In this document: piece by piece, positions 1 to 64,000 of the stretch
Position numbering within the stretch: the stretch's first letter is position 1
Layout of the letters: every line of letters begins with the position of its first letter
NCBI GenBank assembly: GCA_964651115.1
Contig: CAZYXJ010000001.1
Span: 213,077 to 277,076, forward strand
Direction: 5' to 3'
Source: an uncultured Candidatus Saccharibacteria bacterium
Lineage (GTDB): Bacteria > Patescibacteriota > Minisyncoccia > Phycocordibacterales > JACOZG01
Length of the DNA: 64,000 nucleotides
Program-made: the position numbers and the translations under genes
Notes under the pieces: generated by a model
Seen by the model: the letters and a program-made list of their open reading frames with translations, nothing else
Told to the model about the DNA's origin: nothing
Databases searched by the model: none

Positions 1-168
1 ACTCCATTACTGCCGCTATCAAACTTCAGCCAACCCATATTAGGTGTCCAAGCCCAACCCTTAACCTCTTGAGTGGTTTGCGCAAAACCAATTCCCCACC
101 AACCAAAAAACAAAAGCACGGCGATCAGCCAGAAAGTTTTCATAGATGATTTAATTGTACACCCTTGC

Positions 169-1161
169 TTAGTCTTCTGCTTCGTCCTTATCCACAACCA
201 CCTGACGCGTACCCGCCGCGGTCTGCTTCAACGCTTCGATCAGTGGGTCTAACTCACCCGCTAAAACTTTTTCAATATTATGCCAAGACTCTTTTAAACG
301 ATGATCCGTAATCCGATCTTGAGCGAAATTATAGGTCCGGATCTTTTCGGAGCGATCGCCCGTACCAATCTGACTGCGACGCTCGCTCGAGAGCGCCGAG
401 GCGGCCGCTTCCGCCTCGGCGGCTTCGATCTTGCTTAACAAAATAGCCAAGGCCTTCTCTTTATTGCGCGCCTGACTCCGCTCACTTTGACAGCGCACCA
501 CTAAACCGGTGGGCTTATGCAAAATTCGAACCGCCGTTTCCACCTTGTTGACGTTTTGGCCGCCAGCGCCACCCGCTCGCGAAGTAATAATTTCCAACTG
601 GGATGGATCAATCGTCACCTTTTGCATCTCTCTAAAGGGCACGACGACCACCGACGCGGTGGAAGTGTGGATCCGACCCTGCTTTTCCGTCGCGGGTACG
701 CGCTGGACGCGATGGACGCCCGTCTCCCAACGCAATTCTTCATAGGCGCCTTCGCCAGAAATTTCGAACGAAGCTTCTTTGTAACCCCCGACTTCGTTTT
801 TCGATTCGTCAGACACGGTAAAGTCCCAGCCGCGACGCTCAGCGTAACGACGGTACATCTCGGCCAGTTCATAGGCAAACAAAGCCGACTCATCGCCACC
901 AGCACCGGCTCGCACCTCCAAAATTATTTTACGAGGTGAAGCCTGCTCGGCCGCGACCTCCTTGGTAACGATCTCCTCCATCTGTTGCCACAAGGTGGCG
1001 GCCAGGGCGTCGAGCGTCATTAACTCCTCGCGCGCCAAATCCGCCATCGAAGGATCGGCGGCGATTAAATTCTCGGTCTCCTGACGGCGAGCTAACACTC
1101 GATCATACTCGAGCGCCAAATACAGCGTCTTGGGATTAGTGCGAAATTGTTCGATAGACAT
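169..1161 (-). CDS. prfA: peptide chain release factor 1
   Basis: 330 aa; GGQ motif ([13 protein letters not shown]) and PAT tripeptide typical of RF1 rather than RF2 (SPF); adjacent to rpmE. Confidence 0.85.
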
Positions 1162-1401
1162 CTACTCCGCGCGCTTCGCGGTGGTAGTGGAAGGAGACTT
1201 GGCTCGCGCGCGGCGGGCCTTAAACTTCTCTACCCGACCAGCGGCGTCCAAAACCTTTTCCATGCCGGTATAAAAAGGATGGCAGGCACTGCAAATTTCC
1301 ACTTCCAGTTTTTCCCGGGTGGATCCAACGGTAAAGGTCGCGCCACAAGCGCAAGTCACCTTAGCCGCTGGGTAATATTGGGGGTGAATCTCTTTCTGCA
1401 T
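1162..1401 (-). CDS. rpmE: 50S ribosomal protein L31
   Basis: 79 aa, [10 protein letters not shown]-terminus, two CxxC pairs (zinc ribbon) as in L31. Confidence 0.85.
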
Positions 1402-1424
1402 AGTGTCGGGATTATAGCAGTGAT

Positions 1425-2759
1425 TTATAAATTTTGCAAAGGATTAATCATATTCTCCTGAATATCGGCCGCCTTGGTCATTACCTGATTGCCATAGAAG
1501 GTGTTGGCTGGAGCCCGGTCATCGCAAGGCCGGCCAGAATAATAGCGACAAGCCGCGTTACGCTCGGCCGTAAAACCGCCCGCTCCAGCACCCAAATCCG
1601 CCAAGTACAAAGAGGAGGCCATAAAAGCGTCGGCTGGCTCCCAGGGGTCGGCCGTCTTTTTACCTAAAGCGCTGGCGATCCTCGTTTTAAACAATTCCCA
1701 GGTCGAAGGGATAAATTGCGCTGGCCCCATGGCGCCACCCCAACCGCCGCCCCACGGACACGAGAGGGGCAGACCCTCCGGGCTAATTCCTAACTCACCG
1801 ACGATCCGCAAGAACGGCGCGTGGTCGCGAGTCGGCTTCATGATGGCTTGCCACTGCTTTTCCGGTGGATCGCCAGGACGATTACAGGTCCCGACGTTCT
1901 GGCCCAGGTTGGACTCTTGAGTCAGAATGGCCAGAACTAAAGCGGCCCGGACCCCCGTCTTTTCGGCGGCGGCCGTGGCATATTCCAAAGCCTTACCAAA
2001 CGGGATCGCCGCCGAGTCTCGCAGGGCAAAGAGCGCGGCCCTAATCTGAGCGGCGCGCTTTTGGCGTTCGGCTAAAATCGTCTTGTACGCCGCCTCTTGA
2101 GTCTTGTTAACGCTGAGCAAAACTTGCTTGTCTTTCTCTTTGGCTTGGATAGTTCGCTGTTCGGCCTCAATTAACTTCTGCGCGTCGAGCTCCTTATTTT
2201 TGCGTTCTTCGAGGGCCGCCTTCTCGCGCCGAGCATCCTCTTGGGCTCCGCGCATCTCGGTAAAAGCATCGTGAATTGAACGTTGCACGAAAGCAAAATC
2301 ATCTACGTCAGTAAAAAAATCAGACAACTGACTGTTGTCGAGCAAAATTTCGACAAAAGAAGCGTTGTCAAAGTCGCGGGTCTTACGCAATAACTCGCCG
2401 AGCGAACCCTGCTCCCGTTTAATTTTTTGGGCCAAAGTTTCGATCTTACCTTCGCGCGCGACAATATCGTCCGCCAAACGCGAGACCTGAACTTGCTTGG
2501 CCTTGATACTAGTCTGCGCTCGCTGGATCTGCGACTTAAGCAAATCAATTTCGCCTTGGACGGTAGCAGTATCGCGCTGTTTGGCTTGGAGCAACTTGGT
2601 CTGTTCGGCAATCGCCCGCTCCTCGGCCTCCAGCTCGGCCTGCAACCGCGCGCGACGCGCCTCAATCTCCTCCACACTCTGCGCGCCAACTGGCCGACTA
2701 ATCGCCACCGCGCCAGTTAGCGCCAACACCAACCCAAAAAAAATAATCCCCCGTCTCAT
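1425..2759 (-). CDS. secreted coiled-coil protein with C-terminal lytic transglycosylase-like domain
   Basis: ATG at 2759 gives the signal-like N-terminus [19 protein letters not shown]; long Q/E/K/R-rich coiled coil; C-terminal ES..G...[13 protein letters not shown] motif resembles MltB/family-3 lytic transglycosylases. The ORF-track N-terminal Arg-rich extension to 2945 overlaps rplY in another frame and was trimmed. Confidence 0.6.
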
Positions 2760-2802
2760 GTGGGGATTATTATAACAAATTTCTCTCGGCTGGTAACGAG
2801 GA

Positions 2803-3450
2803 TTAGGCAGCCGTGGCGGCCTCCTCGCCCTCCTCCACCTTCTTACCCTTCTTCTCAACCTCGATGGCCGAGAGATCAACTGGCGCCGTCTCAATTGGCT
2901 CATCCTTCGCGACAGCAATCGAAGCCACCACCTCCTCCGGGGCACTGAGAACCGTCACATCTTTGGGTACGCTCAAGTCCGAAACCAAAATTTGGCTGTC
3001 CAAAGAAACTAATTTAGAAATATCAACCTCAATATCGTGAGGAATGTTCATTGGCAAAACTTCTACTTCCAATTCGTAAAGCACCTTAACCAAAGTACCA
3101 CCGAGATCCTTAACGGCGGAGGCCACGCCCTCGAAGCGGAGGGGCACATTAACCTTAACCGTCTTGGTCTTATCGACAGCGTAGAGATCGGCGTGCAGAG
3201 GCTCGCCGCTCACGGGATGAACCATCACGTCATGGATCAAAACGTCGGCCTTAACCTCGCCGGCATCAATCGTTACCATACTCGACTCACCAGCCGTGGC
3301 GAGCAATTTTTTGAACTCCTTAGTATTAAGAAGAAGAGAGGTGGTCTCCTGCTTAGGACCATACAAAACCGCAGGCATTTGACCAGCTAATCGGACACTC
3401 TTGAGCTTTTTGCCGAAGACAGAACGCTTTTCGGCCATAATTTTTTGCAT
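2803..3450 (-). CDS. rplY: 50S ribosomal protein L25 / general stress protein Ctc
   Basis: 215 aa; L25/Ctc-like N-terminal beta-barrel region (PAVLYG...VNVPLRF) and acidic C-terminal tail; start may be M5. Confidence 0.7.
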   Translation of the reverse strand: MQKIMAEKRSVFGKKLKSVRLAGQMPAVLYGPKQETTSLLLNTKEFKKLLATAGESSMVTIDAGEVKADVLIHDVMVHPVSGEPLHADLYAVDKTKTVKVNVPLRFEGVASAVKDLGGTLVKVLYELEVEVLPMNIPHDIEVDISKLVSLDSQILVSDLSVPKDVTVLSAPEEVVASIAVAKDEPIETAPVDLSAIEVEKKGKKVEEGEEAATAA

Positions 3451-3497
3451 GACAGATAGTATAGCGAAAAGCGGCCAGATGTCAAAATCAGTGGACC

Positions 3498-4475
3498 TTA
3501 AGCGGCCGTCACCAAATTGGGCGGCGTCTGGCCCGCCAGCGCCGCCAAAATATTGTCGGCCGCCAAACGAGCCATGTCGTCTCGGGTCTCAAAAGTAGCG
3601 GAGGCAATGTGTGGCGTTAAAACGACGTTAGGTAAATCCTTCAACCCCGCCGCCAGAGTGGGCTCATTTTCATAAACATCCAAGCCCGCACCGGCGATCT
3701 GGCCAGAACGCAAGGCCTCCACCAGCGCGGCCTCGTCAATCACCGGACCACGAGCCGTATTTACGATTACCGCACTCGGCTTCATTAACGCCAGCCGCTC
3801 GCGATTAATCAAATGGCGCGTCTCGGGCGTCAGATTAACGTGGAGCGAAACGTAATCCGCCACCGTCAACACCTCCTCCACCGTAGACTTAAACTCAGCG
3901 CCAAATTCTTTCTCAAATTCTTCGTTCCGCTTAACGTCAAAGTAGACCACCTTCATGCCAAAACCGCGGGACGCAAAGTGAGCCAACTTAGAACCAATCC
4001 GACCGGCGCCGACAATGCCAAGCGTCCGGCCATAAAGATCTGGGGTCAAAAAAATCATTGGCGCCCAGCCGACATACTTGCCGTCGCGGACAAATTGATC
4101 CGCCTCGACGATCCGCCGCCCCACCGCCACCAGAAGAGCCAAGGCATGCTCAGCGACGCTCTGACTGGTCGAGGGCGCGGGCGTGTTGGTGATCATCACG
4201 CCACGCTTTTTGGCCTCAACCAGATCAACGTTATCAAAACCCACCGCGTAGTTAGCAAAAATCTTCGCTGTCGGGACGGCCTCAAAAACTTCGGCATCAA
4301 TCTTGTCGGTCAAGAGCGGTAAAACGGCGTCATACGGCTTAGCCCGAAGCGCGGTTAATAACTCCTCGCGCGAGAGAAGGCCATCCTTAGGGCTCACGTC
4401 CACCTCGTGCCCCTTCTCGCGCAACATCTGTTCTGCCAAATCCGGAATTTTCCGGGTAATGTAAATTTTTCCCAT
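3498..4475 (-). CDS. D-isomer-specific 2-hydroxyacid dehydrogenase (glycerate/hydroxypyruvate reductase-like)
   Basis: 325 aa; NAD-binding GxGxxG (GIVGAGRIGSKLA); catalytic-domain layout of the D-2-hydroxyacid dehydrogenase family. Confidence 0.75.
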   Translation of the reverse strand: MGKIYITRKIPDLAEQMLREKGHEVDVSPKDGLLSREELLTALRAKPYDAVLPLLTDKIDAEVFEAVPTAKIFANYAVGFDNVDLVEAKKRGVMITNTPAPSTSQSVAEHALALLVAVGRRIVEADQFVRDGKYVGWAPMIFLTPDLYGRTLGIVGAGRIGSKLAHFASRGFGMKVVYFDVKRNEEFEKEFGAEFKSTVEEVLTVADYVSLHVNLTPETRHLINRERLALMKPSAVIVNTARGPVIDEAALVEALRSGQIAGAGLDVYENEPTLAAGLKDLPNVVLTPHIASATFETRDDMARLAADNILAALAGQTPPNLVTAA

Positions 4476-4487
4476 TTATTAATTGTA

Positions 4488-5504
4488 TCATAAGGATTCA
4501 ATTTTTCTTCTAAGTTTCCAACCATTGCCGTGATCCAATAAACCCAAATATGATTGAACTGTCTCCGACTTAACTCCTGCTTTATTTATCCGTTTAAACA
4601 TTCGTCGTCTTGTCATAGTCCGCAGAACACGATGTTTTGAAAATTGGACCCACCCTAGAAAATCAACACCAGAGGAAACTCGCTCGAGAAGAATTTTGTT
4701 GGGATGAAACTCTAACTTCAGTTTCTCTTTTAAGAATTCGGCAATTTCGGGTGCGAGCTTGACTAGACGATCTTTATCGCGACCAACAATGACAAAATCG
4801 TCCGCGTAGCGAAGATAATGCCTCGCTTTCAAGCTATGCTTCATAAACTGATCGAGCTCGTTTAGATAAACATTGGCAAAAAGTTGGGAAGTAAGATTAC
4901 CGAGAGGCAGGCCCTGGCCGGGTACGCCCGAATTAAAACTGTAAATTATTTTCTCGATCAGCCAGATAATACCCTGGTCAGGAATCTTTTTCCTCAATAA
5001 ATCGATCAGTATTGCTCGATCGATGCTAGCAAAAAATTTGCGAATGTCACACTTCAAAACCCAAACCATTTTGGTGTTGTTTCGAGAAAGCTTGGCCGTA
5101 ATTAGGGCAAATTTTTTAATTGCTTTGTGAGTACCTTTTCCGTTGCGACAAGAATAGGAGTCAGAAATAAATCTTGGATGGAAAAACCAGTAAAGCCGGC
5201 GATAAACGGCTCGATGTAAAACCCGATCACGCACGGATGCCTTATGGATCACTCGCCGCTTGGGGTCGTTAATGATGAAAACTTTGTAAGCCGAATGATG
5301 GTATGTCTTAGCCACTAAATCCTCGTGAAGTGAAATAATGTTGGCCATCAGGTTTCGTTCAAATTCCTGCACGTCTTTTCGATTCCGTTTCCCTCTCACG
5401 AATTCCTGCCAGGCCGCGAGCAGATTAGCGAGCGAGACGATATTGTCATATTTTATGGTAGGTGCTATCTTGGCCGAAAATGCTACCGGTAAGCCCCCCC
5501 CCAA
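4488..5504 (-). CDS. diversity-generating retroelement (DGR) reverse transcriptase
   Basis: 338 aa; RT motifs including RYADDFVIV (YADD) and DGR-type motif-4 LGNLTSQ (group II intron RTs have QG...SP); no maturase/X domain; lies next to a TR/VR pair with adenine-specific mismatches. Apparent TTG start is followed immediately by a G9 run. Confidence 0.85.
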   Translation of the reverse strand: MGGGLPVAFSAKIAPTIKYDNIVSLANLLAAWQEFVRGKRNRKDVQEFERNLMANIISLHEDLVAKTYHHSAYKVFIINDPKRRVIHKASVRDRVLHRAVYRRLYWFFHPRFISDSYSCRNGKGTHKAIKKFALITAKLSRNNTKMVWVLKCDIRKFFASIDRAILIDLLRKKIPDQGIIWLIEKIIYSFNSGVPGQGLPLGNLTSQLFANVYLNELDQFMKHSLKARHYLRYADDFVIVGRDKDRLVKLAPEIAEFLKEKLKLEFHPNKILLERVSSGVDFLGWVQFSKHRVLRTMTRRRMFKRINKAGVKSETVQSYLGLLDHGNGWKLRRKIESL

Positions 5505-5513
5505 CCGAAGTTA

Positions 5514-5906
5514 TTGCCTCTTTTGCAAAAGGTGAAGATTGCATACTTATTGTGGTATGAATATTACCAAATTTTGCCAAAAACACATCGACACTCACTC
5601 GGTAAGAAAATTGATACGTTGTGGATCGAGATTATCGAAGCCATTGCGATTGCAAGCTATTTAGGCAAAGGAGAGAAACAACCCTGGGTGAGATTGGCAA
5701 TAAGGAAAACTGATACACTCAAGATATTGCTCTTGGTACTTTGGGAAACTAAATCACTGGATAATAAAAAATATATCGCCCTGTCTTTACCCCTGGAGGA
5801 AATTGGCAAAATGCTTGGCGGTTGGAATGGGCAAATTTTGAGACAATTACAACAAGAACAATTAAAGAAAAACTCTCCCACCAAAGCAGGAGAGAAAATG
5901 AAGTGA
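5514..5906 (+). CDS. Avd-like accessory variability determinant (four-helix-bundle / 23S rRNA IVS protein family)
   Basis: 130 aa basic helical protein; ...PKTHRHSLGKK...LSLPLEEIGKMLGGW parallels BPP-1 Avd (…PRKHGVAREM…VLIAEVGRILGSW). Its 3' end is 2 bp from the TR and its start is 9 bp from the RT start, but it is on the opposite strand. Confidence 0.55.
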   Translation: MPLLQKVKIAYLLWYEYYQILPKTHRHSLGKKIDTLWIEIIEAIAIASYLGKGEKQPWVRLAIRKTDTLKILLLVLWETKSLDNKKYIALSLPLEEIGKMLGGWNGQILRQLQQEQLKKNSPTKAGEKMK

Positions 5907-5907
5907 G

Positions 5908-6029
5908 TTGCGACGAAACGCAAACCAGTCATTGGAGTTACCGTAGTTCTCGAGCCAGTTGAGGTTCGCCTTGCGCCTCGAGTCGTTCCACCAAACGTTG
6001 CACGCCTGGCGATCGCCATCGAAGAAATA
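5908..6029 (-). repeat. DGR template repeat (TR)
   Basis: 122 bp matching 6408-6529 at exactly +500 bp. The 22 mismatches all fall where this copy has T on the plus strand (A on the minus/sense strand); 22 of 27 TR adenines are substituted and no non-adenine position differs. Confidence 0.85.
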
Positions 6030-6388
6030 GTGTAAGGTGTCATCCGAGTCACCATCTCTTGTCGCCAACACAGGACGATTCGAGATCGAATATTATTCGG
6101 CATCTATAATGCCCTAGCACTCTACACCAAGTAGCTTCATTTTTTATTGAAGGATCTGCGTAAATCCTCCGTCGGAAATCGTAATCGCCGACGCTCTCAA
6201 TTTACAGACACTGGTTTCAGTAGCGAGCAACCCTGATCGCCCACATATTCACCTACTCCCGTCTTTAATTTTAGCAAAGAAAAATCCCACACGCGAAGTG
6301 TAGGATTCCATTGTTTACGTTTTGGATTACGTTTGGCAAAAATTGCCGAAGAGCAAAATCCAAAGGATCTGAAAAATCTCCAAGGACC

Positions 6389-7048
6389 TTAGGCCTGAGG
6401 ACGAAGCTTGCGACGAAACGCAAACCAGTCACCGGAGCGACCGCAGACCTCGAGCCAGCAGAGGCGCGCCCCGCGCCCCGAGTCGCCCCACCAAACGCGG
6501 CACGCCAGGCGAACGCCAACGAAGAAACACTCCTTGGTGGCCACCACATACATCGGGTCTAATCCCAGTTCCCGATGAAGAGTGGGATAATGTTCGCCAA
6601 TAGCGAACACTTCTCGTGGGTCAGTGCGCTCGAGTCCGAACTGCTCCGCCCAAGCGATAGCCTTGCTCCAGTTGCCACCCCGTGGGAAGTTGAGAAGGAT
6701 GATTTCCTCCTCTTCTTCCACACCTTCTCCCGGCGGATACTGGTCGCCCACCTTCCGGACGTTGTAGTCCAAAGGAGTGTTGGGACCGGCGGCATTCAGC
6801 GCTTCCGACCACTTGCGTCCTTTGTTGAAGCGAACGCGGATCGTGTGGATGCGAGCGCCCGGTGGCGGGATAAGCGGTAAGCCAATGGTGATCGGTAGCC
6901 CAGCCTCGATTCCATCGAGAACACGACCCAGAGTTCCATCGTCAAGTGCCGTTTGCAGGCGGGCTCGACTCATCTTTTTGTCCCGTACCATTTGAACAAA
7001 CTGTCTTCCCTGACCATCGGTCGCGGTTACAACCTTTTCAGTGGTCAT
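6389..7048 (-). CDS. DGR variable (target) protein, small C-type-lectin-like target
   Basis: 219 aa; VR occupies the last ~40 codons, ending 17 bp before the stop; the C-terminal W/G/R-rich segment is consistent with a CLec/FGE-like ligand-binding fold (not verified); no obvious signal peptide. Confidence 0.7.
   Translation of the reverse strand: MTTEKVVTATDGQGRQFVQMVRDKKMSRARLQTALDDGTLGRVLDGIEAGLPITIGLPLIPPPGARIHTIRVRFNKGRKWSEALNAAGPNTPLDYNVRKVGDQYPPGEGVEEEEEIILLNFPRGGNWSKAIAWAEQFGLERTDPREVFAIGEHYPTLHRELGLDPMYVVATKECFFVGVRLACRVWWGDSGRGARLCWLEVCGRSGDWFAFRRKLRPQA
6408..6529 (-). repeat. DGR variable repeat (VR) at the 3' end of the target gene
   Basis: Counterpart of the TR. Encodes ...RVWWGDSGRGARLCWLEVCGRSGDWFAFRRK versus the TR-encoded NVWWNDSRRKANLNWLENYGNSNDWFAFRRN; TR AAC/AAT/AAA codons correspond to the variable residues. 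Confidence 0.85.
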
Positions 7049-7203
7049 AACTATACCTTTCTTAACATGCCCCCTTTAAGCCCCAGCCACAAGCTGAGAC
7101 CAGAAGCGGGCAAAATGCGTGTTTTACATCAAAGAACTACATTTATAATATACACTCATTTATGCCGAGTTGTCAAGCCGGCTGAATCTGCTAGAATATG
7201 GCT

Positions 7204-8067
7204 CTAAATGTGGCTAAAAAGTTTTAATTTTTGCTCAACGAGCTTGGTCATTGCCGCCAGGGCTGGCTTTAAGAATTTGCAAGGCGCAACCTCATCAGGA
7301 TTTTCTTGCAACGATAGTTTAAGGCCGTCGCGGTAAGCCACGCGCAGCTCGGTATTGATGTGGACAACGGCAACACCACCCTCGATCGCGCCACGAAAAT
7401 CGCTCTCGCTATTACCCGAGCCGCCATGCAGAACCAGAGGCACACCCGCCGCCGCCCGGATGGCGGCAATACGCGCCAGATCGAGCTTGGGATCAGGTCG
7501 GCCGCGCAACATCCCGTGGATGTTGCCGACGGCTGGCGCCAAAAGGTCAACGCCCGTGGCCACCACAAACTCGGCGGCCTGCTCGGGCTTAGTCAGATCG
7601 TCACCGAGCGCGGCGCCAGCCGGCACCTCGTCGAGCACCTTCGACGAGGTGCCAATATAACCCAGCTCGCCCTCCACCAGCACGTCCCGACCACTAGAAT
7701 GCGCGTACTCCACCACCTTACGAGCGGTCGCCACATTCTCCTCAAACGGTAATTGCGCGCCGTCAAAAATAACCGCGTCAAAACCAGCGTCAATGGCCTC
7801 GACTGCTCGCTCGTAAGAATAAGTATGGTCGGCATTAAGAAAAATCGGGTAGGCAAATTGTTCGCGCAGACTCTTAACCAACGTCGCGATCTGCCGAACG
7901 CCAATAAAGTCTCGCTCGCCCTCCGAAACGCCGATGATCACCGGCAGAGAGAGAGCGCGCGCGGCATTAAATACTGCCCAGACCGCATTAGAATCCGAAA
8001 TATTAAAATGCCCCACCGCCACCCGACGCTCCGCCGCCTCTAGAATGTATTCTCGTAACGTTTTCAT
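7204..8067 (-). CDS. fba: class II fructose-bisphosphate aldolase
   Basis: Class II FBA/tagatose-bisphosphate aldolase family motifs (HFNISD..., ADHTYS, metal-binding His). Start placed at the ATG (MKTLREYILEAA); the ORF-track upstream extension looks spurious. Confidence 0.75.
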   Translation of the reverse strand: MKTLREYILEAAERRVAVGHFNISDSNAVWAVFNAARALSLPVIIGVSEGERDFIGVRQIATLVKSLREQFAYPIFLNADHTYSYERAVEAIDAGFDAVIFDGAQLPFEENVATARKVVEYAHSSGRDVLVEGELGYIGTSSKVLDEVPAGAALGDDLTKPEQAAEFVVATGVDLLAPAVGNIHGMLRGRPDPKLDLARIAAIRAAAGVPLVLHGGSGNSESDFRGAIEGGVAVVHINTELRVAYRDGLKLSLQENPDEVAPCKFLKPALAAMTKLVEQKLKLFSHI

Positions 8068-8109
8068 GCCAAAAGTATACCACAGCCACTGCATGATATA
8101 CTGGAGGAC

Positions 8110-9108
8110 ATGGACACGACAGAACAATTTGACTTTATCGCCATCGGCGACATTACCACCGACGCTTTTATCCGAATTAAAGAGGCCGATATCCATTGCC
8201 AGGTCAACAAAGCGGATTGCCAGATCTGCATGCGCTTCGGCGACAAGATCCCCTATGAGTCCGTCACCGTCGTCCCGGCAGTAGGCAACTCGCCCAACGC
8301 CGCCACCAGCGCTGCTCGGCTTGGACTCAAGACCGCCCTCGTCACCAATCTAGGCGCGGATCGCGACGGCGATGAGGCGCTCGCCGAGCTAACCAAAAAC
8401 GGCATCAACGCCACCTTCGTCGCTCGCCACGCCGACAAAAAAACTAATTACCACTACGTCCTGTGGTATCACGACGACCGCACCATCCTCATCAAACACG
8501 AAGAGTATCCTTACCGCTTACCCGAGATCGGCACGCCCCGCTGGATCTATCTCAGCTCGCTGGGTGAAAATTCTCTGCCCTTCCAACACGAGATCGCTGA
8601 TTATGTGAAAAAAAATCCCTTAATCAAACTCGCCTTCCAGCCGGGCACTTTCCAGATTAAAAATAGCCGTGAGCTGGCCGACGTCTATGCCGTGACGGAA
8701 ATCTTTTTCTGTAACGTTGAGGAGGCCAAACGCATTCTCGGCACCACGGCAGGCGAAATAAAAGAGCTTCTCACTGGTCTCGCCGCCCTCGGCCCCAAGA
8801 TCGTGATCATTACTGATGGCGCGCGCGGCGCTTATGCCTACTCGGCCGAAACGGGCGCCTGGTTTATGCCACCTTATCCTGATCCCAAACCACCCCTAGA
8901 GCGCACTGGCGCCGGGGACTCTTTTGCCTCAACCGTGACGGCCGCTCTCGCGCTTGGCAAAACTCTGCCCGAAGCCCTAGCGTGGGGACCAATCAACTCG
9001 ATGTCGGTTGTCCAACACGTCGGCGCGCAAGCCGGCCTCCTGCCTCGATCGGAATTGGAACGCTACTTAGGCCAAGCGCCGACAGATTACACCGCCCGAC
9101 CGCTGTAA
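8110..9108 (+). CDS. PfkB-family carbohydrate kinase (ribokinase-like)
   Basis: 332 aa; N-terminal FIAIGDITTD motif and C-terminal GAGDSFA signature of the PfkB family; TATACT -10 and GGAGGA RBS immediately upstream. Confidence 0.75.
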   Translation: MDTTEQFDFIAIGDITTDAFIRIKEADIHCQVNKADCQICMRFGDKIPYESVTVVPAVGNSPNAATSAARLGLKTALVTNLGADRDGDEALAELTKNGINATFVARHADKKTNYHYVLWYHDDRTILIKHEEYPYRLPEIGTPRWIYLSSLGENSLPFQHEIADYVKKNPLIKLAFQPGTFQIKNSRELADVYAVTEIFFCNVEEAKRILGTTAGEIKELLTGLAALGPKIVIITDGARGAYAYSAETGAWFMPPYPDPKPPLERTGAGDSFASTVTAALALGKTLPEALAWGPINSMSVVQHVGAQAGLLPRSELERYLGQAPTDYTARPL

Positions 9109-9121
9109 AAAATTTGGCATT

Positions 9122-9154
9122 AAAAAACCCGTCGCTCCCAAGCGACGGGTTTTG
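9122..9154. terminator. bidirectional rho-independent terminator
   Basis: aaaaaa-cccgtcgc-tcccaa-gcgacggg-tttt hairpin downstream of the PfkB kinase gene. Confidence 0.5.
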
Positions 9155-9234
9155 GGTTGGCGGAAGAGTGCTTCTTTCCCAACCGCCATTTCTTCTCCGG
9201 AAAGCACCTACAACGAGACGATCAGGACACCACT

Positions 9235-9660
9235 ATGTCCATCAACCTGCAAGAGACGGATCACCTCCCCCAAATCCAAAACCTCCATGACCAGCAAACC
9301 GTCGGGTTTGAACCTGACGCGCAAACCCTGCCCCGACCGATCAGTCACCCGGAGAATGTCGCAGAACGTTACTCCCGCGAACACCTCCGGAAACTGAACT
9401 CGGCACTGATGGAAATCCTCCTCGGTCGCCAGCCGGCAACCGAAGGGCTGACACATGGATTGGCCCCATTCTCCCAGACAGTGGCCCACATCAACTTGCC
9501 CATACACGCACACTTGGTAGACGCAAGTCGGTGCCAGAACGCTCCCACTCATACAGGTCTCCGTTCCTGTTACCAAAGAACAATCGCCTTACCAAAGAAC
9601 AATCGCCAGTCGACCGCCGACTGGCGCAAAAAGGAGAATAGCACACTCTCCCATCATTGA
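9235..9660 (+). CDS. hypothetical protein (weak)
   Basis: ORF in an otherwise unassigned 0.5-kb interval; no recognisable domain; contains a perfect 19-bp tandem duplication at 9570-9607; coding status uncertain. Confidence 0.2.
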   Translation: MSINLQETDHLPQIQNLHDQQTVGFEPDAQTLPRPISHPENVAERYSREHLRKLNSALMEILLGRQPATEGLTHGLAPFSQTVAHINLPIHAHLVDASRCQNAPTHTGLRSCYQRTIALPKNNRQSTADWRKKENSTLSHH

Positions 9661-9671
9661 CAAACTGTGGA

Positions 9672-10670
9672 TTACTGTCGCTTGCGAGCAATCGCCCGGC
9701 CGACCGCGGCCTTAATACTGCCCACGCCTAAACCATAATGATTAAGCAGTTCGTCGGGCGTACCAGACTGACCAAATTGATCATCAATCCCCACCCGGAC
9801 CAGCGGCACCGGGCATTGTTCGCCCAAAACCTCCGCCACCGCGCCACCCAAGCCGCCCGCGCGCTGATGCTCTTCCACCGTGATCACGGCGCCAGCGCCA
9901 GCTGCCCAGACCACCGCCTCCGTATCCAGGGGCTTAATCGTATGCATATTAATCACCGCTACTTCCGTCCCCGCCTCAGCCAGTTCCGCCGCGGCCGTCA
10001 AAGCAGAATAGACCATCTGACCACAGGCAATAATCGTTACTTGCGGCTTTTCTGGTTGGCGGAGCACATTGGCCCGACCAATTAAAAAGGGTGACTCCTC
10101 CGTTGTCACCACCGGCGACTTTTCGCGCGCGAGACGCAGATAAGCGGGGCCAACATAAGACGCCAGCGCCAGCGTCGCCTTGCGCGCCTCAATCGCGTCG
10201 GCCGGTACCACCACCGTCATCCGGGGTACGACACGCATGATCGCAATATCTTCGATCGCCTGATGCGTCCCACCATCTGGCCCCACGGAAACGCCAGCAT
10301 GCGAACCAACCACCTTAACGTTGCGATCGTTGTAACAAATCGTCGTCCGAATTTGTTCCCAATTACGACCAGGACTAAACATCGCGTACGAAGTTAAAAA
10401 AGGGATCTTGCCCATCGCCGCCATGCCGCTGGCGACGCTCGCCAAGTTCTGCTCCGCCACGCCAATCTCCACGTAACGCTCGGGAAATTTGTTTTTAAAT
10501 AAATGCATCTGCGTTGACTCTACTAAGTCGGCACACAAACCAACCACTTCGGCATTGGCCTCCGCGGCGGCGAGCAACCCTTCACCAAAGCCCTTGCGAA
10601 TCGGCACTCGCTCCACGTCGAGCTTAAAAAGTTTGGGATTTAATTTTTGACCTTCAACTAAATTATTCAT
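9672..10670 (-). CDS. transketolase, C-terminal (pyrimidine-binding) subunit
   Basis: Pyrimidine-binding plus C-terminal domains of a split transketolase; ATG at 10670 overlaps the stop of the upstream N-terminal subunit gene by 8 nt. Confidence 0.8.
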   Translation of the reverse strand: MNNLVEGQKLNPKLFKLDVERVPIRKGFGEGLLAAAEANAEVVGLCADLVESTQMHLFKNKFPERYVEIGVAEQNLASVASGMAAMGKIPFLTSYAMFSPGRNWEQIRTTICYNDRNVKVVGSHAGVSVGPDGGTHQAIEDIAIMRVVPRMTVVVPADAIEARKATLALASYVGPAYLRLAREKSPVVTTEESPFLIGRANVLRQPEKPQVTIIACGQMVYSALTAAAELAEAGTEVAVINMHTIKPLDTEAVVWAAGAGAVITVEEHQRAGGLGGAVAEVLGEQCPVPLVRVGIDDQFGQSGTPDELLNHYGLGVGSIKAAVGRAIARKRQ

Positions 10671-11529
10671 GTTCGCCTTTGATCCGACCACTTAGACTGC
10701 GTAATTCTTTTAACGCCACCACTCCTTCCTCAGCGTTGGGCGGCTTGCCGTGCCACTCAAACTGTCGCTCAAACTGCGGTACGCCCTTAGACGGAATCGT
10801 GTGCGCGATAATGCAACTCGGCCGATTGAAAACCGCCTTGGCATGACCCACCGCTTCGGCAATTGATTCGAAGTTATGACCGTCAATATCTTGAACGTGC
10901 CAACCAAAGCTCTCCCACTTCTCCTTAAGCGGCTCCAGCGGCATCACCGTCTCAGTAAAGCCGTCGATCTGGATATTGTTGCGGTCAACGATCACAATTA
11001 AATTATGCAAAGCCTCGCGGCCGGCGAGCATCGCCGCCTCCCAGATCTGGCCGCAATTAAGTTCACCGTCGCCCGTGAGACAGTAGAAAAAGCGGTCACT
11101 CCGCCGGCCGCGATCCAGCCGGTCAGCCAAGGCCATCCCCACGGCCTGCGAGAGGCCCGAGCCCAGCGGGCCGGAGCTCGTCTCGAGCGCCGGGAGAAAC
11201 TCCCGGTGGGGATGGCCTTGCAAACGCGAACCAAACTTACGCAAAGTGACCAATTCCGAAACCGGAAAGTAACCAGCGTGGGCCATCGTCGCGTAAAGCA
11301 CTGGCGCGATGTGACCATTAGACAAAATCAAGCGATCGCGATCCTCCCAACGCGGATCCTCGGGCCGATGCTTTAACAAATGAAAATAAAGAGCGGTAAA
11401 AATGTCGGTCATGCCCAGCGGTCCTGCCGTGTGGCCAGAACCAGCCGCCAAAAGCATCTCAATAATCGACTGGCGGATCTGCTGCGCCTGCCGTTCTAAA
11501 AATTTTACTTTTTCGTCGTAAAGGATCAC
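10663..11529 (-). CDS. transketolase, N-terminal (TPP-binding) subunit
   Basis: 288 aa; TPP-binding region (GHTAGPLGMTDIF...SNGH, GDGELNCGQIWEA); ATGA overlap with the upstream rpe stop. Confidence 0.8.
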   Translation of the reverse strand: MILYDEKVKFLERQAQQIRQSIIEMLLAAGSGHTAGPLGMTDIFTALYFHLLKHRPEDPRWEDRDRLILSNGHIAPVLYATMAHAGYFPVSELVTLRKFGSRLQGHPHREFLPALETSSGPLGSGLSQAVGMALADRLDRGRRSDRFFYCLTGDGELNCGQIWEAAMLAGREALHNLIVIVDRNNIQIDGFTETVMPLEPLKEKWESFGWHVQDIDGHNFESIAEAVGHAKAVFNRPSCIIAHTIPSKGVPQFERQFEWHGKPPNAEEGVVALKELRSLSGRIKGEHE

Positions 11530-12155
11530 AAATTTTGAAATTGCTTAATCGTCGCCGCCACATCCTCGCTCTCCCACAAGGCCGAACCCACCACCAAGCG
11601 ATCAGCACCAGCCGCTAAGAGCGCCGGGGCATTAGCCAACGTCACGCCACCGTCAATAGAAATTGTAACATCCGGAAATTGCTGTCGCAAAGATTTAATT
11701 TTTTCTTCAATCCCCGCCACCAGCGGCTGACCATGCTGACCAATGGCGGCGATACTCATCAACTGCACCAATTTAAGATTTTCGCGATAGGCTTCTAAAA
11801 CACTAAGCGACGTTGGCCACAACAGAGCTAATCCCAGCTGATTGGGGCGACCGGCGACGGCACCAAAAATCTGTCGCAGTCGATCGCTCGCTTCGTAGTG
11901 GACGATCAAACGATCGGCCCCCGCCAACCAACCAGCCAACTCTGTCTCGGGCTCCTCAATCATCAGATGGACCTCGATCTTAACCTTGCCAGGCACCAGG
12001 GCCAGATCGTCGGCGGTGCCCCACGTCTCCGGACTGGCAAAATGTCCGTCCGTCACATCAATTTGCACCCAATCAACCAAACCTTCGACTTGCGCGATCT
12101 TAGAAGTGATCTCTCGAAAATTTTTACCAATGATTGCCGGAATGATTTGCGCCAT
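11526..12155 (-). CDS. rpe: ribulose-phosphate 3-epimerase
   Basis: RPE-like TIM-barrel motifs (IIPAII..., VQIDVTDGHF, ISIDGGV). Start trimmed to the ATG at 12155, which is adjacent to the rpiB stop. Confidence 0.7.
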   Translation of the reverse strand: MAQIIPAIIGKNFREITSKIAQVEGLVDWVQIDVTDGHFASPETWGTADDLALVPGKVKIEVHLMIEEPETELAGWLAGADRLIVHYEASDRLRQIFGAVAGRPNQLGLALLWPTSLSVLEAYRENLKLVQLMSIAAIGQHGQPLVAGIEEKIKSLRQQFPDVTISIDGGVTLANAPALLAAGADRLVVGSALWESEDVAATIKQFQNL

Positions 12156-12159
12156 AATT

Positions 12160-12627
12160 TTAAAACTGATACTCGGTCTGCCCCTCTTGATCAATCTTAT
12201 TAATGCGGCGGACGTGACGATCATCGCCCGGGAAATCGGTCTTGAGCCAAAGCTCGACCATCGCTAGCGCCTGATCCTCTTTAACAAAGCGGGCGCCCAG
12301 GGAGAGCACGTTGGCGTTATTGTGCACGCGCGAGAGCGTGACGATGCCCTCGTCGCCGCCGTAGTAAACGGCGGCCCGGACACCCGGATAACGATTGGCC
12401 ACCATCGCCTCGCCCTGGCCCGAACCACCAAAAATTAGTCCCCGATCTTCGTCCGGATTAACCGCGACCTGTTTGCCGACTAGGTGGATAAAATCGGGAT
12501 AATCATCATTCTCCTCCAGCGCGAACGCCCCCTCGTCGTGAACCGTGTAGCCCAAAGACTTTAGTCGGACCTTAACCGCCTCCTTGAGTGCGTACCCTGC
12601 ATGATCCGCCGCCAAAAAAATTTTCAT
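12160..12627 (-). CDS. rpiB: ribose-5-phosphate isomerase B
   Basis: 155 aa RpiB/LacA/LacB family (MKIFLAADHAGYALKE...). Confidence 0.8.
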   Translation of the reverse strand: MKIFLAADHAGYALKEAVKVRLKSLGYTVHDEGAFALEENDDYPDFIHLVGKQVAVNPDEDRGLIFGGSGQGEAMVANRYPGVRAAVYYGGDEGIVTLSRVHNNANVLSLGARFVKEDQALAMVELWLKTDFPGDDRHVRRINKIDQEGQTEYQF

Positions 12628-12663
12628 AAACTACAAATAAAGAATAGCAATATAAGTTCATAA

Positions 12664-12694
12664 TATCAAAATGCCCCCGCAGTGGTTGCGGGGG
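12664..12694 (-). terminator. rho-independent terminator
   Basis: cccccgca-gtggt-tgcggggg hairpin followed on the minus strand by a T-rich tract; downstream of the 12707-13240 gene. Confidence 0.45.
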
Positions 12695-12706
12695 CTAAGT
12701 CTACTT

Positions 12707-13240
12707 TTAACCCCGCCAACTAAAATCGGGGTCAGAATCGCCGCGGGGATCAGGTGCTTCTGGCAAATCCTCTTCCGCTCCAACTCTCTGCCGAAACTGA
12801 TCATCCATAACACTAAAACAATCTTCTAGAAAGTGGCTACAAATTCCGATCGCCCACCACGTCTCTACTTCGTTTGAATCAGTCTCACCCTCCTCAAGAG
12901 TCCTCGTTTGGGGATTAAAAATTAACCAACGCAAACGATCCACGAAAGGTTCAGGGGCAGTTTTTCGAGAAGGCAGAAAATACTTGAAGTGGTGCACAAC
13001 CTGTCCCAAGCTTGTTTTTAGGGGCAGACCGGGCAACAAAACCAACCCAAGATCTTTAACTCTTTTCAAAACTGAGGTCTCGGGAAAAGACTCCTCCAGA
13101 TTAGCAAGATGCTCTGCGTTATAAAAAACGCCACAAAAAGCAAAGATCTGCCCCGGGGAAATGAATTTTTTTCCCAAGACCTCGCCTCGAGAGACAAAAC
13201 TCGCCTGGAAACAGTTAGGCGGAACGAGCTCAATCGTCAT
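12707..13240 (-). CDS. hypothetical protein
   Basis: 177 aa ORF with a terminator downstream; no recognisable domain. Confidence 0.4.
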   Translation of the reverse strand: MTIELVPPNCFQASFVSRGEVLGKKFISPGQIFAFCGVFYNAEHLANLEESFPETSVLKRVKDLGLVLLPGLPLKTSLGQVVHHFKYFLPSRKTAPEPFVDRLRWLIFNPQTRTLEEGETDSNEVETWWAIGICSHFLEDCFSVMDDQFRQRVGAEEDLPEAPDPRGDSDPDFSWRG

Positions 13241-13284
13241 GATCTAGGCTCCTTAAAAAGAACTTTTTATCGTTATACCAGAAA

Positions 13285-13590
13285 CTAATCTTTCTCACCA
13301 GTAAGGATTAAACGCTTTTCAAAACCGCCGCGCTCCTCTTTTTTTCTCTGCCGCACCGCCTCCACCCCAGCATAATCTGGAAGCTTTTTAAGCGCCTCAA
13401 TGACCTCGAGCACATCTGCCAACTCCCCCACTTCTCCCGCGAGAGAAAATTCGGTCGCCTCTTCGACTAACTTCTTTATCAATTCTTCTCGATACTCCAA
13501 ATCTGTCGCAACCCGTTGCTCGTAAGCCACACCCTTAGCATCAAGGATCTCGGGAATCTTATCGCGAACTAATTTGTGATAATGGGTCAT
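13285..13590 (-). CDS. MazG-like / phosphoribosyl-ATP pyrophosphohydrolase-like nucleotide pyrophosphohydrolase
   Basis: 101 aa all-alpha protein; YHKLVRDKIPEI... and the EE..E...E.ADVLEV pattern of small house-cleaning NTP pyrophosphatases; abuts the gap stop. Confidence 0.55.
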   Translation of the reverse strand: MTHYHKLVRDKIPEILDAKGVAYEQRVATDLEYREELIKKLVEEATEFSLAGEVGELADVLEVIEALKKLPDYAGVEAVRQRKKEERGGFEKRLILTGEKD

Positions 13591-14619
13591 TTATTTAATC
13601 CCTGCGGTTTCGATGACGTGACGAACGAGCGTGTGGGTGTACCCCATCTCATTATCGTACCAAGACAAAACCTTGACGAGATTGCCATCCACCACCATGG
13701 TAAACTCCGCGTCCACGATGGCCGCGTAAGCCAGACCGACGATATCGCTCGAGACTAACGGCTCATTACTGACGAGCAAGAGATCGCGCCAGCGCGGCGT
13801 GGCCGCCGCATCAGTCAAAAGCTTATTGACCTCCTCGGCACTCGTGCGCCGCTTGCTGATAAAGGTCACGTCGGCGATCGAACCAGTAATCACCGGCACG
13901 CGCAAAGAGATGCCATCGAACTTACCCCTAAGACTCGGGATTACCTCCGTTACCGAGATCGCCGCGCCCGTCGTCGACGGGATCACGTTGTGGGCCGCAG
14001 CGCGGCCGCGGCGATAATCCTTGGCGTCCGGCGAGTCAACCAAGCGTTGAGTAGCTGTGTAAGCGTGCACCGTCGAGAGGATCGCCTTTTCCACACCCAG
14101 GGTCTCATTCATAATTTGGATCACTGGCGAAGCGGCATTAGTGGTGCACGAAGCGTTAGAGGTGATCTGGCAACGCGCCAACTCCGACTCATTAATACCC
14201 ATCAGCACCGTCGCCCCGCTAATCCCCGGCACTGGCGTACCCTTAACGGGCGCCGAGACCACCACCTTATGCGCGCCGGCATCAATGTGCGCCTTGGCCT
14301 TGTCGTAACTATCAAAAAAACCAGTGGACTCAACGACCACATCAATCCCTAATTGCCCCCAAGGCAACTGCGCGGGGTCCTTTTGCTGAAAAAATTTAAT
14401 AACCTGATTATTAATCACCAATTCTCCCGGACGCACCTCCACCTGCAAGCCCGAACGACCGTAAGCACTGTCGTAGCGTAATAAATAAGCCAAGTTATCT
14501 AAATCTCCCAGATCGTTGACGGCCACCACTTGCACTTCCGGCTTAGTGAGGGCGACTTTAAGAAAGGCGCGACCGATCCGCCCCAGACCATTGATCGCCA
14601 CTTTAGCTTTAGTAGACAT
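13591..14619 (-). CDS. gap: type I glyceraldehyde-3-phosphate dehydrogenase
   Basis: 342 aa; NGLGRIGR NAD-binding motif and catalytic SNASCTTNA. Confidence 0.9.
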   Translation of the reverse strand: MSTKAKVAINGLGRIGRAFLKVALTKPEVQVVAVNDLGDLDNLAYLLRYDSAYGRSGLQVEVRPGELVINNQVIKFFQQKDPAQLPWGQLGIDVVVESTGFFDSYDKAKAHIDAGAHKVVVSAPVKGTPVPGISGATVLMGINESELARCQITSNASCTTNAASPVIQIMNETLGVEKAILSTVHAYTATQRLVDSPDAKDYRRGRAAAHNVIPSTTGAAISVTEVIPSLRGKFDGISLRVPVITGSIADVTFISKRRTSAEEVNKLLTDAAATPRWRDLLLVSNEPLVSSDIVGLAYAAIVDAEFTMVVDGNLVKVLSWYDNEMGYTHTLVRHVIETAGIK

Positions 14620-14652
14620 GATGATATTATATCATCAAACATTTAACGCTCC

Positions 14653-15102
14653 ATGTTTAGATCACTTCTCCGACTGGATAGGCACGTCATCAGCTTTGCT
14701 AATCACCACGGCCTCCTCCTGGCTCGCCTGGCCTTGGCGCTCGTCTATGGTTGGTTTGGCATTTTAAAATTAGTCGGCGCCAGTCCCGCCAACCCCCTCG
14801 TCGACGCCCTGCTCGGAAAAACTTTGCCCTTTCTCACCTTTGGCCAATTTATTATTATTCTCGGCTGGTGGGAGGTGGCGATTGCTATCGCCTTTCTCAT
14901 CCCGCGACTGGAGCGCGTCGCCATCCTCTTGGTGGCGCCCCATCTCGTCGTCACAGCGATGCCCCTCTTTCTGCTCCCCTCCCTCACTTGGCAAAGTAAC
15001 TGGATCCCCACCCTCGAAGGTCAATACATCATCAAAAACGCCGTGCTCGCGGCACTGGCGCTTTCGGTTGCTGGTCACTTAGAACCGCTAAATCGTCGTT
15101 AG
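14653..15102 (+). CDS. small multi-pass membrane protein (DoxX/YkgB-like)
   Basis: 149 aa with about four hydrophobic helices; family assignment tentative. Confidence 0.4.
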   Translation: MFRSLLRLDRHVISFANHHGLLLARLALALVYGWFGILKLVGASPANPLVDALLGKTLPFLTFGQFIIILGWWEVAIAIAFLIPRLERVAILLVAPHLVVTAMPLFLLPSLTWQSNWIPTLEGQYIIKNAVLAALALSVAGHLEPLNRR

Positions 15103-15605
15103 CCCTTGATCTCGGGAAGATTTTCGGTCGCCAAAAAGGTGACGCGCAAGGGATTGCCGTCCGGACCCTCAAGCAAAGCATCCTCCACCACACTAAAGCG
15201 ATCATCGCCGTTATCGGCATAAAGCTCAACGAAATAATTTTTACCCTCCTCCAACTTTTCGATCAGATCAATCGTCCCTGCTCGCGTGTTGGCGTCAAAA
15301 TAGCCCGCCCCAATCACCGAACCGACGACGCCACTATCGTTGCGGCGAACAACCACCCAACCGCCCTCAGGCAAATCAACTTGCGAAACGTAGACGCTCG
15401 CCGCTGGCAATTGCAAGCCCACCGTAATCGTCGCCGTCCGGCCAGCCCGGATCGCCGCCGCGCGGTCGAAAGCGCTACCTACCGCGGCGGAGTTATCGTT
15501 GGCGCCGTCGCGAGTCGAGAGCCAGACAATCGCCCCGATCGCAATAATAATCACCACCACAATACCAATCACCACCTTGCGTGCGCCCGTCTCATTGGGT
15601 TCCAT
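15099..15605 (-). CDS. hypothetical membrane-anchored protein
   Basis: 168 aa with one N-terminal TM helix (VVIGIVVVIIIAIGAIVWL); no domain recognised. Confidence 0.4.
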   Translation of the reverse strand: MEPNETGARKVVIGIVVVIIIAIGAIVWLSTRDGANDNSAAVGSAFDRAAAIRAGRTATITVGLQLPAASVYVSQVDLPEGGWVVVRRNDSGVVGSVIGAGYFDANTRAGTIDLIEKLEEGKNYFVELYADNGDDRFSVVEDALLEGPDGNPLRVTFLATENLPEIKG

Positions 15606-15668
15606 ATCAATAAATTAAGTTAATAATCATTAATTATATCAAAAATCATGAACCACCAGAATGGACGT

Positions 15669-16109
15669 TTAATGAAGTAGGGCCTTAAGCGCGGCTAGTG
15701 ACTTGGGCCACAGATCCTCAAACATGGGAGCATATTCGTCCGGGACGTCAATCAGCTCCACCACCAGCTCCGTACCGTCGCCGTGCTCGCGAAAAGTATA
15801 ATTTTCGTAAGCGACGTGGCCATCGGGCCAGGGCTTTTCCTCCCCCGCTATCACCTCGCCGTAATGCTCAATCGAGATATATTCGGGCGGCCGACTTTCT
15901 TTAATCCGCGAGAGCATCCCGCCCTCCACGCCCGTCTCAGGATGAGGGCCCAAAAACAACATTTTGCTACCCTCGCTCCAATCACCGCGGTAATACGACC
16001 CCTCGCAAAACACTTTGGTCCACTGACGATAGGTGGCATCCTCGAGCATTGTCTGCCAAACCTTTTCCCGTGGCGCCTCAATCTCAATCGAATATTTTAA
16101 ATTTTTCAT
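15669..16109 (-). CDS. SRPBCC (AHSA1/polyketide cyclase-like) domain protein
   Basis: 146 aa; IEAPREKVWQTM... start typical of the SRPBCC ligand-binding fold. Confidence 0.5.
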   Translation of the reverse strand: MKNLKYSIEIEAPREKVWQTMLEDATYRQWTKVFCEGSYYRGDWSEGSKMLFLGPHPETGVEGGMLSRIKESRPPEYISIEHYGEVIAGEEKPWPDGHVAYENYTFREHGDGTELVVELIDVPDEYAPMFEDLWPKSLAALKALLH

Positions 16110-16130
16110 ATATTTAAGTTACGGATAATC

Positions 16131-16439
16131 TCACTTTTTCTCCCAGCGATCTTTATCTCGACTATTCAACTTAGCCATCACCCGATCAAAGCCGCGATCC
16201 ATATCGAGGCCCAGAGAATTAGATAAACAGGTTAAAGTGAAGATAACATCAGCAACCTCTTCCTCAATATCCTGGACATCCTCAGTATCTTTTTTCTTTT
16301 TAGGACCAAAACGGTGATTTATTTCCCGAGCCAACTCCCCAATCTCTTCCGTCAAACGGGCCATTATTTCTAGGGGTTTAAAATAACCGATCTTATATTG
16401 TTGCACCCACCCCTCCACCTCTTGTTGGATTCTTTTCAT
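16131..16439 (-). CDS. MazG-like nucleotide pyrophosphohydrolase
   Basis: 102 aa; EEIGELAREI and EEVADVIFTL helix pattern of MazG-type NTP-PPases; first gene of the AT-rich segment. Confidence 0.55.
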   Translation of the reverse strand: MKRIQQEVEGWVQQYKIGYFKPLEIMARLTEEIGELAREINHRFGPKKKKDTEDVQDIEEEVADVIFTLTCLSNSLGLDMDRGFDRVMAKLNSRDKDRWEKK

Positions 16440-16446
16440 ACGGCCA

Positions 16447-16890
16447 TTATTCCATATATTCTATTTCCAACCCAAGCCGCAGGGCCTGATCATGCTCCCA
16501 GCGTGCACCGACCGAAGACTGCCAATCAGGGAGAAAATACAACTTATGAACCAATTTAGACTCAAATATTGGCAAGTAAAAATCGATTAACAATAAGTCA
16601 TCGTAATGCTCAAACTCGCGTCGACTCTTAATGCGTTGCATCGGTACTTCAAAAGGAACTTGATCAAAAATCTCGATCCCTCTTTGTTGCAAACTAGCGA
16701 TCGTCACTTCGAATCGCTTTAAATTTTTCTCCACCGAACCAGCGCCACCGGTCGAAATCGGACCGCACACCTGGCCAATGGGTGGGGGCATTTTCCGCAA
16801 CACTTGTTCAGCAACAATAAAAAGATCCCGATAAGTCTCCGCTCGGTCTAAGCTGTCATAATGTTCTTGATCCCAATACTTAAGTGACAT
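16447..16890 (-). CDS. DUF4406 / nucleoside 2-deoxyribosyltransferase-like protein
   Basis: 147 aa; VCGPISTGG motif similar to the (I/V)xGPM(T/S)G signature of DUF4406 / NDT-like proteins. Confidence 0.4.
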   Translation of the reverse strand: MSLKYWDQEHYDSLDRAETYRDLFIVAEQVLRKMPPPIGQVCGPISTGGAGSVEKNLKRFEVTIASLQQRGIEIFDQVPFEVPMQRIKSRREFEHYDDLLLIDFYLPIFESKLVHKLYFLPDWQSSVGARWEHDQALRLGLEIEYME

Positions 16891-16903
16891 AAAATTGTAA
16901 ATT

Positions 16904-17305
16904 TTACCTTATTTTCTTAACGACGGTGCCGTAAAAAATTGATGATCTGGTCCTGGAACCACCCGACTCAAAACCCACGAAAAGGCTGGGGTTTTTTATA
17001 ACCTTGTAATAATCTCCTCTGAAATAAAAAGTTTCTTTTAAATTGAATCTTTCAGCATTATAAATCTCTTCAAAAACATAAACTCCCCCTCCACGAGATA
17101 ATGGCTCACCCTCAAGCACCGCCACCTCATCACTCGATTGATACATTTTTTGAGAGTCAAAAAACTCTATATCGCCAAAAGGAATACGATTCTTTACTTC
17201 AGCTAAAAACGTTTTCTTTATATTAACGTCAAATGCCCAACCCAAAGCAAGAATACCAACCGCAATAAAAAACGAAAATTTATGCCTCAAGATAAAATTA
17301 ATCAC
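16904..17305 (-). CDS. hypothetical membrane-anchored protein
   Basis: 133 aa with an N-terminal TM helix; AT-rich; overlaps the toxin gene stop by 4 nt. Confidence 0.35.
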   Translation of the reverse strand: MINFILRHKFSFFIAVGILALGWAFDVNIKKTFLAEVKNRIPFGDIEFFDSQKMYQSSDEVAVLEGEPLSRGGGVYVFEEIYNAERFNLKETFYFRGDYYKVIKNPSLFVGFESGGSRTRSSIFYGTVVKKIR

Positions 17306-17697
17306 AAAAAAGATCGATAATCGGGATAATTGGCCTTAATAATGGATCTCCATGCAGCCGTTTCATTCGTGCTGCCCAAATCACCCTTGGTATAAACTAA
17401 CAGAACGTGTACAGTGGCATTGCTTTTTTTGATAGCAATAATACACCTGTTACCCGAAGCGTGGCGCGACTTACCAGGTCCAGCAATCCGAAATTCCGTT
17501 TTACAAATCTTGACGTCGCCAGCATCACAAATTATCTCCACACGACTATTAACACCGATCAGTGATTCTATACGTTTAAATTGCTCCGCAATAGCATTCC
17601 ATGTAACATCCCAAGCATTTTTATACTTCTTCTTAAATTTTGAGATGTAGTGTCGGTCGGCAAATTTTTCGACAATAACCGCATAACTAGTAGACAT
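17302..17697 (-). CDS. putative type II toxin (RelE/ParE-like) partnered with a Panacea antitoxin
   Basis: 131 aa; overlaps the 3' end of the upstream HTH-Panacea gene by 11 nt; C-terminal ...RCIIAIKKSNATVHVLLVYTKGD resembles the RelE/ParE C-terminus; toxin family uncertain. Confidence 0.4.
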   Translation of the reverse strand: MSTSYAVIVEKFADRHYISKFKKKYKNAWDVTWNAIAEQFKRIESLIGVNSRVEIICDAGDVKICKTEFRIAGPGKSRHASGNRCIIAIKKSNATVHVLLVYTKGDLGSTNETAAWRSIIKANYPDYRSFL

Positions 17698-18370
17698 GGT
17701 CCGGATTTTCCTGTGTGATTAGTTCGTAAGGAATAGCCTCGTCCGGCGCACACAGCTTGTACGGAAGCTGTTCATGAGTAAAATCAACAATTTCCTTAGT
17801 TCTTTTATCTTTCCATTTTGTGGAAATCTTTTTCATAAGTTCAACCTCTTCGCCCTGCAGAAGATCAAGCTTTTGACGGAGGGCTCCTGCACCAATTGAC
17901 ACGAGCATTGCGTCACCCTTGCGGTCTATTGTGATCTTCCCCTCATCTTCAAGTTCGTCAATCGCACGGAAATACGGATCGGGTACCGGACCGTAGGCAC
18001 GACGTAAGTACTGCATTCCGCTCATGCTTTCTAATTTTTCGTAATACCAAGCAAAATCGGCAAGGTAGAGAAGCTTTGCGAGTTTTGTTTTTGGCACCCG
18101 CCCATCAGTTGATGCAGGAAATTTAAGATACGCAATAATCATCTGCTTGTATTTTTCATACTGTGGAGCTGTTACTTTTGAAAGTTCTTCGATTGAAATA
18201 CCATACAATTCGCATAGTTTTTCTGCTTCCCGTAACGTCATTTCGCGTATTCCACGCTCTACGGCCATATAGGATTGGCGCGAGAGTCCAAGTTTTTCGG
18301 CTACTACTAACTGCGAAATACCCCTCTTTGTTCTAAGGGCTTTTATAAATGATGCGTATTTGGTGCTCAT
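17687..18370 (-). CDS. HTH-XRE transcriptional regulator fused to a Panacea (DUF4065/SocA-like) antitoxin domain
   Basis: N-terminus LRTKRGISQLVVAEKLGLSRQSYMAVERG is a Cro/C1-type HTH; C-terminus has KLAKLLYLADF...YLRRAYGPVPD characteristic of Panacea antitoxin domains; start set to the ATG at 18370 (MSTKYASF). Confidence 0.6.
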   Translation of the reverse strand: MSTKYASFIKALRTKRGISQLVVAEKLGLSRQSYMAVERGIREMTLREAEKLCELYGISIEELSKVTAPQYEKYKQMIIAYLKFPASTDGRVPKTKLAKLLYLADFAWYYEKLESMSGMQYLRRAYGPVPDPYFRAIDELEDEGKITIDRKGDAMLVSIGAGALRQKLDLLQGEEVELMKKISTKWKDKRTKEIVDFTHEQLPYKLCAPDEAIPYELITQENPDHVY

Positions 18371-18727
18371 GTCTAAAGTGTACATAACCTGTGTATAAAA
18401 TACAAACACAGGGTGTTGATATTCTATACACGCTCGTGGTAAAATTGTTGCACTGGACTAGTCGAACCAGCAGAAAAATAAACTTAATACCTTAGTACTA
18501 TGGCAAAAACCTCAAAAAAGGCCGGTAGGGCTGCATCAAAAGTGTTGCGGAGCAAAAGTGCAGGAAAAAATCCAAAGATAGCTGCCGCTTCTGCATTGCG
18601 ACAGCGTCAAGACCGCCAATAGAGGCTAACTTGAGCAAAAGTTACTGGCTTATAGAGAGCTCGCGGAGAAAGAGAATTGATTGGGTTACAGCCATTCACT
18701 AACAGCCCTAGAAAAGTATGCCTCGCT

Positions 18728-18760
18728 CACACAAAACCGCACAATGTGCGGTTTTGTGTT
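18728..18760. terminator. bidirectional rho-independent terminator
   Basis: cacaaaaccgcaca/tgtgcggttttgtg perfect palindrome abutting the restriction-modification gene stop. Confidence 0.45.
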
Positions 18761-21700
18761 ATAAGGCCACCTCATCAATTTCTCTCATAATTTTGTCTGT
18801 TTCCACCAAAGCAACAATAATTTTTTGATAGTGTTCAATATCGCCATTTGAAAGCATGCGACCCTTGCGGTCTTTCAACCACTTCTGCGCGGGTTGGTAG
18901 CCGCCGATGTAGAACGACCATGCGATCTCGGGGACGTTGCCAAAATACTGCGTTGCGTTGATGTATACACTGTCGCCCTTGCGAGTGATTTTCTCTACCT
19001 TGTTCGTGCCGACCTCGGGGTAGGTAGTGATGGGGGTGCGTACCGCCGCTGATTCGAGCAGGTGAAGTTCCCGGAGTTGTTTACCGAGCGCCGCGAGTGC
19101 GGCGAACTGCGCCTTATCTTTCGGATATGGGACGCGGGGGAAATCTATTCTAAGAAACTCCTTGTACTTCTCACGGTAGTTTGGTGAGTGCAGAACGGCG
19201 TAGACATAATCAAAGATATCCTCGGGCGTTGGTTCTTTTCCGACCAAAGAGGCAATCTGCTTCACAATGTCGCGGTTGAGGTTCGGTACACGAGTGCCGT
19301 CCCCCGCGTGTAAATAAAGTGGGACGTTCATGGCGTTTGTGGCTGTCGTTCCAGACAAGAATATTGCTTCGGAAATGGTATTTGTAACAAAGACGTGGTT
19401 GTAGTCAGCATCGCGGACGCTTTTTGTGACCAAAAGTCCGAGATTAGATCCTTGTAGGTAATGCTTCATTATTTTGTCTACCGGACGCCAAACTAGCGAT
19501 GAGTGGTAAAAGATCAGACGATCATCAAAAGGACGATATGCGATCTCTTTTACAAAGTTCGATAATTCATTTTCTTTCCGCAAAGCATCTCGAGCTTTCA
19601 ACGCATCCCAACCTTTTTTATCGCTGATACCAACCTCGGCGCACAATGCCCTTTGTGTGTTTGTTGTTGAGTTACGGAAACGTTCCGCGTTGGAAGCAAG
19701 ATTCTGGGTGTCACTGCCAATAACAAAGGCGTCTCTGGCTGTAACCACCCCATTCCCGTTTTCAATAAAGAGGTCTTTGATAGAAATGTTTTTTATGTAT
19801 TGAGCTTTTGTTTTCTCATCTCGCACTGTCCATTCGTAGTTTTGCGACTTGGGAGCGAGCTCGTGCCAGTGCATGGAGCCAAGTTCCATTTCATTGAGAC
19901 ACTCGAACTTCGTTCGCTTCGTTCCGAAACAGTCGGCGCGATAGACGTTGGCGAGAGAGCCCGAGCGTTTTCCTTTGCGGCGTACGCCAATAAGAATCGA
20001 GACGCCCTGTTTGATAGCGAACACGTTTTCATCTTTGCCACCATCGGGGGCTTTTTCTTTCTTGTTGGAATTTCCGTGGAGGTCGAGAACGTAAATCTCG
20101 CTGAACGTCTCCATGAGGTGATAGCGCATACCCCGAAACGTTGGGTTGTCGATGTACCCGTGTGCAGTAATCATTCCGACAATACCCTCACCGGTTTGTT
20201 CGATAAGACTCTCGGCGAAGCGAATGAACTTCACGTAGTCATCGTTTATCCATTTGCTGTTGCGTTCTTTGAGCTTTTGCGAAGTACCCGGCTCAACCTT
20301 GTAGACATCGTGCCCTGTGTACTCCTTGTTACTTGACTCTCCTGCGTAGGGGGGATTTCCTATCACAATCATTATCGGTGTGTCGTTCTTGATGCGAGCA
20401 GCGGCACGACTCTCCTCACTAATACTCTGTGCGAGACCGAGCATGCCAAAGAGCGAATCGTCAGGGCGCTCCGCTTTCTCAAGAGAGTTCGTGAGATACA
20501 CGCCGATACGGTCTTTGAAATCTTTTGCACCGGACTCGCGGAGGGTGGCGGCAAGTTTGAGGTGAGCGATGGTATAGGGCGCCATCATAAGCTCGAAGCC
20601 GTGGAGACGAGGGAGGAGGTCTTCATTCACGTAGCCACTGAATCGTCCTTCCTGTCCGGCGAATGTGCGACGGATGAGACGTATCGTCTCGTTAAGGAAG
20701 GTGCCAGTGCCAGTTGCTGGATCGAGCACCTGCACTTTGTGAATGGTGTCCTTCACTTTCTTGCCCTGCACCATTCGCGTGATATCTATCTTCTTCGTGT
20801 CGGCGAGACCTTGGGGTAGGTCGAAGTCGCGTTTGAGAATGGCATCAACCGAGCGCACGATGAAGTGCACGACGGCGGGTGGTGTGTAATACGCACCAAG
20901 CTTCTTTCGCTCTACTGGGTCGTATGCTTTGAGAAAGTCCTCGTAAAAGTGGATGACAGGGTCGGGCGCCGCCTGTTCTGCGCCCCATAGGTCTTGCTTG
21001 TAAATCTGTTGCATGAGTGCGCGGACATTAGCGTTGCCGAACACTTTGCAGAGGTCGTCGACGATTGGCTTCAATCGGTCGTCAAAGTCAGCACCGGCGA
21101 TGTGGTCGAAGAAGCGACGCAGGAGAGGGTTTGAGTGCGGGATAAGCTCACGCGCTTCTGCTCGTGTGAAGTCTTTGGGGGATTCATCGTGATACCTCGC
21201 GACGAAAAGACCGTACACGAGCGTCTGCGCATACATGTCGGTGAAGTCGTCGAGCGAAAGATCGTGGATGAGTTGCGATTTGAACGCCTCGTAGATGTCG
21301 AGGAGAGGTTTATTCTTGGGACTATCCGTTTTAAGAAAGCGCAGCAGATTGGCGCGGAGGCGCTTGCCGTTCTCTCCCATGATTTCGGCGAGGCGGTTCG
21401 CACGGCGCACCGGCTCCGCCGCATCTTCGAGGAAGGCTCGAATTGTGGTTTCTAAAAGGGCATATGAGTTTCCGTCCGGTGAAAGTGTCTCAAGGTCACT
21501 TATTACGATGGGGTCGCAATACGCTCCGCCATGCTTGTAGAAGCGAAACTCGAGATAATTCGTAAGGATGAGGTTAGCATAGCCAAAGTAACGTTTGAGT
21601 TGTTCCCCCTTGACGATATCGTCGAGGTTCTCCCCGAGACGCTTGGTCTCGACATAGCCGACTGGAAATCCGCCCTTGATGAGGGCAAAGTCGGGGGCAC

Positions 21701-21863
21701 CAAACTCGATCTTTCCCGGCTCATTCACCGCGTCCACGTCGGGAAGCATTGCCTCAAGTAGCACCTTAAGTGCGGGGCGGTGCTGGTGTTCTAGATCTTT
21801 GGTACCCACGCTGGAAGTCGCACTACGAGTTCGTGCAATTGCAGAAAGGTATGTTTCTAGCAT
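18759..21863 (-). CDS. Type IIL/IIG restriction-modification enzyme (MmeI family): fused endonuclease, N6-adenine methyltransferase and target-recognition domain
   Basis: About 1034 aa from the ATG at 21863 (MLETYLS...). N-terminal PD-(D/E)xK-like D...ETK nuclease region; gamma-class amino-MTase motifs GAYYTP (X), VLDPATGTGTFL (I) and VIGNPPYAG (IV); long C-terminal TRD. Architecture matches MmeI/BREX-PglX-like enzymes. Confidence 0.7.
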   Translation of the reverse strand: MLETYLSAIARTRSATSSVGTKDLEHQHRPALKVLLEAMLPDVDAVNEPGKIEFGAPDFALIKGGFPVGYVETKRLGENLDDIVKGEQLKRYFGYANLILTNYLEFRFYKHGGAYCDPIVISDLETLSPDGNSYALLETTIRAFLEDAAEPVRRANRLAEIMGENGKRLRANLLRFLKTDSPKNKPLLDIYEAFKSQLIHDLSLDDFTDMYAQTLVYGLFVARYHDESPKDFTRAEARELIPHSNPLLRRFFDHIAGADFDDRLKPIVDDLCKVFGNANVRALMQQIYKQDLWGAEQAAPDPVIHFYEDFLKAYDPVERKKLGAYYTPPAVVHFIVRSVDAILKRDFDLPQGLADTKKIDITRMVQGKKVKDTIHKVQVLDPATGTGTFLNETIRLIRRTFAGQEGRFSGYVNEDLLPRLHGFELMMAPYTIAHLKLAATLRESGAKDFKDRIGVYLTNSLEKAERPDDSLFGMLGLAQSISEESRAAARIKNDTPIMIVIGNPPYAGESSNKEYTGHDVYKVEPGTSQKLKERNSKWINDDYVKFIRFAESLIEQTGEGIVGMITAHGYIDNPTFRGMRYHLMETFSEIYVLDLHGNSNKKEKAPDGGKDENVFAIKQGVSILIGVRRKGKRSGSLANVYRADCFGTKRTKFECLNEMELGSMHWHELAPKSQNYEWTVRDEKTKAQYIKNISIKDLFIENGNGVVTARDAFVIGSDTQNLASNAERFRNSTTNTQRALCAEVGISDKKGWDALKARDALRKENELSNFVKEIAYRPFDDRLIFYHSSLVWRPVDKIMKHYLQGSNLGLLVTKSVRDADYNHVFVTNTISEAIFLSGTTATNAMNVPLYLHAGDGTRVPNLNRDIVKQIASLVGKEPTPEDIFDYVYAVLHSPNYREKYKEFLRIDFPRVPYPKDKAQFAALAALGKQLRELHLLESAAVRTPITTYPEVGTNKVEKITRKGDSVYINATQYFGNVPEIAWSFYIGGYQPAQKWLKDRKGRMLSNGDIEHYQKIIVALVETDKIMREIDEVAL

Positions 21864-21962
21864 GTTTTGAATTCCTGTATAAATAGCCTTCGGCCATATT
21901 ACCACCAAGCACAGGAGTTCACCACTCCAACGGCCCGGCTCTCTAAGTAACAGAAAAGACCC

Positions 21963-21996
21963 TTGCTTAAAAGCAAGGGTCTTGATTAGCGATTCG
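21963..21996 (-). terminator. rho-independent terminator
   Basis: agacccttgctt/aagcaagggtct 12-bp stem followed on the minus strand by a T-rich tract; downstream of the PEP-CTERM gene. Confidence 0.45.
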
Positions 21997-22008
21997 GGGG
22001 GGTAAGAA

Positions 22009-22584
22009 CTACGTTTTACGCCGGCGGCGAGCGCACAGTGGCGCCGCCAACCCAAGGAGCACGAGGCTCGTCGGCTCCGGCAAGCCGGAGCCCCGAAGAA
22101 AGATGAGGTTGGTACGGAACTCGTCCGCACCAAACTCTAACCAATTCCCCACGGCGCTGGGGTCTGAACTCCAACTGAGCCGCTCCAACTGCAAGGCATA
22201 ATAGCCCGACAGTCGAGGCTCTAGCATCGCACCAACATGGAAGCGCCTCTTCTCCCCCTCCGCTATTAAGTAAAAGTCTTGCCCATCACTGGGGGAAGAA
22301 CTTGTACTCAAAAACGCCATCATCGGCGATCCTACCCCCGGGGTGGCGAAGTTGAAGAACGAATACTGGAGCAGCGGTGATGGCCTGGCGGACAGCCGTG
22401 GAACATAGACATCCCCGGAGATGGCGATGATATCGAACCACATCCGGAAGTAACCGATGCTCCCCTCCTCGAAGTCTTTCTGCCAGACTTCCGCCTGACT
22501 GGAAACCAACGTCGCCACCGGCGACGCTACCGCAACGGAACACGTCACCAACGCCGCCGCCACAAAGGAAAACAGACGGTTCAT
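22009..22584 (-). CDS. secreted protein with PEP-CTERM-like sorting signal
   Basis: 191 aa; N-terminal signal peptide; C-terminus ...GLPEPTSLVLLGLAAPLCARRRRKT is a PEP motif, hydrophobic helix and Arg cluster; AAGGGG RBS upstream. Confidence 0.5.
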   Translation of the reverse strand: MNRLFSFVAAALVTCSVAVASPVATLVSSQAEVWQKDFEEGSIGYFRMWFDIIAISGDVYVPRLSARPSPLLQYSFFNFATPGVGSPMMAFLSTSSSPSDGQDFYLIAEGEKRRFHVGAMLEPRLSGYYALQLERLSWSSDPSAVGNWLEFGADEFRTNLIFLRGSGLPEPTSLVLLGLAAPLCARRRRKT

Positions 22585-22691
22585 TTTTAGCCCCTTTTTC
22601 TTTTTAAGGTCCTAGGAAAGTTGGCCCAACGCCAACTGACTGCTCAACTATATACTATATTTTCTATATTGTCAATAGGTAGGGATTCGAG

Positions 22692-23507
22692 CTATCGTTG
22701 AGCGTGTTTTAGGATCCATTTGGTGTGTTCGTTTTTGGACTTCGACCAAGCGGCAATGAGCTTTTTAGCTTCTTTTGGGTTTACCTTGACCCAGTCTCGG
22801 ACATGATTGGCGACTGATTTTTTGACAAATTTTATCTCGTCTTCTTTGAGTAATTCGAGGATTTCAAAAATTGGCTTTGGGTTCTCGTTCCACACATCAA
22901 GCTTCGGTGCCCAGGGTAGTTTGGGGCGAAGTCCTTCGGTTGCAAGTCGGCGGAGGTGAAAATTTTTGCTTTTTGCCCATTTGTTACATATCGCAAGAGT
23001 TTTCTCAGGATACTTACGAGCATACGGACGAATAGCATATTCTCCCGTGTTTCTTTTGGTAATTTCTTCGATAGCTTTTATTGACAGCGCAAAGTGATCA
23101 AGCCCGTATTTCTCGACAAATTTTCCAACCGGCATGAGCCAATAAAAATTAGTAAACATACCAGTTTCTTCTTTGTTTTCTGGCCCGAGTATTTGCAAAA
23201 GGATATCAAGTGCTTCCGGATATTTTTCTGGTAGATACTGCTTGAGTAGATCCGCAATGATTCCGATCCGTTGCGTGTAGCTCTTACCAACAACTGCTCG
23301 TTTAGTATCGCGAACAAAACCTTTCGTATCAAAATTTTTATATACGGCCGATATTTTCTCCGCAAGCATTACTGCCAAATCTTCTCCGAACACCTCCGTG
23401 ATTGAGATTCTGTCAGTCATTGCGGTGGATTCTGAAATTAGTTCGAACGGAATTCGCTCCTCGCCGCGCACACTAACAATTTTAAGTTTTTCTTTAGCGG
23501 AATACAA
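22692..23507 (-). CDS. DNA alkylation repair protein (AlkD-like HEAT-repeat family)
   Basis: 271 aa alpha-helical repeat protein with features of the PF08713 alkylation-repair family; AT-rich. Confidence 0.5.
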   Translation of the reverse strand: MYSAKEKLKIVSVRGEERIPFELISESTAMTDRISITEVFGEDLAVMLAEKISAVYKNFDTKGFVRDTKRAVVGKSYTQRIGIIADLLKQYLPEKYPEALDILLQILGPENKEETGMFTNFYWLMPVGKFVEKYGLDHFALSIKAIEEITKRNTGEYAIRPYARKYPEKTLAICNKWAKSKNFHLRRLATEGLRPKLPWAPKLDVWNENPKPIFEILELLKEDEIKFVKKSVANHVRDWVKVNPKEAKKLIAAWSKSKNEHTKWILKHAQR

Positions 23508-23600
23508 ATTCGAGCGTGCGAAGCACGCACAATTGTTCTTTTAAAAGAAAAGTGCCCAGACCGAAGTCCAGGCACTTGCACCATCAGTTGCTGTGATGTT

Positions 23601-24434
23601 TCAACGGGAGGATGGAACGAGCCGAAGCAACCGCACCGAGACGATCTCGTAGTTGAGAACACCGAGGAGCGCTCCTGCGATTGCGCCGATGATGGCACTG
23701 CCAAATGTGTAGCCGATGGCGGCACCGATTGTGGCATCGACGAAGCAGATCGTCCGGCGTTGTGAGTGAACGTACACGAACACACCAGCGACGAACTGCG
23801 CGAGGGCGCTCGCCACGCGGCGCACACCATTGATTGTCGCGGGCACTGCACGCGCAATCGCTGACGGTGTACGAACGGCGACCCACTTCAGTCCGCGAAT
23901 GACCGCAAGGGTTGCGCCGATTGGATTGCAGTGGAGAATAAACATCCACCCTATCTCGGCGATATCGCGGAGTCCCTGTTCGCGGTCTGCCGCATCTTTC
24001 GCGCCACTCGAAATGCTAACTGTCATGAACCACCCCAGAAGTGCGCCCATGACCGAAAAGACGAGCATTGACCAGAGCGTACCGACGAGAACCGGCACGG
24101 GATTGTCGCTGAAGTAAGCGAACGCGACTCCTCCAACGCCGACGATTGACGAGTACATCATGACGACACCTCCCGACATCACCACGAGTGTTTTCCACCC
24201 GTGCAAATCGGGACGCCACGCGATCGTGCGGCGGTAGGAATGGACGACACCGGCGCAGAAGTGCCGAAAGTCGATCGCGACATAAGCGGTGATACCGCCG
24301 ACCAAAGCGCCGAAAGCGCACAGATACGAGCCGTACTCGAATCGTGTCGAGATCTCGAGTGCGGTCAGGGTGCCGACCAAAGCGCCGAAAGCGCACGCAA
24401 GGGCGATTGAAAGCCAGTCACGTGTCATGTTCAT
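23601..24434 (-). CDS. hypothetical multi-pass membrane protein
   Basis: About 277 aa from the ATG at 24434, which is preceded by a GGAGGT RBS; several TM helices; internal 25-bp direct repeat (about 24297 and 24373). Confidence 0.45.
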   Translation of the reverse strand: MNMTRDWLSIALACAFGALVGTLTALEISTRFEYGSYLCAFGALVGGITAYVAIDFRHFCAGVVHSYRRTIAWRPDLHGWKTLVVMSGGVVMMYSSIVGVGGVAFAYFSDNPVPVLVGTLWSMLVFSVMGALLGWFMTVSISSGAKDAADREQGLRDIAEIGWMFILHCNPIGATLAVIRGLKWVAVRTPSAIARAVPATINGVRRVASALAQFVAGVFVYVHSQRRTICFVDATIGAAIGYTFGSAIIGAIAGALLGVLNYEIVSVRLLRLVPSSR

Positions 24435-24647
24435 TTTTACCTCCACTTTTCAAGGTTCAATTTATCTAAGCAACGTGCCTAGATTTCGGAGCAATCATAG
24501 CATTATTTACCTAATACGTCAAGAAGCAGCGTTTAGCTGCTTCTTGGAAAAATTCAGAATGAAAAAATTTCTTTTTCGCCAAAAATCCCATACAAATTAG
24601 CCGCCGAGCGCAGGGAGGCGGGCAACTCGCATTTACAATTTCCTTTC

Positions 24648-24737
<90 letters not shown>

Positions 24738-24749
24738 GTAAGTGCTATC

Positions 24750-25619
24750 TTACCACCGTCCGCTGGCGCCGCCACCACCACTAGATCCCCCGCCAAAGCC
24801 ACCAAAGCCGCCGCTCGAATGTCCCCCACCACCGCCTCCAAAGCCACCAATCGTCCAACCACCGCCGCCATTGATCTTACCCCCCTTTTCCACAAAGCGC
24901 GAAACAAAAAAGTCGAGTAGCAAGCCGCCCAGCGCCAGCCCGGCCACGCCGATCCACGGCAAGCTACCAAAGTAGGCCCACAGCGCTCCCACGACACCAC
25001 CCACCACGCCACCGTGCCACCAAGACTTAGAGCGACCAAAAATTTGTATCGCGATAATAAGAACAAAGTAAAACAAGGTCGGCCACAACTGACTCCAATC
25101 CGTCGGCGGTTGGGCCAAGTCAGGAGGCACCGCACCCGAAAGCGTCGTAACGAGGGCCCGCGCGCCTTCCACGGTGCCTAACGAGAGATTGTTGCCAGCA
25201 AAGAGTGGCAACATAATCTGATCAATAATCTTCCAAGCCGTCGCGTCGGGCAGGTCACCCTCGAGGCCATAGCCCACTTCGATCCGCACTTCTCGCTCAT
25301 TGGGCGCCACCAAGAGCAGGACGCCATTATCTTTCTCGCTGGTCCCAATGGCCCACTCTTCAAACAAGGCGACGGCATAAGTCTCGATTGTCTCGTCGCC
25401 GAGCGCGGGCACCGTCACCACGGCGATCTCGTTGGTCGTTTCCCGGCGATGAGCGGCCAACTCTGACTCCAGCAGGACCTCTTCGGCGTCATCAATCACG
25501 CCAGCAAAGTCATTAACCAAACCACGGGGATTGCCCGGGCTCGTGTAGGCCCACAGCAAAATCGGCATCACGAGGATGCCGAGTCCGCCGACCACTCGCG
25601 AGCGCCAGGTGGTGGTCAT
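24750..25619 (-). CDS. TPM-domain (TLP18.3/Psb32/MOLO-1) protein with Gly-rich C-terminal tail
   Basis: 289 aa; N-terminal TM/signal, TPM phosphatase-like domain, a second TM helix, and a GGFGGGGGG tail; adjacent to LemA as is typical. Confidence 0.7.
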   Translation of the reverse strand: MTTTWRSRVVGGLGILVMPILLWAYTSPGNPRGLVNDFAGVIDDAEEVLLESELAAHRRETTNEIAVVTVPALGDETIETYAVALFEEWAIGTSEKDNGVLLLVAPNEREVRIEVGYGLEGDLPDATAWKIIDQIMLPLFAGNNLSLGTVEGARALVTTLSGAVPPDLAQPPTDWSQLWPTLFYFVLIIAIQIFGRSKSWWHGGVVGGVVGALWAYFGSLPWIGVAGLALGGLLLDFFVSRFVEKGGKINGGGGWTIGGFGGGGGGHSSGGFGGFGGGSSGGGGASGRW

Positions 25620-25625
25620 GATTTT

Positions 25626-26180
25626 TTAGAGATTAACGGCTGGGACAGCGTCCGTGCCCTCGGCCGCTTCAAAGTAAGCCCGTTCGTCAAAGCCAGCTAG
25701 CCGAGCCACCACACTGCCCGGAAAGCGCTTCGCGATCAAGTTGTAATCCCGAATCGTGTCGTTAAAGCGCTTACGCTCCACGCTCACTCGATTTTCCGTT
25801 CCTTCCAACTGGACCATCAAGCCCTGAACGGTTTCGACCGAACGGAGAGCCGGATAATTTTCCATCACCACCAAGAGACGGGCAAGACCAGTCTCCACCG
25901 CGCTGGCGGCTGAGGCCTTGTCGTTAACCGTCGCCGCGCCGGCATAGCGCGTGCGCGCCTCGGCCAAATTCTCAAAAATAGTTTTTTCTTGCGTCATAAA
26001 GCCGCGCACACTCGCCACGAGATTAGGGATCAGATCGAAGCGTCGCTGATATTGCACTTCCACTTGCGCCCACTGACTATCGGCCACCTCATTTTTCGTA
26101 ATCAACGAATTGTAGGTCAACCAAAAGTAACCACCCACCAACAGCACCAACACCACAATGATTAGCCAGGTTTTTTTCAT
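25626..26180 (-). CDS. LemA family protein
   Basis: 184 aa; N-terminal TM helix and a LemA domain (...QWAQVEVQYQRRFDLIPNLV...). Confidence 0.8.
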   Translation of the reverse strand: MKKTWLIIVVLVLLVGGYFWLTYNSLITKNEVADSQWAQVEVQYQRRFDLIPNLVASVRGFMTQEKTIFENLAEARTRYAGAATVNDKASAASAVETGLARLLVVMENYPALRSVETVQGLMVQLEGTENRVSVERKRFNDTIRDYNLIAKRFPGSVVARLAGFDERAYFEAAEGTDAVPAVNL

Positions 26181-26204
26181 AGTCTTTATCTTAGCACGAC
26201 GGGC

Positions 26205-27863
26205 TTAGTAATCCATCCCACCCATACCCGGATGAGCATGACCGCCGGCCGCGGCCGACTTCTCCTCCGGCTCATCAGTCACCGCCACCTCGGTGGTTAA
26301 GAGGATGGCCGCCGCACTGGCCGCGCGCTCGATGCCCGTGCGCGTCACCTTCACCGGATCAACGATGCCCGCCGCAAACATATCCGGCACAATCTCGTCA
26401 GCGTTAGCATCATAACCCTCATTGCCCTTGGCTGATTTGATCTTCTCCACAATCACTTCCCCATTATCTTTGCCCGCGTTAATGGCAATTTGTCGGAGCG
26501 GCGCCTCTAGCGCCTTAAGAACGATCTTAACGCCCGTAGCAAACTCGTCAGCAATATCGGGCGAGGTGGGCTTAAGCGTCTTACTACCAACCTTGGCTCC
26601 GGCCCGTACCAGGGCCGTGCCACCACCAGAGACAATACCCTCTTCGATGGCCGCCTTCGTCGCCTCGACGGCATCTTCGACTTTTAATTTTAAATACTTC
26701 ATCTCCGCTTCGGTCGAGGCGCCCACGCGGATCACGGCAACGCCACCCGACAACTTACCCAAGCGCTCCCGCAGCTTTTCCTTATCATAAGACGATTCGG
26801 TCGTCTCCAGCTGAGTCTTGATCTGGGCCACCCGCTCCTGGATGTCGGCCTTCTTGCCGGCCCCGCCCACGATCGTGGTGCCATCCTTAGTCGCCACCAC
26901 CTTGCGCGCTCGACCCAACTGCTTAAGCTCGACCGTTTCTAACTTCAAGCCCAAACTCTCCGAGATCAATTGACCGCCCGTCAGCGCGGCAATGTCCTCG
27001 AGCATCTCTTTGCGACGATCGCCATAACCCGGCGCCTTAATCGCGAGAGTGTGGAAGATTCCCCGGATCTTATTTAGCACCAGGGTAGGCAGCGCTTCGC
27101 CATCAACATCTTCCGCGATAATCACCAACTCTTTCTTACCGGTCTGGGCCAACTTTTCCAGCAGAGGCAAGATGTCTTTAATTGACGAGATCTTACGGTC
27201 GGTGATCAAAATTGACGCGTCATTATAGACGGCCTCCATCCGCTCCGAGTCAGTGATCATGTAGGGCGAAACGTAACCCTTATCAAACTGCATACCTTCC
27301 ACCAACTCACTCTCGACGCCAAAAGATTGAGACTCCTCCACCGTCACCACGCCGTCCTTGCCGACTTGCTCAATCGCCTCGGCAATAATGGCGCCAAACT
27401 CTTCGCTCTCCGCCGAGATGGCCGCTACTTGCCGGATCTCTTCGCTCGACTTAATCGGCTTAGCCAGTGATTTGAGCGCTTCCACTACTTCGCGCGCGGC
27501 GGCCTCAATCCCCAAGCGGACGCCCATGGCATTAGCGCCAAGCGTCGTCTTTTTAAAACCTTCTTCGATAATCGCCTGAGCCAAAACGACGGCCGTTGTC
27601 GTCCCATCACCGGCCATGTCGTTGGTCTTGCCGGCGACGTCTTTAATAATCTCCGCGCCCAAATTTTCGACGCGATTCTTGAGAGTAATTTCTTTCGCGA
27701 TCGAAACGCCGTCGTTAGTAATCGTCGGCGCGCCAAAACCTTTATCCAAAATGACGTTGCGACCCTTGGGGCCGATGGTAATTTTTACCGCGCTTGCGAC
27801 CGCGTCCACGCCCCGCTTAATCGCCTGCCGCGCCTCATCTCCGTACAGAATTTGTTTTGCCAT
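26205..27863 (-). CDS. groL: chaperonin GroEL
   Basis: 552 aa; [13 protein letters not shown]-terminus; GGM repeat C-terminus. Confidence 0.95.
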
Positions 27864-27884
27864 AGTGTCTTTTTAGTTAGTGGA

Positions 27885-28190
27885 TTATTCGATGACGGCC
27901 AAAATATTGGCTTCGCTAATAATGAAGTATTCCTTGCCCTCGACCTTAATCTCGTCCGGTCCATATTTAGAGAAGATGATCCGATCACCCTTCTTGACGC
28001 TCGGCGCGATCCGCGAACCATCTTCGGTGAGCCGACCAGGACCAACGGCCACCACCGTCCCTTGCTCGCCCCGCTCCTTAGACACCGTCTCCGGGATGAT
28101 GATCCCGCTTTTGGTCTGCTGTAATTCGGCTGCCGAAAGAGGCAGAACCAACACCCGATCACCCAATGGCTTAATGTTGATCTTGCTCAT
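27885..28190 (-). CDS. groS: co-chaperonin GroES
   Basis: 101 aa; MSKINIKPLGDRVLV... Confidence 0.9.
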   Translation of the reverse strand: MSKINIKPLGDRVLVLPLSAAELQQTKSGIIIPETVSKERGEQGTVVAVGPGRLTEDGSRIAPSVKKGDRIIFSKYGPDEIKVEGKEYFIISEANILAVIE

Positions 28191-28223
28191 ATTATTTTTA
28201 GATTACCTAATAATGCGGCTTTC

Positions 28224-28251
28224 ATTATAATGGCCCTGGGCGCTTCGTCAA
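28224..28251 (-). promoter_or_regulatory. putative sigma70-type promoter of groES-groEL
   Basis: On the minus strand: TTGACG, a 16-nt spacer, then TATAAT, about 35 nt upstream of the groES ATG; no CIRCE inverted repeat seen. Confidence 0.4.
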
Positions 28252-28296
28252 ATCGAGTTGCATTCTTTGTCGACCATGTTATACTCCCGGGCATAG

Positions 28297-28527
28297 ATGG
28301 AAACTCTCATCAACATCCTCCCGTGGATTCACGCGGCGGTAGCCATTCTGTTGGTAGTCGTTATTTTGATCCAACGCAGTAGCGAGGGTCTTGGTAGCGC
28401 CTTCGGCGGATCCAGCACCGGCGGCGTCTTTCACACCAAGCGCGGTCTCGAGAAACATCTATTTATCCTGACGGTAATCCTCGCCATCGGTTTTGGTCTC
28501 ACTAGTCTAGCCCAACTTCTGTTTTAA
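28297..28527 (+). CDS. secG: preprotein translocase subunit SecG
   Basis: 76 aa; two TM helices with a Gly-rich loop (GSAFGGSSTGG). Confidence 0.7.
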   Translation: METLINILPWIHAAVAILLVVVILIQRSSEGLGSAFGGSSTGGVFHTKRGLEKHLFILTVILAIGFGLTSLAQLLF

Positions 28528-28571
28528 ACGATTACCTTAAGATTTAGACTTAAAACTTTCGCCATCAATCA

Positions 28572-30302
28572 ATGGCCATCCCCTTCTTCTCTCATCTTTC
28601 AACCGAGCGGCAAAATGAGCTAGCCGCCGCCCTCCAAACTCTGCCTCCGGCGCGGCGGCGATTATTGGTTGGGCTCGGGGTGGTGCTCGTCGCCGCCGTC
28701 ATCGGACTTTTGTGGCAAATCAATAATCTGGTCTCGGTTGAGGTACCCAGCGCTGGCGGTTCGCTCCACGAAGGGATTGTGGGCACGCCGCGCTTCATTA
28801 ATCCTCTACTTGCCATCTCTGACGCCGACCGCGACCTAACCGCTCTAACTTATTCCGGACTAATGCGCGCCATGCCCGAGGGGGAACTAACTCCCGACCT
28901 CGCCGCTAGCCATCAGGTATCGGAAGATGGTTTAACTCATACTTTTATCTTGCGATCCGATCTCACCTGGCACGACGGCCAACCACTCACGGCCTCCGAC
29001 GTGGCCTTTACCATTGCCAAAGCCCAAGATCCGCTTCTGAAAAGTCCCCGCCGCCCCAACTGGGAAGGGGTGCGCGTAGAAGTCGTAAATGATCACGAAA
29101 TTAAGTTCCATCTTAAGGAGCGCTACCCCGCTTTCCTCGAAGTGGCGACAATGGGTATTCTGCCCCAACATCTCTGGTCTAACTTGGCCATCGATCAGTT
29201 TTCGTTTACCGACTTAAATAATTCCCCGGTCGGCTCTGGACCTTATCGCGTCACCAAAGTCACTCGCGACGACGACGGCATTCCGCGGGAGATGGAGCTT
29301 GCCGCCTTTAACAACTTTGCTCTGGGCCGACCTTATCTCCGACGGCTGATCATCACCTTTTATCCCACCGAAACCAGCTTGATTGAGGCCTATCAGCAAT
29401 CCGAGATCGAAAGTCTTAGCGCCATCTCGGCCTCGGCCGCCGCAGCCCTAGAAGAGGGTGGGGCGAATATTAAACATCTGCCCCTGCCGCGAGTTTTCGC
29501 CGTCTTCTTTAATCAAAACAAGTCTCAAGTCTTTACCCAAAAAGAGGTCCGCCTGGCGCTTTCGCAAGCCATTGATCGCCAAGCGTTAGTAGAAAAAATT
29601 CTACACGGTTACGGTCTACCGACGGCCGAACCTCTACCGACGGCTAACGCCAGCAGTACTCTCGTAGCTAGCAGTACCGACCCGCTAGCCCAAGCCCGCG
29701 CCACGCTCACCGCCGGCGGCTGGACTTGGAACGCCTCCTCAGAATCATGGAGCAAGAAAATCAAAAACGAGACGGTGCCACTGCGCTTTAATTTGGCGAC
29801 CGCCGAGACGCCTGAGTTGCGCGAGGCCGCCGAGTTCGTTAAGACCAGTTGGGAAAAGTTGGGCGTCACCGTCGACTTAAAAATTTACGAGCTCGGCGAT
29901 CTTAATCAAGACGTGATCCGACCACGCGAGTATGAAAGTTTGCTCTTTGGCCAAGTTTTGGGACGAGTGCCCGACCTAGCTTCGTTCTGGCATTCTTCCC
30001 AGCGACTTGATCCTGGACTAAACATCGCGCTGTACACCAACATCACCGTCGACAAATTGCTCGCCGAGATGCGCGCGACGCCGGACGAAGCGGAACGCGA
30101 AGAGCTTAATGCCCGCATCGCCAAAACGATTGCCGCGGACGTGCCGGCCGCCTTCTTGTACGCTCCGGACCTGGTGTATCTAGTGCCCGCGCGAATTAAA
30201 AATGTGTCTTTCCCCCAACCCAACACCGCGTCTGACCGCTTTGCCGCCATCCATACTTGGTATAGCGCTACCGATCGGATTTGGAAAATATTTAATCAGT
30301 AA
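28572..30302 (+). CDS. ABC transporter substrate-binding protein, family 5 (peptide/nickel type)
   Basis: 576 aa; N-terminal TM anchor; OppA/DppA-like SBP_bac_5 architecture. Confidence 0.7.
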   Translation: MAIPFFSHLSTERQNELAAALQTLPPARRRLLVGLGVVLVAAVIGLLWQINNLVSVEVPSAGGSLHEGIVGTPRFINPLLAISDADRDLTALTYSGLMRAMPEGELTPDLAASHQVSEDGLTHTFILRSDLTWHDGQPLTASDVAFTIAKAQDPLLKSPRRPNWEGVRVEVVNDHEIKFHLKERYPAFLEVATMGILPQHLWSNLAIDQFSFTDLNNSPVGSGPYRVTKVTRDDDGIPREMELAAFNNFALGRPYLRRLIITFYPTETSLIEAYQQSEIESLSAISASAAAALEEGGANIKHLPLPRVFAVFFNQNKSQVFTQKEVRLALSQAIDRQALVEKILHGYGLPTAEPLPTANASSTLVASSTDPLAQARATLTAGGWTWNASSESWSKKIKNETVPLRFNLATAETPELREAAEFVKTSWEKLGVTVDLKIYELGDLNQDVIRPREYESLLFGQVLGRVPDLASFWHSSQRLDPGLNIALYTNITVDKLLAEMRATPDEAEREELNARIAKTIAADVPAAFLYAPDLVYLVPARIKNVSFPQPNTASDRFAAIHTWYSATDRIWKIFNQ

Positions 30303-30317
30303 ATTAATTTAATTCTT

Positions 30318-32096
30318 ATGTCTACTCGCAATCGTCCTCCCCGTTCTGGCCGCAATGGTCGCGGTCCCCGCGCCCCCGAGCGTTCGCGCGCTGGCACCGG
30401 CACGGTGCCAGCGCTCATCCCCGGCAACGTCCGCATCATCACCTTGGGCGGCGTTGAGGAGATTGGCAAAAACATGACGGCCATCGAATTCGGTAACGAC
30501 ATTGTCGTCATCGACGCCGGCCTCCAATTCCCTGACGAAAATCAGCCGGGCGTTGATTACATTATTCCCGACACCACCTATCTCGAAGAAAATAAGGGTC
30601 GCATCCGCGGCATGATCGTCACTCACGGTCACCTCGATCACATCGGCGGCATTCCTTTCATCATGCCCAAGCTTGGCAATCCGACGCTTTACACCCGCAA
30701 CCTAACGGCGATCATGATTAAAAAACGGCAAGAAGAATTTGCTCACTTGCCCAAGTTCCCGATCGAGATTATCGAAAACGATAGTCGCATCCGACTCGGC
30801 GATTTGTCGATCCGCTTCTTTGGCGTCACTCACACCATCCCCGACTCAATGGGTATTATCGTCGAGACGCCCTACGGCGGCATTGTTTGCCCTGGCGACT
30901 TTAAACTCGAACACGAAGGCGGCGTGCCCAGCGAGCGCGAACTTAATTCCTACAAAATCTTTGACGACTATCCCGTCCTGGCGCTGATGGCCGACTCAAC
31001 CAACGTCGAAAACCCCGGCTTTTCCGTTCCGGAAAAAGAAGTTCACAAGGGCTTGGAAGAAATTATCAAAAACGTTTCGGGCCGCCTGGTGATCGGACTC
31101 TTTGCTTCTCAACTCGAACGCATCATCAAGGTCATCGAGATTGCGGAAAAATATGGCCGCCACATCGTCGTTGAGGGCCGCAGCATGAAGACCAATATTG
31201 AAGTGGCTCAACTGGCCGGCATGCTTAAGCCCAAGAAAGACACGATTATTCCCGCTCAAGAATCTGGCTCTTACCCCGATAACAAAATTTTAGTCCTGGC
31301 GACCGGCGCCCAAGGCGAGGAGTTTGCGGCTTTAATGCGCATGGCCACGGGCACTCACAAGGCCTTTAAGTTTAAGGCGGGCGACACTGTCGTGCTCTCC
31401 TCCTCGATCATCCCAGGCAACGAACGCACGGTAGAAAAACTCAAAGACAATATCGCCCGCCAAGGCGCCCGAATCGTCCACTACCGCAGTTCGGAAGTCT
31501 ACATCCACTCATCCGGTCACGGCAATCGCGGCGAAATTGAGTGGCTCCACAAAAAACTCAAGCCTCGCTTCCTCATCCCCGTTCACGGCAATCATTACCG
31601 TCTCCGCCTGCACGGCGAACTAGGAGTAGAAAACGGCATTCCGGAAGAGAACGTGGTCATCCCTGACGACGGCATGGTGATCGACATCGTTGATGATGGT
31701 CAGAAGATCACGCCACTTAAGCAAACCGCCTCGAGCAAGCTCGTGATGGTGGACGGCCTCGGAACCAACAACATCCAAGAAGTCGTCATCCGCGACCGCC
31801 AGATGCTCGCCCAAGATGGGATGTTTGTGATCATCGCCATCATCGATGTCAAAACTGGCAAGGTTCGCAAATCGCCCGACATCATCTCCCGCGGCTTTAT
31901 CTATCTCAAAGAATCACAAGATCTGTTGCGCCACGTCCGCATGGTCACAAAAAAGAAAATCGAGGAGGCCACCGCCCAGATGCATCCGATCAACTTTGAT
32001 TACGTTAAGAACGTCGTCCGCGAAGAAGTGGGTCGCTTCCTCTTCCAAAAAACTCATAATCGTCCAGTTATCCTCCCCGTCCTGATTGAGGTGTAG
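30318..32096 (+). CDS. rnj: ribonuclease J
   Basis: 592 aa; metallo-beta-lactamase HxHxDH motif (THGHLDHIGG), beta-CASP and C-terminal domains. Confidence 0.85.
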   Translation: MSTRNRPPRSGRNGRGPRAPERSRAGTGTVPALIPGNVRIITLGGVEEIGKNMTAIEFGNDIVVIDAGLQFPDENQPGVDYIIPDTTYLEENKGRIRGMIVTHGHLDHIGGIPFIMPKLGNPTLYTRNLTAIMIKKRQEEFAHLPKFPIEIIENDSRIRLGDLSIRFFGVTHTIPDSMGIIVETPYGGIVCPGDFKLEHEGGVPSERELNSYKIFDDYPVLALMADSTNVENPGFSVPEKEVHKGLEEIIKNVSGRLVIGLFASQLERIIKVIEIAEKYGRHIVVEGRSMKTNIEVAQLAGMLKPKKDTIIPAQESGSYPDNKILVLATGAQGEEFAALMRMATGTHKAFKFKAGDTVVLSSSIIPGNERTVEKLKDNIARQGARIVHYRSSEVYIHSSGHGNRGEIEWLHKKLKPRFLIPVHGNHYRLRLHGELGVENGIPEENVVIPDDGMVIDIVDDGQKITPLKQTASSKLVMVDGLGTNNIQEVVIRDRQMLAQDGMFVIIAIIDVKTGKVRKSPDIISRGFIYLKESQDLLRHVRMVTKKKIEEATAQMHPINFDYVKNVVREEVGRFLFQKTHNRPVILPVLIEV

Positions 32097-32119
32097 AGTA
32101 AGTGTAATATAATGAAAGG

Positions 32120-33301
32120 GTGACCTTAACACCCGCCACTAAACGACGTTTACGCTACGCGATTTATTTAGGTGGATTTTTTCTCAATGCCAGCTCGGCT
32201 CTGACGGCCTACATCAACTCCTCGTTCTTAAATCAATTCGCTCCAGAAAAATTTGTGGGGATCTTTTATGTGGTCGCCTCGCTCGTCAGTTTAATTGGCG
32301 CCATCGCGCTTACCGAGCTAGCCCACCGCCACGGACCAAGAAAAATTCTAGCCGGGCTAAGTGCCGTGGTAGCGGGGCTACTCTTGACTCTCACTCTCAC
32401 CAGCTCCGCCCTCATCTCAATTTTGGCGCTCTTGGCGTATCTGGTGACCTCCTATCTCTTGGCTATTACCCTCGACATCCAACTTGAGCAACTCTCAACC
32501 CATGCCATTACTGGACGGATCAGAGGTCTCTTTCTAACTCTCGTTAATCTGGCCTGGCTACTCTCGCCACTCTTAGCCACCTACCTAGTCGGCAAAAACG
32601 GTTTTAGCAGTGTCTATCTAATCTCTTTTGCCGCCCTGCTCCCCTTGCTCATTTGGGCCACTACCGCGACCAAAACAAAAAATCCCCGTCACGAGCGCTT
32701 TACCTTACTTAAAACTCTGCGCCGGATCAGCTTTGGCAAAACCGCCAAAGCCAGCGCTCTGCGTCGCATCCTAGTAGTGGATCTGGCACTTAACTTTTTC
32801 TACGCCACAATGGTGATCTATACTCCAATCTTTCTCAACCGCGTCCTCGGCTTTGACTGGCTGACCATCGGCAAAATTTTCACCATCATGCTCCTCCCCT
32901 TTGTCCTGATCGATTTCGTCCTGGGCCAAATTGCCGATACTACACTCGGAGAAAAAGAATTGTTGCTTATTGGTCTAGGAGTCGCGGGCGTCAGCACTGG
33001 CAGTCTCGCCTTCTTAACCACCAATTCTGCGTTTGTGTGGGCCGTCATGCTCTTTGCCACTCGAGTCGGAGCAGCCACGATTGAAATGATGAAGGAATCT
33101 TATCTCTTTAAACAAATTGACGGCGGCGACATTAACACCATCTTTCTCTCACGCGCCACCTACCCGCTGGCTTACATTATTGCTCCGGTCCTCGCCACCG
33201 CCGCTCTCTTGGTGATGCCACTTCAAAATCTTTACTTTGGTCTGGGACTAGTCCTGCTCGCAATGATCCCCGTCGCCAGCAAACTTAAGGATACGCGCTA
33301 A
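32120..33301 (+). CDS. MFS transporter
   Basis: 393 aa with about 12 predicted TM helices in a 6+6 arrangement. Confidence 0.65.
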   Translation: MTLTPATKRRLRYAIYLGGFFLNASSALTAYINSSFLNQFAPEKFVGIFYVVASLVSLIGAIALTELAHRHGPRKILAGLSAVVAGLLLTLTLTSSALISILALLAYLVTSYLLAITLDIQLEQLSTHAITGRIRGLFLTLVNLAWLLSPLLATYLVGKNGFSSVYLISFAALLPLLIWATTATKTKNPRHERFTLLKTLRRISFGKTAKASALRRILVVDLALNFFYATMVIYTPIFLNRVLGFDWLTIGKIFTIMLLPFVLIDFVLGQIADTTLGEKELLLIGLGVAGVSTGSLAFLTTNSAFVWAVMLFATRVGAATIEMMKESYLFKQIDGGDINTIFLSRATYPLAYIIAPVLATAALLVMPLQNLYFGLGLVLLAMIPVASKLKDTR

Positions 33302-33829
33302 TTTTTACAAAAAGAAAACCCCGCCGTTAGCTACGCGCGGGGACCTCAATTGAGGATTTCTGCGGGCCTTAACATATAAATGAGCAACGATATCCAGACC
33401 CAACGTTCTCGTCGCCCAGAGAGATTCGATTCTCGATTTGACTCACTCCTCGACTGATTCTGGTTATAATCTCTCAAATTACCCAGATAAGCCGAAGAGT
33501 AAAGATTGATTGAAATGAACTAATCCTTTTTAATGAACTGGCGCGGACAATCAACCAAACTCCACGACAGGCATCGATTCAACGATCCTCGCGCTCCTCT
33601 CTCGCTAGCTACTAATCGATCACAATCTCACTAGCGAGACTACAGGAGAAGATAACTACCGACGCGATTTGTCAGACTTACTTGGGACTAAGCCCTTCCG
33701 ATACGATGCAAGCAGTTCCGCTGACCTGAGGAACCTGCACCCCATTTCAACCTGCCACCATCATAGCACATACAAAAATCCTGTCAAGTATTTTTAGTAC
33801 TTTAACAATAAAACGGCCAAGTTGAGCCA

Positions 33830-36793
33830 TTATTTCATCATTCGGCTGAGGCGGCAGCCCAAACAATCCTTTTCACCACAGCCCCGCTTAACAAATTCGC
33901 CCGACACGATCTCCCCCGTCACCCGATCAAGCAGGTCACGGACCGTCGCCTCATCGGCAGGCGGAATTTCGAAAGCTTCGCGCTTAAATTTTCCACTCTC
34001 ACTCGGCTCCACAAAATCCACCATCGCGCTAGCCACCTTAAAGCGTCCGCGCTCGCACTCTTCGATCAAAATTTTATAGAACACCAACTGACGATAAATA
34101 TCTCCCGTCGAATTTTTGGTCGTACCTAAAATTTCGTTACGACTCTTGGGCGACATTGTTTTATAGTCCACGATCTGTACCGTCTCGGGACTCAGAAATT
34201 CGATCTTATCGATCTTGCCCACCAATTTGAGATCGGGCGTGAGATGACAACCCGGAACTTTATACTCGTTAAGAATCGATCGCGGCCAGCCGCCGACTGG
34301 CGAAGTAGACCAAGTTTGAAACCAGCCAGCCAGCGCTTCTCTACCCCGCACCTGCGCCGCCGCCAAATCTCTTTCCGAAAAAGCTTCATGCTGAACCAGA
34401 CGCTCAAAACTGGCCAACAACGATTCGACGGTCACCTCACCGCCCTCACGATAACGATTAAAAAAAACTTCGAGCGTCCCGTGGATCGCCGTACCATACA
34501 TGGTATGACGATTGCGGATCTGGATCACCCGCAACAAATTAGTAAATAAATAATCAAGCGGGCAGCGCAAATAATTATTTAACCCCGTCGCCGAGAGACC
34601 CTGCTCGCGAAAGCGGCCCGCCAAATAAGCCGGATCAAAAATTGACGCCCCCTGATATTGCCGCGGTGTAAAAATCAAATTGCACTCGGGACGCACCTGG
34701 CTCTCCCACTCCGCCATCGGCTCAAACACCAAGCGCTCCGGATCCAACTCCTCAATAAACTGGCTCGGCAAAAGTGGCCGCCCATCCGATCCCTCAGATG
34801 AGTAACTGAGCGCGACAGCCAAACGCGCGCGAGTGAGCGCCACGTAAAAAAGGCGGCGCTCATCCTCCACCGGATCGGCGGCCGTTGGCACGCCCGCGCG
34901 CGTCGGGATCTTAAAGTATTGCGGCGAACGACGACTCCCCCAACCATTATCCGAAACCCCGATCACGTAGACGTAATCAAACTCCAAACCCTTGGACTTG
35001 TGCGCCGTCATCAACTCCACACCGCTTTGGCCTGCCTCCTGACGAGTCTTGATCCCGCGATGATGCGTCGCCAAACGATTAAGAAATTGAATAAAGTCCG
35101 CCAACCTAAAATTATGATTACTCCGCGAGAGCGCCACCCCCTCGTCGTAGAGCGCGTGTAATTTGCTCAACACCTCCTGGGCTTCGGGCAAACCCAAAAC
35201 ATGCTCCAAATAACCCGACTCCCGCACCACCACCGCGTACAAATCCAAAAAACTCTGATTGGCGGCCAAGCGGGCCCAGCGCTCCAACTTCTGCGACCAA
35301 GATTTTAATTTTTTCTTACGGCTGGTCCGCAAGCGCTGCCAGAGCGAACCGCCGGTCGCCTCCTCCCGCAGGGCATAAATTTCTAGAATATCCACTGCCA
35401 CAAAATCGAGATGCAAAAACTCCAGCAACAAGCGATCATCACCAAAACCATTAATCGCTCGCAAGAGAACAATTAATTTTTGCACCTCAATATCTTCTAA
35501 AATATTAGAGTCGGAACGGACCACGAAAGGGACTCCCGCCCGCTCAAAATAATCAATGATCGGTAGCGAGTCGCCATTAGTGCGATAAAGCACGGCCAAC
35601 TGCTCCGGCGGCACACCGGCGGCCAGCTTTGACTTAACCTCTTCTACTAGGTACAACAATTCGTGAGCGGGTTTAGTAAAGGATCTAACTTTAATCGGCA
35701 GGGACGCTCGCTCGGAGCGCGCCACCAGGGGCGACAAACTCTCAGCCGGCAAAGCCTGACTCTTGCTGATCACACTCTGGGCCGCATCCAAAATAAGCTG
35801 GGTCGAACGATAATTATCCGTTAACGTAATTAGCGTCGCTTGAGGAAAAAGTTTTTTAAAATAATTAAAATTATCCAGCGAGGCGCCTTGAAATTGGAAG
35901 ATGGCCTGCTTCTCATCGCCGACAATAAACAAGTTGGGCTGATCGTGGAAACTAGACAGCAGTTCCAACAAACGATTTTGTGACTGATTGGCATCCTGGT
36001 GCTCGTCAGCCAGCACATATTGATATTCTTCTTGAATCTGCAGACGGAAGTCGCTGTCTTCGCCAAGAGCGCGATTAACCTCTAGCAACATATCGCCAAA
36101 ATCGTAGAGACGACGGGTGGCCAACTTGGTTTCGTAAGCCGTGTAAAGTCGGACTAGCTCCTCAGCTTTGGTAATATTGGTCCGCAAAACTTGATACTTA
36201 CCCTTAATCTGGCCCGCGTAGGCCCCTTTCTCGTGACGCAAATCCGGCACGCTCTCGAGCGCCTTCTGCTCGAGCTCAACAATCGCGCGCAGGTCGTCGG
36301 GGCTGACATTTTCGCGCTTGAGTCGATCAATTTCTTGCTGGACCGGAAAGAGATAGTGGAATTGGTCGCCATAGGGTCGGAGGAGCGAGAGATCGCTCTC
36401 CAAAATTGCCTCCTCCAAAATCTGAATCTGATCAATCGGTAAAGCATTGATCGCTCCCACAATACGTGGGAATTTTTCGGGATAACGTCTAATCAACTCG
36501 TTAGCAAAACTATGGAAGGTGTGAATGGGGATCCGGTAGGCGCGACTGCCCACCAACGACACCAGTCGCCGGCGCATCGCGTGGGCGCCGGCATTAGTAA
36601 AAGTTAGCGCCAAGATCGCGTCGGCGGGCGTGTCGGTCTGACGCAAAATGTTGGCGATCCGCAGAGTTAACACTTGAGTCTTGCCCGTGCCAGGACCAGC
36701 CACCACCATCACCGGACCCTCAATCAGATCAACGGCCCGACGTTGAGCGGGATTAAGACGTTGATAGTGTTGCTCAAATTGATCCACCGACAT
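33830..36793 (-). CDS. UvrD/PcrA-type ATP-dependent DNA helicase with C-terminal PD-(D/E)xK (RecB/Cas4-like, Cys-cluster) nuclease domain
   Basis: 987 aa; Walker A AGPGTGKTQVLT; UvrD motifs; C-terminal nuclease with Cys cluster (CGEKDCLGC); AddA-like architecture with no AddB partner in the window. Confidence 0.75.
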   Translation of the reverse strand: MSVDQFEQHYQRLNPAQRRAVDLIEGPVMVVAGPGTGKTQVLTLRIANILRQTDTPADAILALTFTNAGAHAMRRRLVSLVGSRAYRIPIHTFHSFANELIRRYPEKFPRIVGAINALPIDQIQILEEAILESDLSLLRPYGDQFHYLFPVQQEIDRLKRENVSPDDLRAIVELEQKALESVPDLRHEKGAYAGQIKGKYQVLRTNITKAEELVRLYTAYETKLATRRLYDFGDMLLEVNRALGEDSDFRLQIQEEYQYVLADEHQDANQSQNRLLELLSSFHDQPNLFIVGDEKQAIFQFQGASLDNFNYFKKLFPQATLITLTDNYRSTQLILDAAQSVISKSQALPAESLSPLVARSERASLPIKVRSFTKPAHELLYLVEEVKSKLAAGVPPEQLAVLYRTNGDSLPIIDYFERAGVPFVVRSDSNILEDIEVQKLIVLLRAINGFGDDRLLLEFLHLDFVAVDILEIYALREEATGGSLWQRLRTSRKKKLKSWSQKLERWARLAANQSFLDLYAVVVRESGYLEHVLGLPEAQEVLSKLHALYDEGVALSRSNHNFRLADFIQFLNRLATHHRGIKTRQEAGQSGVELMTAHKSKGLEFDYVYVIGVSDNGWGSRRSPQYFKIPTRAGVPTAADPVEDERRLFYVALTRARLAVALSYSSEGSDGRPLLPSQFIEELDPERLVFEPMAEWESQVRPECNLIFTPRQYQGASIFDPAYLAGRFREQGLSATGLNNYLRCPLDYLFTNLLRVIQIRNRHTMYGTAIHGTLEVFFNRYREGGEVTVESLLASFERLVQHEAFSERDLAAAQVRGREALAGWFQTWSTSPVGGWPRSILNEYKVPGCHLTPDLKLVGKIDKIEFLSPETVQIVDYKTMSPKSRNEILGTTKNSTGDIYRQLVFYKILIEECERGRFKVASAMVDFVEPSESGKFKREAFEIPPADEATVRDLLDRVTGEIVSGEFVKRGCGEKDCLGCRLSRMMK

Positions 36794-36827
36794 TGCCCGG
36801 ATTATACCATTTGCTATAGTCTAAGAT

Positions 36828-37280
36828 ATGACGCTACACGAAACGATTAAAAACGCCATTAAAGAGGCGATGAAGGAGAAGAACTCGGTTAAGCTCACGG
36901 TTATCCGTGGCTTGATCTCGGCCTTTATGAACGAGGCCGTCACCAAGGGTTACAAGCCCGACCAGATCCTCACTGACGAAGAGGCCATCGCCGTCATCAA
37001 GCGACTAGCCAAGCAACGCAAAGACGCCATCGCCCAATTTACCGCCGGTGGCCGAAGTGACTTAGCAGAGAGCGAACAGGCCGAACTCGCCTACGTCGAA
37101 ACCTACTTACCAGCCACCATGCCTCGCGAAGAAATTAAAAAAGTGGCCGAAGGCGTAATCGCCGCCACGGGCGCCACTAAAGCTGACCTAGGCAAGGTGA
37201 TTGGCGCCGTCGTCAAAGAGACCCGCGGCCAAGCCGACGGCGCGGACGTCAAAGCGGTGGTGGAGGAACTCTTAAAATAG
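36828..37280 (+). CDS. GatB/YqeY domain protein
   Basis: 150 aa; typical YqeY N-terminus and family length. Confidence 0.7.
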   Translation: MTLHETIKNAIKEAMKEKNSVKLTVIRGLISAFMNEAVTKGYKPDQILTDEEAIAVIKRLAKQRKDAIAQFTAGGRSDLAESEQAELAYVETYLPATMPREEIKKVAEGVIAATGATKADLGKVIGAVVKETRGQADGADVKAVVEELLK

Positions 37281-37291
37281 TTTTTAAAAAA

Positions 37292-37312
37292 CCTTGGCCA
37301 ATTCGGCCAAGG
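37292..37312. terminator. bidirectional rho-independent terminator
   Basis: ccttggcc-aattc-ggccaagg hairpin flanked by A and T runs between convergent genes. Confidence 0.45.
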
Positions 37313-37320
37313 TTTAAGGT

Positions 37321-38004
37321 CTAAGCGGTGGGAACGGGAATCGCGGTAACGTCACGAAAGCGGAGGATGCTAGAACTATGATCCCAACCACACCCGACGT
37401 CTTCAAGGTCGATACTATCCCGGCCCAGCTCGCCCGCATCAAAATGGCGAGATAGCGATGGCACCAAATGGCCCTGAACAGGATGTTGATACAGACGCTC
37501 CTTCTTATCAAAAGAGGTCCAGAATAACATCCTAGGAAAATCCCTTCGACACTTCTGCCAGATAATGGCGATCCCCTGAATGCCAGTAAGAAGACCATTC
37601 TTACCAGAAGCCAGCTCCAGGCACTCCTCAAATCCCATCACCCGACGCGGCTTAATGTCAAAAACATCCACCTCGTAGGCGTGGCCGGGAATGAGACGAT
37701 GACTCGGCTCACGGTAATGTTCGTCACCAATTACCTCTTTTGAACACAGAAACAAACTATTGGGCAACTTCGACAGAGCCGTAGCGTGTTCGTAATCGAC
37801 ATCGACAACGAAAGAGAGGGTGAGGCGTAAATAAAAAGGCGGACCGTCAAAACGCCAATCACCAATGAATTTCGCCACCACATCACCGAGTCCGGGAGCA
37901 TTGTTGACACGCTCGGCCTCGTCTTTGGACAGACGGGCCTTGTTGTAAGCCTCTGCCACCAGCTTAAGGAACTGGCGGCCTTCGGGACCGTCGGCCTGAA
38001 CCAT
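37321..38004 (-). CDS. hypothetical protein
   Basis: 227 aa; no recognisable domain. Confidence 0.4.
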   Translation of the reverse strand: MVQADGPEGRQFLKLVAEAYNKARLSKDEAERVNNAPGLGDVVAKFIGDWRFDGPPFYLRLTLSFVVDVDYEHATALSKLPNSLFLCSKEVIGDEHYREPSHRLIPGHAYEVDVFDIKPRRVMGFEECLELASGKNGLLTGIQGIAIIWQKCRRDFPRMLFWTSFDKKERLYQHPVQGHLVPSLSRHFDAGELGRDSIDLEDVGCGWDHSSSILRFRDVTAIPVPTA

Positions 38005-38217
38005 CGAAATTACCTCCTTTTATGAAGATCTGTTTTGGTTAATTTACCTGATTTGACCCGTTAAATTTATATTATATATAATCTTAACTGTCAACATAAG
38101 AGCGATAGCGAACGATATATCTCTTTACGTGCGGTCAAATTCGGCAAGCTTTTTTAAGCACTGAAGAACGGCTGACTCACGTTGATAAAAGATGATTTTT
38201 AAAGTAGAGTTAGCCAC

Positions 38218-38910
38218 ATGAAGGATCCGGGAACTCAGCGGCTTAATAAACGTCTGGCCGCTGATGGCTTGGCCAGCCGTCGCGAAGCTGATGAGCTAAT
38301 CACGAAGGGTTTGGTGTGGGTCAATGGCCAGAGGGCGGCGCTCGGCCAACAGGTCGCCGCCGGCGACCAAATAGAAGTGCGCCGCCCCGACCCCACTTAC
38401 CACTACGCGCTCTACCACAAGCCGCGCGGCGAAGAAATGAAGGAGGTCTACGCCTGGCAAGGCGCCCAGCTCCAAGCGCTTGGCCGACTCGACAAAGAGT
38501 CGCGCGGTCTGCTCCTGCTCTCCGACGATCGTCGCCTCTCCGCCCGTCTACTTGATCCAGAACATGGCCACCCCCGAGAATACGTTGTTGAAGTCGACAA
38601 ACATCTCTCACCCTCCTTCGCCCGCCTCCTCTCCGCCGGCATCGACATCGAAGGTTACCACACCCAACCAGCGGAGGTGACAATCCTCGACGACCGCACT
38701 TTTAAAATCATCATGCGCGAAGGAAAAAAACATCAGATCCGCCGAATGTGTTCTGCCCTCGGCTTCCAAGTCACTGACCTACTTCGCACCCGCATCTCCA
38801 ACCTGCGACTAGGCAACCAAAAACCGGGCTCTGCGCGAGAGCTCCGGCCAGTGGAAAAAACTAAACTGTTAGAGACGTTGGGTCTTACTCAATCTCGTAG
38901 CGAAGAGTAA
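38218..38910 (+). CDS. S4-domain pseudouridine synthase (RsuA/RluB family)
   Basis: 230 aa; N-terminal S4 RNA-binding motif (RLNKRLAADGLASRREADELI) and an RsuA-type catalytic domain. Confidence 0.75.
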   Translation: MKDPGTQRLNKRLAADGLASRREADELITKGLVWVNGQRAALGQQVAAGDQIEVRRPDPTYHYALYHKPRGEEMKEVYAWQGAQLQALGRLDKESRGLLLLSDDRRLSARLLDPEHGHPREYVVEVDKHLSPSFARLLSAGIDIEGYHTQPAEVTILDDRTFKIIMREGKKHQIRRMCSALGFQVTDLLRTRISNLRLGNQKPGSARELRPVEKTKLLETLGLTQSRSEE

Positions 38911-39682
38911 CCGTCACCATCACCTCCTGCGAACCTGGCTCAACCGCCACGCGAGGAGCGGCACTCTGAGCCACCGACATCTCCATCATCCCACCGTAAC
39001 CATCCTTGGCGTAAGGATAAGGATAACCGTAGCCACCCTCGTCGATGCCGAGCAAACGACCAACCTTAAAGCCACCGGCCTTGGCAATCTCTTTGGCCTT
39101 CTCTTTGGCTTGAGCAATCGCCTCAGCGCGAGCTTCGCTCTGAGCCGCCGTGGGATCATCTTGCGTAAACGCTAGCTGGGAAACGCTGTTGGCGCCGTTA
39201 GTGACTACACCAGAGAGCAAGCTGCCAACTTTAGCAAAGTCACGAACCTTAACGACGACACGCAAGCTAACCGTGTAGCCCACGATCGAAGCCGGTGGAC
39301 AGGTCGTCACGCCATTGGCGTAAACAACGCCGCCACAGTAAGAATTCTGATAGCGAGGTTCCACGTTGTAACCCTCGGTGCGGATATCAGCATCGGCCAC
39401 GCCCTGACCCTTAACGAAAGCGATGGCTCGCTCTGACTTGGCGGTATTTTCCGCCTGGAGCGCCGCTAAATCTTTGCCGCCCTCGGTGATCACACTAAAA
39501 CTAAACTCCGCCACGTCTGGTACGGCAACCGCCTTACCCTCTCCCATAACGGAAAAACTCCGATAAGTGGATGGCTCAACCGTCCGCGCGTAAGTACGGG
39601 CATAAGACCAAGCCGCCACCCCCACAAGCAATACTGCGATAATCACGGCAATGCCGAGATAATTTTTTATTTTTTCGGTCAT
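38885..39682 (-). CDS. SIMPL-domain (DUF541) protein
   Basis: 265 aa; N-terminal TM helix; SIMPL / 26-kDa periplasmic immunogenic protein-like repeat structure. Confidence 0.6.
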   Translation of the reverse strand: MTEKIKNYLGIAVIIAVLLVGVAAWSYARTYARTVEPSTYRSFSVMGEGKAVAVPDVAEFSFSVITEGGKDLAALQAENTAKSERAIAFVKGQGVADADIRTEGYNVEPRYQNSYCGGVVYANGVTTCPPASIVGYTVSLRVVVKVRDFAKVGSLLSGVVTNGANSVSQLAFTQDDPTAAQSEARAEAIAQAKEKAKEIAKAGGFKVGRLLGIDEGGYGYPYPYAKDGYGGMMEMSVAQSAAPRVAVEPGSQEVMVTVTLRYEIE

Positions 39683-39691
39683 GGTTGGATT

Positions 39692-40459
39692 TTACCCCAA
39701 GCGGGCCTCCAAATACAAGAACAGAGGAATTTCTTTACGGGCCAAATCCTCGGCCGCCTGCCGGGGGCCGCGCTGGCTCTCACGGTGTGACACCCACTCT
39801 TCTAAGCGCGAAATCACAAATCCTTGATTAGTCAATAGTTTGGCATACCACTGGAGCGGCCGATGGAACGAGAGAGTGGTCACGCCCGGCGCTGACCCAG
39901 GATGCATCTGGATCTCGGATCGCTGTTCCGATAAGTAGCGATCGACTCGTCGATACTGACGGCCCTCCGCCTCATCCCAGCCCCAAGCCGAAAATTTAGG
40001 GATGCGAAAAGCGGGATGATTAAGCACCAAAATCAAACGCCCGCCGGGAGCTAGCACGCGACGGACCTCGGCAAAAACCTCTTTAACTTCTGCGATGTTC
40101 TGGATCGCCAAAATGCTCATGACCACGTCTTGCGAAGCCGGCTCCACCATCCCCAATTTATGCGCCGGCGCTACAAAGTAAGAAATATTTTTTGTCTCGG
40201 CCTGCTTGGCCAGGGCAATCAGCTCGGCCGAAAGATCAACCGCGGTAATCGGGGCTAAGCCAGGGCAAGCGGCCAAAAGTTCGCGAGAGAAAAATCCCGA
40301 ACCACACGCCAAGTCGAGCACGCGCAAGCCTGCCTTGGGCGCCACTAGGCGCAAGAGATTAGGCAAAATCACCCGACGTTGAAAACTATCCTCATCCGTC
40401 GAGAGTAATTGATTGTACCAATCGGCGACCCCACCCCAAGAAGTCTCTGGCGTCTTCAT
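39692..40459 (-). CDS. class I SAM-dependent methyltransferase
   Basis: 255 aa; motif I VLDLACGSGFFSREL. Confidence 0.65.
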   Translation of the reverse strand: MKTPETSWGGVADWYNQLLSTDEDSFQRRVILPNLLRLVAPKAGLRVLDLACGSGFFSRELLAACPGLAPITAVDLSAELIALAKQAETKNISYFVAPAHKLGMVEPASQDVVMSILAIQNIAEVKEVFAEVRRVLAPGGRLILVLNHPAFRIPKFSAWGWDEAEGRQYRRVDRYLSEQRSEIQMHPGSAPGVTTLSFHRPLQWYAKLLTNQGFVISRLEEWVSHRESQRGPRQAAEDLARKEIPLFLYLEARLG

Positions 40460-40461
40460 GA

Positions 40462-41193
40462 TTAGCGAACCACAAAACTGGCGCGCACCGTCACCATCAC
40501 TTCCTTAGCGATACTGCTCGTGTCGTACTCTCCGTAATCACTGACGTTGATCGAATTGGGCGACAAGACCTGCACCACCCCACTGGCGGCCGACTTAAGG
40601 GCGCCAACTCGCTGACCACTAGAAACCGCCAACTGTTCCGCCCGAGCTCGAGCATCCCTAATCGCGTCCGCCAAAAGCGAGACGCGCAACGACGCTAAAC
40701 CAGAATAATAATACTCGGGCTGACCGGGAGAGAAAAATACGCCACGATTAATCAACTCGCTAGAACGTTTAGCCAAATCCGCAATTTGATTAACGTCTTG
40801 GGAGTTAACCGTTAAATGTTGGACCAGGTCATACTCGCGAGGACCTTGATTGTTATAGTCATAACGTTCGTTAACAAAAACCGGAGAGATCACCAGTGCG
40901 CCATCAGTAACCCCGTTCTTCTTTAAAAAATCAACCACCACGGCAGAGTCCCGGGCCAATTCTAAATAGCCAGACTGAAGTTGTCCGGCCGGCACCGTCC
41001 GCGAAACGCTAGATTGCCACTTGGCCGAATCGGCCGTCACCGCCTGCTTAGCCGAGCCGACCACCGACAACGAGTTATCAAAAGAACGGACACGATAAAA
41101 GGTATAGGCTCCCACTACCGCCGAAATCATTAGCGAAACGCCCACAATCGTCGCCGGCACCGCGAAAGGAATAGACCAAAATTTATTATTCAT
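40462..41193 (-). CDS. SIMPL-like (DUF541) membrane-anchored protein
   Basis: 243 aa; N-terminal TM helix; weak SIMPL-like pattern; forms a tight operon with the methyltransferase and the SIMPL protein. Confidence 0.4.
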   Translation of the reverse strand: MNNKFWSIPFAVPATIVGVSLMISAVVGAYTFYRVRSFDNSLSVVGSAKQAVTADSAKWQSSVSRTVPAGQLQSGYLELARDSAVVVDFLKKNGVTDGALVISPVFVNERYDYNNQGPREYDLVQHLTVNSQDVNQIADLAKRSSELINRGVFFSPGQPEYYYSGLASLRVSLLADAIRDARARAEQLAVSSGQRVGALKSAASGVVQVLSPNSINVSDYGEYDTSSIAKEVMVTVRASFVVR

Positions 41194-41209
41194 AAACGTA
41201 GTATAGCAA

Positions 41210-41731
41210 TCATTTAATCGTTTTGAGAATCAGCTCAAAATCAGACTTAATTTGGTCGGCGGGCTCAAGCCAAGTTACCGAAGCCACCAACACCTCCGGC
41301 GACCCCGGCTTAAGCCAAGCCACGCTCTCCCCTTCGTACAGACCTGACCACCGCCAGCGATGGGCCAACTGACCCGCCACCGTCGTCGTCGCCAACTCGC
41401 CCGTTGGCGAAAGCTGGAAGTTGGCCTCGGGCGCAGCCAAAATCCAATCGCGCAGACTCAACTGCCCAGCGTTTTTAAACAAATCAATCGTGATAGCCGT
41501 TGGGCCCTCAAGCGCTGGCGTCGAGCCGACTACCTCGGGCACCAGCAACACCAGGCCAAAGAGACGACTCTCTCCCTCATTTCCCGCCAACTCCGTTACT
41601 TCGTAAGACGGTGGGTAGCCGAAGCGAATCCCTAAGCCCCCACTCACAAAGGGCGTTAACTGACGAGCAAACCACCAGCCGCCAAAGATAATCAACGCAA
41701 TTGCCAAAAAGGGTAAAATCTTTTTTATCAT
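41210..41731 (-). CDS. hypothetical secreted/membrane-anchored protein
   Basis: 173 aa with an N-terminal TM helix. Confidence 0.4.
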   Translation of the reverse strand: MIKKILPFLAIALIIFGGWWFARQLTPFVSGGLGIRFGYPPSYEVTELAGNEGESRLFGLVLLVPEVVGSTPALEGPTAITIDLFKNAGQLSLRDWILAAPEANFQLSPTGELATTTVAGQLAHRWRWSGLYEGESVAWLKPGSPEVLVASVTWLEPADQIKSDFELILKTIK

Positions 41732-41735
41732 TTTG

Positions 41736-42152
41736 CTATCGCCAAATGGTTAGAATTAAACCAAAAATAACGAAGACTACTAACTGGTAACCCACCTGGA
41801 TCAGGAAGCGAGCCCAGGCCACTTGCCGCGAATCATTATTCCACATCGCGGTCCCGGCAATTGTCGGGACAATAAAGCCCGCCCAGATCCACAGCGCGCT
41901 CTCCACGCCGCCAAGTCCGAGCCGGACGTAATGAGCCAAAACAAAAACCTGAAAACAGGTGAGTAAAAATTGAATGGCGTAGAGCGGCGCGGCGCGCTTC
42001 TGCATCTCGCGCCGCGCGGCCAAATCAGCGGCCGTCGCGCCGATCACCTTAAGCCAAGCTCGGCCAAAGAGTGGTCCGTACCACACTGCCCCGACCACCA
42101 TCGCCGCCACCGCACACCCGATCACCGCCCAATAATTAATGATTGAATTCAT
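41736..42152 (-). CDS. DUF1761-like membrane protein
   Basis: 138 aa with four TM helices; WYGPLFG motif. Confidence 0.45.
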   Translation of the reverse strand: MNSIINYWAVIGCAVAAMVVGAVWYGPLFGRAWLKVIGATAADLAARREMQKRAAPLYAIQFLLTCFQVFVLAHYVRLGLGGVESALWIWAGFIVPTIAGTAMWNNDSRQVAWARFLIQVGYQLVVFVIFGLILTIWR

Positions 42153-42169
42153 TTATAGGTTCTAAATTT

Positions 42170-42628
42170 CTAATTTCCGCCGACCAAATGCCACACAATA
42201 ATCGCCAAACCGCCCCACCAGCCAAGATCGGAAACAATCAGGCCCAGCGCAATCTGCCGCTGCCAGTGCGCAGGCAAAAGTTCGCTGGCTCTCCCCGCTC
42301 GCTCGCGAGCCAAAAGGTAGGGACTAACGCGAAAAGACAAAAACAGACCATTGAGAATCAGAACACCGGCAATCAATCCCAGCACCAGCGGCACTGGTCC
42401 GCTTGCGCCGCGGAAAAAGATCGATCCGCCCACCACCGCCAAAAAAATTCCCAACCAAATCAGCGGCTTGGTAACTTTGTGCGTCCGCGTCGTCGCCTCC
42501 GTCCAGTAGGCCGAGCGGCGCCCCAAAAAACCATGCAGGTCGATCACCGTCACGGCCCCCAAACCGATTACAATCCCGCCCAGCAAACCGAACAAACCGA
42601 TAAAATCCAACCAGTTAATTGAGAGCAT
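42170..42628 (-). CDS. hypothetical membrane protein
   Basis: Hydrophobic ORF; start trimmed to the ATG at 42628 to limit overlap with tspO. Confidence 0.4.
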   Translation of the reverse strand: MLSINWLDFIGLFGLLGGIVIGLGAVTVIDLHGFLGRRSAYWTEATTRTHKVTKPLIWLGIFLAVVGGSIFFRGASGPVPLVLGLIAGVLILNGLFLSFRVSPYLLARERAGRASELLPAHWQRQIALGLIVSDLGWWGGLAIIVWHLVGGN

Positions 42629-43091
42629 AAATGGCGTAATTAAGATACCCGGCAAAAGTAACCCAGGCCAGGTAAGGGGCCAAGAGCCAGGCCGCGAGGC
42701 GAGAGACGCGAGCAAAAGATAAAATCGTTAACCCAATCGCCAGCCACAAAAAGATAATTTCCACCAAGGCCCAGCCCGGTGATTGCCAACCAAAAAAGAT
42801 GATCGACCAGAACGTGTTTAAAATCAGCTGAGCGCCAAACGCCACCAAGGCCCGACGCACCAGCGCGCGATCAGTCCCCACTCGCCAAACGACGAAAGCC
42901 GCAATGCCCATCAAAATATATAAGATCGTCCAGACGGGGCCAAAGAGCCAGTTGGGTGGGGCAAAGCTTGGTCGAACCAGCTCTGCATACCAGGAGTCGA
43001 TTGCCGGCACAGTAAACACCGAGCCAATAATGCCCGCCAACTGCGAGAGCACAATAAACCCAATTAACACCGCCCAGCGTTTTGCCGTCAT
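42615..43091 (-). CDS. tspO: TspO/MBR tryptophan-rich sensory protein
   Basis: 158 aa with five TM helices; conserved Trp/Pro pattern (PSFAPPNWLFGPVWTILY...). Confidence 0.75.
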   Translation of the reverse strand: MTAKRWAVLIGFIVLSQLAGIIGSVFTVPAIDSWYAELVRPSFAPPNWLFGPVWTILYILMGIAAFVVWRVGTDRALVRRALVAFGAQLILNTFWSIIFFGWQSPGWALVEIIFLWLAIGLTILSFARVSRLAAWLLAPYLAWVTFAGYLNYAIYALN

Positions 43092-43117
43092 GAGATTATT
43101 ATCCTACATTTTTTAAT

Positions 43118-43498
43118 TTATTTCTCCTCCGGCGAGAGATCCAGGCAGACGGAATTAAGGCAGTAGCGCCGACCCGTAGCTGTGGGGCCGTCATCAAAAA
43201 CGTGCCCGAGATGAGAACCACACTGCGCGCAAACAACTTCGGTCCTTTCTAAACCATGAGAACGATCAGAAACTTCCTTGACTGAACCAGGCATCGCCTG
43301 ATCAAAAGACGGCCAGCCAGTACCAGAGTCGAATTTGGCCTCGGAGTTAAACAGTTGGTTGCCGCAAACTTTGCAATTGTAAGTGCCCGTCCGCTCCTCG
43401 TGGAGCAGCTGGCCAGAAAAAGGCGGCTCCGTCCCCTTCTCCCTCAACACGCGATACTCCTCGGGAGTTAAACGTTTTTTGATTTCTTGTTCGTCCAT
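43118..43498 (-). CDS. msrB: peptide-methionine (R)-S-oxide reductase
   Basis: 126 aa; two CxxC zinc sites, GTGWPSF motif and catalytic RYCINS. Confidence 0.9.
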   Translation of the reverse strand: MDEQEIKKRLTPEEYRVLREKGTEPPFSGQLLHEERTGTYNCKVCGNQLFNSEAKFDSGTGWPSFDQAMPGSVKEVSDRSHGLERTEVVCAQCGSHLGHVFDDGPTATGRRYCLNSVCLDLSPEEK

Positions 43499-43515
43499 AA
43501 ATTTTCCATTGATTA

Positions 43516-43552
43516 ATTATAGCACTGCCTACCCCTGCCGCCGCTCAGAGAA
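43516..43552 (-). promoter_or_regulatory. conserved msr promoter/operator element (copy 1): TATAAT -10 plus GC-rich upstream box
   Basis: On the minus strand: TTCTCTGAGCGGCGGCAGGGGTAGGCAGTGCTATAAT, 17 nt upstream of the msrB ATG; 35 of 37 positions identical to the element upstream of msrA (62050-62086). Confidence 0.45.
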
Positions 43553-43566
43553 GCTGCAAATTAGTG

Positions 43567-44301
43567 CTAAACTTTGCCTAAGAAAACTTTTTCCAAAACA
43601 CCACTGGCAATGAGCGTAGTCGGCTGCCCCTCGGCGACCAGTAAGCCCTTATCAAGCACGTAGGCTCGGTCAGTAATTTCTAAAAGTGATTTAAGATTGT
43701 GCTCAACTACCACCACGGCGATCTGGCGTTTCTGATTAATCTCTTTAATCGTGGCAAAAATTTCCTTCACGATCTTGGGAGCAAGTCCTAGTGATGGCTC
43801 ATCGAGAAGCAGAACCTTAGGGTCGGTGACCAAGCCGCGAGCGATCGCGAGCATTTGCTGCTGGCCCCCAGAGAGCGTCCCCGATTTGGCTTTGAGTTTG
43901 GTTTTAAGCGCCGGTAAAAGGTCGAGAACTTCCGCAATCTTCTCTCTAACTAGTTTTTTGTTCTTAATCACGATCCCGCCTAATTCCAAATTTTCCTGCA
44001 CCGTCAGATGACGGAAAACCCGGCGGCCCTGCGGTACAAAAGTGATCCCCCGCAACACCATCTCGTGCGAGACTGGGGTAACCGACTCTTCGTGCCAGTA
44101 GACTTTGCCCCGCTCGATAGGCGCCAGGCCAAAGAGGGCCTTTAGAACCGTCGACTTCCCCGCCCCGTTGGGCCCCATCAAGGCCACCACCTCACCCTCA
44201 TCAATTGCTAGCGAAACACCGTCAAGCGCCTTCACGCCACCATAGTGGACATGGAGATCCTCTAGTTTTAGCAATTTTTCTGTAGCAACAGCCGTGGGCA
44301 T
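43567..44301 (-). CDS. branched-chain amino acid ABC transporter ATP-binding protein (LivF-like)
   Basis: 244 aa; Walker A GPNGAGKST, ABC signature LSGGQQQ and Walker B LLLDEPS. Confidence 0.8.
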   Translation of the reverse strand: MPTAVATEKLLKLEDLHVHYGGVKALDGVSLAIDEGEVVALMGPNGAGKSTVLKALFGLAPIERGKVYWHEESVTPVSHEMVLRGITFVPQGRRVFRHLTVQENLELGGIVIKNKKLVREKIAEVLDLLPALKTKLKAKSGTLSGGQQQMLAIARGLVTDPKVLLLDEPSLGLAPKIVKEIFATIKEINQKRQIAVVVVEHNLKSLLEITDRAYVLDKGLLVAEGQPTTLIASGVLEKVFLGKV

Positions 44302-44307
44302 GGTTTA

Positions 44308-45327
44308 TTAATTACCAGTTAAGATCGTTGGCTGGCCACCTTTAATTTGCTTCATGATAATCGGGCGGGTGTAGATGCCGCTAGCGTTAAACTTGGCGCC
44401 TGAGAGAAGATTACTTTTGACACAGCTGTAATCACCCTTACACTCCGTAACAGCTTGGACCAAAACCTCGGTTGCTTGTTTGGAGAGTCCAAAAACCGCC
44501 CCCTCGCTACCCTCCAAATCGCCAGGGAACGAATAAATCACATCGGGTACTAACTCACGCACGGCCGGTAATTCCGCTACGTAAGTTGTATAGACCGGCA
44601 CCATCACTTTAAGTTGGCGGAGCTTGGGTACGCCGCTGCCAAAGAAGAAGGAGATATCAGGTGAGTAGATAGCGTCAACGCCAGCTTTGCTAATCTTTAA
44701 TACCTCCGGCGAGAGATCAACAGTCTCGTCGGTTAAAACAACGTCTTGAGCGATTGTGCCCTTAAAGTTTTTACGGAAGCTGTCGGCGTGAGTCTGAGAG
44801 AAGGCGTTTTTAAAGCTCACCAGCGCCACCTTGCGATGACCACGAGCAAACATTTGCTCAGCCACAAACTTCGACTCCTCTTGGAGAGAATACTGGATAT
44901 TGAAGAAGTTGTTGCCGCTAGCCGCATACAAATCTGAGGAAGCGGCGGCTGGTACAATGGACAGAACCTCCTTACCCTTTAAAAGCGGCACAACCGCCTC
45001 TTGAGGCGAGCCGCAGGCGGGACCAATGATGTATTTAGCTTTATCAAACTCCGCTAATTTTTGATAAGCAGTTACCGCCACCTTTGGGTCACATTGATCA
45101 TCCTCAAAAATCAAACTAACAGCCGTCGTACTCCCAACACCAGCCTGCACACCTCGGCGGACCTCCTCACCATAATCAGCCAGTGGACCAGTAAGCGGCG
45201 CGATTACTCCTATTTTGACAGGTTCGCTTGTGCCCACAGGGCCATCTTTTTTAACCGCCACGCCAATACCCCACACCACCAGAATAATGACAATGATCGC
45301 GATTATAATTTTTGCTGTGTTGGACAT
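44308..45327 (-). CDS. ABC transporter substrate-binding protein, type I PBP (Liv-like), paralog 1
   Basis: 339 aa; N-terminal TM anchor/signal; LivJ/K-AmiC-type periplasmic binding fold. Confidence 0.65.
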   Translation of the reverse strand: MSNTAKIIIAIIVIILVVWGIGVAVKKDGPVGTSEPVKIGVIAPLTGPLADYGEEVRRGVQAGVGSTTAVSLIFEDDQCDPKVAVTAYQKLAEFDKAKYIIGPACGSPQEAVVPLLKGKEVLSIVPAAASSDLYAASGNNFFNIQYSLQEESKFVAEQMFARGHRKVALVSFKNAFSQTHADSFRKNFKGTIAQDVVLTDETVDLSPEVLKISKAGVDAIYSPDISFFFGSGVPKLRQLKVMVPVYTTYVAELPAVRELVPDVIYSFPGDLEGSEGAVFGLSKQATEVLVQAVTECKGDYSCVKSNLLSGAKFNASGIYTRPIIMKQIKGGQPTILTGN

Positions 45328-45337
45328 GGTGTTTTTG

Positions 45338-46081
45338 CTATTCTCCTAAATATGCCTCAATTACTTCTGGCTTTTTTAAAACTTCTTCTGGTAAACCTTG
45401 GGCCAAGAGCTGGCCGGCGTCCATCACGATTAAGTGATCACACAACTCGCGGATTAAATCCATGTTGTGCTCGACTAAAATAATAGTTTTACCTGCCGCC
45501 CGGAGCTCTTTAATTACGCTCACCACTGTTTTAATCATCTCAGGAAAGAGTCCGGCAAATGGTTCATCAAGAAAAATGATGGAGGCCGCGTTGTCACTAG
45601 CCGAGACCATCGCGAGCACGCGCGCGATCTCCAAGAGCTTGCGCTGACCATAAGAGAGATTAGCGGCTAACTCCCCGCGCTTCTCCCACAGACCAACTTT
45701 TTTAAGGGCCGCCTCAGCCTGAGCCACATGAAAATCTTTGTGCTTCTCAAACAGTGAGGCAAAAGTGTTCCGCTCTGTTAGGACCACCAAGATGTTATCG
45801 AGCACCGGCATTTGCTCAAAGAGTCGTACGTCTTGGAAGGTGCGGGTTACGCCGTACTCGGCTGACTCATAAGCGCGCAAGCGCGAGAGCTCAACGCCAG
45901 AAATTACGATCGCCCCCGCCTCAAACGGGAACATGCCAGTGAGAGTATTGATAAGAGTCGATTTGCCCGAGCCGTTGGGACCGATCACGCCAGTGATCTT
46001 GCCGGCAGCAAATTCAACCGAGAGCCGGTCTACCGCCTTAACCCCGTCAAATTGTTTGGAGAGACCGTGGGTTTTAAGCAT
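45338..46081 (-). CDS. branched-chain amino acid ABC transporter ATP-binding protein (LivG-like)
   Basis: 247 aa; Walker A GPNGSGKST, ABC signature LSYGQRK and Walker B FLDEPF. Confidence 0.8.
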   Translation of the reverse strand: MLKTHGLSKQFDGVKAVDRLSVEFAAGKITGVIGPNGSGKSTLINTLTGMFPFEAGAIVISGVELSRLRAYESAEYGVTRTFQDVRLFEQMPVLDNILVVLTERNTFASLFEKHKDFHVAQAEAALKKVGLWEKRGELAANLSYGQRKLLEIARVLAMVSASDNAASIIFLDEPFAGLFPEMIKTVVSVIKELRAAGKTIILVEHNMDLIRELCDHLIVMDAGQLLAQGLPEEVLKKPEVIEAYLGE

Positions 46082-46120
46082 CGTAGCCTAATTAAATAGG
46101 ATGTTGCCCCGACCGTCAAA

Positions 46121-46846
46121 TTACCGTTTTGGTCTAATTGAATAGCAAACCCAGGTGTAACCCAGGGCATTATTGTAGCGCCTGCCGACAACCTCACAAC
46201 CACAATCGCTAACTAAGTTCTCCAGCACCACAAAATCAGCATTGGGATCTTTAGTATTTGCGCTTTGCAGGTTAGAGTGAGTTAAGAGTATGTAGCCGCC
46301 TGGATTAATATGGTCTCTGGCCTCCTCAAATAGTCTTCGGTGCAGGACCATCCCCGGATCATAGAGCGCTGCGGTGATGCTTGTTTTTTCTGTGGGGACA
46401 GCGTTCGTAATGGGCAGATTAGCAATTATCCGATCATATTTTTTATTCCCCATTGCTGAGAAGAGATCACTTACGAATACCGATATTGTGTCTTCTAGAC
46501 CATTTAGTTGAACATTATGTTTGCTGCAAGCTACCGCCTCCGGAATAAGATCCACAGCATCAACGTGTTTGGCCCCTTTAATAACTGCCGCAATTGATTC
46601 GACACCAGTACCGCAACCGATGTCAGCAACATCCAAACCGCTCAAATCACCAAGAGCTTCATATAATGTGCGAGAGGACACGGAGTGATCAGCGGCCGGC
46701 GGAAAAATGCCAGGGAAGACATCGATTAAGATAATTTTGCCATCGATTTCGACATTCACCCGATAAGTTCCTTGGGCTTTCTTGCGCTCCAGTTCTTTGA
46801 CCATTCCCTGGGTCTGCGGGGAATCAGCTTGTGGTTTGATTTCCAT
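46121..46846 (-). CDS. class I SAM-dependent methyltransferase (methyltransferase-small-domain type)
   Basis: 241 aa; motif I VADIGCGTGVESI; degenerate motif IV IANLPI where N5-Gln/N6-A amino-MTases have NPPY; 1-nt overlap with the upstream SBP gene stop. Confidence 0.6.
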   Translation of the reverse strand: MEIKPQADSPQTQGMVKELERKKAQGTYRVNVEIDGKIILIDVFPGIFPPAADHSVSSRTLYEALGDLSGLDVADIGCGTGVESIAAVIKGAKHVDAVDLIPEAVACSKHNVQLNGLEDTISVFVSDLFSAMGNKKYDRIIANLPITNAVPTEKTSITAALYDPGMVLHRRLFEEARDHINPGGYILLTHSNLQSANTKDPNADFVVLENLVSDCGCEVVGRRYNNALGYTWVCYSIRPKR

Positions 46847-48006
46847 TACTCAGCCTTCACGAATTTACCCTCACGAACAGTCTTCATTTCAAAGGCTTCG
46901 ACTGGAGTCTCAACAAAACCCTTGTCATCAAACTCAATGAGAGGAATAGATACACTGCCCTCAAACCTCACCTTCTCTAAACCTGATCGAACATTCTCTC
47001 GATTAATTTCTTGGCCAGACTCAACAAGGCCCTTCATCACCTCCGCCAGAACCAAAACTGCGTTGTAAGAGGTAACAGCCGATGGCGACAATGGCTTTAG
47101 ATTAAATCTAGCTTCGTACGCCTTCTCAAACTGATCATAACCATGAGACTGGCTTGGCGTTGCAAAATATAGACGGTTTTGCATCAGCTCTGGGCATTCG
47201 CTCAAAGCTTTTGGCGTTCCGGCAGACTCGGTGGAGAGAAGAGGTAAAGGCGCTCCAAGTTCCTTAGACTGAGCCAAAAAGACACATTCCAACTCGGCAA
47301 AAGCGCCAAAGAAGGCGTCTGGGGATTTGGCCTTAGCCTTGCTAATCAAAGTTCGATAATCAGTAACGGCATAGTCCGTACCCATTTCTTTAGCCACCAC
47401 AGTAATACCAAATTCTGGCGCATTTTTTTCAACCAAGTTAGCAGTAAAAAGCCAGAAGCTAAAGTTTGCTGGCTGGACAATGGCAATCTTTTTCCAGCCC
47501 TTATTTTGAGCAAACTTGAGTAATTCTCTAATCCCCACTTCGTTCTTGGGCCAAGTAACAAAGAAATAAGGTGAGTTAACTTTAGACTCAATGTAGGTTG
47601 AGACATTGGGGCTCACCACTGGAGTTTTGTCAGCTGAAGAGATGGCAGCCACTACCTCGCCGTTACCGTCCCACTGAGGACCAACAATAGCGACTACATT
47701 ATCAACTGCAATTAACTTCTTGGCCGCTGCCGCTCCGCGTTTAAGATCAAGACCAGGAGCGTCTTCTGAAACCATTTCTATTTTCTTGCCACCCACCCCA
47801 CCTTGAGCATTTACTTCTTCCACCGCTAGCAGAGCCCCGTTCTTTTCCTCTGCACCAATTTCAGCGCCTAAGCCAGATTGCCCAGACATCTGCCCGATCT
47901 TGATAACCTCCGCCGAGACTGAATTAGGATTTTTGCTCTTGCTCGCCCAAACTCCCAGCCCCACCACCACCAGAATTATGACGATCCAAATTATTGTTTT
48001 TTTCAT
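46846..48006 (-). CDS. ABC transporter substrate-binding protein, type I PBP (Liv-like), paralog 2
   Basis: 386 aa; N-terminus MKKTIIWIVIILVVVGLGVWA; Liv-type binding fold. Confidence 0.7.
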   Translation of the reverse strand: MKKTIIWIVIILVVVGLGVWASKSKNPNSVSAEVIKIGQMSGQSGLGAEIGAEEKNGALLAVEEVNAQGGVGGKKIEMVSEDAPGLDLKRGAAAAKKLIAVDNVVAIVGPQWDGNGEVVAAISSADKTPVVSPNVSTYIESKVNSPYFFVTWPKNEVGIRELLKFAQNKGWKKIAIVQPANFSFWLFTANLVEKNAPEFGITVVAKEMGTDYAVTDYRTLISKAKAKSPDAFFGAFAELECVFLAQSKELGAPLPLLSTESAGTPKALSECPELMQNRLYFATPSQSHGYDQFEKAYEARFNLKPLSPSAVTSYNAVLVLAEVMKGLVESGQEINRENVRSGLEKVRFEGSVSIPLIEFDDKGFVETPVEAFEMKTVREGKFVKAE

Positions 48007-48009
48007 AGT

Positions 48010-48732
48010 TTATTTAATTCCCACAACAACAGCTTCCATCATTTTGCGATAAACCGTTTCCACACCCTTAAAACCAATCGAAGTCATAAACGTTTTTGCC
48101 TCCCCTTCAAAAAACACCAGATCTTCTTGTTCGTCACGTTCCATGTGTGCAAGCCACTCTTTTTTGTAATCCGACCGACCAATGGTGTCGTAAATGTCAT
48201 ATTTGGCAATTTGTTCTCTATAAATCTCTTGTCGCTTTTCTGGATCATCATGGGCATACTTATCACCATTAACAAAAATGCCACCCGGCTTTAAGACCCT
48301 GAAGATTTCTGAAATTATCTGTCGACGAAAGTTTTGTTCAAAATTATGGATCACGAAACCAGAAGCTACGGCATCAAATGATGAGTCTGGTATATTCTTC
48401 AAATATTCTCCGACCTCACTTTCAATTACCGTCACCCGATTGGAAGCTTGCCAACGATTAAGATTATCCTGGATTTGATCAATCATTTTTTTCTCATTAT
48501 CAACAGCCACAACGCGTACACGAGAATCTGAGTCAAGTAGAAACTTGGTAGTAATCCCGGTCCCACATCCGACCTCCATAGTTACAATACTCCCCACCTG
48601 AGAATCCTTGAAGTGCTCGCGGATAGCTTGCCCAACCGCCTGCTGAAGTTCATCATAGTGCGGGTAAGCCAACTTCAAAAGCTCATACTCTTCGCCCAGG
48701 ATATTATTAAATCTTTGATCGTTAGAAGTCAT
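48010..48732 (-). CDS. class I SAM-dependent methyltransferase (UbiE/small-molecule type)
   Basis: 240 aa; motif I VGCGTGITTKFL; post-I acidic residue VDNE; motif LKPGG. Confidence 0.65.
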   Translation of the reverse strand: MTSNDQRFNNILGEEYELLKLAYPHYDELQQAVGQAIREHFKDSQVGSIVTMEVGCGTGITTKFLLDSDSRVRVVAVDNEKKMIDQIQDNLNRWQASNRVTVIESEVGEYLKNIPDSSFDAVASGFVIHNFEQNFRRQIISEIFRVLKPGGIFVNGDKYAHDDPEKRQEIYREQIAKYDIYDTIGRSDYKKEWLAHMERDEQEDLVFFEGEAKTFMTSIGFKGVETVYRKMMEAVVVGIK

Positions 48733-48737
48733 TTTAT

Positions 48738-49847
48738 TTATTTCAGAGGAATAATTCTATTTTTCTCAACTTTAAAGAACAGCACTGGTTTATGAGCATT
48801 GCCGTCATCATCAAAAGTCATCGTGCCAGATGCGCCAACAAACTCTTTAATATTACTGAGAGATTTAGCAACTAGCTCTGGATCAGTCGACCCGACATCG
48901 CTGATCGCCTTGATGTATAGGTTAAATGCATCATAAGCCTGATTAGCCGGAAAACCAACCTCTCGCTGATATTTAGATTGGAATTTTTTATTAAACGCAC
49001 TATCAACTGTATCAGTAGAAACAAAGATCGTTCCTTCCAAAGAACCTTGGGCTTGATCGATCGTAGGCTGAAACAACAATACAGAGAAAAATGGGATCGT
49101 CATCCCTAAATCTCGCAGCCGCTGGGCAGAAACGGCCGTTTGTCCATAATTAGTAAAAACAACGGCCTCTGGATTAGACGTTTTTATCTTCGTTGCTTCG
49201 GTTCGCAAATCTTTGTTGTCGACGGTAGGCAGTTGAATTGAGACTACGGCTCCACCAAGCTCTTCAAATTTTTTCTTTACAAAATTAGCCTGGTCCATCT
49301 CCCACTCTTGCTGAGAGCCAAATATAGCAATCTTTCGAAATCCTCTTTGCTTATAGAGATACTCGGCCAAGGTAAAACTATCAAATTTGTTAGGCGGAAA
49401 AACATCAAAAGTTCTTGGACTCATTTCAGCAAATTTTTCTGACCCGACTGACGGAGAAATAATTACTACGTTTGCCTTTTCTGCTACAGGAGCCAACACC
49501 GTCGCTGTGGGAGTGAAATCCGGACCAATTATCAAACGCACATCACGATTTATTAGGTTATAAAGCGCCGATAATCCACCTTTGGGATTATCGCCAAGAT
49601 TATCCTCATAAACCATTTCAACCGGTCGGCCCAATACGCCTCCAGCTTGATTAACTTCTCCAACAGCCAGATCAATACCTCGTTTGGCATTCTCACCGGT
49701 ATCAGCAAAGTTACCGGTTAAATTGAGGATTGCGCCAATCTTAATTGGGCCATCAGTATTATTTGACATCTGCCCATCACGATAAAACCACGCCCCCAAC
49801 CCAACCAGCACTAGAATTATGACAACCCAAATAACGATTTTTTTCAT
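48738..49847 (-). CDS. ABC transporter substrate-binding protein, type I PBP (Liv-like), paralog 3
   Basis: 369 aa; N-terminus MKKIVIWVVIILVLVGLGAW. Confidence 0.7.
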   Translation of the reverse strand: MKKIVIWVVIILVLVGLGAWFYRDGQMSNNTDGPIKIGAILNLTGNFADTGENAKRGIDLAVGEVNQAGGVLGRPVEMVYEDNLGDNPKGGLSALYNLINRDVRLIIGPDFTPTATVLAPVAEKANVVIISPSVGSEKFAEMSPRTFDVFPPNKFDSFTLAEYLYKQRGFRKIAIFGSQQEWEMDQANFVKKKFEELGGAVVSIQLPTVDNKDLRTEATKIKTSNPEAVVFTNYGQTAVSAQRLRDLGMTIPFFSVLLFQPTIDQAQGSLEGTIFVSTDTVDSAFNKKFQSKYQREVGFPANQAYDAFNLYIKAISDVGSTDPELVAKSLSNIKEFVGASGTMTFDDDGNAHKPVLFFKVEKNRIIPLK

Positions 49848-49850
49848 ATT

Positions 49851-50930
49851 TTATTCTAGATCTGTTAGCTGACCACCTTTTACCGCCATAATTTTAGTTT
49901 CTGGCTTGCGATTACCGGTGCCGTCAAACTCGATCTTGCCGCCCACACCCGCAAAGTTTGCAGCCTTAAGATTTTTGACCCAAGTGGCCTGATTAGCGTC
50001 ATAGGTTGCGACCAGCAAATTAAACGCATCGTAGCCGATATCAGACAAAAAGCCAGGATCAGCATTAAAGCGAGCTTTGTACTTAGCTTTAAACTCATCG
50101 GCCACGTCCGACTTTACCGTTCCGACAATCGTGCCATCAAGAACCTTCATATCACCCAAGATACGCTGGTAATCAGAGAAGCCAGATTGGAAGTTGGTGT
50201 CAAAAAAGAATTGCGGATTATTTTTCTTAATCTTCAAAAATTCTTGCATAAAGCGAGCGCCCTGCTGCGGCACAATAAAGAGACCGATCGTACTGGAGTT
50301 GCTAGCGGCCACCTTTAAAGCGTGGGGTCGGAGATCCTTTTCGTCAGCCTGGATAACAAAATCAGTAGTTGTACCCTGGAAGCCTTGTTTAAAACTTTCT
50401 ACAAAGCGGACCATGGCATCAATATTGCTGTAGACAATCGCCATCTCTTTAACACCCTTCTCTCTCATATACACTCCGTACTCATACTCAGAAGCGATAC
50501 TGTTGGGCAAAATACCAAGCACGTTATCATCAGCCGGCTCTCGTCCCTGCTCGCCCATTTGGATAACCGGTAGATCGGTTGTCGTTACCGCACCATAAAT
50601 CGCATCGATCGTCGGCGTAGAAACATTGATCAGCGCCTGGATCTGATTGCTCGTAATCAATTTTTGATAAGCACTGAGTCCCTTGCCACCATTAAAGCCA
50701 TCATCCTCCATAAAAACATTTATCTTAGCATCAGGATGCGCTTGATTATATTCCTCACTAGCCAAAACAACGCCGTTGCGGATGTTCTCGCCGACGGCCG
50801 CGTAATCTCCGCTAAGAATGGCGATGAGTCCTAGATTAAAACTTTTAGCTTGCTGATTGTTGCCAGACCAAACAACCGCCCCGATCACAATAATGGCAAT
50901 GATAACTACCCAAATAATTATTTTTTTCAT
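49851..50930 (-). CDS. ABC transporter substrate-binding protein, type I PBP (Liv-like), paralog 4
   Basis: 359 aa; N-terminus MKKIIIWVVIIAIIVIGAVVW. Confidence 0.65.
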   Translation of the reverse strand: MKKIIIWVVIIAIIVIGAVVWSGNNQQAKSFNLGLIAILSGDYAAVGENIRNGVVLASEEYNQAHPDAKINVFMEDDGFNGGKGLSAYQKLITSNQIQALINVSTPTIDAIYGAVTTTDLPVIQMGEQGREPADDNVLGILPNSIASEYEYGVYMREKGVKEMAIVYSNIDAMVRFVESFKQGFQGTTTDFVIQADEKDLRPHALKVAASNSSTIGLFIVPQQGARFMQEFLKIKKNNPQFFFDTNFQSGFSDYQRILGDMKVLDGTIVGTVKSDVADEFKAKYKARFNADPGFLSDIGYDAFNLLVATYDANQATWVKNLKAANFAGVGGKIEFDGTGNRKPETKIMAVKGGQLTDLE

Positions 50931-50935
50931 ATTGG

Positions 50936-52057
50936 TTACTTTAAAGTTACAAAATCTTGACCATTAAATGTTTGTAAAATGGGCAATTTATTAACTGGAT
51001 AATTTAGCTCGGGATAGTCTATCCTACCCGATGCCCCAACAAAATCAATTTGCCGGAGCCCAGTGAGAATAGATTCGGAATCAGTTTTACCGACCTCCTC
51101 GATAGCATATTTGACTGCATACACGGCATCATAGGCCGAATCAGCCTCTGCCAATGGGGATTTGTCAAATTTCTGTTGATATTTTTCTACAAAATCTGTC
51201 TTGGGCAAAGCCGGACGAAAAATAGAAATATCTTTTAACGAACCTGCAGAAATTTTTTTGTCGTAATAAGCGTTAGCAAAATTGGCATGCGCCAACACTG
51301 GCGCAGCAATACCAAGCTCCGTTCGTCTCTTAGAAAATGTTACAACATCATTATAGTTTAGAGCACCAAGAACAACATCGGCACCAGACGCCTTAATGAG
51401 AGACAACTCTCGCTGCATGTCATTATTATCAAATTTTGGCAGCACGACCTCCTTTACCAATACTCCGCCGGAATTTTCCAGCGCCTTCTTAAACATCTCG
51501 CCGTGAGCTTTTCCCCAATAATTGTTGGCATAAATAATAACTGCCTTGGGTTGTCGAAATTTTGATAAATATTTTTCGACAACTCCCCGATTACTAGAAA
51601 TTGCCATGTAAGTCGTAAAGTGATACGAGCTGGTTGACTCGATCATATCTTGGGACGCAGACGGCGTAATCAAAATCCGTTTTTGTGAATCAATCACGGG
51701 CATAACTGCGCCGGCCAAAAAGTCCCAGGTAGCGCCGATAATTACTGGGGCGTTATCGACAGAGATTAATTTGTTAACCACCGAAACAGCCTGTTTAGCT
51801 TCGGTGCCGTCATCCTCATAGATCACTTCGAGCGGTCGCCCCAAAACTCCTCCATCATTATTTATTTCTTCCACGGCAAGCGAGATCGCATTTTTCTGAT
51901 GCTCGCCGTAAATAGCTGCGATGCCCGTCATCGGTAAATCGGCTCCAATCTTAATCGGCTCACTGCTGGTTGGAGCGCTATCTCTTCGGCCAATTAGAAC
52001 TAAAATGAGGACTAAAACTACTACAATTACCACCCAAATTATGGCTTTTTTAGACAT
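50936..52057 (-). CDS. ABC transporter substrate-binding protein, type I PBP (Liv-like), paralog 5
   Basis: 373 aa; N-terminus MSKKAIIWVVIVVVLVLILVLIG. Confidence 0.7.
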   Translation of the reverse strand: MSKKAIIWVVIVVVLVLILVLIGRRDSAPTSSEPIKIGADLPMTGIAAIYGEHQKNAISLAVEEINNDGGVLGRPLEVIYEDDGTEAKQAVSVVNKLISVDNAPVIIGATWDFLAGAVMPVIDSQKRILITPSASQDMIESTSSYHFTTYMAISSNRGVVEKYLSKFRQPKAVIIYANNYWGKAHGEMFKKALENSGGVLVKEVVLPKFDNNDMQRELSLIKASGADVVLGALNYNDVVTFSKRRTELGIAAPVLAHANFANAYYDKKISAGSLKDISIFRPALPKTDFVEKYQQKFDKSPLAEADSAYDAVYAVKYAIEEVGKTDSESILTGLRQIDFVGASGRIDYPELNYPVNKLPILQTFNGQDFVTLK

Positions 52058-52123
52058 GACTCTAGTCTAGCAAGCTCGGGTGAACTGTAAAGCAAAAGTT
52101 GACTATACTGGTTTTATTGCCCG

Positions 52124-53239
52124 TTATGGCAAACGGTCAATCGTCTGCAACTTACCCTCAACCACTTTTTTGATTACCAGAGGCGGGATCCGGATACCAT
52201 TCTCATCAAACTGGACCTTGCCGCTCGCGCCCATCGTATTGGTCTTTTTAAGATTGGCAACCCACTTTGAGCTATCACTATCATAGGCATTGAGATAGGT
52301 CATAAAGGTGTCGTAGCCGTAATCAGCCAAAAAACCAGGCTCTTCGTTAGGATACATTTTCTTGAAGGCGTTGTAGAACTCCTTGTACTCTTGCGAATTT
52401 AAGTCACCCTCCATCCCCAAAGCAATGGCCCCATTAATTTTAGTTAGATTTTCTCCGAGTTGATCCTGATAATAGGAAGTCCCTGTCGTAAGTTGGATAT
52501 CGTAAACAAGCTGTGTTCCAGAGTTAAGAAGCGGCAACAATTCTTTTGTCAGAATCGCCCCGTTCTCCGGCGTCATAATAAAGACAACCGTTGTTGGTTT
52601 GGCTGCGGCGATCTTAGCGGCATCACTTCTTAGCGAATTTTTGTCTGACGAGGCAACAAAGGTAGTAACTGGCTTGCCGTACTCTTTTACAAAAGCTTTA
52701 GCAAAAGAGTCCTGAGCGGCATCAATAGAATGAACAACAACTACTTTAGATTCGTTAAAGCCCGCGCCCTTAATGTAGGTGCTAAAACGATCCCAGACAT
52801 TATCATTCCCTTGGGTCATCTGGAAAACGTAGTCATCGGCAACATTGTTGGCCTGGAAGGCAACCATCATGACGGGAAATCCCGCGGCCTTACCCGGCTC
52901 GTAAATAGAGTCCATCGTTGTGGTAAAGAAGTTGATTAACCCCCCAACATTGTCCTGGGTGGTAAGTTTGCGATAAGCGCTTAAGCCTTTGGCGCCATCA
53001 CCGCCATCGTCCTCCACAACAATCTCAATATTATTTCCCGTGTCTTCTTGATAAACCTGCTGCGCCACTTTTAGACCCTTTAAAGTATTTTCTCCCACTG
53101 CGCCAAAATCACCAGTTAGCGACATGACGGCACCAATCTTCAGCCCAGAGGTCTCGGGGTTCTTCGAACCTACAGTAATGATCGCCCCGACAATAATTGT
53201 CATGACAACAATCGCCAAAATTATTTTTGATTTTTTCAT
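52124..53239 (-). CDS. ABC transporter substrate-binding protein, type I PBP (Liv-like), paralog 6
   Basis: 371 aa; N-terminus MKKSKIILAIVVMTIIVGAIITVG. Confidence 0.65.
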   Translation of the reverse strand: MKKSKIILAIVVMTIIVGAIITVGSKNPETSGLKIGAVMSLTGDFGAVGENTLKGLKVAQQVYQEDTGNNIEIVVEDDGGDGAKGLSAYRKLTTQDNVGGLINFFTTTMDSIYEPGKAAGFPVMMVAFQANNVADDYVFQMTQGNDNVWDRFSTYIKGAGFNESKVVVVHSIDAAQDSFAKAFVKEYGKPVTTFVASSDKNSLRSDAAKIAAAKPTTVVFIMTPENGAILTKELLPLLNSGTQLVYDIQLTTGTSYYQDQLGENLTKINGAIALGMEGDLNSQEYKEFYNAFKKMYPNEEPGFLADYGYDTFMTYLNAYDSDSSKWVANLKKTNTMGASGKVQFDENGIRIPPLVIKKVVEGKLQTIDRLP

Positions 53240-53378
53240 AATAGCATTATACAGATGAGCTATTTTATTGTATATAGATGAGGCTCGGTTGGACCGTTTC
53301 TCAAAAATATGCTTATTTATAGCGCTGGAACGGTTTTTATAATTTGACTAAAAATTAGTCACAAGCTATACTCAGCTG

Positions 53379-54203
53379 ATGGGTAACAGCAACGCCATCT
53401 ATAACCTAATGGGCCTCACCGAGACCGAAAAGCGGATTCTGCGGGCACTCCAGTCAGCAAAAAACGTGCAAAACATTGCCCGCCAGACGGGTATCTCTCG
53501 AACGGGAATAAATTATTGTCTCAGTTCCCTACTTAAACGTAGTCTCGTGCGCATTATCCGTCAGGGCCGCAAAAGATTATTCATTGGCCTGACTAAGCTA
53601 GAACTTGTTAATTTGCTGCAAGAGGCCATCGACGGATCAAAAATCGAAGGGGCGGAAAAGAGGGGCGCGAGAGTCCGGTCCACCAAAGAGGACGAATTTG
53701 TTATCCATGTGGGAGCCAAAGAGATTATCCCCGCCTACACCCGCATCGCCTCCGCGAACAAAGATGAGCGCATTAAAGCCATCCAACACCATCGCTCTTA
53801 CAATGAACTATTAGAAAAAATCACCGCTACCCAGTTGGTTGCCTTCAATAAAACCATCATTAAAAATCGCCTCATTATCGAGGGGATGCTGAACGAAGGA
53901 GCTTATCAAGCCTACAAAGAAGAAGTTGGAACAAACCCGAACAAGTATAAGGACTCTATCGAAAGCCTAGAAGGACGGATGGCGGATTACACCTGCTTTC
54001 CCGACAATAAGTTTAACCATGATGCCGAGCTGTGGCTATTTAAAAATACTTCGCTTTTGATTAATTGGCACGATGAGGTGGCGATAGAAATTACTAACAA
54101 AAGTATGACCGCCTTTCTGAAAGATATGTTTGACTTCGTTAAAAAAGACGGCCACAAGATCGACCATAACCGAGCCGTGAGAAATGTTTTAACAAAAAAT
54201 TGA
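53379..54203 (+). CDS. putative winged-helix transcriptional regulator (TrmB-like N-terminus)
   Basis: 274 aa; N-terminal HTH-like region (ETEKRILRALQSAKNVQNIARQTGISRTGINYCLSSLLKRSL); inserted on the plus strand inside the minus-strand transporter cluster. Confidence 0.45.
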   Translation: MGNSNAIYNLMGLTETEKRILRALQSAKNVQNIARQTGISRTGINYCLSSLLKRSLVRIIRQGRKRLFIGLTKLELVNLLQEAIDGSKIEGAEKRGARVRSTKEDEFVIHVGAKEIIPAYTRIASANKDERIKAIQHHRSYNELLEKITATQLVAFNKTIIKNRLIIEGMLNEGAYQAYKEEVGTNPNKYKDSIESLEGRMADYTCFPDNKFNHDAELWLFKNTSLLINWHDEVAIEITNKSMTAFLKDMFDFVKKDGHKIDHNRAVRNVLTKN

Positions 54204-54212
54204 TCTGGGGAT

Positions 54213-55091
54213 TTAAATCTTATACTCCCCGATCAGGCCTTGAGGGCGGTAGAGCATAAGGACGATTAGCAAGAGGCCATAGACGGCTTGGCGCATTTGC
54301 GCCGCAATATCGGTGGGAAAGCCCACAAAACGCAAGGCCTCAGGCAACAGGATCAAACAAACCGCCCCCAAAACTGAGCCGCGGAGATTGGCCAGTCCGC
54401 CGAGAATAATAATCGCCAGCAAAAAGATCGACTCATTAAGCGAGAAAGTGGAAGGATCAATAAAGGTGATATAAGAAGCAAAAAGTGAGCCTGCTAGTGC
54501 CGCCAATCCAGCACTAATTACAAAGATCAGAAGTTTGTAATTAAAGGTGTGATAACCAAACACCCGGATCGCCTCCTCGTCCTCACGAATCGCCTTTAAA
54601 ACTCGGCCAAACGAGGATTTAACAATCAAACGTGATACAAGGTAAACCAAAGCAAGCGCTACGGCGGTTAAAACCAGAAACTCAAGGTTTGAGTTAAGGT
54701 CCAATTTCCAATTACCAATTCCTAAGGAGGGGCGAGTAATCCCGGGGACACCCAAGGGGCCGCGAGTTACTGATTGCCAGTTGAGAAAGATACTATAAAT
54801 GATGATGTTGAAGCCAAAGGAGCCGAGAGCGTAAAAGTCTTCGCGGAAGCGCGAGAGCACCACGCCCACTACCACCGAGACCAACATCGCGATAATCATC
54901 CCGATCAAAGTTGCCAAGAAAAAGTTCAACCCCATTCCTGTTAGCAGCAGCGCTGTGGCGTAAGCGCCAATGCCATAAAAGGCGGCTTGAGTGATGGAAA
55001 GGAGACCAGTGTAGCCAACGATCAGATTTAAGCTGATCCCCAAGATCCCGTAGATACCGATCAGAATGGCTAAGTGGATTAAATATTCCAT
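54213..55091 (-). CDS. branched-chain amino acid ABC transporter permease (LivM-like)
   Basis: 292 aa; multi-TM; LivM/LivH permease family pattern. Confidence 0.8.
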   Translation of the reverse strand: MEYLIHLAILIGIYGILGISLNLIVGYTGLLSITQAAFYGIGAYATALLLTGMGLNFFLATLIGMIIAMLVSVVVGVVLSRFREDFYALGSFGFNIIIYSIFLNWQSVTRGPLGVPGITRPSLGIGNWKLDLNSNLEFLVLTAVALALVYLVSRLIVKSSFGRVLKAIREDEEAIRVFGYHTFNYKLLIFVISAGLAALAGSLFASYITFIDPSTFSLNESIFLLAIIILGGLANLRGSVLGAVCLILLPEALRFVGFPTDIAAQMRQAVYGLLLIVLMLYRPQGLIGEYKI

Positions 55092-55093
55092 GG

Positions 55094-55972
55094 CTACTTT
55101 TTAAATAGACCCTGCGGGCGAAATAAAAGAAACAGAAGCAGGAGCACGAAGGCGATCGCATCCTTCCACTCCCCGGCCAACTTCCAAATCCCAAAATTTT
55201 CTACAAAGCCCAAAATAAAAGCCCCGATGATCCCACCCCAAATATTACCGGCGCCACCAATAATCGCCGCGATCACTCCTTTTAGGAGGAGTGATAACCC
55301 CATCGTTGGCTCGATACCGGTATCAAAGCCGATCATGATCCCCGCCAACCCAGCAATGGCCGAGCCGAGAAAGAAAACGGTGGCAATCACATTGCTGGTA
55401 TTGATCCCCACGATTTTAGAAACCTCTTCATCATCGCCCACGGCCCGGATGGCTTTACCGATCGCCGTGTATTTAAGAAAGAGTCCCAGCAGCACGCCGA
55501 TCACCAGGACCAGGGCCACAATAATAAGCTGGACCTGAGTGATTACGCCGCCGGCAATCTCGTAGACCTGACCGCTGCCGGCGGCGCGACTTAGGGTCTG
55601 GAACTGACTAGTAAAGAGCATGGCGATAATCGCCTGGAGCATGGTAAAGGCACCCAGGGAGGCAACTAGCAAAACCATGTTGGAAGCTTTGCGCTTCCGA
55701 AGCGGTCGATAAACTAGATAGTTAATCAAAAGCCCGATCAAACCAGCCACCAAGACGCCCAAAACCACCGCCCACCATAAGTCGCCACCAAGTTTTTTAT
55801 AAAAAAAGAAAACGGTATAACCACCCACTGCCGTGAGAGCACCATAACCAAGATCAAAAAACTTGACCGTACCAAAGATTAAATTAAAACCGAGCGCCAA
55901 GAGAGCATAGATGGCGCCAGCAATAATGCTATTAGCAACAAGTTGTGGCAAGATATCCATATATATTTTCAA
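55094..55972 (-). CDS. branched-chain amino acid ABC transporter permease (LivH-like)
   Basis: 292 aa; multi-TM; 3-nt gap to the LivM-like gene. Confidence 0.8.
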   Translation of the reverse strand: MKIYMDILPQLVANSIIAGAIYALLALGFNLIFGTVKFFDLGYGALTAVGGYTVFFFYKKLGGDLWWAVVLGVLVAGLIGLLINYLVYRPLRKRKASNMVLLVASLGAFTMLQAIIAMLFTSQFQTLSRAAGSGQVYEIAGGVITQVQLIIVALVLVIGVLLGLFLKYTAIGKAIRAVGDDEEVSKIVGINTSNVIATVFFLGSAIAGLAGIMIGFDTGIEPTMGLSLLLKGVIAAIIGGAGNIWGGIIGAFILGFVENFGIWKLAGEWKDAIAFVLLLLFLLFRPQGLFKK

Positions 55973-56028
55973 CCAAACTATAACAGCAACCTGAGCTGAC
56001 TACAAATCAGGTCCGGAATAAAACAAGC

Positions 56029-57135
56029 CTACTCTGCCATTCTCACAAACTTACCATCCTGGATAGATTTAAAGTAAAACTCTCTTTGAATGGTGTTCTG
56101 GTCAAAAGACATGACCCCACTTACTCCTTGGTAATTATTTAGTTGTAAAATGTAATCTCTGACACAAGACGAATTATTTTTGCCACAACTCTCAAGGGCA
56201 TCAATCAATATTTTGTATATATCGTAAGCATTGTAAGCCGCCACTTGAGGCCGTCCGCTGGTTACCTTTTGAAATTCGCTGATAAACTTTTGCTGAGCAC
56301 TAGTAAGAGAGCTCTCGTTAATTGGGAAAGTGTAAACCAATCCCTCCAAGCTACTACCTCCAGCCGCCACCAAATCAGACGCCTCTGTCGCGTATTGACC
56401 AAACAGAGGTACATCTATTCCTAATTCTCTGGCCTGTTTAGCAATTTGCCCGACTCCAGCCCCATTGTAGACAATATATAGAGCATCCGGGGCGGCCTTT
56501 TTGAGTTTAAGCAGGCTGGTTCGAAAATCCTGCGACCCAACAAGGAAAGGCTCGGCCCCAACCAAAACTCCACCACGTTTTTCTGTTTCCTCTTTGAACG
56601 ATCGGTAATGAAGGAGACCAAAATCATTGTTCATATAGATAATGGCCGGTTTTTGTTTTTTAAGTTTGGTGACAATTAATTCCGCCAACACTCGTGCCTC
56701 ACTGTCTGCTTCATGGGAGCCCTTGATCACATATCCCTCGATCTTATTGGCCGCACCCCAGGGTGTGAAGGCGACGATTTGGTTTTGGCTGGCTAGAGGT
56801 TTTACCGCTTCTATTCCGGAACTATTTAGCGGACCCACAATGGCGTCGACACCATCTACCGTCACTAATTTATTGAAGGCTGATACCGCTTTTTCTGAAG
56901 TAAATCCATCATCTTCGTAGACAAGTTCAACCTTTTCGCCATAATCTTTATTGGCGATCTCCAAGGCTGCCCTGATATCCTCTCCTACCTTAGCCTGAGC
57001 CCCCGTTAAAGGAATAACCACACCAATCTTAATCGGCTCGCCCCTCACCGGGCTCGCCTCGTCTCTCCTGCTCGCCCACACTCCTAACCCCATCACTACC
57101 AGAATTATGACGATCCAAATTATTACCTTTTTCAT
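56029..57135 (-). CDS. ABC transporter substrate-binding protein, type I PBP (Liv-like), paralog 7
   Basis: 368 aa; N-terminus MKKVIIWIVIILVVMGLGVWA. Confidence 0.7.
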   Translation of the reverse strand: MKKVIIWIVIILVVMGLGVWASRRDEASPVRGEPIKIGVVIPLTGAQAKVGEDIRAALEIANKDYGEKVELVYEDDGFTSEKAVSAFNKLVTVDGVDAIVGPLNSSGIEAVKPLASQNQIVAFTPWGAANKIEGYVIKGSHEADSEARVLAELIVTKLKKQKPAIIYMNNDFGLLHYRSFKEETEKRGGVLVGAEPFLVGSQDFRTSLLKLKKAAPDALYIVYNGAGVGQIAKQARELGIDVPLFGQYATEASDLVAAGGSSLEGLVYTFPINESSLTSAQQKFISEFQKVTSGRPQVAAYNAYDIYKILIDALESCGKNNSSCVRDYILQLNNYQGVSGVMSFDQNTIQREFYFKSIQDGKFVRMAE

Positions 57136-57137
57136 AT

Positions 57138-57893
57138 CTAATTATTTAATATAAGCTCGTGCATGTAAATCATCCCTCTTTGGAGGTTGTTGATTGAATT
57201 GTGTAACCAGGTCGTTTGTACCTCATAACCAAGCTTTTCCCCAACAATTCTGGGATCAGTTAAGTCACCACCCAAACTGTAGGAAGGAATCGCAATCACA
57301 CCCTGAGGGTTAAGGTGCTCTTTCGCTTCAACCAGAAATCTCTCAAACAGCTCGGGCAGCATGAGCATGCTGGCAGAAATGGTATCACCTTCTGGAGACT
57401 TACCAGCAAAAAACGGGATCATCCAAGTTATTAGATCCGCTTTTTCGTCGATCTTTTCAAATAAGTCACCCTGGACGACAGAAGCAATCGCCTCAACATT
57501 AAATCTTTTTATATTCTCCTGCGTATTTTCCACAGCCGGAAGGGAAACATCAGACATAACGACTTTCTTGGCTCCATACTTGGCCATTATTACTCCCATT
57601 AGCCCAGTACCTGATCCTATTTCAATTGCAGTTTTATTAAAAAAGAGAGCATTGTGATAAAAAAGATAACGAGCGTGATAACGACCCGAAGCAATTAGAG
57701 GATTCCACACCCCCTTTTTGATCAGAAAGTTTTTCAGAGTGTCGTCCTCCCCGCTTACGTCGTAGTTTACTTCAAAATCTTCGTGTTGGTGTTTTTCCCA
57801 TTGGGTCAAAACCAGATTTCTCTGGTCTTGATTTAGCATCTTTAAGTTATCCTCTTGGAGAGTCGCTTCCCGCTTATCCATATGCCTTTTCAA
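57138..57893 (-). CDS. class I SAM-dependent methyltransferase (methyltransferase-small-domain type; paralog of 46121-46846)
   Basis: 251 aa; motif I IEIGSGTGLMGVIMA; degenerate motif IV MIPFF; 2-nt gap to the downstream SBP gene. Confidence 0.6.
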   Translation of the reverse strand: MKRHMDKREATLQEDNLKMLNQDQRNLVLTQWEKHQHEDFEVNYDVSGEDDTLKNFLIKKGVWNPLIASGRYHARYLFYHNALFFNKTAIEIGSGTGLMGVIMAKYGAKKVVMSDVSLPAVENTQENIKRFNVEAIASVVQGDLFEKIDEKADLITWMIPFFAGKSPEGDTISASMLMLPELFERFLVEAKEHLNPQGVIAIPSYSLGGDLTDPRIVGEKLGYEVQTTWLHNSINNLQRGMIYMHELILNN

Positions 57894-57932
57894 CCAAACT
57901 ATACCTTATTCCTTGTATTGTTTCCAACGGTA

Positions 57933-59054
57933 TTAACGTAGTGATTTATAGCCGCCAGGTATACCATCTTTAGACAACACGATCTGCCACAGTTGGATAC
58001 TGCGAGCCCGAAAAGCTCCCGCACAGGCTAGCAAATAATAACGCCACATCCGTCGGAAGCGCTCAGAGTAATTTTGCTTGATCTGATCCCAACTGCGCTC
58101 AAAGTTTTGCTGCCAGGCCATTAGAGTCTTATCGTAATCAGAACCAAAATTGTGCCAATCTTCCATCACAAACAGGCCCTCAATCCCTCGGGCCATTTGG
58201 GCGACACTTGGCAAAACACCGTTAGGAAAAATGTACTTATCGATCCAAGGATCCGTTACCCTTGAGCCCACACTTTTACCGATCGTGTGGAGCAAAAAGA
58301 GTCCGCCATCTTTTAAGCAACGGCGGGCCACCTCAAAATAGCTGCGATAATTTTTATCACCCACATGCTCAAACATCCCCAACGACACAATCGCATCAAA
58401 CTGGCCGGTTAGATCACGATAGTCTTGCAATAAAATCTCGACCGGCAAACCCTGACACAACTCCATCCCAAGAGCCACCTGCTCCTTAGAAACAGTGACA
58501 CCAGTAACCCGCACCCCGTAACGCTCGGCCGCAAACTTGGCAAAGCTGCCCCAACCACAACCAATATCCAAAACGTGCATCCCGGGTTTAAGATTAAGCT
58601 TTTGGCAAACCAAATCTAATTTGGCCTCCTGCGCCTCATCGAGTGAGTTCGCCTGGCGCCAATAAGCACAAGTGTAGACCAAGCGTCGATCCAACATTTG
58701 GCGGTAAAGATCGTTGCCGGCATCGTAATGCTCCTCGCCCACCATAAAAGCCCGAGACTTTGATTGGCGGTTAAAAAGAGTGTTTATTAGATAAGAAAGG
58801 GCGAGTTGCCAACCCCCTCGAACTTGCTGGTGGAGTTTGGCGCGAAATATTTTATCGAAAAATTGATCCAGCTCCTGGGCGTCCCACCAACCATCCATAT
58901 AACTCTCTCCTAAAGCCAAGGAACCGCCGGCCAAAACCCGAGCGTAAAAACGTTCATCGTGGATCTGGATATCCCCCGGCGCGGCACCATTAATGGTAAC
59001 GCCAGCCTTGGCAAGCAGGTCAGTAATCAGCCGTTTAGCGGTTATAGTTGACAT
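57933..59054 (-). CDS. cyclopropane-fatty-acyl-phospholipid synthase family SAM-dependent methyltransferase
   Basis: 373 aa; CFA-synthase / mycolic acid cyclopropane synthase family pattern (VLDIGCGWGSFAKFAAERYGVRVTGVTVSKEQ). Confidence 0.75.
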   Translation of the reverse strand: MSTITAKRLITDLLAKAGVTINGAAPGDIQIHDERFYARVLAGGSLALGESYMDGWWDAQELDQFFDKIFRAKLHQQVRGGWQLALSYLINTLFNRQSKSRAFMVGEEHYDAGNDLYRQMLDRRLVYTCAYWRQANSLDEAQEAKLDLVCQKLNLKPGMHVLDIGCGWGSFAKFAAERYGVRVTGVTVSKEQVALGMELCQGLPVEILLQDYRDLTGQFDAIVSLGMFEHVGDKNYRSYFEVARRCLKDGGLFLLHTIGKSVGSRVTDPWIDKYIFPNGVLPSVAQMARGIEGLFVMEDWHNFGSDYDKTLMAWQQNFERSWDQIKQNYSERFRRMWRYYLLACAGAFRARSIQLWQIVLSKDGIPGGYKSLR

Positions 59055-59133
59055 CGTTTTAAACTATCATGAAGTTTTTCCAAACGCCAACCACCCGCCT
59101 CTCGGCGGGTGGTTGGGAATAAACCTTAATTTT

Positions 59134-60252
59134 TTACTGACTGATCGTCACCGGCTTGCCGTCTTTAATCATGCGCACTACGGCCTTAGAATTTACAACG
59201 CCATTATCATCTATTGTTAGGTCCTTACCAAGAGCACCATCAAACTTAGGAATATCGGCGATTGCATCACGGATCTCACTTCTGCTGGGCTTAACTTCTC
59301 CGTTGCCCGCAGACTCTGTGGCCATAACAATCAGGTTAAGAACATCGTAGGCGTTAGCAGCGCCAAACTTTGGTCCTTGGTCATAGCGTTTAGTATATAA
59401 GTCAACAAACCATTGAGTTGGATCAGCGCCATTGACGTACCACATCCCCTCAAACAGTGACAACTGATCAGAAAACTCAAAAGCTTCCATCGTTGTTACC
59501 GGTGTCGTGATTCCGGCCTCACGCATTTGTTTGGCAAGAATTTCCAATTCGGGCGTGGTTGCCTCAAGAACATAGATGTCGGCACCCGAGATTTTAAAAC
59601 CCTTATCGATAAGGGTTTTAAAATCTCGGGTGCCAGTGTTAAACTTCTGAGTCGAAAGCACTTGGATATTAGTATTTTTTATATCCTTCTCGAAGCTGTT
59701 AATGATTGCTGCTACCCCTTGGTTATCTTGCTGCGCAAAAAAGACAAGCTTTTTTATGCCTCTTTTTTGTAACTCTTGAATAAAGAGCCGCGAATCCTCA
59801 TACGGTGGTGTGTAGTGAACAAAGTTATACTCACCGTCAGCCACCTGAGAAGCCGAAGCAAAGTCATTAATATGAGGCACTCCATTTTTCTCGGCAATCG
59901 GACTAATCACACTGCCCACCGGCGACCCAAAAGATACCAAAACGTCTGCCTTATCAATGGCGATAAGCTTGTTCGCCACGGTCGCACCCAGAGCTGGCTT
60001 AAACTGATCGTCTTCAAAGATAAGTTTGTAGTTATATTTGAGATTTTTTGGCAATCCCTCCTGTGCCAAGGTAATTGCGTTTTTGGCACTTTGGCCAAGC
60101 ATGGCTACGTCTCCGGTCAACGGCAAACTAACGCCAACGATAACTGTTGGTCTCATCGCCTCTGGGACTTGAGAATCTTGCCTGGTCAAAACCAGGCCTA
60201 TCAGGACGATGATGACAAGACCAATAATGGTCCAAATTATTTTTTTATTCAT
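59134..60252 (-). CDS. ABC transporter substrate-binding protein, type I PBP (Liv-like), paralog 8
   Basis: 372 aa; N-terminus MNKKIIWTIIGLVIIVLIGLV. Confidence 0.7.
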   Translation of the reverse strand: MNKKIIWTIIGLVIIVLIGLVLTRQDSQVPEAMRPTVIVGVSLPLTGDVAMLGQSAKNAITLAQEGLPKNLKYNYKLIFEDDQFKPALGATVANKLIAIDKADVLVSFGSPVGSVISPIAEKNGVPHINDFASASQVADGEYNFVHYTPPYEDSRLFIQELQKRGIKKLVFFAQQDNQGVAAIINSFEKDIKNTNIQVLSTQKFNTGTRDFKTLIDKGFKISGADIYVLEATTPELEILAKQMREAGITTPVTTMEAFEFSDQLSLFEGMWYVNGADPTQWFVDLYTKRYDQGPKFGAANAYDVLNLIVMATESAGNGEVKPSRSEIRDAIADIPKFDGALGKDLTIDDNGVVNSKAVVRMIKDGKPVTISQ

Positions 60253-60421
60253 ATATGATTATAAATATATCTTATATCCACTCAAGCATAAACTAGATTT
60301 TTCTCTTGTCATTAATAATTATCTAATTGCCACAGGAAATATGGCCTTAACTAAAGGTTTTTTAACTTATTAATTTTTTTGTTCGTTAAAAGTGACAAAT
60401 GTTTAAATACGTGTTAGAGTT

Positions 60422-61222
60422 ATGGTTATGATAAATAGCCAAGTAACTAACCAGTTAAAGGACACTGGTCTAAGCGAGAAAGCAGCCTTAGTTTATACCA
60501 CCTTACTTAAACTTGGTGGGGCCTACCCTTCTAGCCTCGCAGCCGCCACCAAGCTTAACCGTAGTACCGTTTATAAACTTCTCCTAGATCTATCAATAAA
60601 AGGATTGGTCACCGAGGTTGAACGAGGCAAAAAACTTTACTACCAAGCTGAAAAACCTGAAAAATTACTTAGGTTTGCAAAAAATCAAGCCGATTTAGCC
60701 AAAGGGGCTTACGACCAGATTCGACAACTAATACCAGAGCTCGAAACGATTTTTGCTTCCAATCCCAACAAACCGGTAATCCGCTACTTCCAAGACAAGG
60801 CCGGCATTGCTTCTATCTACGAAGAAATGGTATCTGAAAAAAAATATGAAATGGTCTCTTTTTCCCACGGAGAAGCTTTTAAGAATTACCTGCCCACTGC
60901 GGCACTAAGGAAATTTGTGCGCGCAAAAGAGCGCAATGGCATCACCACCCGAGCGATTGCTCCAGACACGGAGGAAAACCGAAAATATACCACTGCCGTT
61001 TTTGAGGGTATCAAGAAAGACTTCTGGCTAGAGATCCGTTATGTTCCTAACGAATTTTTTCCTTTCGAGGCGGAAATTACGCTTTATGGAAACTCGAAGC
61101 TGGCGCTAACAAAACTGCGCGGCGACAAGTTAATCGGTGTTGTTATCGACGAAAAATTGATTCATGACATGTTCAAAATGATTTTTGAACTAGTCTGGCG
61201 CTCAGATCAAGTTAAGAAATAA
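60422..61222 (+). CDS. TrmB-family transcriptional regulator
   Basis: 266 aa; N-terminal TrmB-type wHTH (LSEKAALVYTTLLKLGGAYPSSLAAATKLNRSTVYKLLLDLSIKGLV); divergent from the SBP cluster. Confidence 0.6.
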   Translation: MVMINSQVTNQLKDTGLSEKAALVYTTLLKLGGAYPSSLAAATKLNRSTVYKLLLDLSIKGLVTEVERGKKLYYQAEKPEKLLRFAKNQADLAKGAYDQIRQLIPELETIFASNPNKPVIRYFQDKAGIASIYEEMVSEKKYEMVSFSHGEAFKNYLPTAALRKFVRAKERNGITTRAIAPDTEENRKYTTAVFEGIKKDFWLEIRYVPNEFFPFEAEITLYGNSKLALTKLRGDKLIGVVIDEKLIHDMFKMIFELVWRSDQVKK

Positions 61223-61435
61223 CCGCCCATGCGGAGACTTCAGAAACAAAGTTCTGGGAATCACCAGAGATGCCAAGATTCGGCCAGACAAACTCGACGC
61301 TAGAGGTTATATGAAATACTTTCTTGAGAAAGGAGCAACTCGAGGGAAACAAAAACTGATACAGTAGTTTATAAGTCGATTATTACTTATCAATAAAAGA
61401 GTCACAGTCGCCGGTAATGCTCTGGAGAGTTTTCG

Positions 61436-61495
61436 CTCCCTCAACACGCGATACTCCTCGGGAGTTAAACGTTTTTTGATTTCTTGTTCGTCCAT
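61436..61495 (-). pseudogene. msrB 5' fragment (first ~19 codons) duplicated downstream of msrA
   Basis: About 60 bp identical to 43439-43498, encoding MDEQEIKKRLTPEEYRVLRE; the reading frame then diverges and ends after 62 aa with no MsrB catalytic region; coordinates approximate to within 1 nt. Confidence 0.55.
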
Positions 61496-61505
61496 AGTGA
61501 ATAAA

Positions 61506-62045
61506 TTATTTTAGCAAAGCGGCAAAACGCGCCTGCAACTTTTCTAACTTAGGCGCGATCACGAGCCGACAATAATCCTGGTCGGAATGACGCTCGTAAT
61601 ACTCCCGATGATAATCCTCCGCTTCGTAGAATTGCTGAAGCGGAACGACCTCGGTGACGACCGGGTCAGGAAAAGCATTGGCCCGGTTAAGCTCCTGGAC
61701 TAACGTCGCCGCCTCGGACTGCTCCGTCGCGTTGCCGTAAAAAATGGCAGAGCGGTACTGCGAACCCACATCATTGCCCTGGCGATTAAGCGTTGTGGGA
61801 TCGTGAGTGTTAAAAAAGACAGCTAACAGGTCGGCGTAAGAGATCACCGCGGGATCATAACTAATCTTGATCGCCTCAGCGTGGCCAGTCTCGCCCGTGC
61901 TTACCTCGTCGTAGGTTGGATTTTCAGTCGTACCGCCAGCATAGCCCGGCACCACCGACCGCACACCATTGAGCCGCCGAAAAACCGCTTCTGTGCACCA
62001 AAAACAGCCATTAGCAAAAACCGCCGTTGCCAAATTTTCCATCAA
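61506..62045 (-). CDS. msrA: peptide-methionine (S)-S-oxide reductase
   Basis: 179 aa; catalytic GCFWC motif; probable true start is the ATG 3 nt inside the ORF-track (TTG) start. Confidence 0.85.
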   Translation of the reverse strand: MMENLATAVFANGCFWCTEAVFRRLNGVRSVVPGYAGGTTENPTYDEVSTGETGHAEAIKISYDPAVISYADLLAVFFNTHDPTTLNRQGNDVGSQYRSAIFYGNATEQSEAATLVQELNRANAFPDPVVTEVVPLQQFYEAEDYHREYYERHSDQDYCRLVIAPKLEKLQARFAALLK

Positions 62046-62049
62046 ATTA

Positions 62050-62086
62050 ATTATAACACTGGCTACCCCTGCCGCCGCTCAGAGAA
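62050..62086 (-). promoter_or_regulatory. conserved msr promoter/operator element (copy 2)
   Basis: On the minus strand: TTCTCTGAGCGGCGGCAGGGGTAGCCAGTGTTATAAT, only 7 nt upstream of the msrA ATG (leaderless-like); it overlaps the last codons of the upstream membrane-protein ORF. Confidence 0.45.
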
Positions 62087-62545
62087 TTTGAGGAACAGGT
62101 TGTTTAATTTTTTCTCGATAAGTCCTATCAAAAACATAACCGCATAGATCGATAAAATAAGAAACAACAAAACGGGCAACACCATAGTGCCAACAAACCC
62201 CAACATAAATAAAATCCCATATGAGATGGGGATTAATGGTTCAAATGGCCCAGAAAGCACAACAAAAACCGGGACATAAGAAAGGATGGATAAGCAAATT
62301 ATCGTCCTCACAACATCGGCAAAATATGGCCTCATCTTGTCTTTCAAGAATTCAATGAGGAGATAGTTCATCACCAGAAAAGCAACGACCATCCCCCAAG
62401 ACATTATTTTGTAATCAACTTGAACCTGCTCGAAAGCAGTAAAAACCGCCTGAAGAGTAACGGGGAAGAATAGGGTAATGGCCGCCAAAAATTGAAATTT
62501 ATAGCGAATAGACTCTACTGCCTTAGGGGAAGCTACTGTGATCAT
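62063..62545 (-). CDS. hypothetical membrane protein
   Basis: 160 aa with 4-5 TM helices; its 3' end lies inside the conserved msr promoter element, so the C-terminus is uncertain. Confidence 0.4.
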   Translation of the reverse strand: MITVASPKAVESIRYKFQFLAAITLFFPVTLQAVFTAFEQVQVDYKIMSWGMVVAFLVMNYLLIEFLKDKMRPYFADVVRTIICLSILSYVPVFVVLSGPFEPLIPISYGILFMLGFVGTMVLPVLLFLILSIYAVMFLIGLIEKKLNNLFLKFSERRQG

Positions 62546-62924
62546 GGCCCAACTATACTCTAATCCCGAAATACTACAAACGGAACTATGCGAAGTATCT
62601 ACTGACCGAAGGATCGATGTTTGAAAAGGGAGATCTGCTTAGTAATCTCAGAAGTAAAATTCGTGTTCGTAATAAGCTAGTCGAATCAAGTTCTGGCTGA
62701 AAACCTGTTACACTTTAATTCTCTGGAAAACAACCGCAAGTGTCTGTTAAGAGCATGGCTAGACTCTGCGAAAAAACCTCGTCAGAGCAGCATAAATACT
62801 GACCGAAGTTAAATAATTGAACCAAAGACTCATTTTCATTCTCGATAGGACCATCCTTTCGTTTTCCTTCGGTATAAAATATTCCCTTTTTTGGAGATAT
62901 GGACATGAATAGCCATATATCTTT

Positions 62925-63503
62925 TTGTCCAATTTCCCACCACGGCACGAAACGCAACAAATCTTGTCTCTCAAAATCCAAAAGTACAATTGGATTATCC
63001 GAGATCGCGAACTGGTCACTACTATCCTGCGGAATTTCAAGAACATGCAAATTTCCTCTGCGATATATCCGCTCTGCAAGATCACCTGCGGACTGTGCGG
63101 TTCGGGAGTGACAGCGGATGAAAAATTCAAAAAGCTCAAGGACGGAACGACAAACAGATACGTCTACTACGGATGCACAAAATTCAAGGACAAGAATTGC
63201 CAATGCGGATACCTACGAGAAGAAGACTTGATCGAACAATTGGCAAACGTACTCGACACCATCTCTCTCGACGAAATCGGAATGAAAGATAGGATCAAGA
63301 CAGAGATCGAATCGCACAACGAATTCCAAGAGTCTGTGCTTGGACGAGAGATAAAAGAAAAAGTGAAGATCAAAGAAGTGGATATTAGGAACTATGCGAA
63401 ACACATTTTGAGGAAGAGACCGATGTATGAAAAGCGGGAGTTGCTGAGTCACCTAAGAAGCAAGCTGATACTGAAAGAGAAGAAAGTTACTCTGCGGGGA
63501 TAA
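62925..63503 (+). pseudogene. C-terminal fragment of a large serine recombinase (zinc beta-ribbon and coiled-coil region)
   Basis: ...CGLCGSGVTADEKFKKLKDGTTNRYVYYGCTKFKDKNCQCGYLREEDLIEQL... matches the recombinase zinc-ribbon region; no resolvase catalytic domain upstream; AT-rich DNA with overlapping ORFs on both strands. Confidence 0.4.
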
Positions 63504-63879
63504 TTTCTGGAGTAACAACTTCAGTATCCGTCGCCGACACAATTGCCTCCTGTGCAATTCTTGCCGCTTCTACCAAGTGACCATCTAGTACCTTGAACAC
63601 AGCAGGTAAATCTTCCTTATAGGTAGCTGTATAATTACCAACATGTAGAGTCTTCTCCTTCTCATGAAGGTTCAGTGCCTTTATAGTAACAGAATTTGTT
63701 TGCCAATAAGCAGCAAGCTTAACCTTATCCAAGACCTTAGTGAACTCATTAATATGTGGAATATAGTTGCGACCATCTTCTCTAGCTGACGCAAAAACAC
63801 TCGCAAAATTTCTCAGAAGATAGTTAGCAAAATGCTCAGCATTTTCTGGTATAGATAGGTCAAAGCAAACTCCAAACAA
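63487..63879 (-). CDS. hypothetical protein
   Basis: 130 aa ORF closed by an in-frame upstream stop; AT-rich; no domain recognised. Confidence 0.3.
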   Translation of the reverse strand: MFGVCFDLSIPENAEHFANYLLRNFASVFASAREDGRNYIPHINEFTKVLDKVKLAAYWQTNSVTIKALNLHEKEKTLHVGNYTATYKEDLPAVFKVLDGHLVEAARIAQEAIVSATDTEVVTPEIIPAE

Positions 63880-64000
63880 ATAATCGTTAATTGCTTCTGC
63901 TATGAGATGTTTATCCTCTTTACCTGATGGGTCATAATATCCACAACCAACCCCACTACTGATAAATGAATTCCCTAATTGATAGACGGTAAATCCTGTT

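Follow-up and report, generated by a model that had tools for sequence, protein, structure and literature searches.

A chromosomal diversity-generating retroelement of the common Patescibacteria type, with a conserved, length-variable G tract at the start of its reverse transcriptase

The 64-kb stretch of DNA analyzed here (the window) almost certainly carries a complete, chromosomal diversity-generating retroelement (DGR) of the Patescibacteria (CPR) type. DGRs have been catalogued in the thousands, and this cassette is a further example of a type already common in ultra-small Patescibacteria, with nothing about it that is different in kind. An earlier note on this DNA had described a DGR in the order target with its variable repeat (VR), template repeat (TR), Avd-like gene and reverse transcriptase (RT). 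All of these parts were confirmed (Table 1); the note had left the strand of avd unstated, and the gene in fact lies reversed on the plus strand, while RT, TR and VR occupy the minus strand. This is the standard CPR architecture: the cassette probably belongs to DGR clade 2 (Roux et al. 2021, PMC8144416) and has architecture B3, TR-(avd)-RT, which makes up 90% of CPR DGRs and has the same gene order, with avd inverted between TR and RT (Wu et al. 2018, PMC5758913). Like the CPR DGRs described in these 2 studies, the element is chromosomal and has a Patescibacteria host, and its single, adjacent target resembles theirs in being small (about 200 aa), in carrying the VR at the C-terminus and in lacking a recognizable domain or membrane anchor. 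The layout is identical in every related locus that has enough flanking sequence. Host markers place the window in Patescibacteria, and relatives of both its GroEL and its target occur in Patescibacteria MAGs, which upholds the earlier attribution to CPR. The first survey of CPR DGRs was reportedly that of Paul et al. 2017.

Table 1. Features of the DGR cassette, in window coordinates.
Feature	Position	Strand	Description
DGR RT	4488-5504	-	338 aa, beginning with TTG; contains the motifs LGNLTSQLFANVY and YADD but no maturase or endonuclease domain
G9 homopolymer	5494-5502	-	C9 on the plus strand; lies in the 9 nt that separate the start codons of avd and RT, which are divergent
avd (accessory variability determinant)	5514-5906	+	130 aa, TTG start; antisense to RT, TR and VR
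Stem-loop and U-run	5868-5894	-	9-bp stem-loop with UUUG tetraloop (5873-5894), then UUUUU; antisense to avd codons NSPTKAGE
3' box	5895-5903	-	CUUCAUUUU; pairs with the 5' box; antisense to the last avd codons (K-M-K)
TR	5908-6029	-	122 nt, 27 adenines
5' domain of the presumed DGR RNA	6030-6145	-	conserved, non-coding; holds the 5' box AAAAUGAAG (6135-6143)
Terminator-like hairpin	6281-6309	-	about 80 nt past the target stop; weak, consensus-level only; from terminator scan and DNA fold
Target (variable protein) gene	6389-7048	-	219 aa; N-terminal three-helix region and C-type-lectin-like domain; VR is the last ~41 codons
VR	6408-6529	-	target codons 174-214, phase 0 of the ORF; 22/27 TR-adenine positions differ, 0/95 others

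The footprint of adenine-specific diversification is read directly from the 2 repeats. A repeat search returned them as the pair 5908-6027 and 6408-6527, spaced by 500 nt, and a direct comparison on the minus strand agreed with the earlier claim of two 122-nt repeats, 500 nt apart, with 22 mismatches that all fall on TR adenines. The substitutions from TR to VR comprise 14 A>G, 5 A>T and 3 A>C (n = 22), and the homology ends sharply at both edges. Both translations quoted in the earlier note were correct, and the Asn codons do correspond to the variable residues, with 7/7 (6 AAC and 1 AAT) substituted in the VR. Sorted by codon position, the TR adenines number 10 at the first position, 17 at the second and 0 at the third. 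We considered whether the repeats could have arisen by ordinary duplication of part of a gene, or by gene conversion, and then diverged through normal mutation; in favor of this, the TR sits in an open frame of 69 codons resembling the target C-terminus. The probability of this reading is practically negligible: all 22 differences lie on the adenines of one copy and none at codon position 3, the hypergeometric chance of placing 22/22 mismatches on the 27 A positions is 8.6e-20, and the pattern recurs both in dozens of independent loci and among the variants of one population. Ordinary duplication is thus rejected by the substitution spectrum.

Searching the 64-kb window with adenines masked yielded no further VR, leaving a single one. 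The final 23 nt are alike in TR and VR, with divergence setting in right after CGCAA; because these nucleotides are identical, a difference between IMH and IMH* cannot be seen, and some DGRs are known to have identical IMH and IMH* (Wu et al., PMC5758913). Directly after the VR, no GC-rich inverted repeat was found but only weak hairpins, the first solid one (6281-6309) lying 99-127 nt downstream. Such a repeat occurs downstream of the VR in about 34% of DGRs and is hence not universal.

The RT has the LGNLTSQ motif and no maturase domain, as had been noted before, and also the catalytic YADD. It matches Pfam RVT_1 (E 9.8e-24) and shares 53-62% identity with over 570 metagenome relatives. Its best match in the PDB is the Bordetella phage bRT (8ub7_A, 150 bits, E 6e-43), and the phage RT family phrog_1423 matches it with 360 bits, while group II and retron RT structures reach at most 65 bits. 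Judged from these match scores (8ub7_A, phrog_1423), the closest RTs are those of DGRs and not those of group II introns or retrons, as the earlier note had expected, and the scores, together with the SQ-type motif 4 and YxDD, point to membership of the DGR clade. The alternative that the RT derives from a group II intron, a retron or a defense RT, with the 122-nt repeat as an unrelated duplication, draws on 2 matches that are expected from shared RT motifs: TIGR04416 (group_II_RT_mat) is the best-named NCBIfam match (145 bits, aligned over the RT part only, 21-276 of 353), and in PADLOC, where a generic RT model is the best match, DRT models reach E-values down to 1e-33. We nevertheless consider this origin very improbable. 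The scores fall far under the curated cutoffs (145 vs 300 for TIGR04416, 59 vs 235 for the retron St85 model and 68 vs 200 for Drt3a), the bRT match exceeds that of the best group II or retron structure by 85 bits, and the protein has no maturase or endonuclease domain, stopping 40 residues beyond the thumb. In addition, an Rfam scan of the whole 64-kb window returned a single tRNA only and no intron or retron RNA, and such an origin would explain neither the footprint confined to adenines nor the presence of Avd and of a conserved cassette. We therefore rejected a group II, retron or DRT identity based on the scores under cutoff, the far better bRT match and the adenine-only footprint.

For the accessory protein, full-length matches were obtained to NCBIfam DivGenRetAVD (E 1.6e-14; 54 bits, under the cutoff of 80), Pfam bAvd (E 1.6e-9; 38.6 bits, under the cutoff of 40) and the PHROG family "Avd protein of DGR" (E 1.7e-12). 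In other words, 3 independent DGR-Avd models give matches that are significant though below curated cutoffs, and these matches argue for the ORF being Avd. The avd orthologues of sister loci carry PF22296. A single-sequence AF2 model of the protein consists of 4 long helices at low confidence, and neither single-sequence nor profile searches matched a solved Avd structure. The gene is read away from the RT start and toward the TR.

The diversified copy had been placed at the C-terminus of a 219-aa ORF, and this position holds, since the VR spans codons 174-214 of 219. A structure prediction of the target, which the earlier note had proposed, gave a confident C-type-lectin fold with the VR within the C-terminal strands. 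The target is thus confidently predicted to carry its VR on a C-type-lectin-like fold, and the VR strands of the model presumably form a ligand-binding surface. By eye, the protein shows no signal peptide. The predicted fold is of the same class as that of the solved C-type-lectin-fold DGR variable proteins Mtd, TvpA, nanoarchaeal AvpA and Thermus TaqVP (cited in PMC8144416), in which the VR likewise lies in C-terminal strands and loops. No Pfam family matched the target, a search of solved structures with the target profile gave no match, and Foldseek found no significant match in the PDB or in viral libraries. The family to which the target belongs comprises 571 clusters at 50% identity and is without a Pfam model, so that a confident lectin-fold model is now available for a Pfam-less family of some 570 clusters.

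Around the TR lie the elements of a presumed DGR RNA. The 5' domain is a block of sequence that is conserved across loci whose targets differ. Its 5' box and the 3' box were also recovered as an inverted repeat in the repeat search of the window, and in a pair count on the concatenated alignment their duplex was 85.6% paired, vs 46-59% when the boxes were slid against each other, with 0/500 shuffles as high; covariation in this duplex is modest (11 double-change cells). The stem-loop, which appeared terminator-like in the scan and was found also by folding, is present in 46/46 non-redundant loci, and its covariance model has one strong match in the window (5864-5902, 52.4 bits, E 7e-11). In the covariance-model alignment, which is itself fitted to the model and which replaced a MAFFT alignment that was poor here since stem lengths vary, 97.2% of cells are paired, compensatory changes occur in 6/9 pairs and 0/500 shuffles are as high. 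The stem-loop and the flanking duplex agree with elements described for DGR RNAs, those of CPR included (bioRxiv 10.1101/2023.10.23.563531), and by this analogy the stem-loop is presumably the part of the DGR RNA to which Avd binds. With exact TR/VR boundaries and RNA elements mapped to single nucleotides, the cassette offers a clean CPR B3 reference.

A comparison with the DGR of Bordetella phage BPP-1 (mtd-avd-TR-brt; PDB 8ub7) bears on how the parts may work together. Homology between the 2 RTs extends over 288 residues, with IGSLTSQLFANVY and YxDD among them; both systems have Avd, transfer from TR to VR is adenine-specific in both, and the VR is C-terminal in a C-type-lectin-fold protein. 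Furthermore, the duplex up- and downstream of the TR and the 3' stem-loop flank the TR here in the places that the "cPRT Stop" duplex and the Avd-binding stem-loop occupy in BPP-1 (bioRxiv 10.1101/2023.10.23.563531). Unlike in BPP-1, avd lies downstream of the TR but on the opposite strand, and the RNA that continues 3' of the TR thus runs antisense to its coding sequence; avd thereby overlaps, in antisense, the presumed binding motifs of its own product. The 2 systems also differ in that about 360 nt of non-coding DNA, rather than avd, separate target and TR, that the cassette is cellular rather than phage-borne, that it has neither a GC-rich inverted repeat right after the VR nor a visible IMH/IMH* difference, and that its target is a small, soluble-looking protein rather than a tail fiber.

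By analogy with the phage system, we infer the priming and homing steps, the contact between Avd and RNA and the RNA ends, as well as the ligand and location of the target and the present activity of this copy. A non-coding RNA of about 280 nt would be transcribed from the minus strand, from ~6145 to 5868, and contain the structured 5' domain, the TR, the boxes, the stem-loop and the U-run. RT and Avd would bind this TR RNA, as suggested by their homology with the Bordetella phage proteins, and cDNA synthesis would be primed near the 3' end of the TR, which would be copied faithfully except opposite adenines. The adenine-mutagenized cDNA would then replace the homologous VR, with the invariant 23-nt 3' stretch GACTGGTTTGCGTTTCGTCGCAA as a candidate homing anchor. 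The outcome would be 17 recoded codons, or about 10^14.6 possible proteins, with the changes in the C-terminal strands of the lectin-fold target.

The part of this locus that could matter more than the DGR itself is the conserved, length-variable tract at the RT start. In the window, the G9 tract makes up codons 1-4 of the RT ORF (TTG GGG GGG GGC) and is the longest G/C run. The ORF has no ATG; its sole start is the TTG that is fused to the G9 run, and the length of the run puts this TTG in the RT frame. Since the tract directly follows the sole start codon, gain or loss of one G would remove the start from the RT frame. Among 84 related loci, the tract is kept as G6-G11 in 71 and as (GT)n in 9 more (80/84 together), and runs of at least 8 G number 65 at the junction site vs 3 elsewhere in 472 kb. 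None of 76 phage DGRs from other clades has it. Tract length differs in 4/6 clusters of near-identical loci, a count in which G-runs could include homopolymer assembly error. For the window itself, the RT search returned one other assembly of the locus (Logan contig L183). At 100% identity it ends within the TR, and this one contig therefore provides no second VR allele and holds no second copy of the tract with a differing length; no other record of the exact target or exact Avd sequence was found.

We tentatively consider, as a possibility with the odds somewhat against it, that the G tract acts as a slipped-strand (phase-variation) switch that turns the RT, and perhaps avd, on and off. To our knowledge, both the host and the gene class would be unprecedented for such repeat switches. 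The tract has features in common with known contingency loci, such as the poly-G runs that Neisseria carries in ORFs and promoters, or the (TA)n repeat separating the divergent Haemophilus genes hifA and hifB (compare PMC5084427 and PMC3315296): it is a G/C homopolymer (8-11 nt) or a dinucleotide repeat, it sits where an ORF begins or where 2 genes diverge, and it is site-specific, with a length that varies among near-identical genomes, here as judged from assembled sequences. It differs from contingency loci with a tract inside the ORF in that most relatives have an in-frame ATG 7-25 nt downstream, which leaves the tract outside the ORF there. In the searchable literature, which takes in the earlier CPR surveys only in part, we found no mention of a G-tract or (GT)n repeat at the avd/RT junction. 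The alternative that the G-run mimics a Shine-Dalgarno sequence fits poorly, as (GT)n replaces the G-run in 9 loci. If the switch were real, a whole CPR lineage would have phase-variable DGRs, with a stochastic switch placed atop a targeted hypermutator; gating of RT expression by the tract would account for the way in which such tiny symbionts keep down the cost of harboring a mutagenic RT, and would constitute an easily testable regulatory layer for DGRs.

The same tract enters into the question of whether this copy is a fossil or silent DGR, in which the VR was diversified in the past and the RT is now unexpressed through decay or through an OFF state of the G9 run. Several observations favor such a reading. 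The RT can start only at a TTG that runs directly into the slippage-prone G9, and a promoter scan found no sigma-70-like promoter for the RT. Decayed relatives exist as well, such as one locus (L006) that has kept the TR and a truncated avd with no RT within 10 kb. A target homologue is without a nearby RT in 9/14 genome loci, and the VR of another locus (L013) contains a TAG stop derived from an AAG codon. We nonetheless hold a fossil or silent state to be unlikely. In the window, all 3 ORFs are intact, the RT retains YADD and all lineage-invariant residues, the VR is in frame and free of stop codons, the RNA elements are intact, with scores comparable to those found in active relatives, and G9 keeps the TTG in frame.

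The reading as a DGR is also in line with the related loci, in which substitutions were found at TR adenines only, as a DGR requires according to the earlier note, with one natural population included. Mismatches restricted to A, within the same architecture, occur in 4 loci (L006, L013, L014 and L016) and in about 45 non-redundant metagenome loci. In a sister population represented by 4 variants (L017-L022), the TR is identical and the 489-nt gene body is without a variable site, whereas each of the 25 variable VR columns falls on a TR adenine; with variation confined to these positions, the sequences of this population indicate that the lineage is active and diversifies in nature. In a further locus (L035), the assembler's N calls are confined to the VR.

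A repeat search of the window returned the pair 5908-6027 and 6408-6527 at a spacing of 500 nt, and a direct minus-strand comparison of the template repeat (TR) with the variable repeat (VR) found 22 mismatches over 122 nt, all 22 of them at TR adenines (14 A>G, 5 A>T and 3 A>C). None of the 95 non-adenine positions is changed, similarity drops off sharply at both repeat edges, and the probability that 22 of 22 mismatches fall on 27 adenines by chance is 8.6e-20. The repeat pair with its coordinates and spacing, and the restriction of its differences to 22 of 27 adenines, are therefore as the earlier note had described them. The same note had placed the diversified copy at the C-terminus of a 219-aa ORF, which spans 6389-7048 and in which the VR indeed lies in phase, and had mapped Asn codons to the variable residues; all 7 Asn codons of the TR are recoded in the VR. 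The TR adenines occupy codon position 1 (10) or 2 (17) and no other, the template permits about 10^14.6 protein variants, and only one of its codons, AAG at residue 193, is stop-prone. No second VR was found anywhere in the 64-kb window. A difference between the 3'-end elements IMH and IMH* is not visible, the final 23 nt of TR and VR being identical, and no GC-rich inverted repeat was found directly 3' of the VR; for each of these absences there are documented cases among other DGRs.

Features of the cassette and other genes of the window (window positions)
Feature	Position	Strand	Description
RT ORF	4488-5504	minus	338 aa; Pfam RVT_1 match
G9 run	5494-5502	minus (RT strand)	occupies all 9 nt that separate the diverging starts of avd and RT
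avd ORF	5514-5906	plus	130 aa; TTG start
Stem-loop	5873-5894	minus	9-bp stem, UUUG loop, then U5; also scores as terminator-like
3' box	5895-5903	minus	CUUCAUUUU; just after TR; complementary to 5' box
TR	5908-6029	minus	122 nt; 27 adenines
5' box	6135-6143	minus	AAAAUGAAG; conserved; upstream of TR
VR	6408-6529	minus	122 nt; codons 174-214 of target ORF, in phase
Type ISP restriction-modification enzyme	18759-22133	minus	1124 aa; Type_ISP_C, N6_Mtase
GroEL	26205-27863		
RNase J	30318-32096		
AddA/UvrD-PDDEXK helicase-nuclease	33830-36793		

The proteins agree with a DGR. The best solved relative of the RT is that of the Bordetella phage DGR (bRT, 8ub7_A; 150 bits, E 6e-43), whereas no group II, retron or other RT exceeds 65 bits, and the alignment takes in YADD as well as IGSLTSQLFANVY of bRT, which corresponds to LGNLTSQLFANVY of the window RT; phrog_1423 scores 360 bits. 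A group II, retron or DRT identity was rejected, as the scores lie far under the curated model thresholds. No maturase or endonuclease part is present in the ORF, which upholds the proposal of a DGR-type RT without a maturase domain. The proposed Avd-like gene between TR and RT is matched over its full length by three DGR-Avd models, with scores under the curated cut-offs (NCBIfam DivGenRetAVD, E 1.6e-14; Pfam bAvd, E 1.6e-9; PHROG “Avd protein of DGR”, E 1.7e-12), and a single-sequence structure model of low confidence is all-helical with four long helices.

We conclude that this cassette, a complete DGR, belongs to the CPR B3/clade 2 type as a standard member of that group, because of its architecture, the published traits of the clade and the relatives of the window GroEL (78-79% identity to GroEL of Patescibacteria, Kaiserbacteria and Nomurabacteria). 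Of CPR DGRs, 90% have architecture B3, TR-(avd)-RT, which hardly occurs in other groups (Wu et al. 2018, PMC5758913); DGR clade 2 is cellular, aquatic and restricted to Patescibacteria, with targets that have no transmembrane or other known domains (Roux et al. 2021, PMC8144416). A complete DGR of an already established class, known to be enriched in CPR and DPANN lineages, is what the earlier note had claimed, and footprint, RT, Avd and B3 layout all sustain it.

The RNA surrounding the TR is also conserved. In all 46 non-redundant loci, a hairpin of 7-14 bp lies 12-13 nt after the TR, and UUUUG(U)UUU comes next. With a covariance model trained on 12 copies, each locus gave one strong match, always a short way past the TR (in the window 5864-5902, 52.4 bits, E 7e-11); a second match at 18030-18091 on the plus strand (17.2 bits, E 0.64) is most likely due to chance. 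In the alignment fitted to this model, 97.2% of cells are paired versus 23-62% when slid, 6 of 9 pairs have compensatory changes, and 0 of 500 shuffles reached the observed covariation. In the duplex between the 5' and 3' boxes, 85.6% of cells across 40 loci are paired, as against 46-59% after sliding, and double-change cells number 11. The 110 nt from the 5' box to the TR are conserved even across loci with unrelated targets, and hairpins within this domain covary, as judged by eye. In position and form, the stem-loop and the duplex correspond to two elements that are known from the structure of bRT with Avd and RNA and have been predicted for 207 DGRs, CPR ones among them: an Avd-binding stem-loop, most often of 9 bp with a tetraloop, and the “cPRT Stop” duplex, in which a sequence upstream of the TR pairs with one downstream of it (bioRxiv 10.1101/2023.10.23.563531). 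As avd runs in the opposite direction, its last 11 codons and stop (NSPTKAGEKMK-stop) lie antisense to the 3' box and stem-loop (5868-5906), so this region is dual-coded; the overlap is a plausible reason why related Avd proteins share a conserved ...NSPxKAGEK tail, which mirrors the RNA motif.

Target homologues, which in reference genomes come without exception from Patescibacteria MAGs, combine a conserved body with a hypervariable C-terminus on the fixed scaffold C.VWW..S.R.A.L.W......WFAFRK, and 90%-identity clusters include proteins that differ solely in the VR; this uncharacterised family has a predicted lectin fold. Nine homologues (L001, L002, L004, L005, L007-L010 and L012) lie amid housekeeping genes with no RT, avd or TR found within 6-10 kb, and could be orphans served in trans or remnants of cassette loss. 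The related locus L006 is a decayed cassette (10942-11326), which has no RT and has kept only the C-terminal two thirds of avd, the N-terminus being lost; it retains a TR with 17/17 mismatches at adenines. Three loci share the order of the window cassette (target, TR, avd on the opposite strand, RT), with 19/19 (L013), 19/19 (L014) and 20/20 (L016) mismatches at adenines. The L013 target is truncated because a DGR-type substitution in its VR (9913-10031) turned AAG of the TR into an in-frame TAG, at the same codon as the sole stop-prone one of the window TR.

Scanning metagenomes with the RT brought up more than 571 relatives; 80 of them (53-62% identical) were fetched. In essentially every fetched locus with enough flank, the VR lies 363-549 nt upstream of the TR, followed by the reversed avd and the RT. 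Mismatches are again adenine-specific, so that the expected tie to TR adenines holds in related loci; the targets, small and with the VR at the C-terminus, are different proteins without detectable homology to the window target. Among viral contigs, only 4 RTs were at least 45% identical, the other 76 (31-36%) belonging to other DGR clades. Within a single population, four genotypes (L017, L020, L021 and L022) have identical TRs and 0 variable sites in 489 nt of gene body, while 25/25 variable VR columns fall on TR adenines, plus one 3-nt indel. Comparison of L017 (~5590) with L020-L022 shows one VR allele with a 3-nt insertion beside an AAC-templated site; length changes opposite AAC were noted by Wu et al. 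2018 (PMC5758913). In the JGI contig L035, all 17 assembler N calls fall within the VR (398-467, mostly at adenine-templated positions), an assembler-level trace of population heterogeneity. The VR-only variation of this population and the VR-confined N calls show that the lineage is active in natural populations; current activity of the window copy is plausible. The one other assembly of the window copy, the independent Logan contig L183, is identical, covers window 3644-5957 and stops within the TR, so that it provides no second VR allele; a stop at this point would be expected from a break in the assembly graph caused by the TR/VR repeat or by VR heterogeneity.

Just one element may be new, a conserved, length-variable tract at the start of the RT. 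The G9 run is the longest G/C homopolymer of the window. At this junction, 71 of the 84 related loci whose sequence extends far enough carry G6-G11 (mode G10) and 9 more carry (GT)6-14; runs of at least eight G number 65 at the junction versus 3 elsewhere in 472 kb, and none of the 76 out-group phage DGRs from other clades has a comparable tract. In most loci an in-frame ATG follows 7-25 nt downstream, and the tract therefore lies in the 5' leader. The window RT has no such ATG; its sole start is a TTG whose G opens the run, which places the tract inside the ORF. Tract length differs within 4 of 6 clusters of near-identical tract-bearing loci: (GT)7/6/12 in the L017-L021 population, G10/G9 in L035/L038 and L049/L097, and G11/G10 in L092/L096. 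The indel is the sole difference over 2.4 kb between L035 and L038, VR N calls aside, and one of two over 4.1 kb between L092 and L096. Differences in G-run length may be assembly noise, which cannot account for those in (GT)n. The occurrence of two repeat types at one site and their variation in length speak for a slipped-strand phase switch, which might act on the RT and/or avd, but we consider this reading less likely than not. Alternatively, the tract may act like a Shine-Dalgarno sequence or represent some other sequence element. A literature search that left the key CPR paper outside its reach found no link between DGRs and homopolymer- or repeat-mediated switching.

The RT-avd-TR block (window 4400-6200) has 40-46% GC, versus 55-60% in the flanks and target gene; in relatives, GC content is consistently highest in the body of the target gene, often by 10-20 points over both the RT block and the host flanks.

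Follow-up and report, generated by a model that had tools for sequence, protein, structure and literature searches.

The window (the whole 64-kb stretch of DNA analysed here) carries a diversity-generating retroelement (DGR) with the following genes and repeats:

4488..5504, minus strand: RT ORF, 338 aa as called, with an uncertain start
5514..5906, plus strand: avd ORF as called, 130 aa, between TR and RT
5657..6103, minus strand: 148-aa ORF overlapping avd, the terminator and TR, with no family match
5908..6029, minus strand: template repeat (TR), located by TR/VR alignment
6529..6408, minus strand: VR, encoding the C-terminal ~40 residues of the target protein
6389..7048, minus strand: DGR target gene, 219 aa, with VR near its 3' end

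The locus is a DGR: the differences between TR and VR are at adenines only, and the RT has the [ILV]GxxxSQ and YxDD motifs. The two repeats are offset by 500 nt and have 23 mismatches within the repeat, all of which (23/23) are changes from an adenine in TR to another base in VR. The RT ORF matches RVT_1 with an E value of 9.8e-24, and LGNLTSQ and YADD are visible in its translation. No Pfam or NCBIfam family was found for the 219-aa target protein in profile searches. The 148-aa minus-strand ORF was considered as a gene and rejected: it has no family match and crosses both TR and the terminator described below, and is most likely spurious.

The initial annotation described the ORF at 5514..5906 (+) as an Avd-like gene of 130 aa, and this identification is confirmed: it is a real gene of the Avd family of four-helix bundles. 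The protein matches Pfam bAvd (PF22296; E 1.6e-9, 38.6 bits) and NCBIfam DivGenRetAVD (NF033474; E 1.6e-14, 54 bits) end to end, and both matches are significant, though they fall below the curated cut-offs (a gathering score of 40 bits and an equivalog cut-off of 80 bits, respectively). The database holds 2,389 homologs at E<=1e-3; among the 120 homologs listed, identity is 62-99%, all have a precomputed PF22296 match and, where named, the source is Patescibacteria. An AF2 model built on 43 homologs (pLDDT 91) folds into four helices (residues 2-119), after which residues 120-130 form a disordered tail. Its top Foldseek match is the Avd of BPP-1 (4dwl_C, TM 0.76/0.89, rmsd 1.5 A); next come Avd chains from RNP structures of DGRs, 8ub7, 8ubb and 8ube. 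In the PDB, Avd was recovered by this fold search alone: sequence searches with the protein or with a 43-sequence profile found none. Sequence identity to BPP-1 Avd is only ~15%. Codon-position information from 33 non-redundant relatives has the pattern of a coding sequence, with positions 1 and 2 conserved and position 3 free. By likeness to BPP-1, this Avd would be a cofactor of the RT.

The avd stop codon (TGA, 5904-5906) is separated by 1 nt from the last base of TR (5908), and the TTG called as the start of avd and the one called for the RT ORF are 9 nt apart. The initial annotation was right about the positions and spacings of this gene, with its stop beside TR and its start 9 bp from that of RT, the 9 bp being a figure of the ORF caller.

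The cassette was compared with 80 related loci from species-representative genomes (L001-L080), making 81 with the window. These 80 loci are from Patescibacteria-type MAGs, except for a few whose record titles name other taxa. RT is directly upstream of avd and divergent from it in all 75 loci that retain RT (75/75). A minus-strand TR was detected just past the avd stop codon (typically ~7 nt beyond it) in ~69/81 loci, with VR 450-500 nt further on from TR in the same loci. This gene order is identical to that of the B3 DGRs of Wu, Gingery, Abebe et al. (2018, NAR 46:11; PMC5758913), defined in that paper as TR-(avd)-RT and said there to account for 90% of CPR DGRs; the same paper points out that DGR parts on different strands require more than one transcription unit. 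The reverse-strand avd is therefore the published, clade-typical B3 layout, which is already known and needs no new explanation. The avd gene does lie opposite to TR and RT, convergent with the first and divergent from the second, as first described; it is the reading of this arrangement as unusual that falls away.

The setting of the cassette seems to be chromosomal and not obviously phage, judging by the sequence around it. Within positions 1-12000 of the window, the ORF translations neighbouring the cassette are of housekeeping type (prfA-like, L31, L25, a dehydrogenase, an aldolase and a transketolase-like protein). A further cassette, that of L085, adjoins L11, NusG and SecE. Ribosomal protein genes near CPR DGRs are also remarked on by Wu et al. 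(2018; PMC5758913).

The region between the target gene and avd contains a series of minus-strand signals and RNA structures:

6276..6309, minus strand: terminator-like GC hairpin and T-run downstream of the target gene, found by terminator scan
6268..6276, minus strand: predicted extended -10 promoter TGCTAAAAT for a TR RNA, of the form TGnTAnnnT
6030..6260, minus strand: structured 5' domain of the TR RNA, ~230 nt, defined by covariation
within 6030..6260, minus strand: helices H1 and H2 of the 5' domain
6153..6135, minus strand: A-rich hairpin of the 5' domain
6134..6127, minus strand: conserved CTACTTGG motif of the 5' domain, with TAC-TTGG invariant in the aligned loci
6127..6116 with 6041..6030, minus strand: P1
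6113..6099, minus strand: P2 (P3 is also present)
5895..5907, minus strand: linker between TR and terminator, CTCACTTCATTTT in the window and (GCAA)CTCTCTTCATTT in the family consensus
5864..5894, minus strand: intrinsic-terminator-like hairpin, CTCTCCTGC/GTGGGAGAG at 5894..5873, then TTTTTCTTT

Because a promoter-like element, a structured 5' domain and a terminator-like hairpin flank it, TR appears to sit in a free-standing RNA gene of ~400 nt (~6260..5864, minus strand) with promoter-like and terminator-like signals of its own, the coordinates being the predicted ends of the transcript. The promoters and the terminator discussed here are read from sequence, and the promoter rules for CPR bacteria are not established. 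The spacer between VR and TR, with a median length of 351 nt, shows nucleotide conservation throughout the family, and the TGnTAnnnT element is found at a fixed distance of 11-12 nt before a conserved motif in 44/66 loci. RNAalifold predicts 53 pairs in the 5' domain, 41 of them with double-sided changes, and Rfam holds no family that matches the domain (scan of 5400-6500 at E<=1). In the three helices proximal to TR, 97.6% of cells are paired, as against 82.5% in shuffles and 29-54% with slid partners, and double-sided cells number 215 where 61 are expected. The 3' strand of P1 ends at 6030, directly beside TR. One guess is that the TAC-TTGG motif and the loop of the A-rich hairpin are priming or protein-binding sites.

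The hairpin at 5894..5873 and the following TTTTTCTTT were detected by terminator scan in the window, and a hairpin followed by TTTTGTTTT is present after TR in essentially every related locus. The 9-bp stem is maintained across 54 sequences, and double-sided compensatory changes are seen at 7 of the 11 predicted pairs (the 9-bp stem and two outer pairs). There are more G-U than C-A cells (59 vs 13), which assigns the structure to the minus-strand RNA. The avd stop codon lies past the hairpin in most loci and within the hairpin loop in others; in the window, the linker includes the reverse complement of this codon. By eye, base pairing looks feasible between AACTCTC of the linker and the GAGAGTT half of the stem in the terminator, and could be an antiterminator-like alternative or a fold-back.

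The overlap between avd and the minus-strand terminator is limited to the last ~36 nt (~12 codons) of the gene. Third codon positions of avd are free over codons 1-109 and unusually conserved in codons 110-121 (KQNSPAKAGEK and the stop) and the next ~10 nt. Since a conserved hairpin and U-run overlap the 3' end of the gene, the Avd tail seems to be a side effect of avd being read across the terminator of a convergent RNA gene.

These observations bear on two suggestions in the initial annotation about the minus strand of avd. In BPP-1, the RNA for cDNA synthesis (Sp; Rfam RT-10) lies downstream of TR and is the RNA of the TR-RT spacer; Avd binds to this noncoding segment, on which processive cDNA synthesis depends. 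By that precedent, the whole ~400-bp TR-RT spacer of the window might be avd coding sequence on one strand and structured DGR RNA, equivalent to Sp, on the other, and a conserved hairpin is indeed present on the minus strand of the last ~36 nt of avd. Among 33 non-redundant loci, however, the coding sequence of avd is conserved and an antisense structure over codons 1-109 is not: third positions are free there, and the antisense strand has 0 conserved pairs by RNAalifold. A BPP-1-type structured RNA was not found between TR and RT on the TR strand of the window; a scan of 5400-6500 against Rfam, which includes the RT-n motifs and RT-10/Sp among them, gave no match at E<=1, and the structured RNA is 5' of TR instead. 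Double duty as coding sequence and RNA is thus retained for the terminator at the end of avd and dropped for the remainder of the gene, the structured RNA being in the VR-TR spacer, and an Sp equivalent spanning the whole TR-RT spacer is very improbable indeed. The second suggestion, a TR-RT transcript running antisense through avd, is at odds with the hairpin and U-run terminator that follows TR in essentially every locus. A weaker form of it would have RT translated from terminator read-through, with a fraction of TR transcripts extending as TR-antisense-avd-RT. Terminators are seldom 100% efficient, and no convincing separate RT promoter was found among the loci examined (a -10-like hexamer is present in 24/47), but the hairpin and U-run are strongly conserved and the minus strand from the terminator to RT has no conservation beyond that of avd coding; we regard such read-through as quite unlikely. 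The ~230-nt 5' domain would, on the reading that we prefer, stand in for the downstream Sp RNA of BPP-1.

As avd is convergent with TR and divergent from RT, its expression signals must lie inside neighbouring features, and the junction with RT contains the following elements:

5443..5471, plus strand: promoter-like site for avd in the RT 5' coding region (TTGTCA, 17 nt, TG-C-TATCTT)
5455-5457 and 5480-5482, plus strand: upstream ATGs reading into the C-run
5494..5502, no strand assigned: C9 tract (G9 on the RT strand), between or within the 5' ends of avd and RT, a candidate slipped-strand switch

A simple-sequence repeat is a regular feature of this junction. A tract of C6-C13 (mode C10) is present in 62/78 loci, and nine loci have other repeats: (CAAT)7, (ACGA)9, (CAAC)7, (GCCA)10, (CAGC)14, (GA)6, (GA)10, (CA)8 and (AATCAGC)3. 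A repeat of either type therefore occupies the same site in 71/78 loci, the tract being lost in ~7. The end of the tract is 4-23 nt (mostly 7-8) upstream of the first codon of the conserved LP[LV]LQK. In 575 kb of related loci, 56/58 of the G/C runs of at least 8 are at the avd-RT junction, and C9 at 5494..5502 is the sole such run in the 64-kb window. Direct signs that the tract changes in length are few: only one near-identical pair differs, with C9 in L030 and L031 vs C8 in L034 and identical flanks, and to this can be added one contig start and one scaffold gap at the repeat (L066 and L068, below). No variation in tract length was seen in the lineage of the window, where Logan contig L081 (100% identical) also has C9; three contigs with an identical P0005 came from an exact-protein look-up and are hence biased towards the same frame, and a gapped pattern built on the flanks of the window tract, scanned against metagenomes, returned a single contig, already known. 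The tract is probably within the true 5' end of avd, to judge from the reading frames described below, and it may act as an ON/OFF switch of Avd and possibly of RT too.

The start codons of both genes are in doubt. The first codon of LP[LV]LQK is TTG in 29/81 loci (80 and the window) and TTA in 22, with CTN or ATA at most of the remaining first codons, so that translation could not generally start there. Upstream, within the first RT codons, TGnTAnnnT occurs exactly 7 nt before a plus-strand ATG in 42/67 loci; in the window, the -10 ends 8 nt before ATG 5480. This ATG is typically 37 nt from the tract. The -10 and the ATG are also constrained by RT coding (His8, Ile-Ile), and their presence is not independent evidence for a promoter, with the exception of a codon bias: the G of the TG is the third base of an RT Ile codon, which is ATC in 31/38 cases, whereas ATC makes up 29% of the Ile codons of these RT genes overall.

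Of the two upstream ATGs in the window, ATG 5455 would share the avd frame if the tract were C10, and ATG 5480 if it were C8 or C11. With the C9 that is present, neither is in frame, leaving TTG 5514 alone for avd, and this codon, at the first conserved position, could be a repeat-independent start in the window. Across the family, the upstream ATG is in frame with avd in 7/7 repeat-less loci (which represent two or three independent lineages), in 6/9 loci with other repeats and in 17/58 poly-C loci, the last being the chance expectation, which fits an unselected switch and an irrelevant ATG equally. A canonical start codon is absent in 21/49 out-of-frame (OFF-state) loci. The Avd called in L082 is 141 aa in length, begins MQLVTPPLPKLLPLLQ and reads through C9.

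The RT of the window lacks the ATG used by its relatives (L082, L086), and its sole in-frame start is TTG 5504. This TTG directly precedes G9, and the tract would then fall inside the window RT reading frame. Given the scarcity of TTG at the first LP[LV]LQK codon and the missing RT ATG, the 9-bp spacing between the starts of avd and RT is a product of ORF calling and not established biology. A leaderless RT promoter spaced by the poly-G run was also considered; a -10-like hexamer precedes the RT ATG in 24/47 loci, and this candidate is kept as a possibility only.

Two other accounts of the junction have to be weighed. The initial annotation proposed overlapping divergent promoters, with antisense interference possible; a promoter embedded in the neighbouring gene is supported for avd, whose predicted -10 is within RT codons with a biased ATC, and the antisense TR-RT transcript is not. 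Taken further, the ~9-bp gap might hold back-to-back, overlapping promoters for avd and RT, with antisense or transcriptional interference as the regulatory point. The 5' ends of the two genes abut or overlap in all loci and the avd promoter-like element is inside RT coding sequence, as such an arrangement would have it, but the conserved terminator after TR speaks against a long antisense transcript over avd. The junction, moreover, conserves a repeat of variable kind and not a fixed promoter sequence, and tetranucleotide tracts of 28-56 nt are too long for a single promoter spacer. We find this account doubtful.

It also seems unlikely to us that avd starts at or near the first LP[LV]LQK codon (TTG 5514), the repeat being untranslated and either tuning avd/RT transcription or having no switching role. 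The Avd HMM begins at that residue, and TTG is there in the 29/81 loci mentioned above; about half of the loci, however, have TTA, CTA, CTC, CTT or ATA, none of which is a start, no Shine-Dalgarno-like sequence was found upstream of the conserved codon, and all repeat-less loci retain an upstream ATG in frame. As for a role in transcription, the tract and its flank come to ~17-18 nt in the commonest poly-C loci, similar to a -35/-10 spacer, and in 13 loci the G-run is directly adjoined by a TANNNT hexamer that lies 7 nt before the RT ATG, yet the long tetranucleotide tracts do not fit a spacer.

We consider it likely that this is a Patescibacteria DGR of the B3 type made up of separate units, in which translation of avd starts upstream of the tract and the length of the tract may decide whether Avd is made. 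The target gene would be a transcription unit with its own terminator. The TR RNA (~400 nt, minus strand) would run from its extended -10 through the ~230-nt structured 5' domain, TR and the short linker to the intrinsic terminator. The plus-strand avd would be convergent with this RNA gene, its last ~12 codons being the antisense of the terminator, and the minus-strand RT would be divergent from avd, with the avd promoter inside the first RT codons. In most relatives, a leaderless avd mRNA would start at the ATG upstream of the hypermutable repeat (mostly poly-C); the repeat would then be inside the avd reading frame, and its length would set avd ON or OFF. A broader proposal, that retrohoming of CPR DGRs is gated by a slipped-strand avd switch and that the RNA scaffold has moved to the ~230-nt domain 5' of TR, is more tentative, and we offer it as a real possibility that we would not call probable.

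The cassette can be compared with the BPP-1 DGR (mtd-avd-TR-brt; structures 4DWL and 8UB7/8UBB/8UBE). The two share the Avd fold (TM 0.76/0.89), an RT with [ILV]GxxxSQ and YxDD, adenine-specific TR-VR differences, and a target protein that has its VR at the C-terminus. All parts of the BPP-1 element are co-directional, whereas avd is inverted in the window. The RNA also differs: here TR is followed only by a ~45-nt linker and terminator, and the conserved structured domain of ~230 nt comes before it. The mechanism of DGRs is known almost only from BPP-1, in which the RNA that recruits Avd and RT is downstream of TR and all parts are co-transcribed. DGRs of CPR bacteria occur in great numbers in genomes from groundwater and elsewhere, and their organisation appears to differ, with a stand-alone TR RNA gene, a large conserved 5' domain and an avd that is convergent through the terminator. 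If the RNA scaffold has indeed moved 5' of TR, the geometry of the RNP or the mode of priming would be unlike that of BPP-1.

The junction repeat has its closest parallel in contingency loci, such as those with poly-G/C and tetranucleotide tracts in Neisseria, Haemophilus and Campylobacter. Both have a homopolymer or a repeat of 2-7 nt at the 5' end of an ORF or in its promoter, with the type of repeat varying and its position conserved, and in both, different loci carry frame-shifting lengths. They differ in that contingency loci control surface structures or restriction systems, and the gene at issue here is that of a cofactor of a mutagenic retroelement; the host, too, is an uncultivated CPR bacterium, in which switching at the junction tract is a prediction. 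If the proposal is right, the repeat in the avd 5' end and RT upstream region would turn Avd ON and OFF heritably and reversibly, placing a hypermutation machine under stochastic phase control. A conserved hypermutable tract between avd and RT is a candidate for the control by which cells might restrain a mutagenic retroelement.

The junction repeat appears to be undescribed so far. Full-text searches turned up no relevant literature on DGRs in connection with homopolymers, with phase variation or with avd of Patescibacteria, and the repeat, the terminator overlapped by avd and the structured 5' RNA are not mentioned in the available excerpts of Wu et al. (2018; PMC5758913) or in the other full text searched, where the search leaves room for an earlier report.

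A few loci are broken or rearranged near the repeat. L040 and L049 have avd, the tract and TR without RT upstream; contig L066 begins inside the poly-C run and shares an identical right flank with L079, which comes from the same bin; and in L068 a scaffold gap (N) abuts (CAGC)14. Together, L040/L049, L066/L079 and L068 suggest rearrangement or assembly breaks at the repeat.

Follow-up and report, generated by a model that had tools for sequence, protein, structure and literature searches.

Why would a single Liv-type ABC importer be encoded together with eight binding proteins and four methyltransferases? Such a cluster occupies positions 43567-61222 of the window, the 64-kb stretch of DNA analysed here. 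It comprises one LivH/LivM permease pair, one LivG/LivF ATPase pair, eight Peripla_BP_6 binding proteins (SBP1 to SBP8), four methyltransferases and two TrmB-type regulators, which is not a standard Liv layout, as the sequence-only reading of this DNA had described. The explanation that we favour as a whole, and consider reasonably probable, is a multi-receptor importer encoded in two operons, with one methyltransferase (MT2) tied to import and the other methyltransferases separate from it. The locus would provide the main amino-acid-type nutrient importer of an ultra-small, host-dependent CPR (Paceibacterota-like) bacterium. MT1, MT2 and MT3 have their best homologues in Paceibacterota/Patescibacteria and DPANN MAGs.

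The transporter core had been described as one permease pair and one ATPase pair, and this holds: an HMM scan of the whole 64 kb found no further copies of LivHMGF-type permeases or ATPases. Both permeases match Pfam BPD_transp_2, the short LivM-type protein of 292 amino acids (54213-55091, minus strand) with an E value of 4e-47 and the LivH-type protein (55094-55972, minus strand) with 2e-46. The ATPases, LivF-type (43567-44301, minus strand; ABC_tran, E 4e-35) and LivG-type (45338-46081, minus strand; ABC_tran and a BCA_ABC_TP_C tail), are paralogues with 30% identity. Matches to NCBIfam models stayed under the cut-offs for LivM-type (LivM/UrtC) and LivH-type (UrtB/LivH) permeases, and under the equivalog cut-offs for the LivG-type ATPase (LivG/UrtD, 186 bits). 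The genes form two divergent regulator/operon units. In operon A, Reg2 faces away from SBP8-Cfa-MT3-SBP7-LivH-LivM, and in operon B, Reg1 faces away from SBP6-SBP5-SBP4-SBP3-MT2-SBP2-MT1-LivG-SBP1-LivF, LivM and LivF being the last genes of their operons. Since the permeases are in operon A and the ATPases in operon B, a working transporter requires both. Gene spacing and consensus promoter matches suggest that each operon is co-transcribed.

The count of eight Liv-type binding-protein genes was also confirmed, since eight ORFs, all on the minus strand, match Peripla_BP_6 (PF13458) with E values from 5e-24 to 2e-57. Operon B starts with SBP6 (52124-53239; 5e-24), followed by SBP5 (50936-52057; 2e-51), the divergent SBP4 (49851-50930; 9e-27), SBP3 (48738-49847; 2e-57) and two membrane-anchored proteins, SBP2 (46846-48006; 6e-44) and SBP1 (44308-45327; 339 amino acids). 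SBP1 matches profile positions 1-195 only (E 4e-30); its C-terminal half is diverged, and it shares 26% identity with SBP7 across an alignment of 358 columns. SBP4 is a paralogue of SBP6 (33% identity) and had no match in NCBIfam. The first gene of operon A is SBP8 (59134-60252; 2e-37), and the same operon encodes SBP7 (56029-57135; 1e-52), which is paired with MT3 and matches E. coli LivJ (1z15) over its full length (5e-18). The proteins of known structure nearest to SBP3 are the amino-acid-binding HAAT proteins 3td9 and 4n0q, and those nearest to SBP7 are of this kind too, LivJ among them. The eight proteins share 22-33% identity in BLASTP, with a few pairs lacking a match at E ≤ 1e-3. This contradicts their description as tandemly amplified and indicates paralogues that diverged long ago, or genes acquired separately, instead of a recent amplification. 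Their anchors had been called near-identical in all eight. The motif IIW[IV]VI is indeed common to SBP2, SBP3, SBP4, SBP5 and SBP7, but SBP1, SBP6 and SBP8 differ, and only the anchors of SBP2 and SBP7 are nearly identical (20 of 22 residues); the first 66 nt of these two genes are 88% identical, the whole proteins 27%. None of the eight has a cysteine within its first 40 residues, so these N termini serve as membrane anchors, not as lipoprotein signals. Eight binding proteins that have diverged strongly would feed one HAAT (Liv-type) translocon, each of them anchored in the membrane through its N-terminal helix and presumably delivering a different solute.

The methyltransferases are also those announced: three class-I SAM enzymes, MT1 (46121-46846), MT2 (48010-48732) and MT3 (57138-57893), and one CMAS/CFA-family enzyme, Cfa (57933-59054), all on the minus strand. 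Their junctions with binding-protein genes are as tight as claimed: MT1 and the stop codon of SBP2 overlap by 1 nt at 46846, MT2 and SBP2 are 3 nt apart (48006/48010), and SBP7 and MT3 are 2 nt apart (57135/57138). This spacing is weak evidence of a functional link, because short gaps are common in such a compact genome: coding sequence fills 91% of the window, one strand carries 54 of its 70 genes, 11 of the 35 same-strand junctions outside the cluster measure 10 nt or less, and unrelated neighbours at 38885-43498 are spaced 2-17 nt apart. All four methyltransferases could therefore be passengers that accumulated by coincidence in a same-strand run, none of them acting on imported solutes. 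They belong to four unrelated families with different histories, which agrees with this and speaks against one system acting on a "family of related substrates". Composition points the same way: GC3 is 0.57-0.58 in the transporter core (LivF 0.58), the genome standing at 0.579 ± 0.093, and lower in the binding-protein genes (0.36-0.52) and MT1-3 (0.39-0.44), which fits later accretion. We nevertheless consider coincidence rather unlikely as an account of all four, given the genomic contexts of MT2.

Among loci collected through MT2 itself, an ABC importer gene is present within 300 nt of MT2 in 10 of 32 from CPR/DPANN and in 2 of 51 from other bacteria (Fisher test; P = 9e-4). When TrmB-like regulators adjoining MT2 are counted as well, the figures become 17 of 32 and 2 of 51 (P = 3e-7). 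Importer genes occur at 0.179 per kb close to MT2 and at 0.057 per kb in the distal flanks, from which alone the background was estimated (P = 0.003). The adjoining importers are either Liv-type or of the unrelated polar-amino-acid type (PAAT), in three gene orders and in both Bacteria and Archaea. In L007/L008 and L009/L010/L013, an MT2 orthologue (65% identical) is preceded, at a distance of 2 nt, by an SBP3 orthologue (66%), and the pair has shifted as a unit to another chromosomal site, flanked by a xerC-like integrase gene and xth; SBP3 and MT2 constitute a conserved and mobile two-gene module. In L036, MT2 (41% identical) comes after the gene of an SBP3-type protein (32%), and in six loci (L176, L177, L018, L020, L027 and L032) MT2 occupies the first or the last position in an SBP_bac_3/BPD_transp_1/ATPase operon, which belongs to the unrelated importer family. 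In L042 an ABC ATPase gene is directly upstream of MT2, at the end of the contig. A rough NJ tree intermixes HAAT-linked and PAAT-linked MT2 genes within the clade to which the window's MT2 belongs. No importer adjoins MT2 in the other 22 of the 32 CPR/DPANN loci, and members of the family are conserved in methanotrophs too, where the surrounding housekeeping genes are uninformative, so that MT2 has no strict need of an adjoining transporter.

Absence of the methyltransferases from related clusters had been proposed as the sign of coincidental insertion; in L007 and L009, MT1, MT3 and Cfa are indeed absent and MT2 is not. Uptake-coupled methylation, as first suggested for the whole set, is accordingly supported for MT2 by its conserved adjacency to importers in CPR/DPANN, is weakly supported for MT3, whose adjacency to a binding protein recurs in one close relative only, and is not supported for MT1 or Cfa. 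The recurrence of MT2 beside amino-acid importers in ultra-small bacteria and archaea points to an import-linked SAM enzyme that had not been described.

What might this enzyme do? MT2 matches Pfam Methyltransf_11/25 and belongs to the MM_2633/CysG-BelI/CmoA subgroup of small-molecule SAM enzymes, with PDB profile matches to 3dtn (1.6e-19), CysG (2e-19) and CmoA (5e-14). Its AF2 model (pLDDT 93) retrieves the same proteins at the top of the Foldseek search (MM_2633, CysG/BelI and CmoA). CysG and BelI are metal-dependent carboxyl O-methyltransferases. The active site of CysG contains the metal ligands His122-His123, the gate residue Tyr18 and the carboxylate-binding Arg22 (PMC11408123). In MT2, the invariant His129-Asn130 aligns with the metal ligands, Tyr16 with the gate and Lys20 with the arginine; the third metal ligand has no mappable counterpart, at an identity between the two proteins of only about 22%. 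MT2 lacks a signal sequence and is predicted, from sequence and model, to be a cytoplasmic small-molecule enzyme akin to CysG/BelI and CmoA. It may chemically modify the solute delivered by SBP3, an alpha-amino, alpha-hydroxy or alpha-keto carboxylate, or a direct product of that solute. That MT2 adjoins whole importer operons irrespective of their family would also be compatible with regulation of transport by methylation of a binding protein, permease or ATPase. This is extremely unlikely, since its fold, capped active site and nearest relatives are those of small-molecule enzymes, and the binding proteins are extracytoplasmic whereas MT2 carries no export signal.

MT1 and MT3 have other affinities. 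MT1 is an orphan MTS/PrmA/HemK2-like class-I enzyme (motif IV ANLPI; Pfam MTS 4e-17, PrmA 2e-15) from a family present in CPR and DPANN, and its nearest solved protein is MJ0882 (E 4e-18). In the contexts examined, no homologue of MT1 adjoins a binding-protein gene; its neighbours there are either the gene of a Vut_1 transporter or that of a release factor. MT3 is an orphan HemK2/TrmN6/PrmA-like N-methyltransferase (motif IV WMIPFF; MTS 8e-13); a TTG start gives 251 amino acids, whereas the product on record has 233 and would start at 57839. In L175, its orthologue is followed by an SBP7 orthologue (76% identical), the only close relative to retain this pair, and homologues at 70-73% identity have no binding-protein neighbour.

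Both proteins could be housekeeping methyltransferases of the translation apparatus, acting on a release factor, ribosomal protein, elongation factor or tRNA/rRNA, which we regard as possible, if doubtful. The MT1 homologue of L004/L005 immediately precedes a PCRF/RF-1 release-factor gene, and the nearest MT3 homologue (82% identical), in L175, comes after rpsL-rpsG-fusA. MT3 is also very strongly conserved, at 50-85% identity across CPR and DPANN and a mean column identity of 70% across the two domains, Bacteria and Archaea, and the sequence and fold neighbours of the two enzymes include HemK/HemK2, PrmA, RsmC, TrmN6 and METTL5. However, every NCBIfam match of MT1 is under its cut-off, as are those of MT3 to PrmC, PrmA, PrmB and RsmC; where glutamine methyltransferases have the motif NPPY, MT1 has NLPI and MT3 has MIPF; and neither possesses the N-terminal domains with which PrmA and PrmC recognise their substrates. 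The genes next to them differ from place to place (Vut_1, TerC, TrmB), with no fixed housekeeping synteny, and the fold neighbours also include the small-molecule N-methyltransferases Asc-Orf2 and GenN; for the MT3 model (AF2, pLDDT 92.7), the top Foldseek matches are TrmM, Asc-Orf2 and N6AMT1/KMT9. The two N-methyltransferases, MT1 and MT3, are probably passengers gained by accretion, or accessory genes under separate regulation.

Cfa matches the equivalog NF008686 with 627 bits (cut-off 400) and E. coli CFAS 6bqc with E 1e-145 (about 60% identity over 362 residues). By these matches it is a genuine, ordinary phospholipid cyclopropane synthase, expected to cyclopropanate membrane phospholipids, and most likely acquired horizontally and co-expressed with the importer. 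Its position between SBP8 and MT3 in operon A is what favours the earlier alternative that the methyltransferases modify envelope components alongside nutrient scavenging. Because Cfa is a normal synthase, this idea is restricted to its gene. As an account of the set it is quite improbable, since MT1, MT2 and MT3 have neither membrane segments nor a lipid-binding domain like the N-terminal domain of Cfa, their relatives target soluble small molecules, proteins or RNA, and the related clusters of L004, L007, L009 and L175 have no Cfa.

The two opposite-strand winged-helix regulators reported earlier both match the TrmB family. Reg1 (53379-54203, plus strand, 274 amino acids; 3.9e-6, 27.1 bits for a cut-off of 25.6) is read away from operon B and towards LivM, and its C-terminal 180 residues or so have no family match. 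Reg2 (60422-61222, plus strand, 266 amino acids; 1.2e-11) is divergent from operon A and matches the TrmB structure 3qph over residues 6-103 only. TrmB-like regulators are very abundant in such genomes (L011 has five within 20 kb), and accessory genes may therefore merely collect in variable TrmB-rich regions. Spacing and consensus promoter matches suggest that Reg1 and Reg2 regulate the operons. Promoter-like sites precede SBP6 (53274-53246, minus strand) and SBP8 (60285-60258, minus strand); overall, such matches barely exceed chance (38 observed for 26.9 ± 4.9 expected). The control region from which SBP6 and Reg1 diverge (53240-53378) contains two putative operators, the direct repeat TATAYAGATGAG, in two copies (53248-53259 and 53271-53282), and the 7-3-7 palindrome TGACTAAAAATTAGTCA (53345-53361), which overlaps the -35 element of the Reg1 promoter-like site. 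Exact copies of both are confined to this region within the 64 kb, and a single copy of the repeat with one mismatch lies at 22643-22654.

Open reading frame listing and Pfam scans of the 18-kb cluster (43567-61222) confirmed the gene content proposed by the sequence-only reading, namely a single pair of Liv-type permeases (LivH and LivM), a single pair of ABC ATPases (LivG and LivF), eight binding proteins (SBP1 to SBP8), four methyltransferases (MT1 to MT3 and Cfa), and two regulators on the opposite strand (Reg1 and Reg2). The gene junctions given by that reading were exact. The minus strand carries, in transcription order, SBP8 (60252-59134), the CMAS-family methyltransferase Cfa (59054-57933), MT3 (57893-57138), SBP7 (57135-56029), LivH (55972-55094), LivM (55091-54213), SBP6 (53239-52124), SBP5 and then SBP4 (between SBP6 and SBP3), SBP3 (49847-48738), MT2 (48732-48010), SBP2 (48006-46846), MT1 (46846-46121), LivG (46081-45338), SBP1 (45327-44308), and LivF (44301-43567). 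The TrmB-type winged-helix genes Reg1 (53379-54203) and Reg2 (60422-61222) are on the plus strand. Both permeases matched PF02653 (BPD_transp_2; E = 4e-47 and 2e-46), both ATPases matched PF00005, with a BCA_ABC_TP_C tail in LivG, and SBP1 to SBP8 all scored above the gathering score of PF13458. When the 64 kb were searched with HMMs made from proteins of the window, no second permease or ATPase pair was found. The spacing between binding-protein and methyltransferase genes is as first described, but such short gaps are nothing special here: the window is about 91% coding, 54 of its 70 genes share a strand, and gaps of 10 nt or less also occur at 11 of the 35 same-strand junctions outside the cluster. 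Two minus-strand genes, msrB (SelR, E = 9e-50, 43118-43498) and msrA (PMSR, E = 7e-65, 61506-62045), flank the cluster. Because msrA and msrB often occur side by side, the cluster may have expanded between them or been inserted there.

A 139-nt spacer separates Reg1 from SBP6, its divergent neighbor, whereas LivM, on the other side of Reg1, is convergent with it; Reg2 is divergent from SBP8 across a 169-nt spacer. Both spacers contain outward-facing sites resembling consensus promoters, although promoter matches across the region were only modestly above chance. Because of the orientation of the regulators, the spacers, and these promoter-like sites, the cluster reads as two regulator/operon units: Reg2 with SBP8-Cfa-MT3-SBP7-LivH-LivM, which holds the permeases, and Reg1 with SBP6-SBP5-SBP4-SBP3-MT2-SBP2-MT1-LivG-SBP1-LivF, which holds the ATPases. 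The Reg1 spacer has two direct repeats, TATAYAGATGAG, 23 bp apart, and a perfect 7-3-7 palindrome across the promoter-like -35 element of Reg1. Exact copies of the repeat and of the palindrome occur nowhere else in the window, and both are candidate operators. An operator common to the two divergent control regions was rejected, since they share nothing longer than AT-rich 8-mers and only the Reg1 side has the repeats and the palindrome. PF01978 (TrmB) scored 27.1 bits for Reg1 and 44.8 bits for Reg2 (cutoff, 25.6), and BLASTP gave no match between the two proteins. In Thermococcales, TrmB represses the adjacent trehalose/maltose ABC transporter operon. Reg1 and Reg2 resemble it in their winged-helix N terminus and in being divergent from an adjoining ABC importer operon, but they have a bacterial host and no detected C-terminal sugar-binding domain: neither Pfam nor NCBIfam gave a match past approximately residue 100, and the alignment with PDB 3qph covered only residues 6 to 103. 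A TrmB-like gene divergent from a binding-protein gene was also found in five of the homologous loci from other genomes (L004, L009, L011, L014, and L036), in genomes where TrmB-like genes are very frequent.

The binding proteins had been taken for a tandem amplification. A recent amplification was contradicted by their pairwise identities, which are only 22 to 33% among the reported BLASTP matches, with no high identity between neighboring copies; to judge by these values, the eight are an old, diverged set. Nor do all of them share near-identical N-terminal anchors, as had been claimed: five are alike, only those of SBP2 and SBP7 being nearly identical, and the other three differ. None of the eight anchors contains a cysteine, and they are therefore predicted to be helix anchors rather than lipoprotein signals. 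The first 66 nt of SBP2 (47941-48006) and SBP7 (57070-57135) are 88% identical, with 82% identity at third codon positions, whereas the proteins are 27% identical overall. This likeness begins at the ATG, without upstream extension, and the orthologs of SBP3 and SBP7 in other genomes have different anchors. The shared 5' ends suggest either that gene conversion has homogenized them within the genome or that the anchor helix is under strong selection.

The nearest solved structures to SBP3 and SBP7 are amino-acid-binding proteins of the HAAT (Liv-type) importers, including LivJ. No binding protein reached an NCBIfam equivalog cutoff, SBP4 and SBP6 had no curated-model match at all, and the NCBIfam Liv/Urt equivalog scores all fell far below their cutoffs, giving no indication of branched-chain specificity through orthology to LivJ/K or LivHMGF. 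The protein families are those of the Escherichia coli LivJ/LivK-LivHMGF system (HAAT, TC 3.A.1.4), with two BPD_transp_2 permeases, a LivG/LivF-type pair, and Peripla_BP_6 receptors. Several binding proteins serving one translocon are likewise already known, as with LivJ/LivK, and the rhizobial Bra system is another multireceptor HAAT importer. In contrast to the E. coli system, the receptors number eight rather than two and are anchored through N-terminal helices rather than free in the periplasm, the permease and ATPase genes are spread over two operons, and the array has TrmB-type regulators and four embedded methyltransferase genes. Because every component falls below the NCBIfam equivalog cutoffs, the E. 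coli substrates cannot be transferred to this importer. The searchable literature yielded no account of a Liv-type receptor array containing methyltransferases, and nothing relevant linking Patescibacteria or DPANN with Liv-type binding-protein arrays, TrmB, or cyclopropane synthase. LivF, LivG, LivH, and LivM have GC3 values of 0.57 to 0.58, compared with 0.579 ± 0.093 for 48 other genes; the values are 0.36 to 0.52 for the SBP genes and 0.39 to 0.44 for MT1 to MT3, with SBP3 and MT2 the lowest two. This composition fits a native transporter core with accreted accessory genes, and the cluster shows how a substrate range may be widened by placing many diverged receptors and accessory modules on a single translocon. 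Separately, in the related genome of L004, a gene for a large serine recombinase (Resolvase/Recombinase/Zn_ribbon_recom, 17302-18627) adjoins LivH/M-type permease, TrmB-like, and binding-protein genes, an arrangement that hints at mobility of Liv modules in this lineage.

The four methyltransferases differ in kind from one another. Profile checks assigned MT1 to MT3 to subgroups and bore out the placement of the fourth, Cfa (57933-59054), which by sequence is a genuine cyclopropane-fatty-acyl-phospholipid synthase: it scored 627 bits against the NCBIfam equivalog NF008686 (cutoff, 400), shares about 60% identity with E. coli Cfa (PDB 6bqc, residues 19 to 379) over 362 residues (E = 1e-145), is full length including the N-terminal domain, and keeps the YxCAYW, GMFEHVG, and LLHTIG motifs. 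It is an ordinary member of a known enzyme family; unlike that of E. coli Cfa, its gene lies within the operon of an ABC importer in a CPR-type bacterium. This CPR lineage is not known to synthesize lipids de novo. The gene was probably acquired horizontally from a proteobacterium-like donor, and the enzyme would modify membrane lipids, implying remodeling of scavenged phospholipids by a CPR-type bacterium with a proteobacterial-type synthase.

MT1 and MT3 are 25% identical and are distant paralogs within the MTS/PrmA/HemK2 group. Neither reached the cutoff of any curated model. PrmC/HemK identity was rejected, since both lack NPPY (ANLPI in MT1 and WMIPFF in MT3) and scored 54.8 and 36.7 bits, respectively, against TIGR03534 (cutoff, 199). 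PrmA identity was rejected as well: the scores against TIGR00406 were 54 and 35 bits (cutoff, 183), and the matches covered only the Rossmann core (profile positions 161 to 234 of 296), with no N-terminal L11-binding domain. Their nearest solved relatives are MJ0882, PrmA, PRMTs, TrmM/TrmN6, N6AMT1/KMT9, and the carbamoyl N-methyltransferase Asc-Orf2, and the two are best described as putative N-methyltransferases. In the searches made, both families were confined to CPR and DPANN, and the named relatives of MT1, MT2, and MT3 are from Paceibacterota/Patescibacteria MAGs and DPANN archaea. Judging by the names of these sources, the window is from a Candidate Phyla Radiation (CPR) bacterium. MT3 homologs are 50 to 85% identical between CPR bacteria and DPANN archaea (mean column identity, 70%). 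Such identity is unusually high between domains and points to recent exchange or strong constraint. Among the 80 loci listed when metagenomes were scanned with the alignment of MT3, 3 or 4 were true orthologs and the others generic methyltransferases.

The association with binding proteins did not hold for MT1, which adjoins none in the relatives examined. Its homologs neighbor a Vut_1 transporter gene in a Paceibacterota genome (L001-L003, 9300-10738) and a Woesearchaeota genome (L006, 9164-11367), or precede a release-factor gene (L004/L005). Vut_1 is YhhQ-like, a divergent TrmB-like gene is also present at L006, and MT1-Vut_1 is a second methyltransferase-transporter pairing common to both domains. 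For MT3, adjacency to SBP7 recurred only in the closest relative, L175, where MT3 (82% identical) is followed by an SBP7 ortholog (76%) and preceded by rpsL-rpsG-fusA; the homologs in L173 and L174 (70 to 73% identical) and those in L093 and L094 have no binding protein. In L093, L094, and L174, the MT3 homolog has a TrmB-like gene upstream of it on the other strand. A translation-related role for MT1 and MT3 is a serious rival reading, with the release-factor and rpsL-rpsG-fusA neighbors in its favor. On the Uhrbacteria contig of L174, about 4 kb from the MT3 homolog, a bAvd gene lies beside a reverse-transcriptase (RVT_1) gene (2350-3813), the signature of a diversity-generating retroelement.

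For MT2, pairing with importer genes is conserved in relatives, and beyond expectation. Two further species (L007/8 and L009/10/13) have an SBP3 ortholog (66% identical) 2 nt upstream of an MT2 ortholog (65%). There, xth and a xerC-like integrase gene flank the pair, which is about 9 kb from LivH/M. Since xerC and xth are adjacent in L011 (1597-3435), SBP3-MT2 behaves as a mobile two-gene module. A further 220-amino-acid methyltransferase lies with the pair between the xerC-like gene and xth (exonuclease III-like; L007, 7933-12699; L009, 7961-13173), and the three genes look like a cassette inserted beside the integrase gene. An SBP3-type protein is also followed by MT2 in L036 (32 and 41% identical, respectively). 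In six other loci, an SBP_bac_3/BPD_transp_1/ATPase operon begins or ends with MT2 (L176 and L177, where MT2 is 54 to 57% identical, and L018, L020, L027, and L032, where the families were confirmed by Pfam). Such an operon encodes an importer of the polar-amino-acid family, unrelated to Liv. In L042, an ABC ATPase gene is directly upstream of MT2, where the contig ends.

We compared 32 nonredundant CPR/DPANN loci with 51 loci from methanotrophs and other bacteria. An importer gene lies within 300 nt of MT2 in 10 of the former and 2 of the latter (Fisher's test; P = 9e-4), and a TrmB-like gene within 400 nt in 9 and none, respectively. Either kind of gene is near MT2 in 17 of the 32 CPR/DPANN loci (Fisher's test against the other loci; P = 3e-7). 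All these loci were collected by way of MT2. The background density of importer genes, taken from their distal flanks only, was 0.057 per kb, against 0.179 hits per kb proximally (P = 0.003). About two-thirds of MT2 genes have no adjacent importer. The family is also conserved in methanotrophs, where clustering and scanning of the neighbors (DUF1244, IspA/YciB, PPIase, YCII, RadA-like, and M48 protease) gave no functional clue. In a rough neighbor-joining tree, Liv-linked and polar-type-linked MT2 genes were interleaved within the window's own clade. A transporter family that is swapped while the enzyme gene stays is a classical signature of a functional link, and such a link between MT2 and the importers is indicated. 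The importer-linked MT2 module, common to CPR and DPANN and with no description found in the searchable literature, is the part of the cluster worth following.

Profile searches and Foldseek (model pLDDT, 93) gave MM_2633 (PDB 3dtn), CysG/BelI, and the carboxy-SAM synthase CmoA as the best matches of MT2 (E of about 1e-19; TM, 0.72 to 0.83), at only about 20 to 22% identity. CmoA identity was rejected, with 46.7 bits against TIGR00740 (cutoff, 193) despite the similar fold (TM, 0.76 to 0.80). The characterized members of the MT2 subgroup all act on small molecules, with alpha-hydroxy or alpha-keto carboxylates as cosubstrates. CysG and BelI are Ca2+-dependent carboxyl O-methyltransferases of 3-alkylmalates (PMC11408123). 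By alignment, MT2 appears to retain their N-terminal cap with a Tyr gate and a basic residue, Tyr16 aligning with the CysG gate Tyr18 and Lys20 with the carboxylate-binding Arg22. The family-invariant His129-Asn130 of MT2 aligns with the CysG metal ligands His122-His123; unlike in CysG, the second His is Asn, and the third ligand, Asp191, lies beyond the end of the alignment and could not be mapped. The best PDB sequence match is the His-to-Asn variant, which is active according to its authors (PMC11408123). CysG/BelI are encoded in a beta-lactone biosynthetic cluster, whereas MT2 is found in transporter operons of ultrasmall prokaryotes. AzeJ-like azetidine-carboxylate synthases include a CPR clade (PMC11794875); such an identity was rejected for MT1 to MT3, AzeJ and VioH being absent among their PDB sequence and fold matches.

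Functional statements on the cluster are drawn from sequence, fold, and gene neighborhood. The translocon would import a range of amino-acid-like solutes, with one tethered receptor per solute. MT2, predicted to be cytoplasmic because it has no signal or membrane segment, may methylate the solute delivered by SBP3, or the keto or hydroxy acid formed directly from it, at a metal-assisted carboxylate-binding site. More speculatively, it could O-methylate a carboxyl group in the manner of CysG/BelI, or C-methylate an alpha-keto acid like SgvM, which ranks lower among the fold matches of MT2. A tentative generalization, which we regard as possible rather than probable, is that CPR and DPANN symbionts share an "import-and-modify" module, in which a CysG/CmoA-like, probably metal-dependent enzyme of the MT2 family is coexpressed with amino acid ABC importers under TrmB-like regulators and methylates an imported amino, hydroxy, or keto acid, the module being exchanged between importer families and domains. 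If so, scavenged host metabolites could become compounds that the cell cannot make, or could be trapped or detoxified. E. coli mmuP-mmuM, encoding an S-methylmethionine permease and a homocysteine S-methyltransferase, is similar in that an uptake gene shares an operon with a methyl-transfer enzyme using the imported compound. This is a functional analogy only and no homology is claimed. The mmuP-mmuM families are unrelated to those found here, the permease being of the APC type and the methyltransferase a Zn-dependent TIM barrel. CPR and DPANN live on scavenged metabolites, but little is known of what they take up and how they process it, as most of their small enzymes lack annotation. A family of SAM enzymes repeatedly tied to amino acid importers, which belong to two families and occur in both domains, offers a testable entry into this metabolism.

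Elsewhere in the window, a fifth class I methyltransferase gene (39692-40459, Methyltransf_11) lies between two SIMPL/DUF541 genes within 38885-43091. This group is followed by DUF1761 and TspO/MBR genes just upstream of the cluster, and a DUF1761 gene is also near the MT1 homolog of the Woesearchaeota locus L006. A low-GC stretch at 16000-20000 (GC, 0.42 to 0.46), whose genes at 16131-18409 have GC3 values of 0.34 to 0.44, is compositionally unlike its surroundings and adjoins an open reading frame of 1,124 amino acids (18759-22133).
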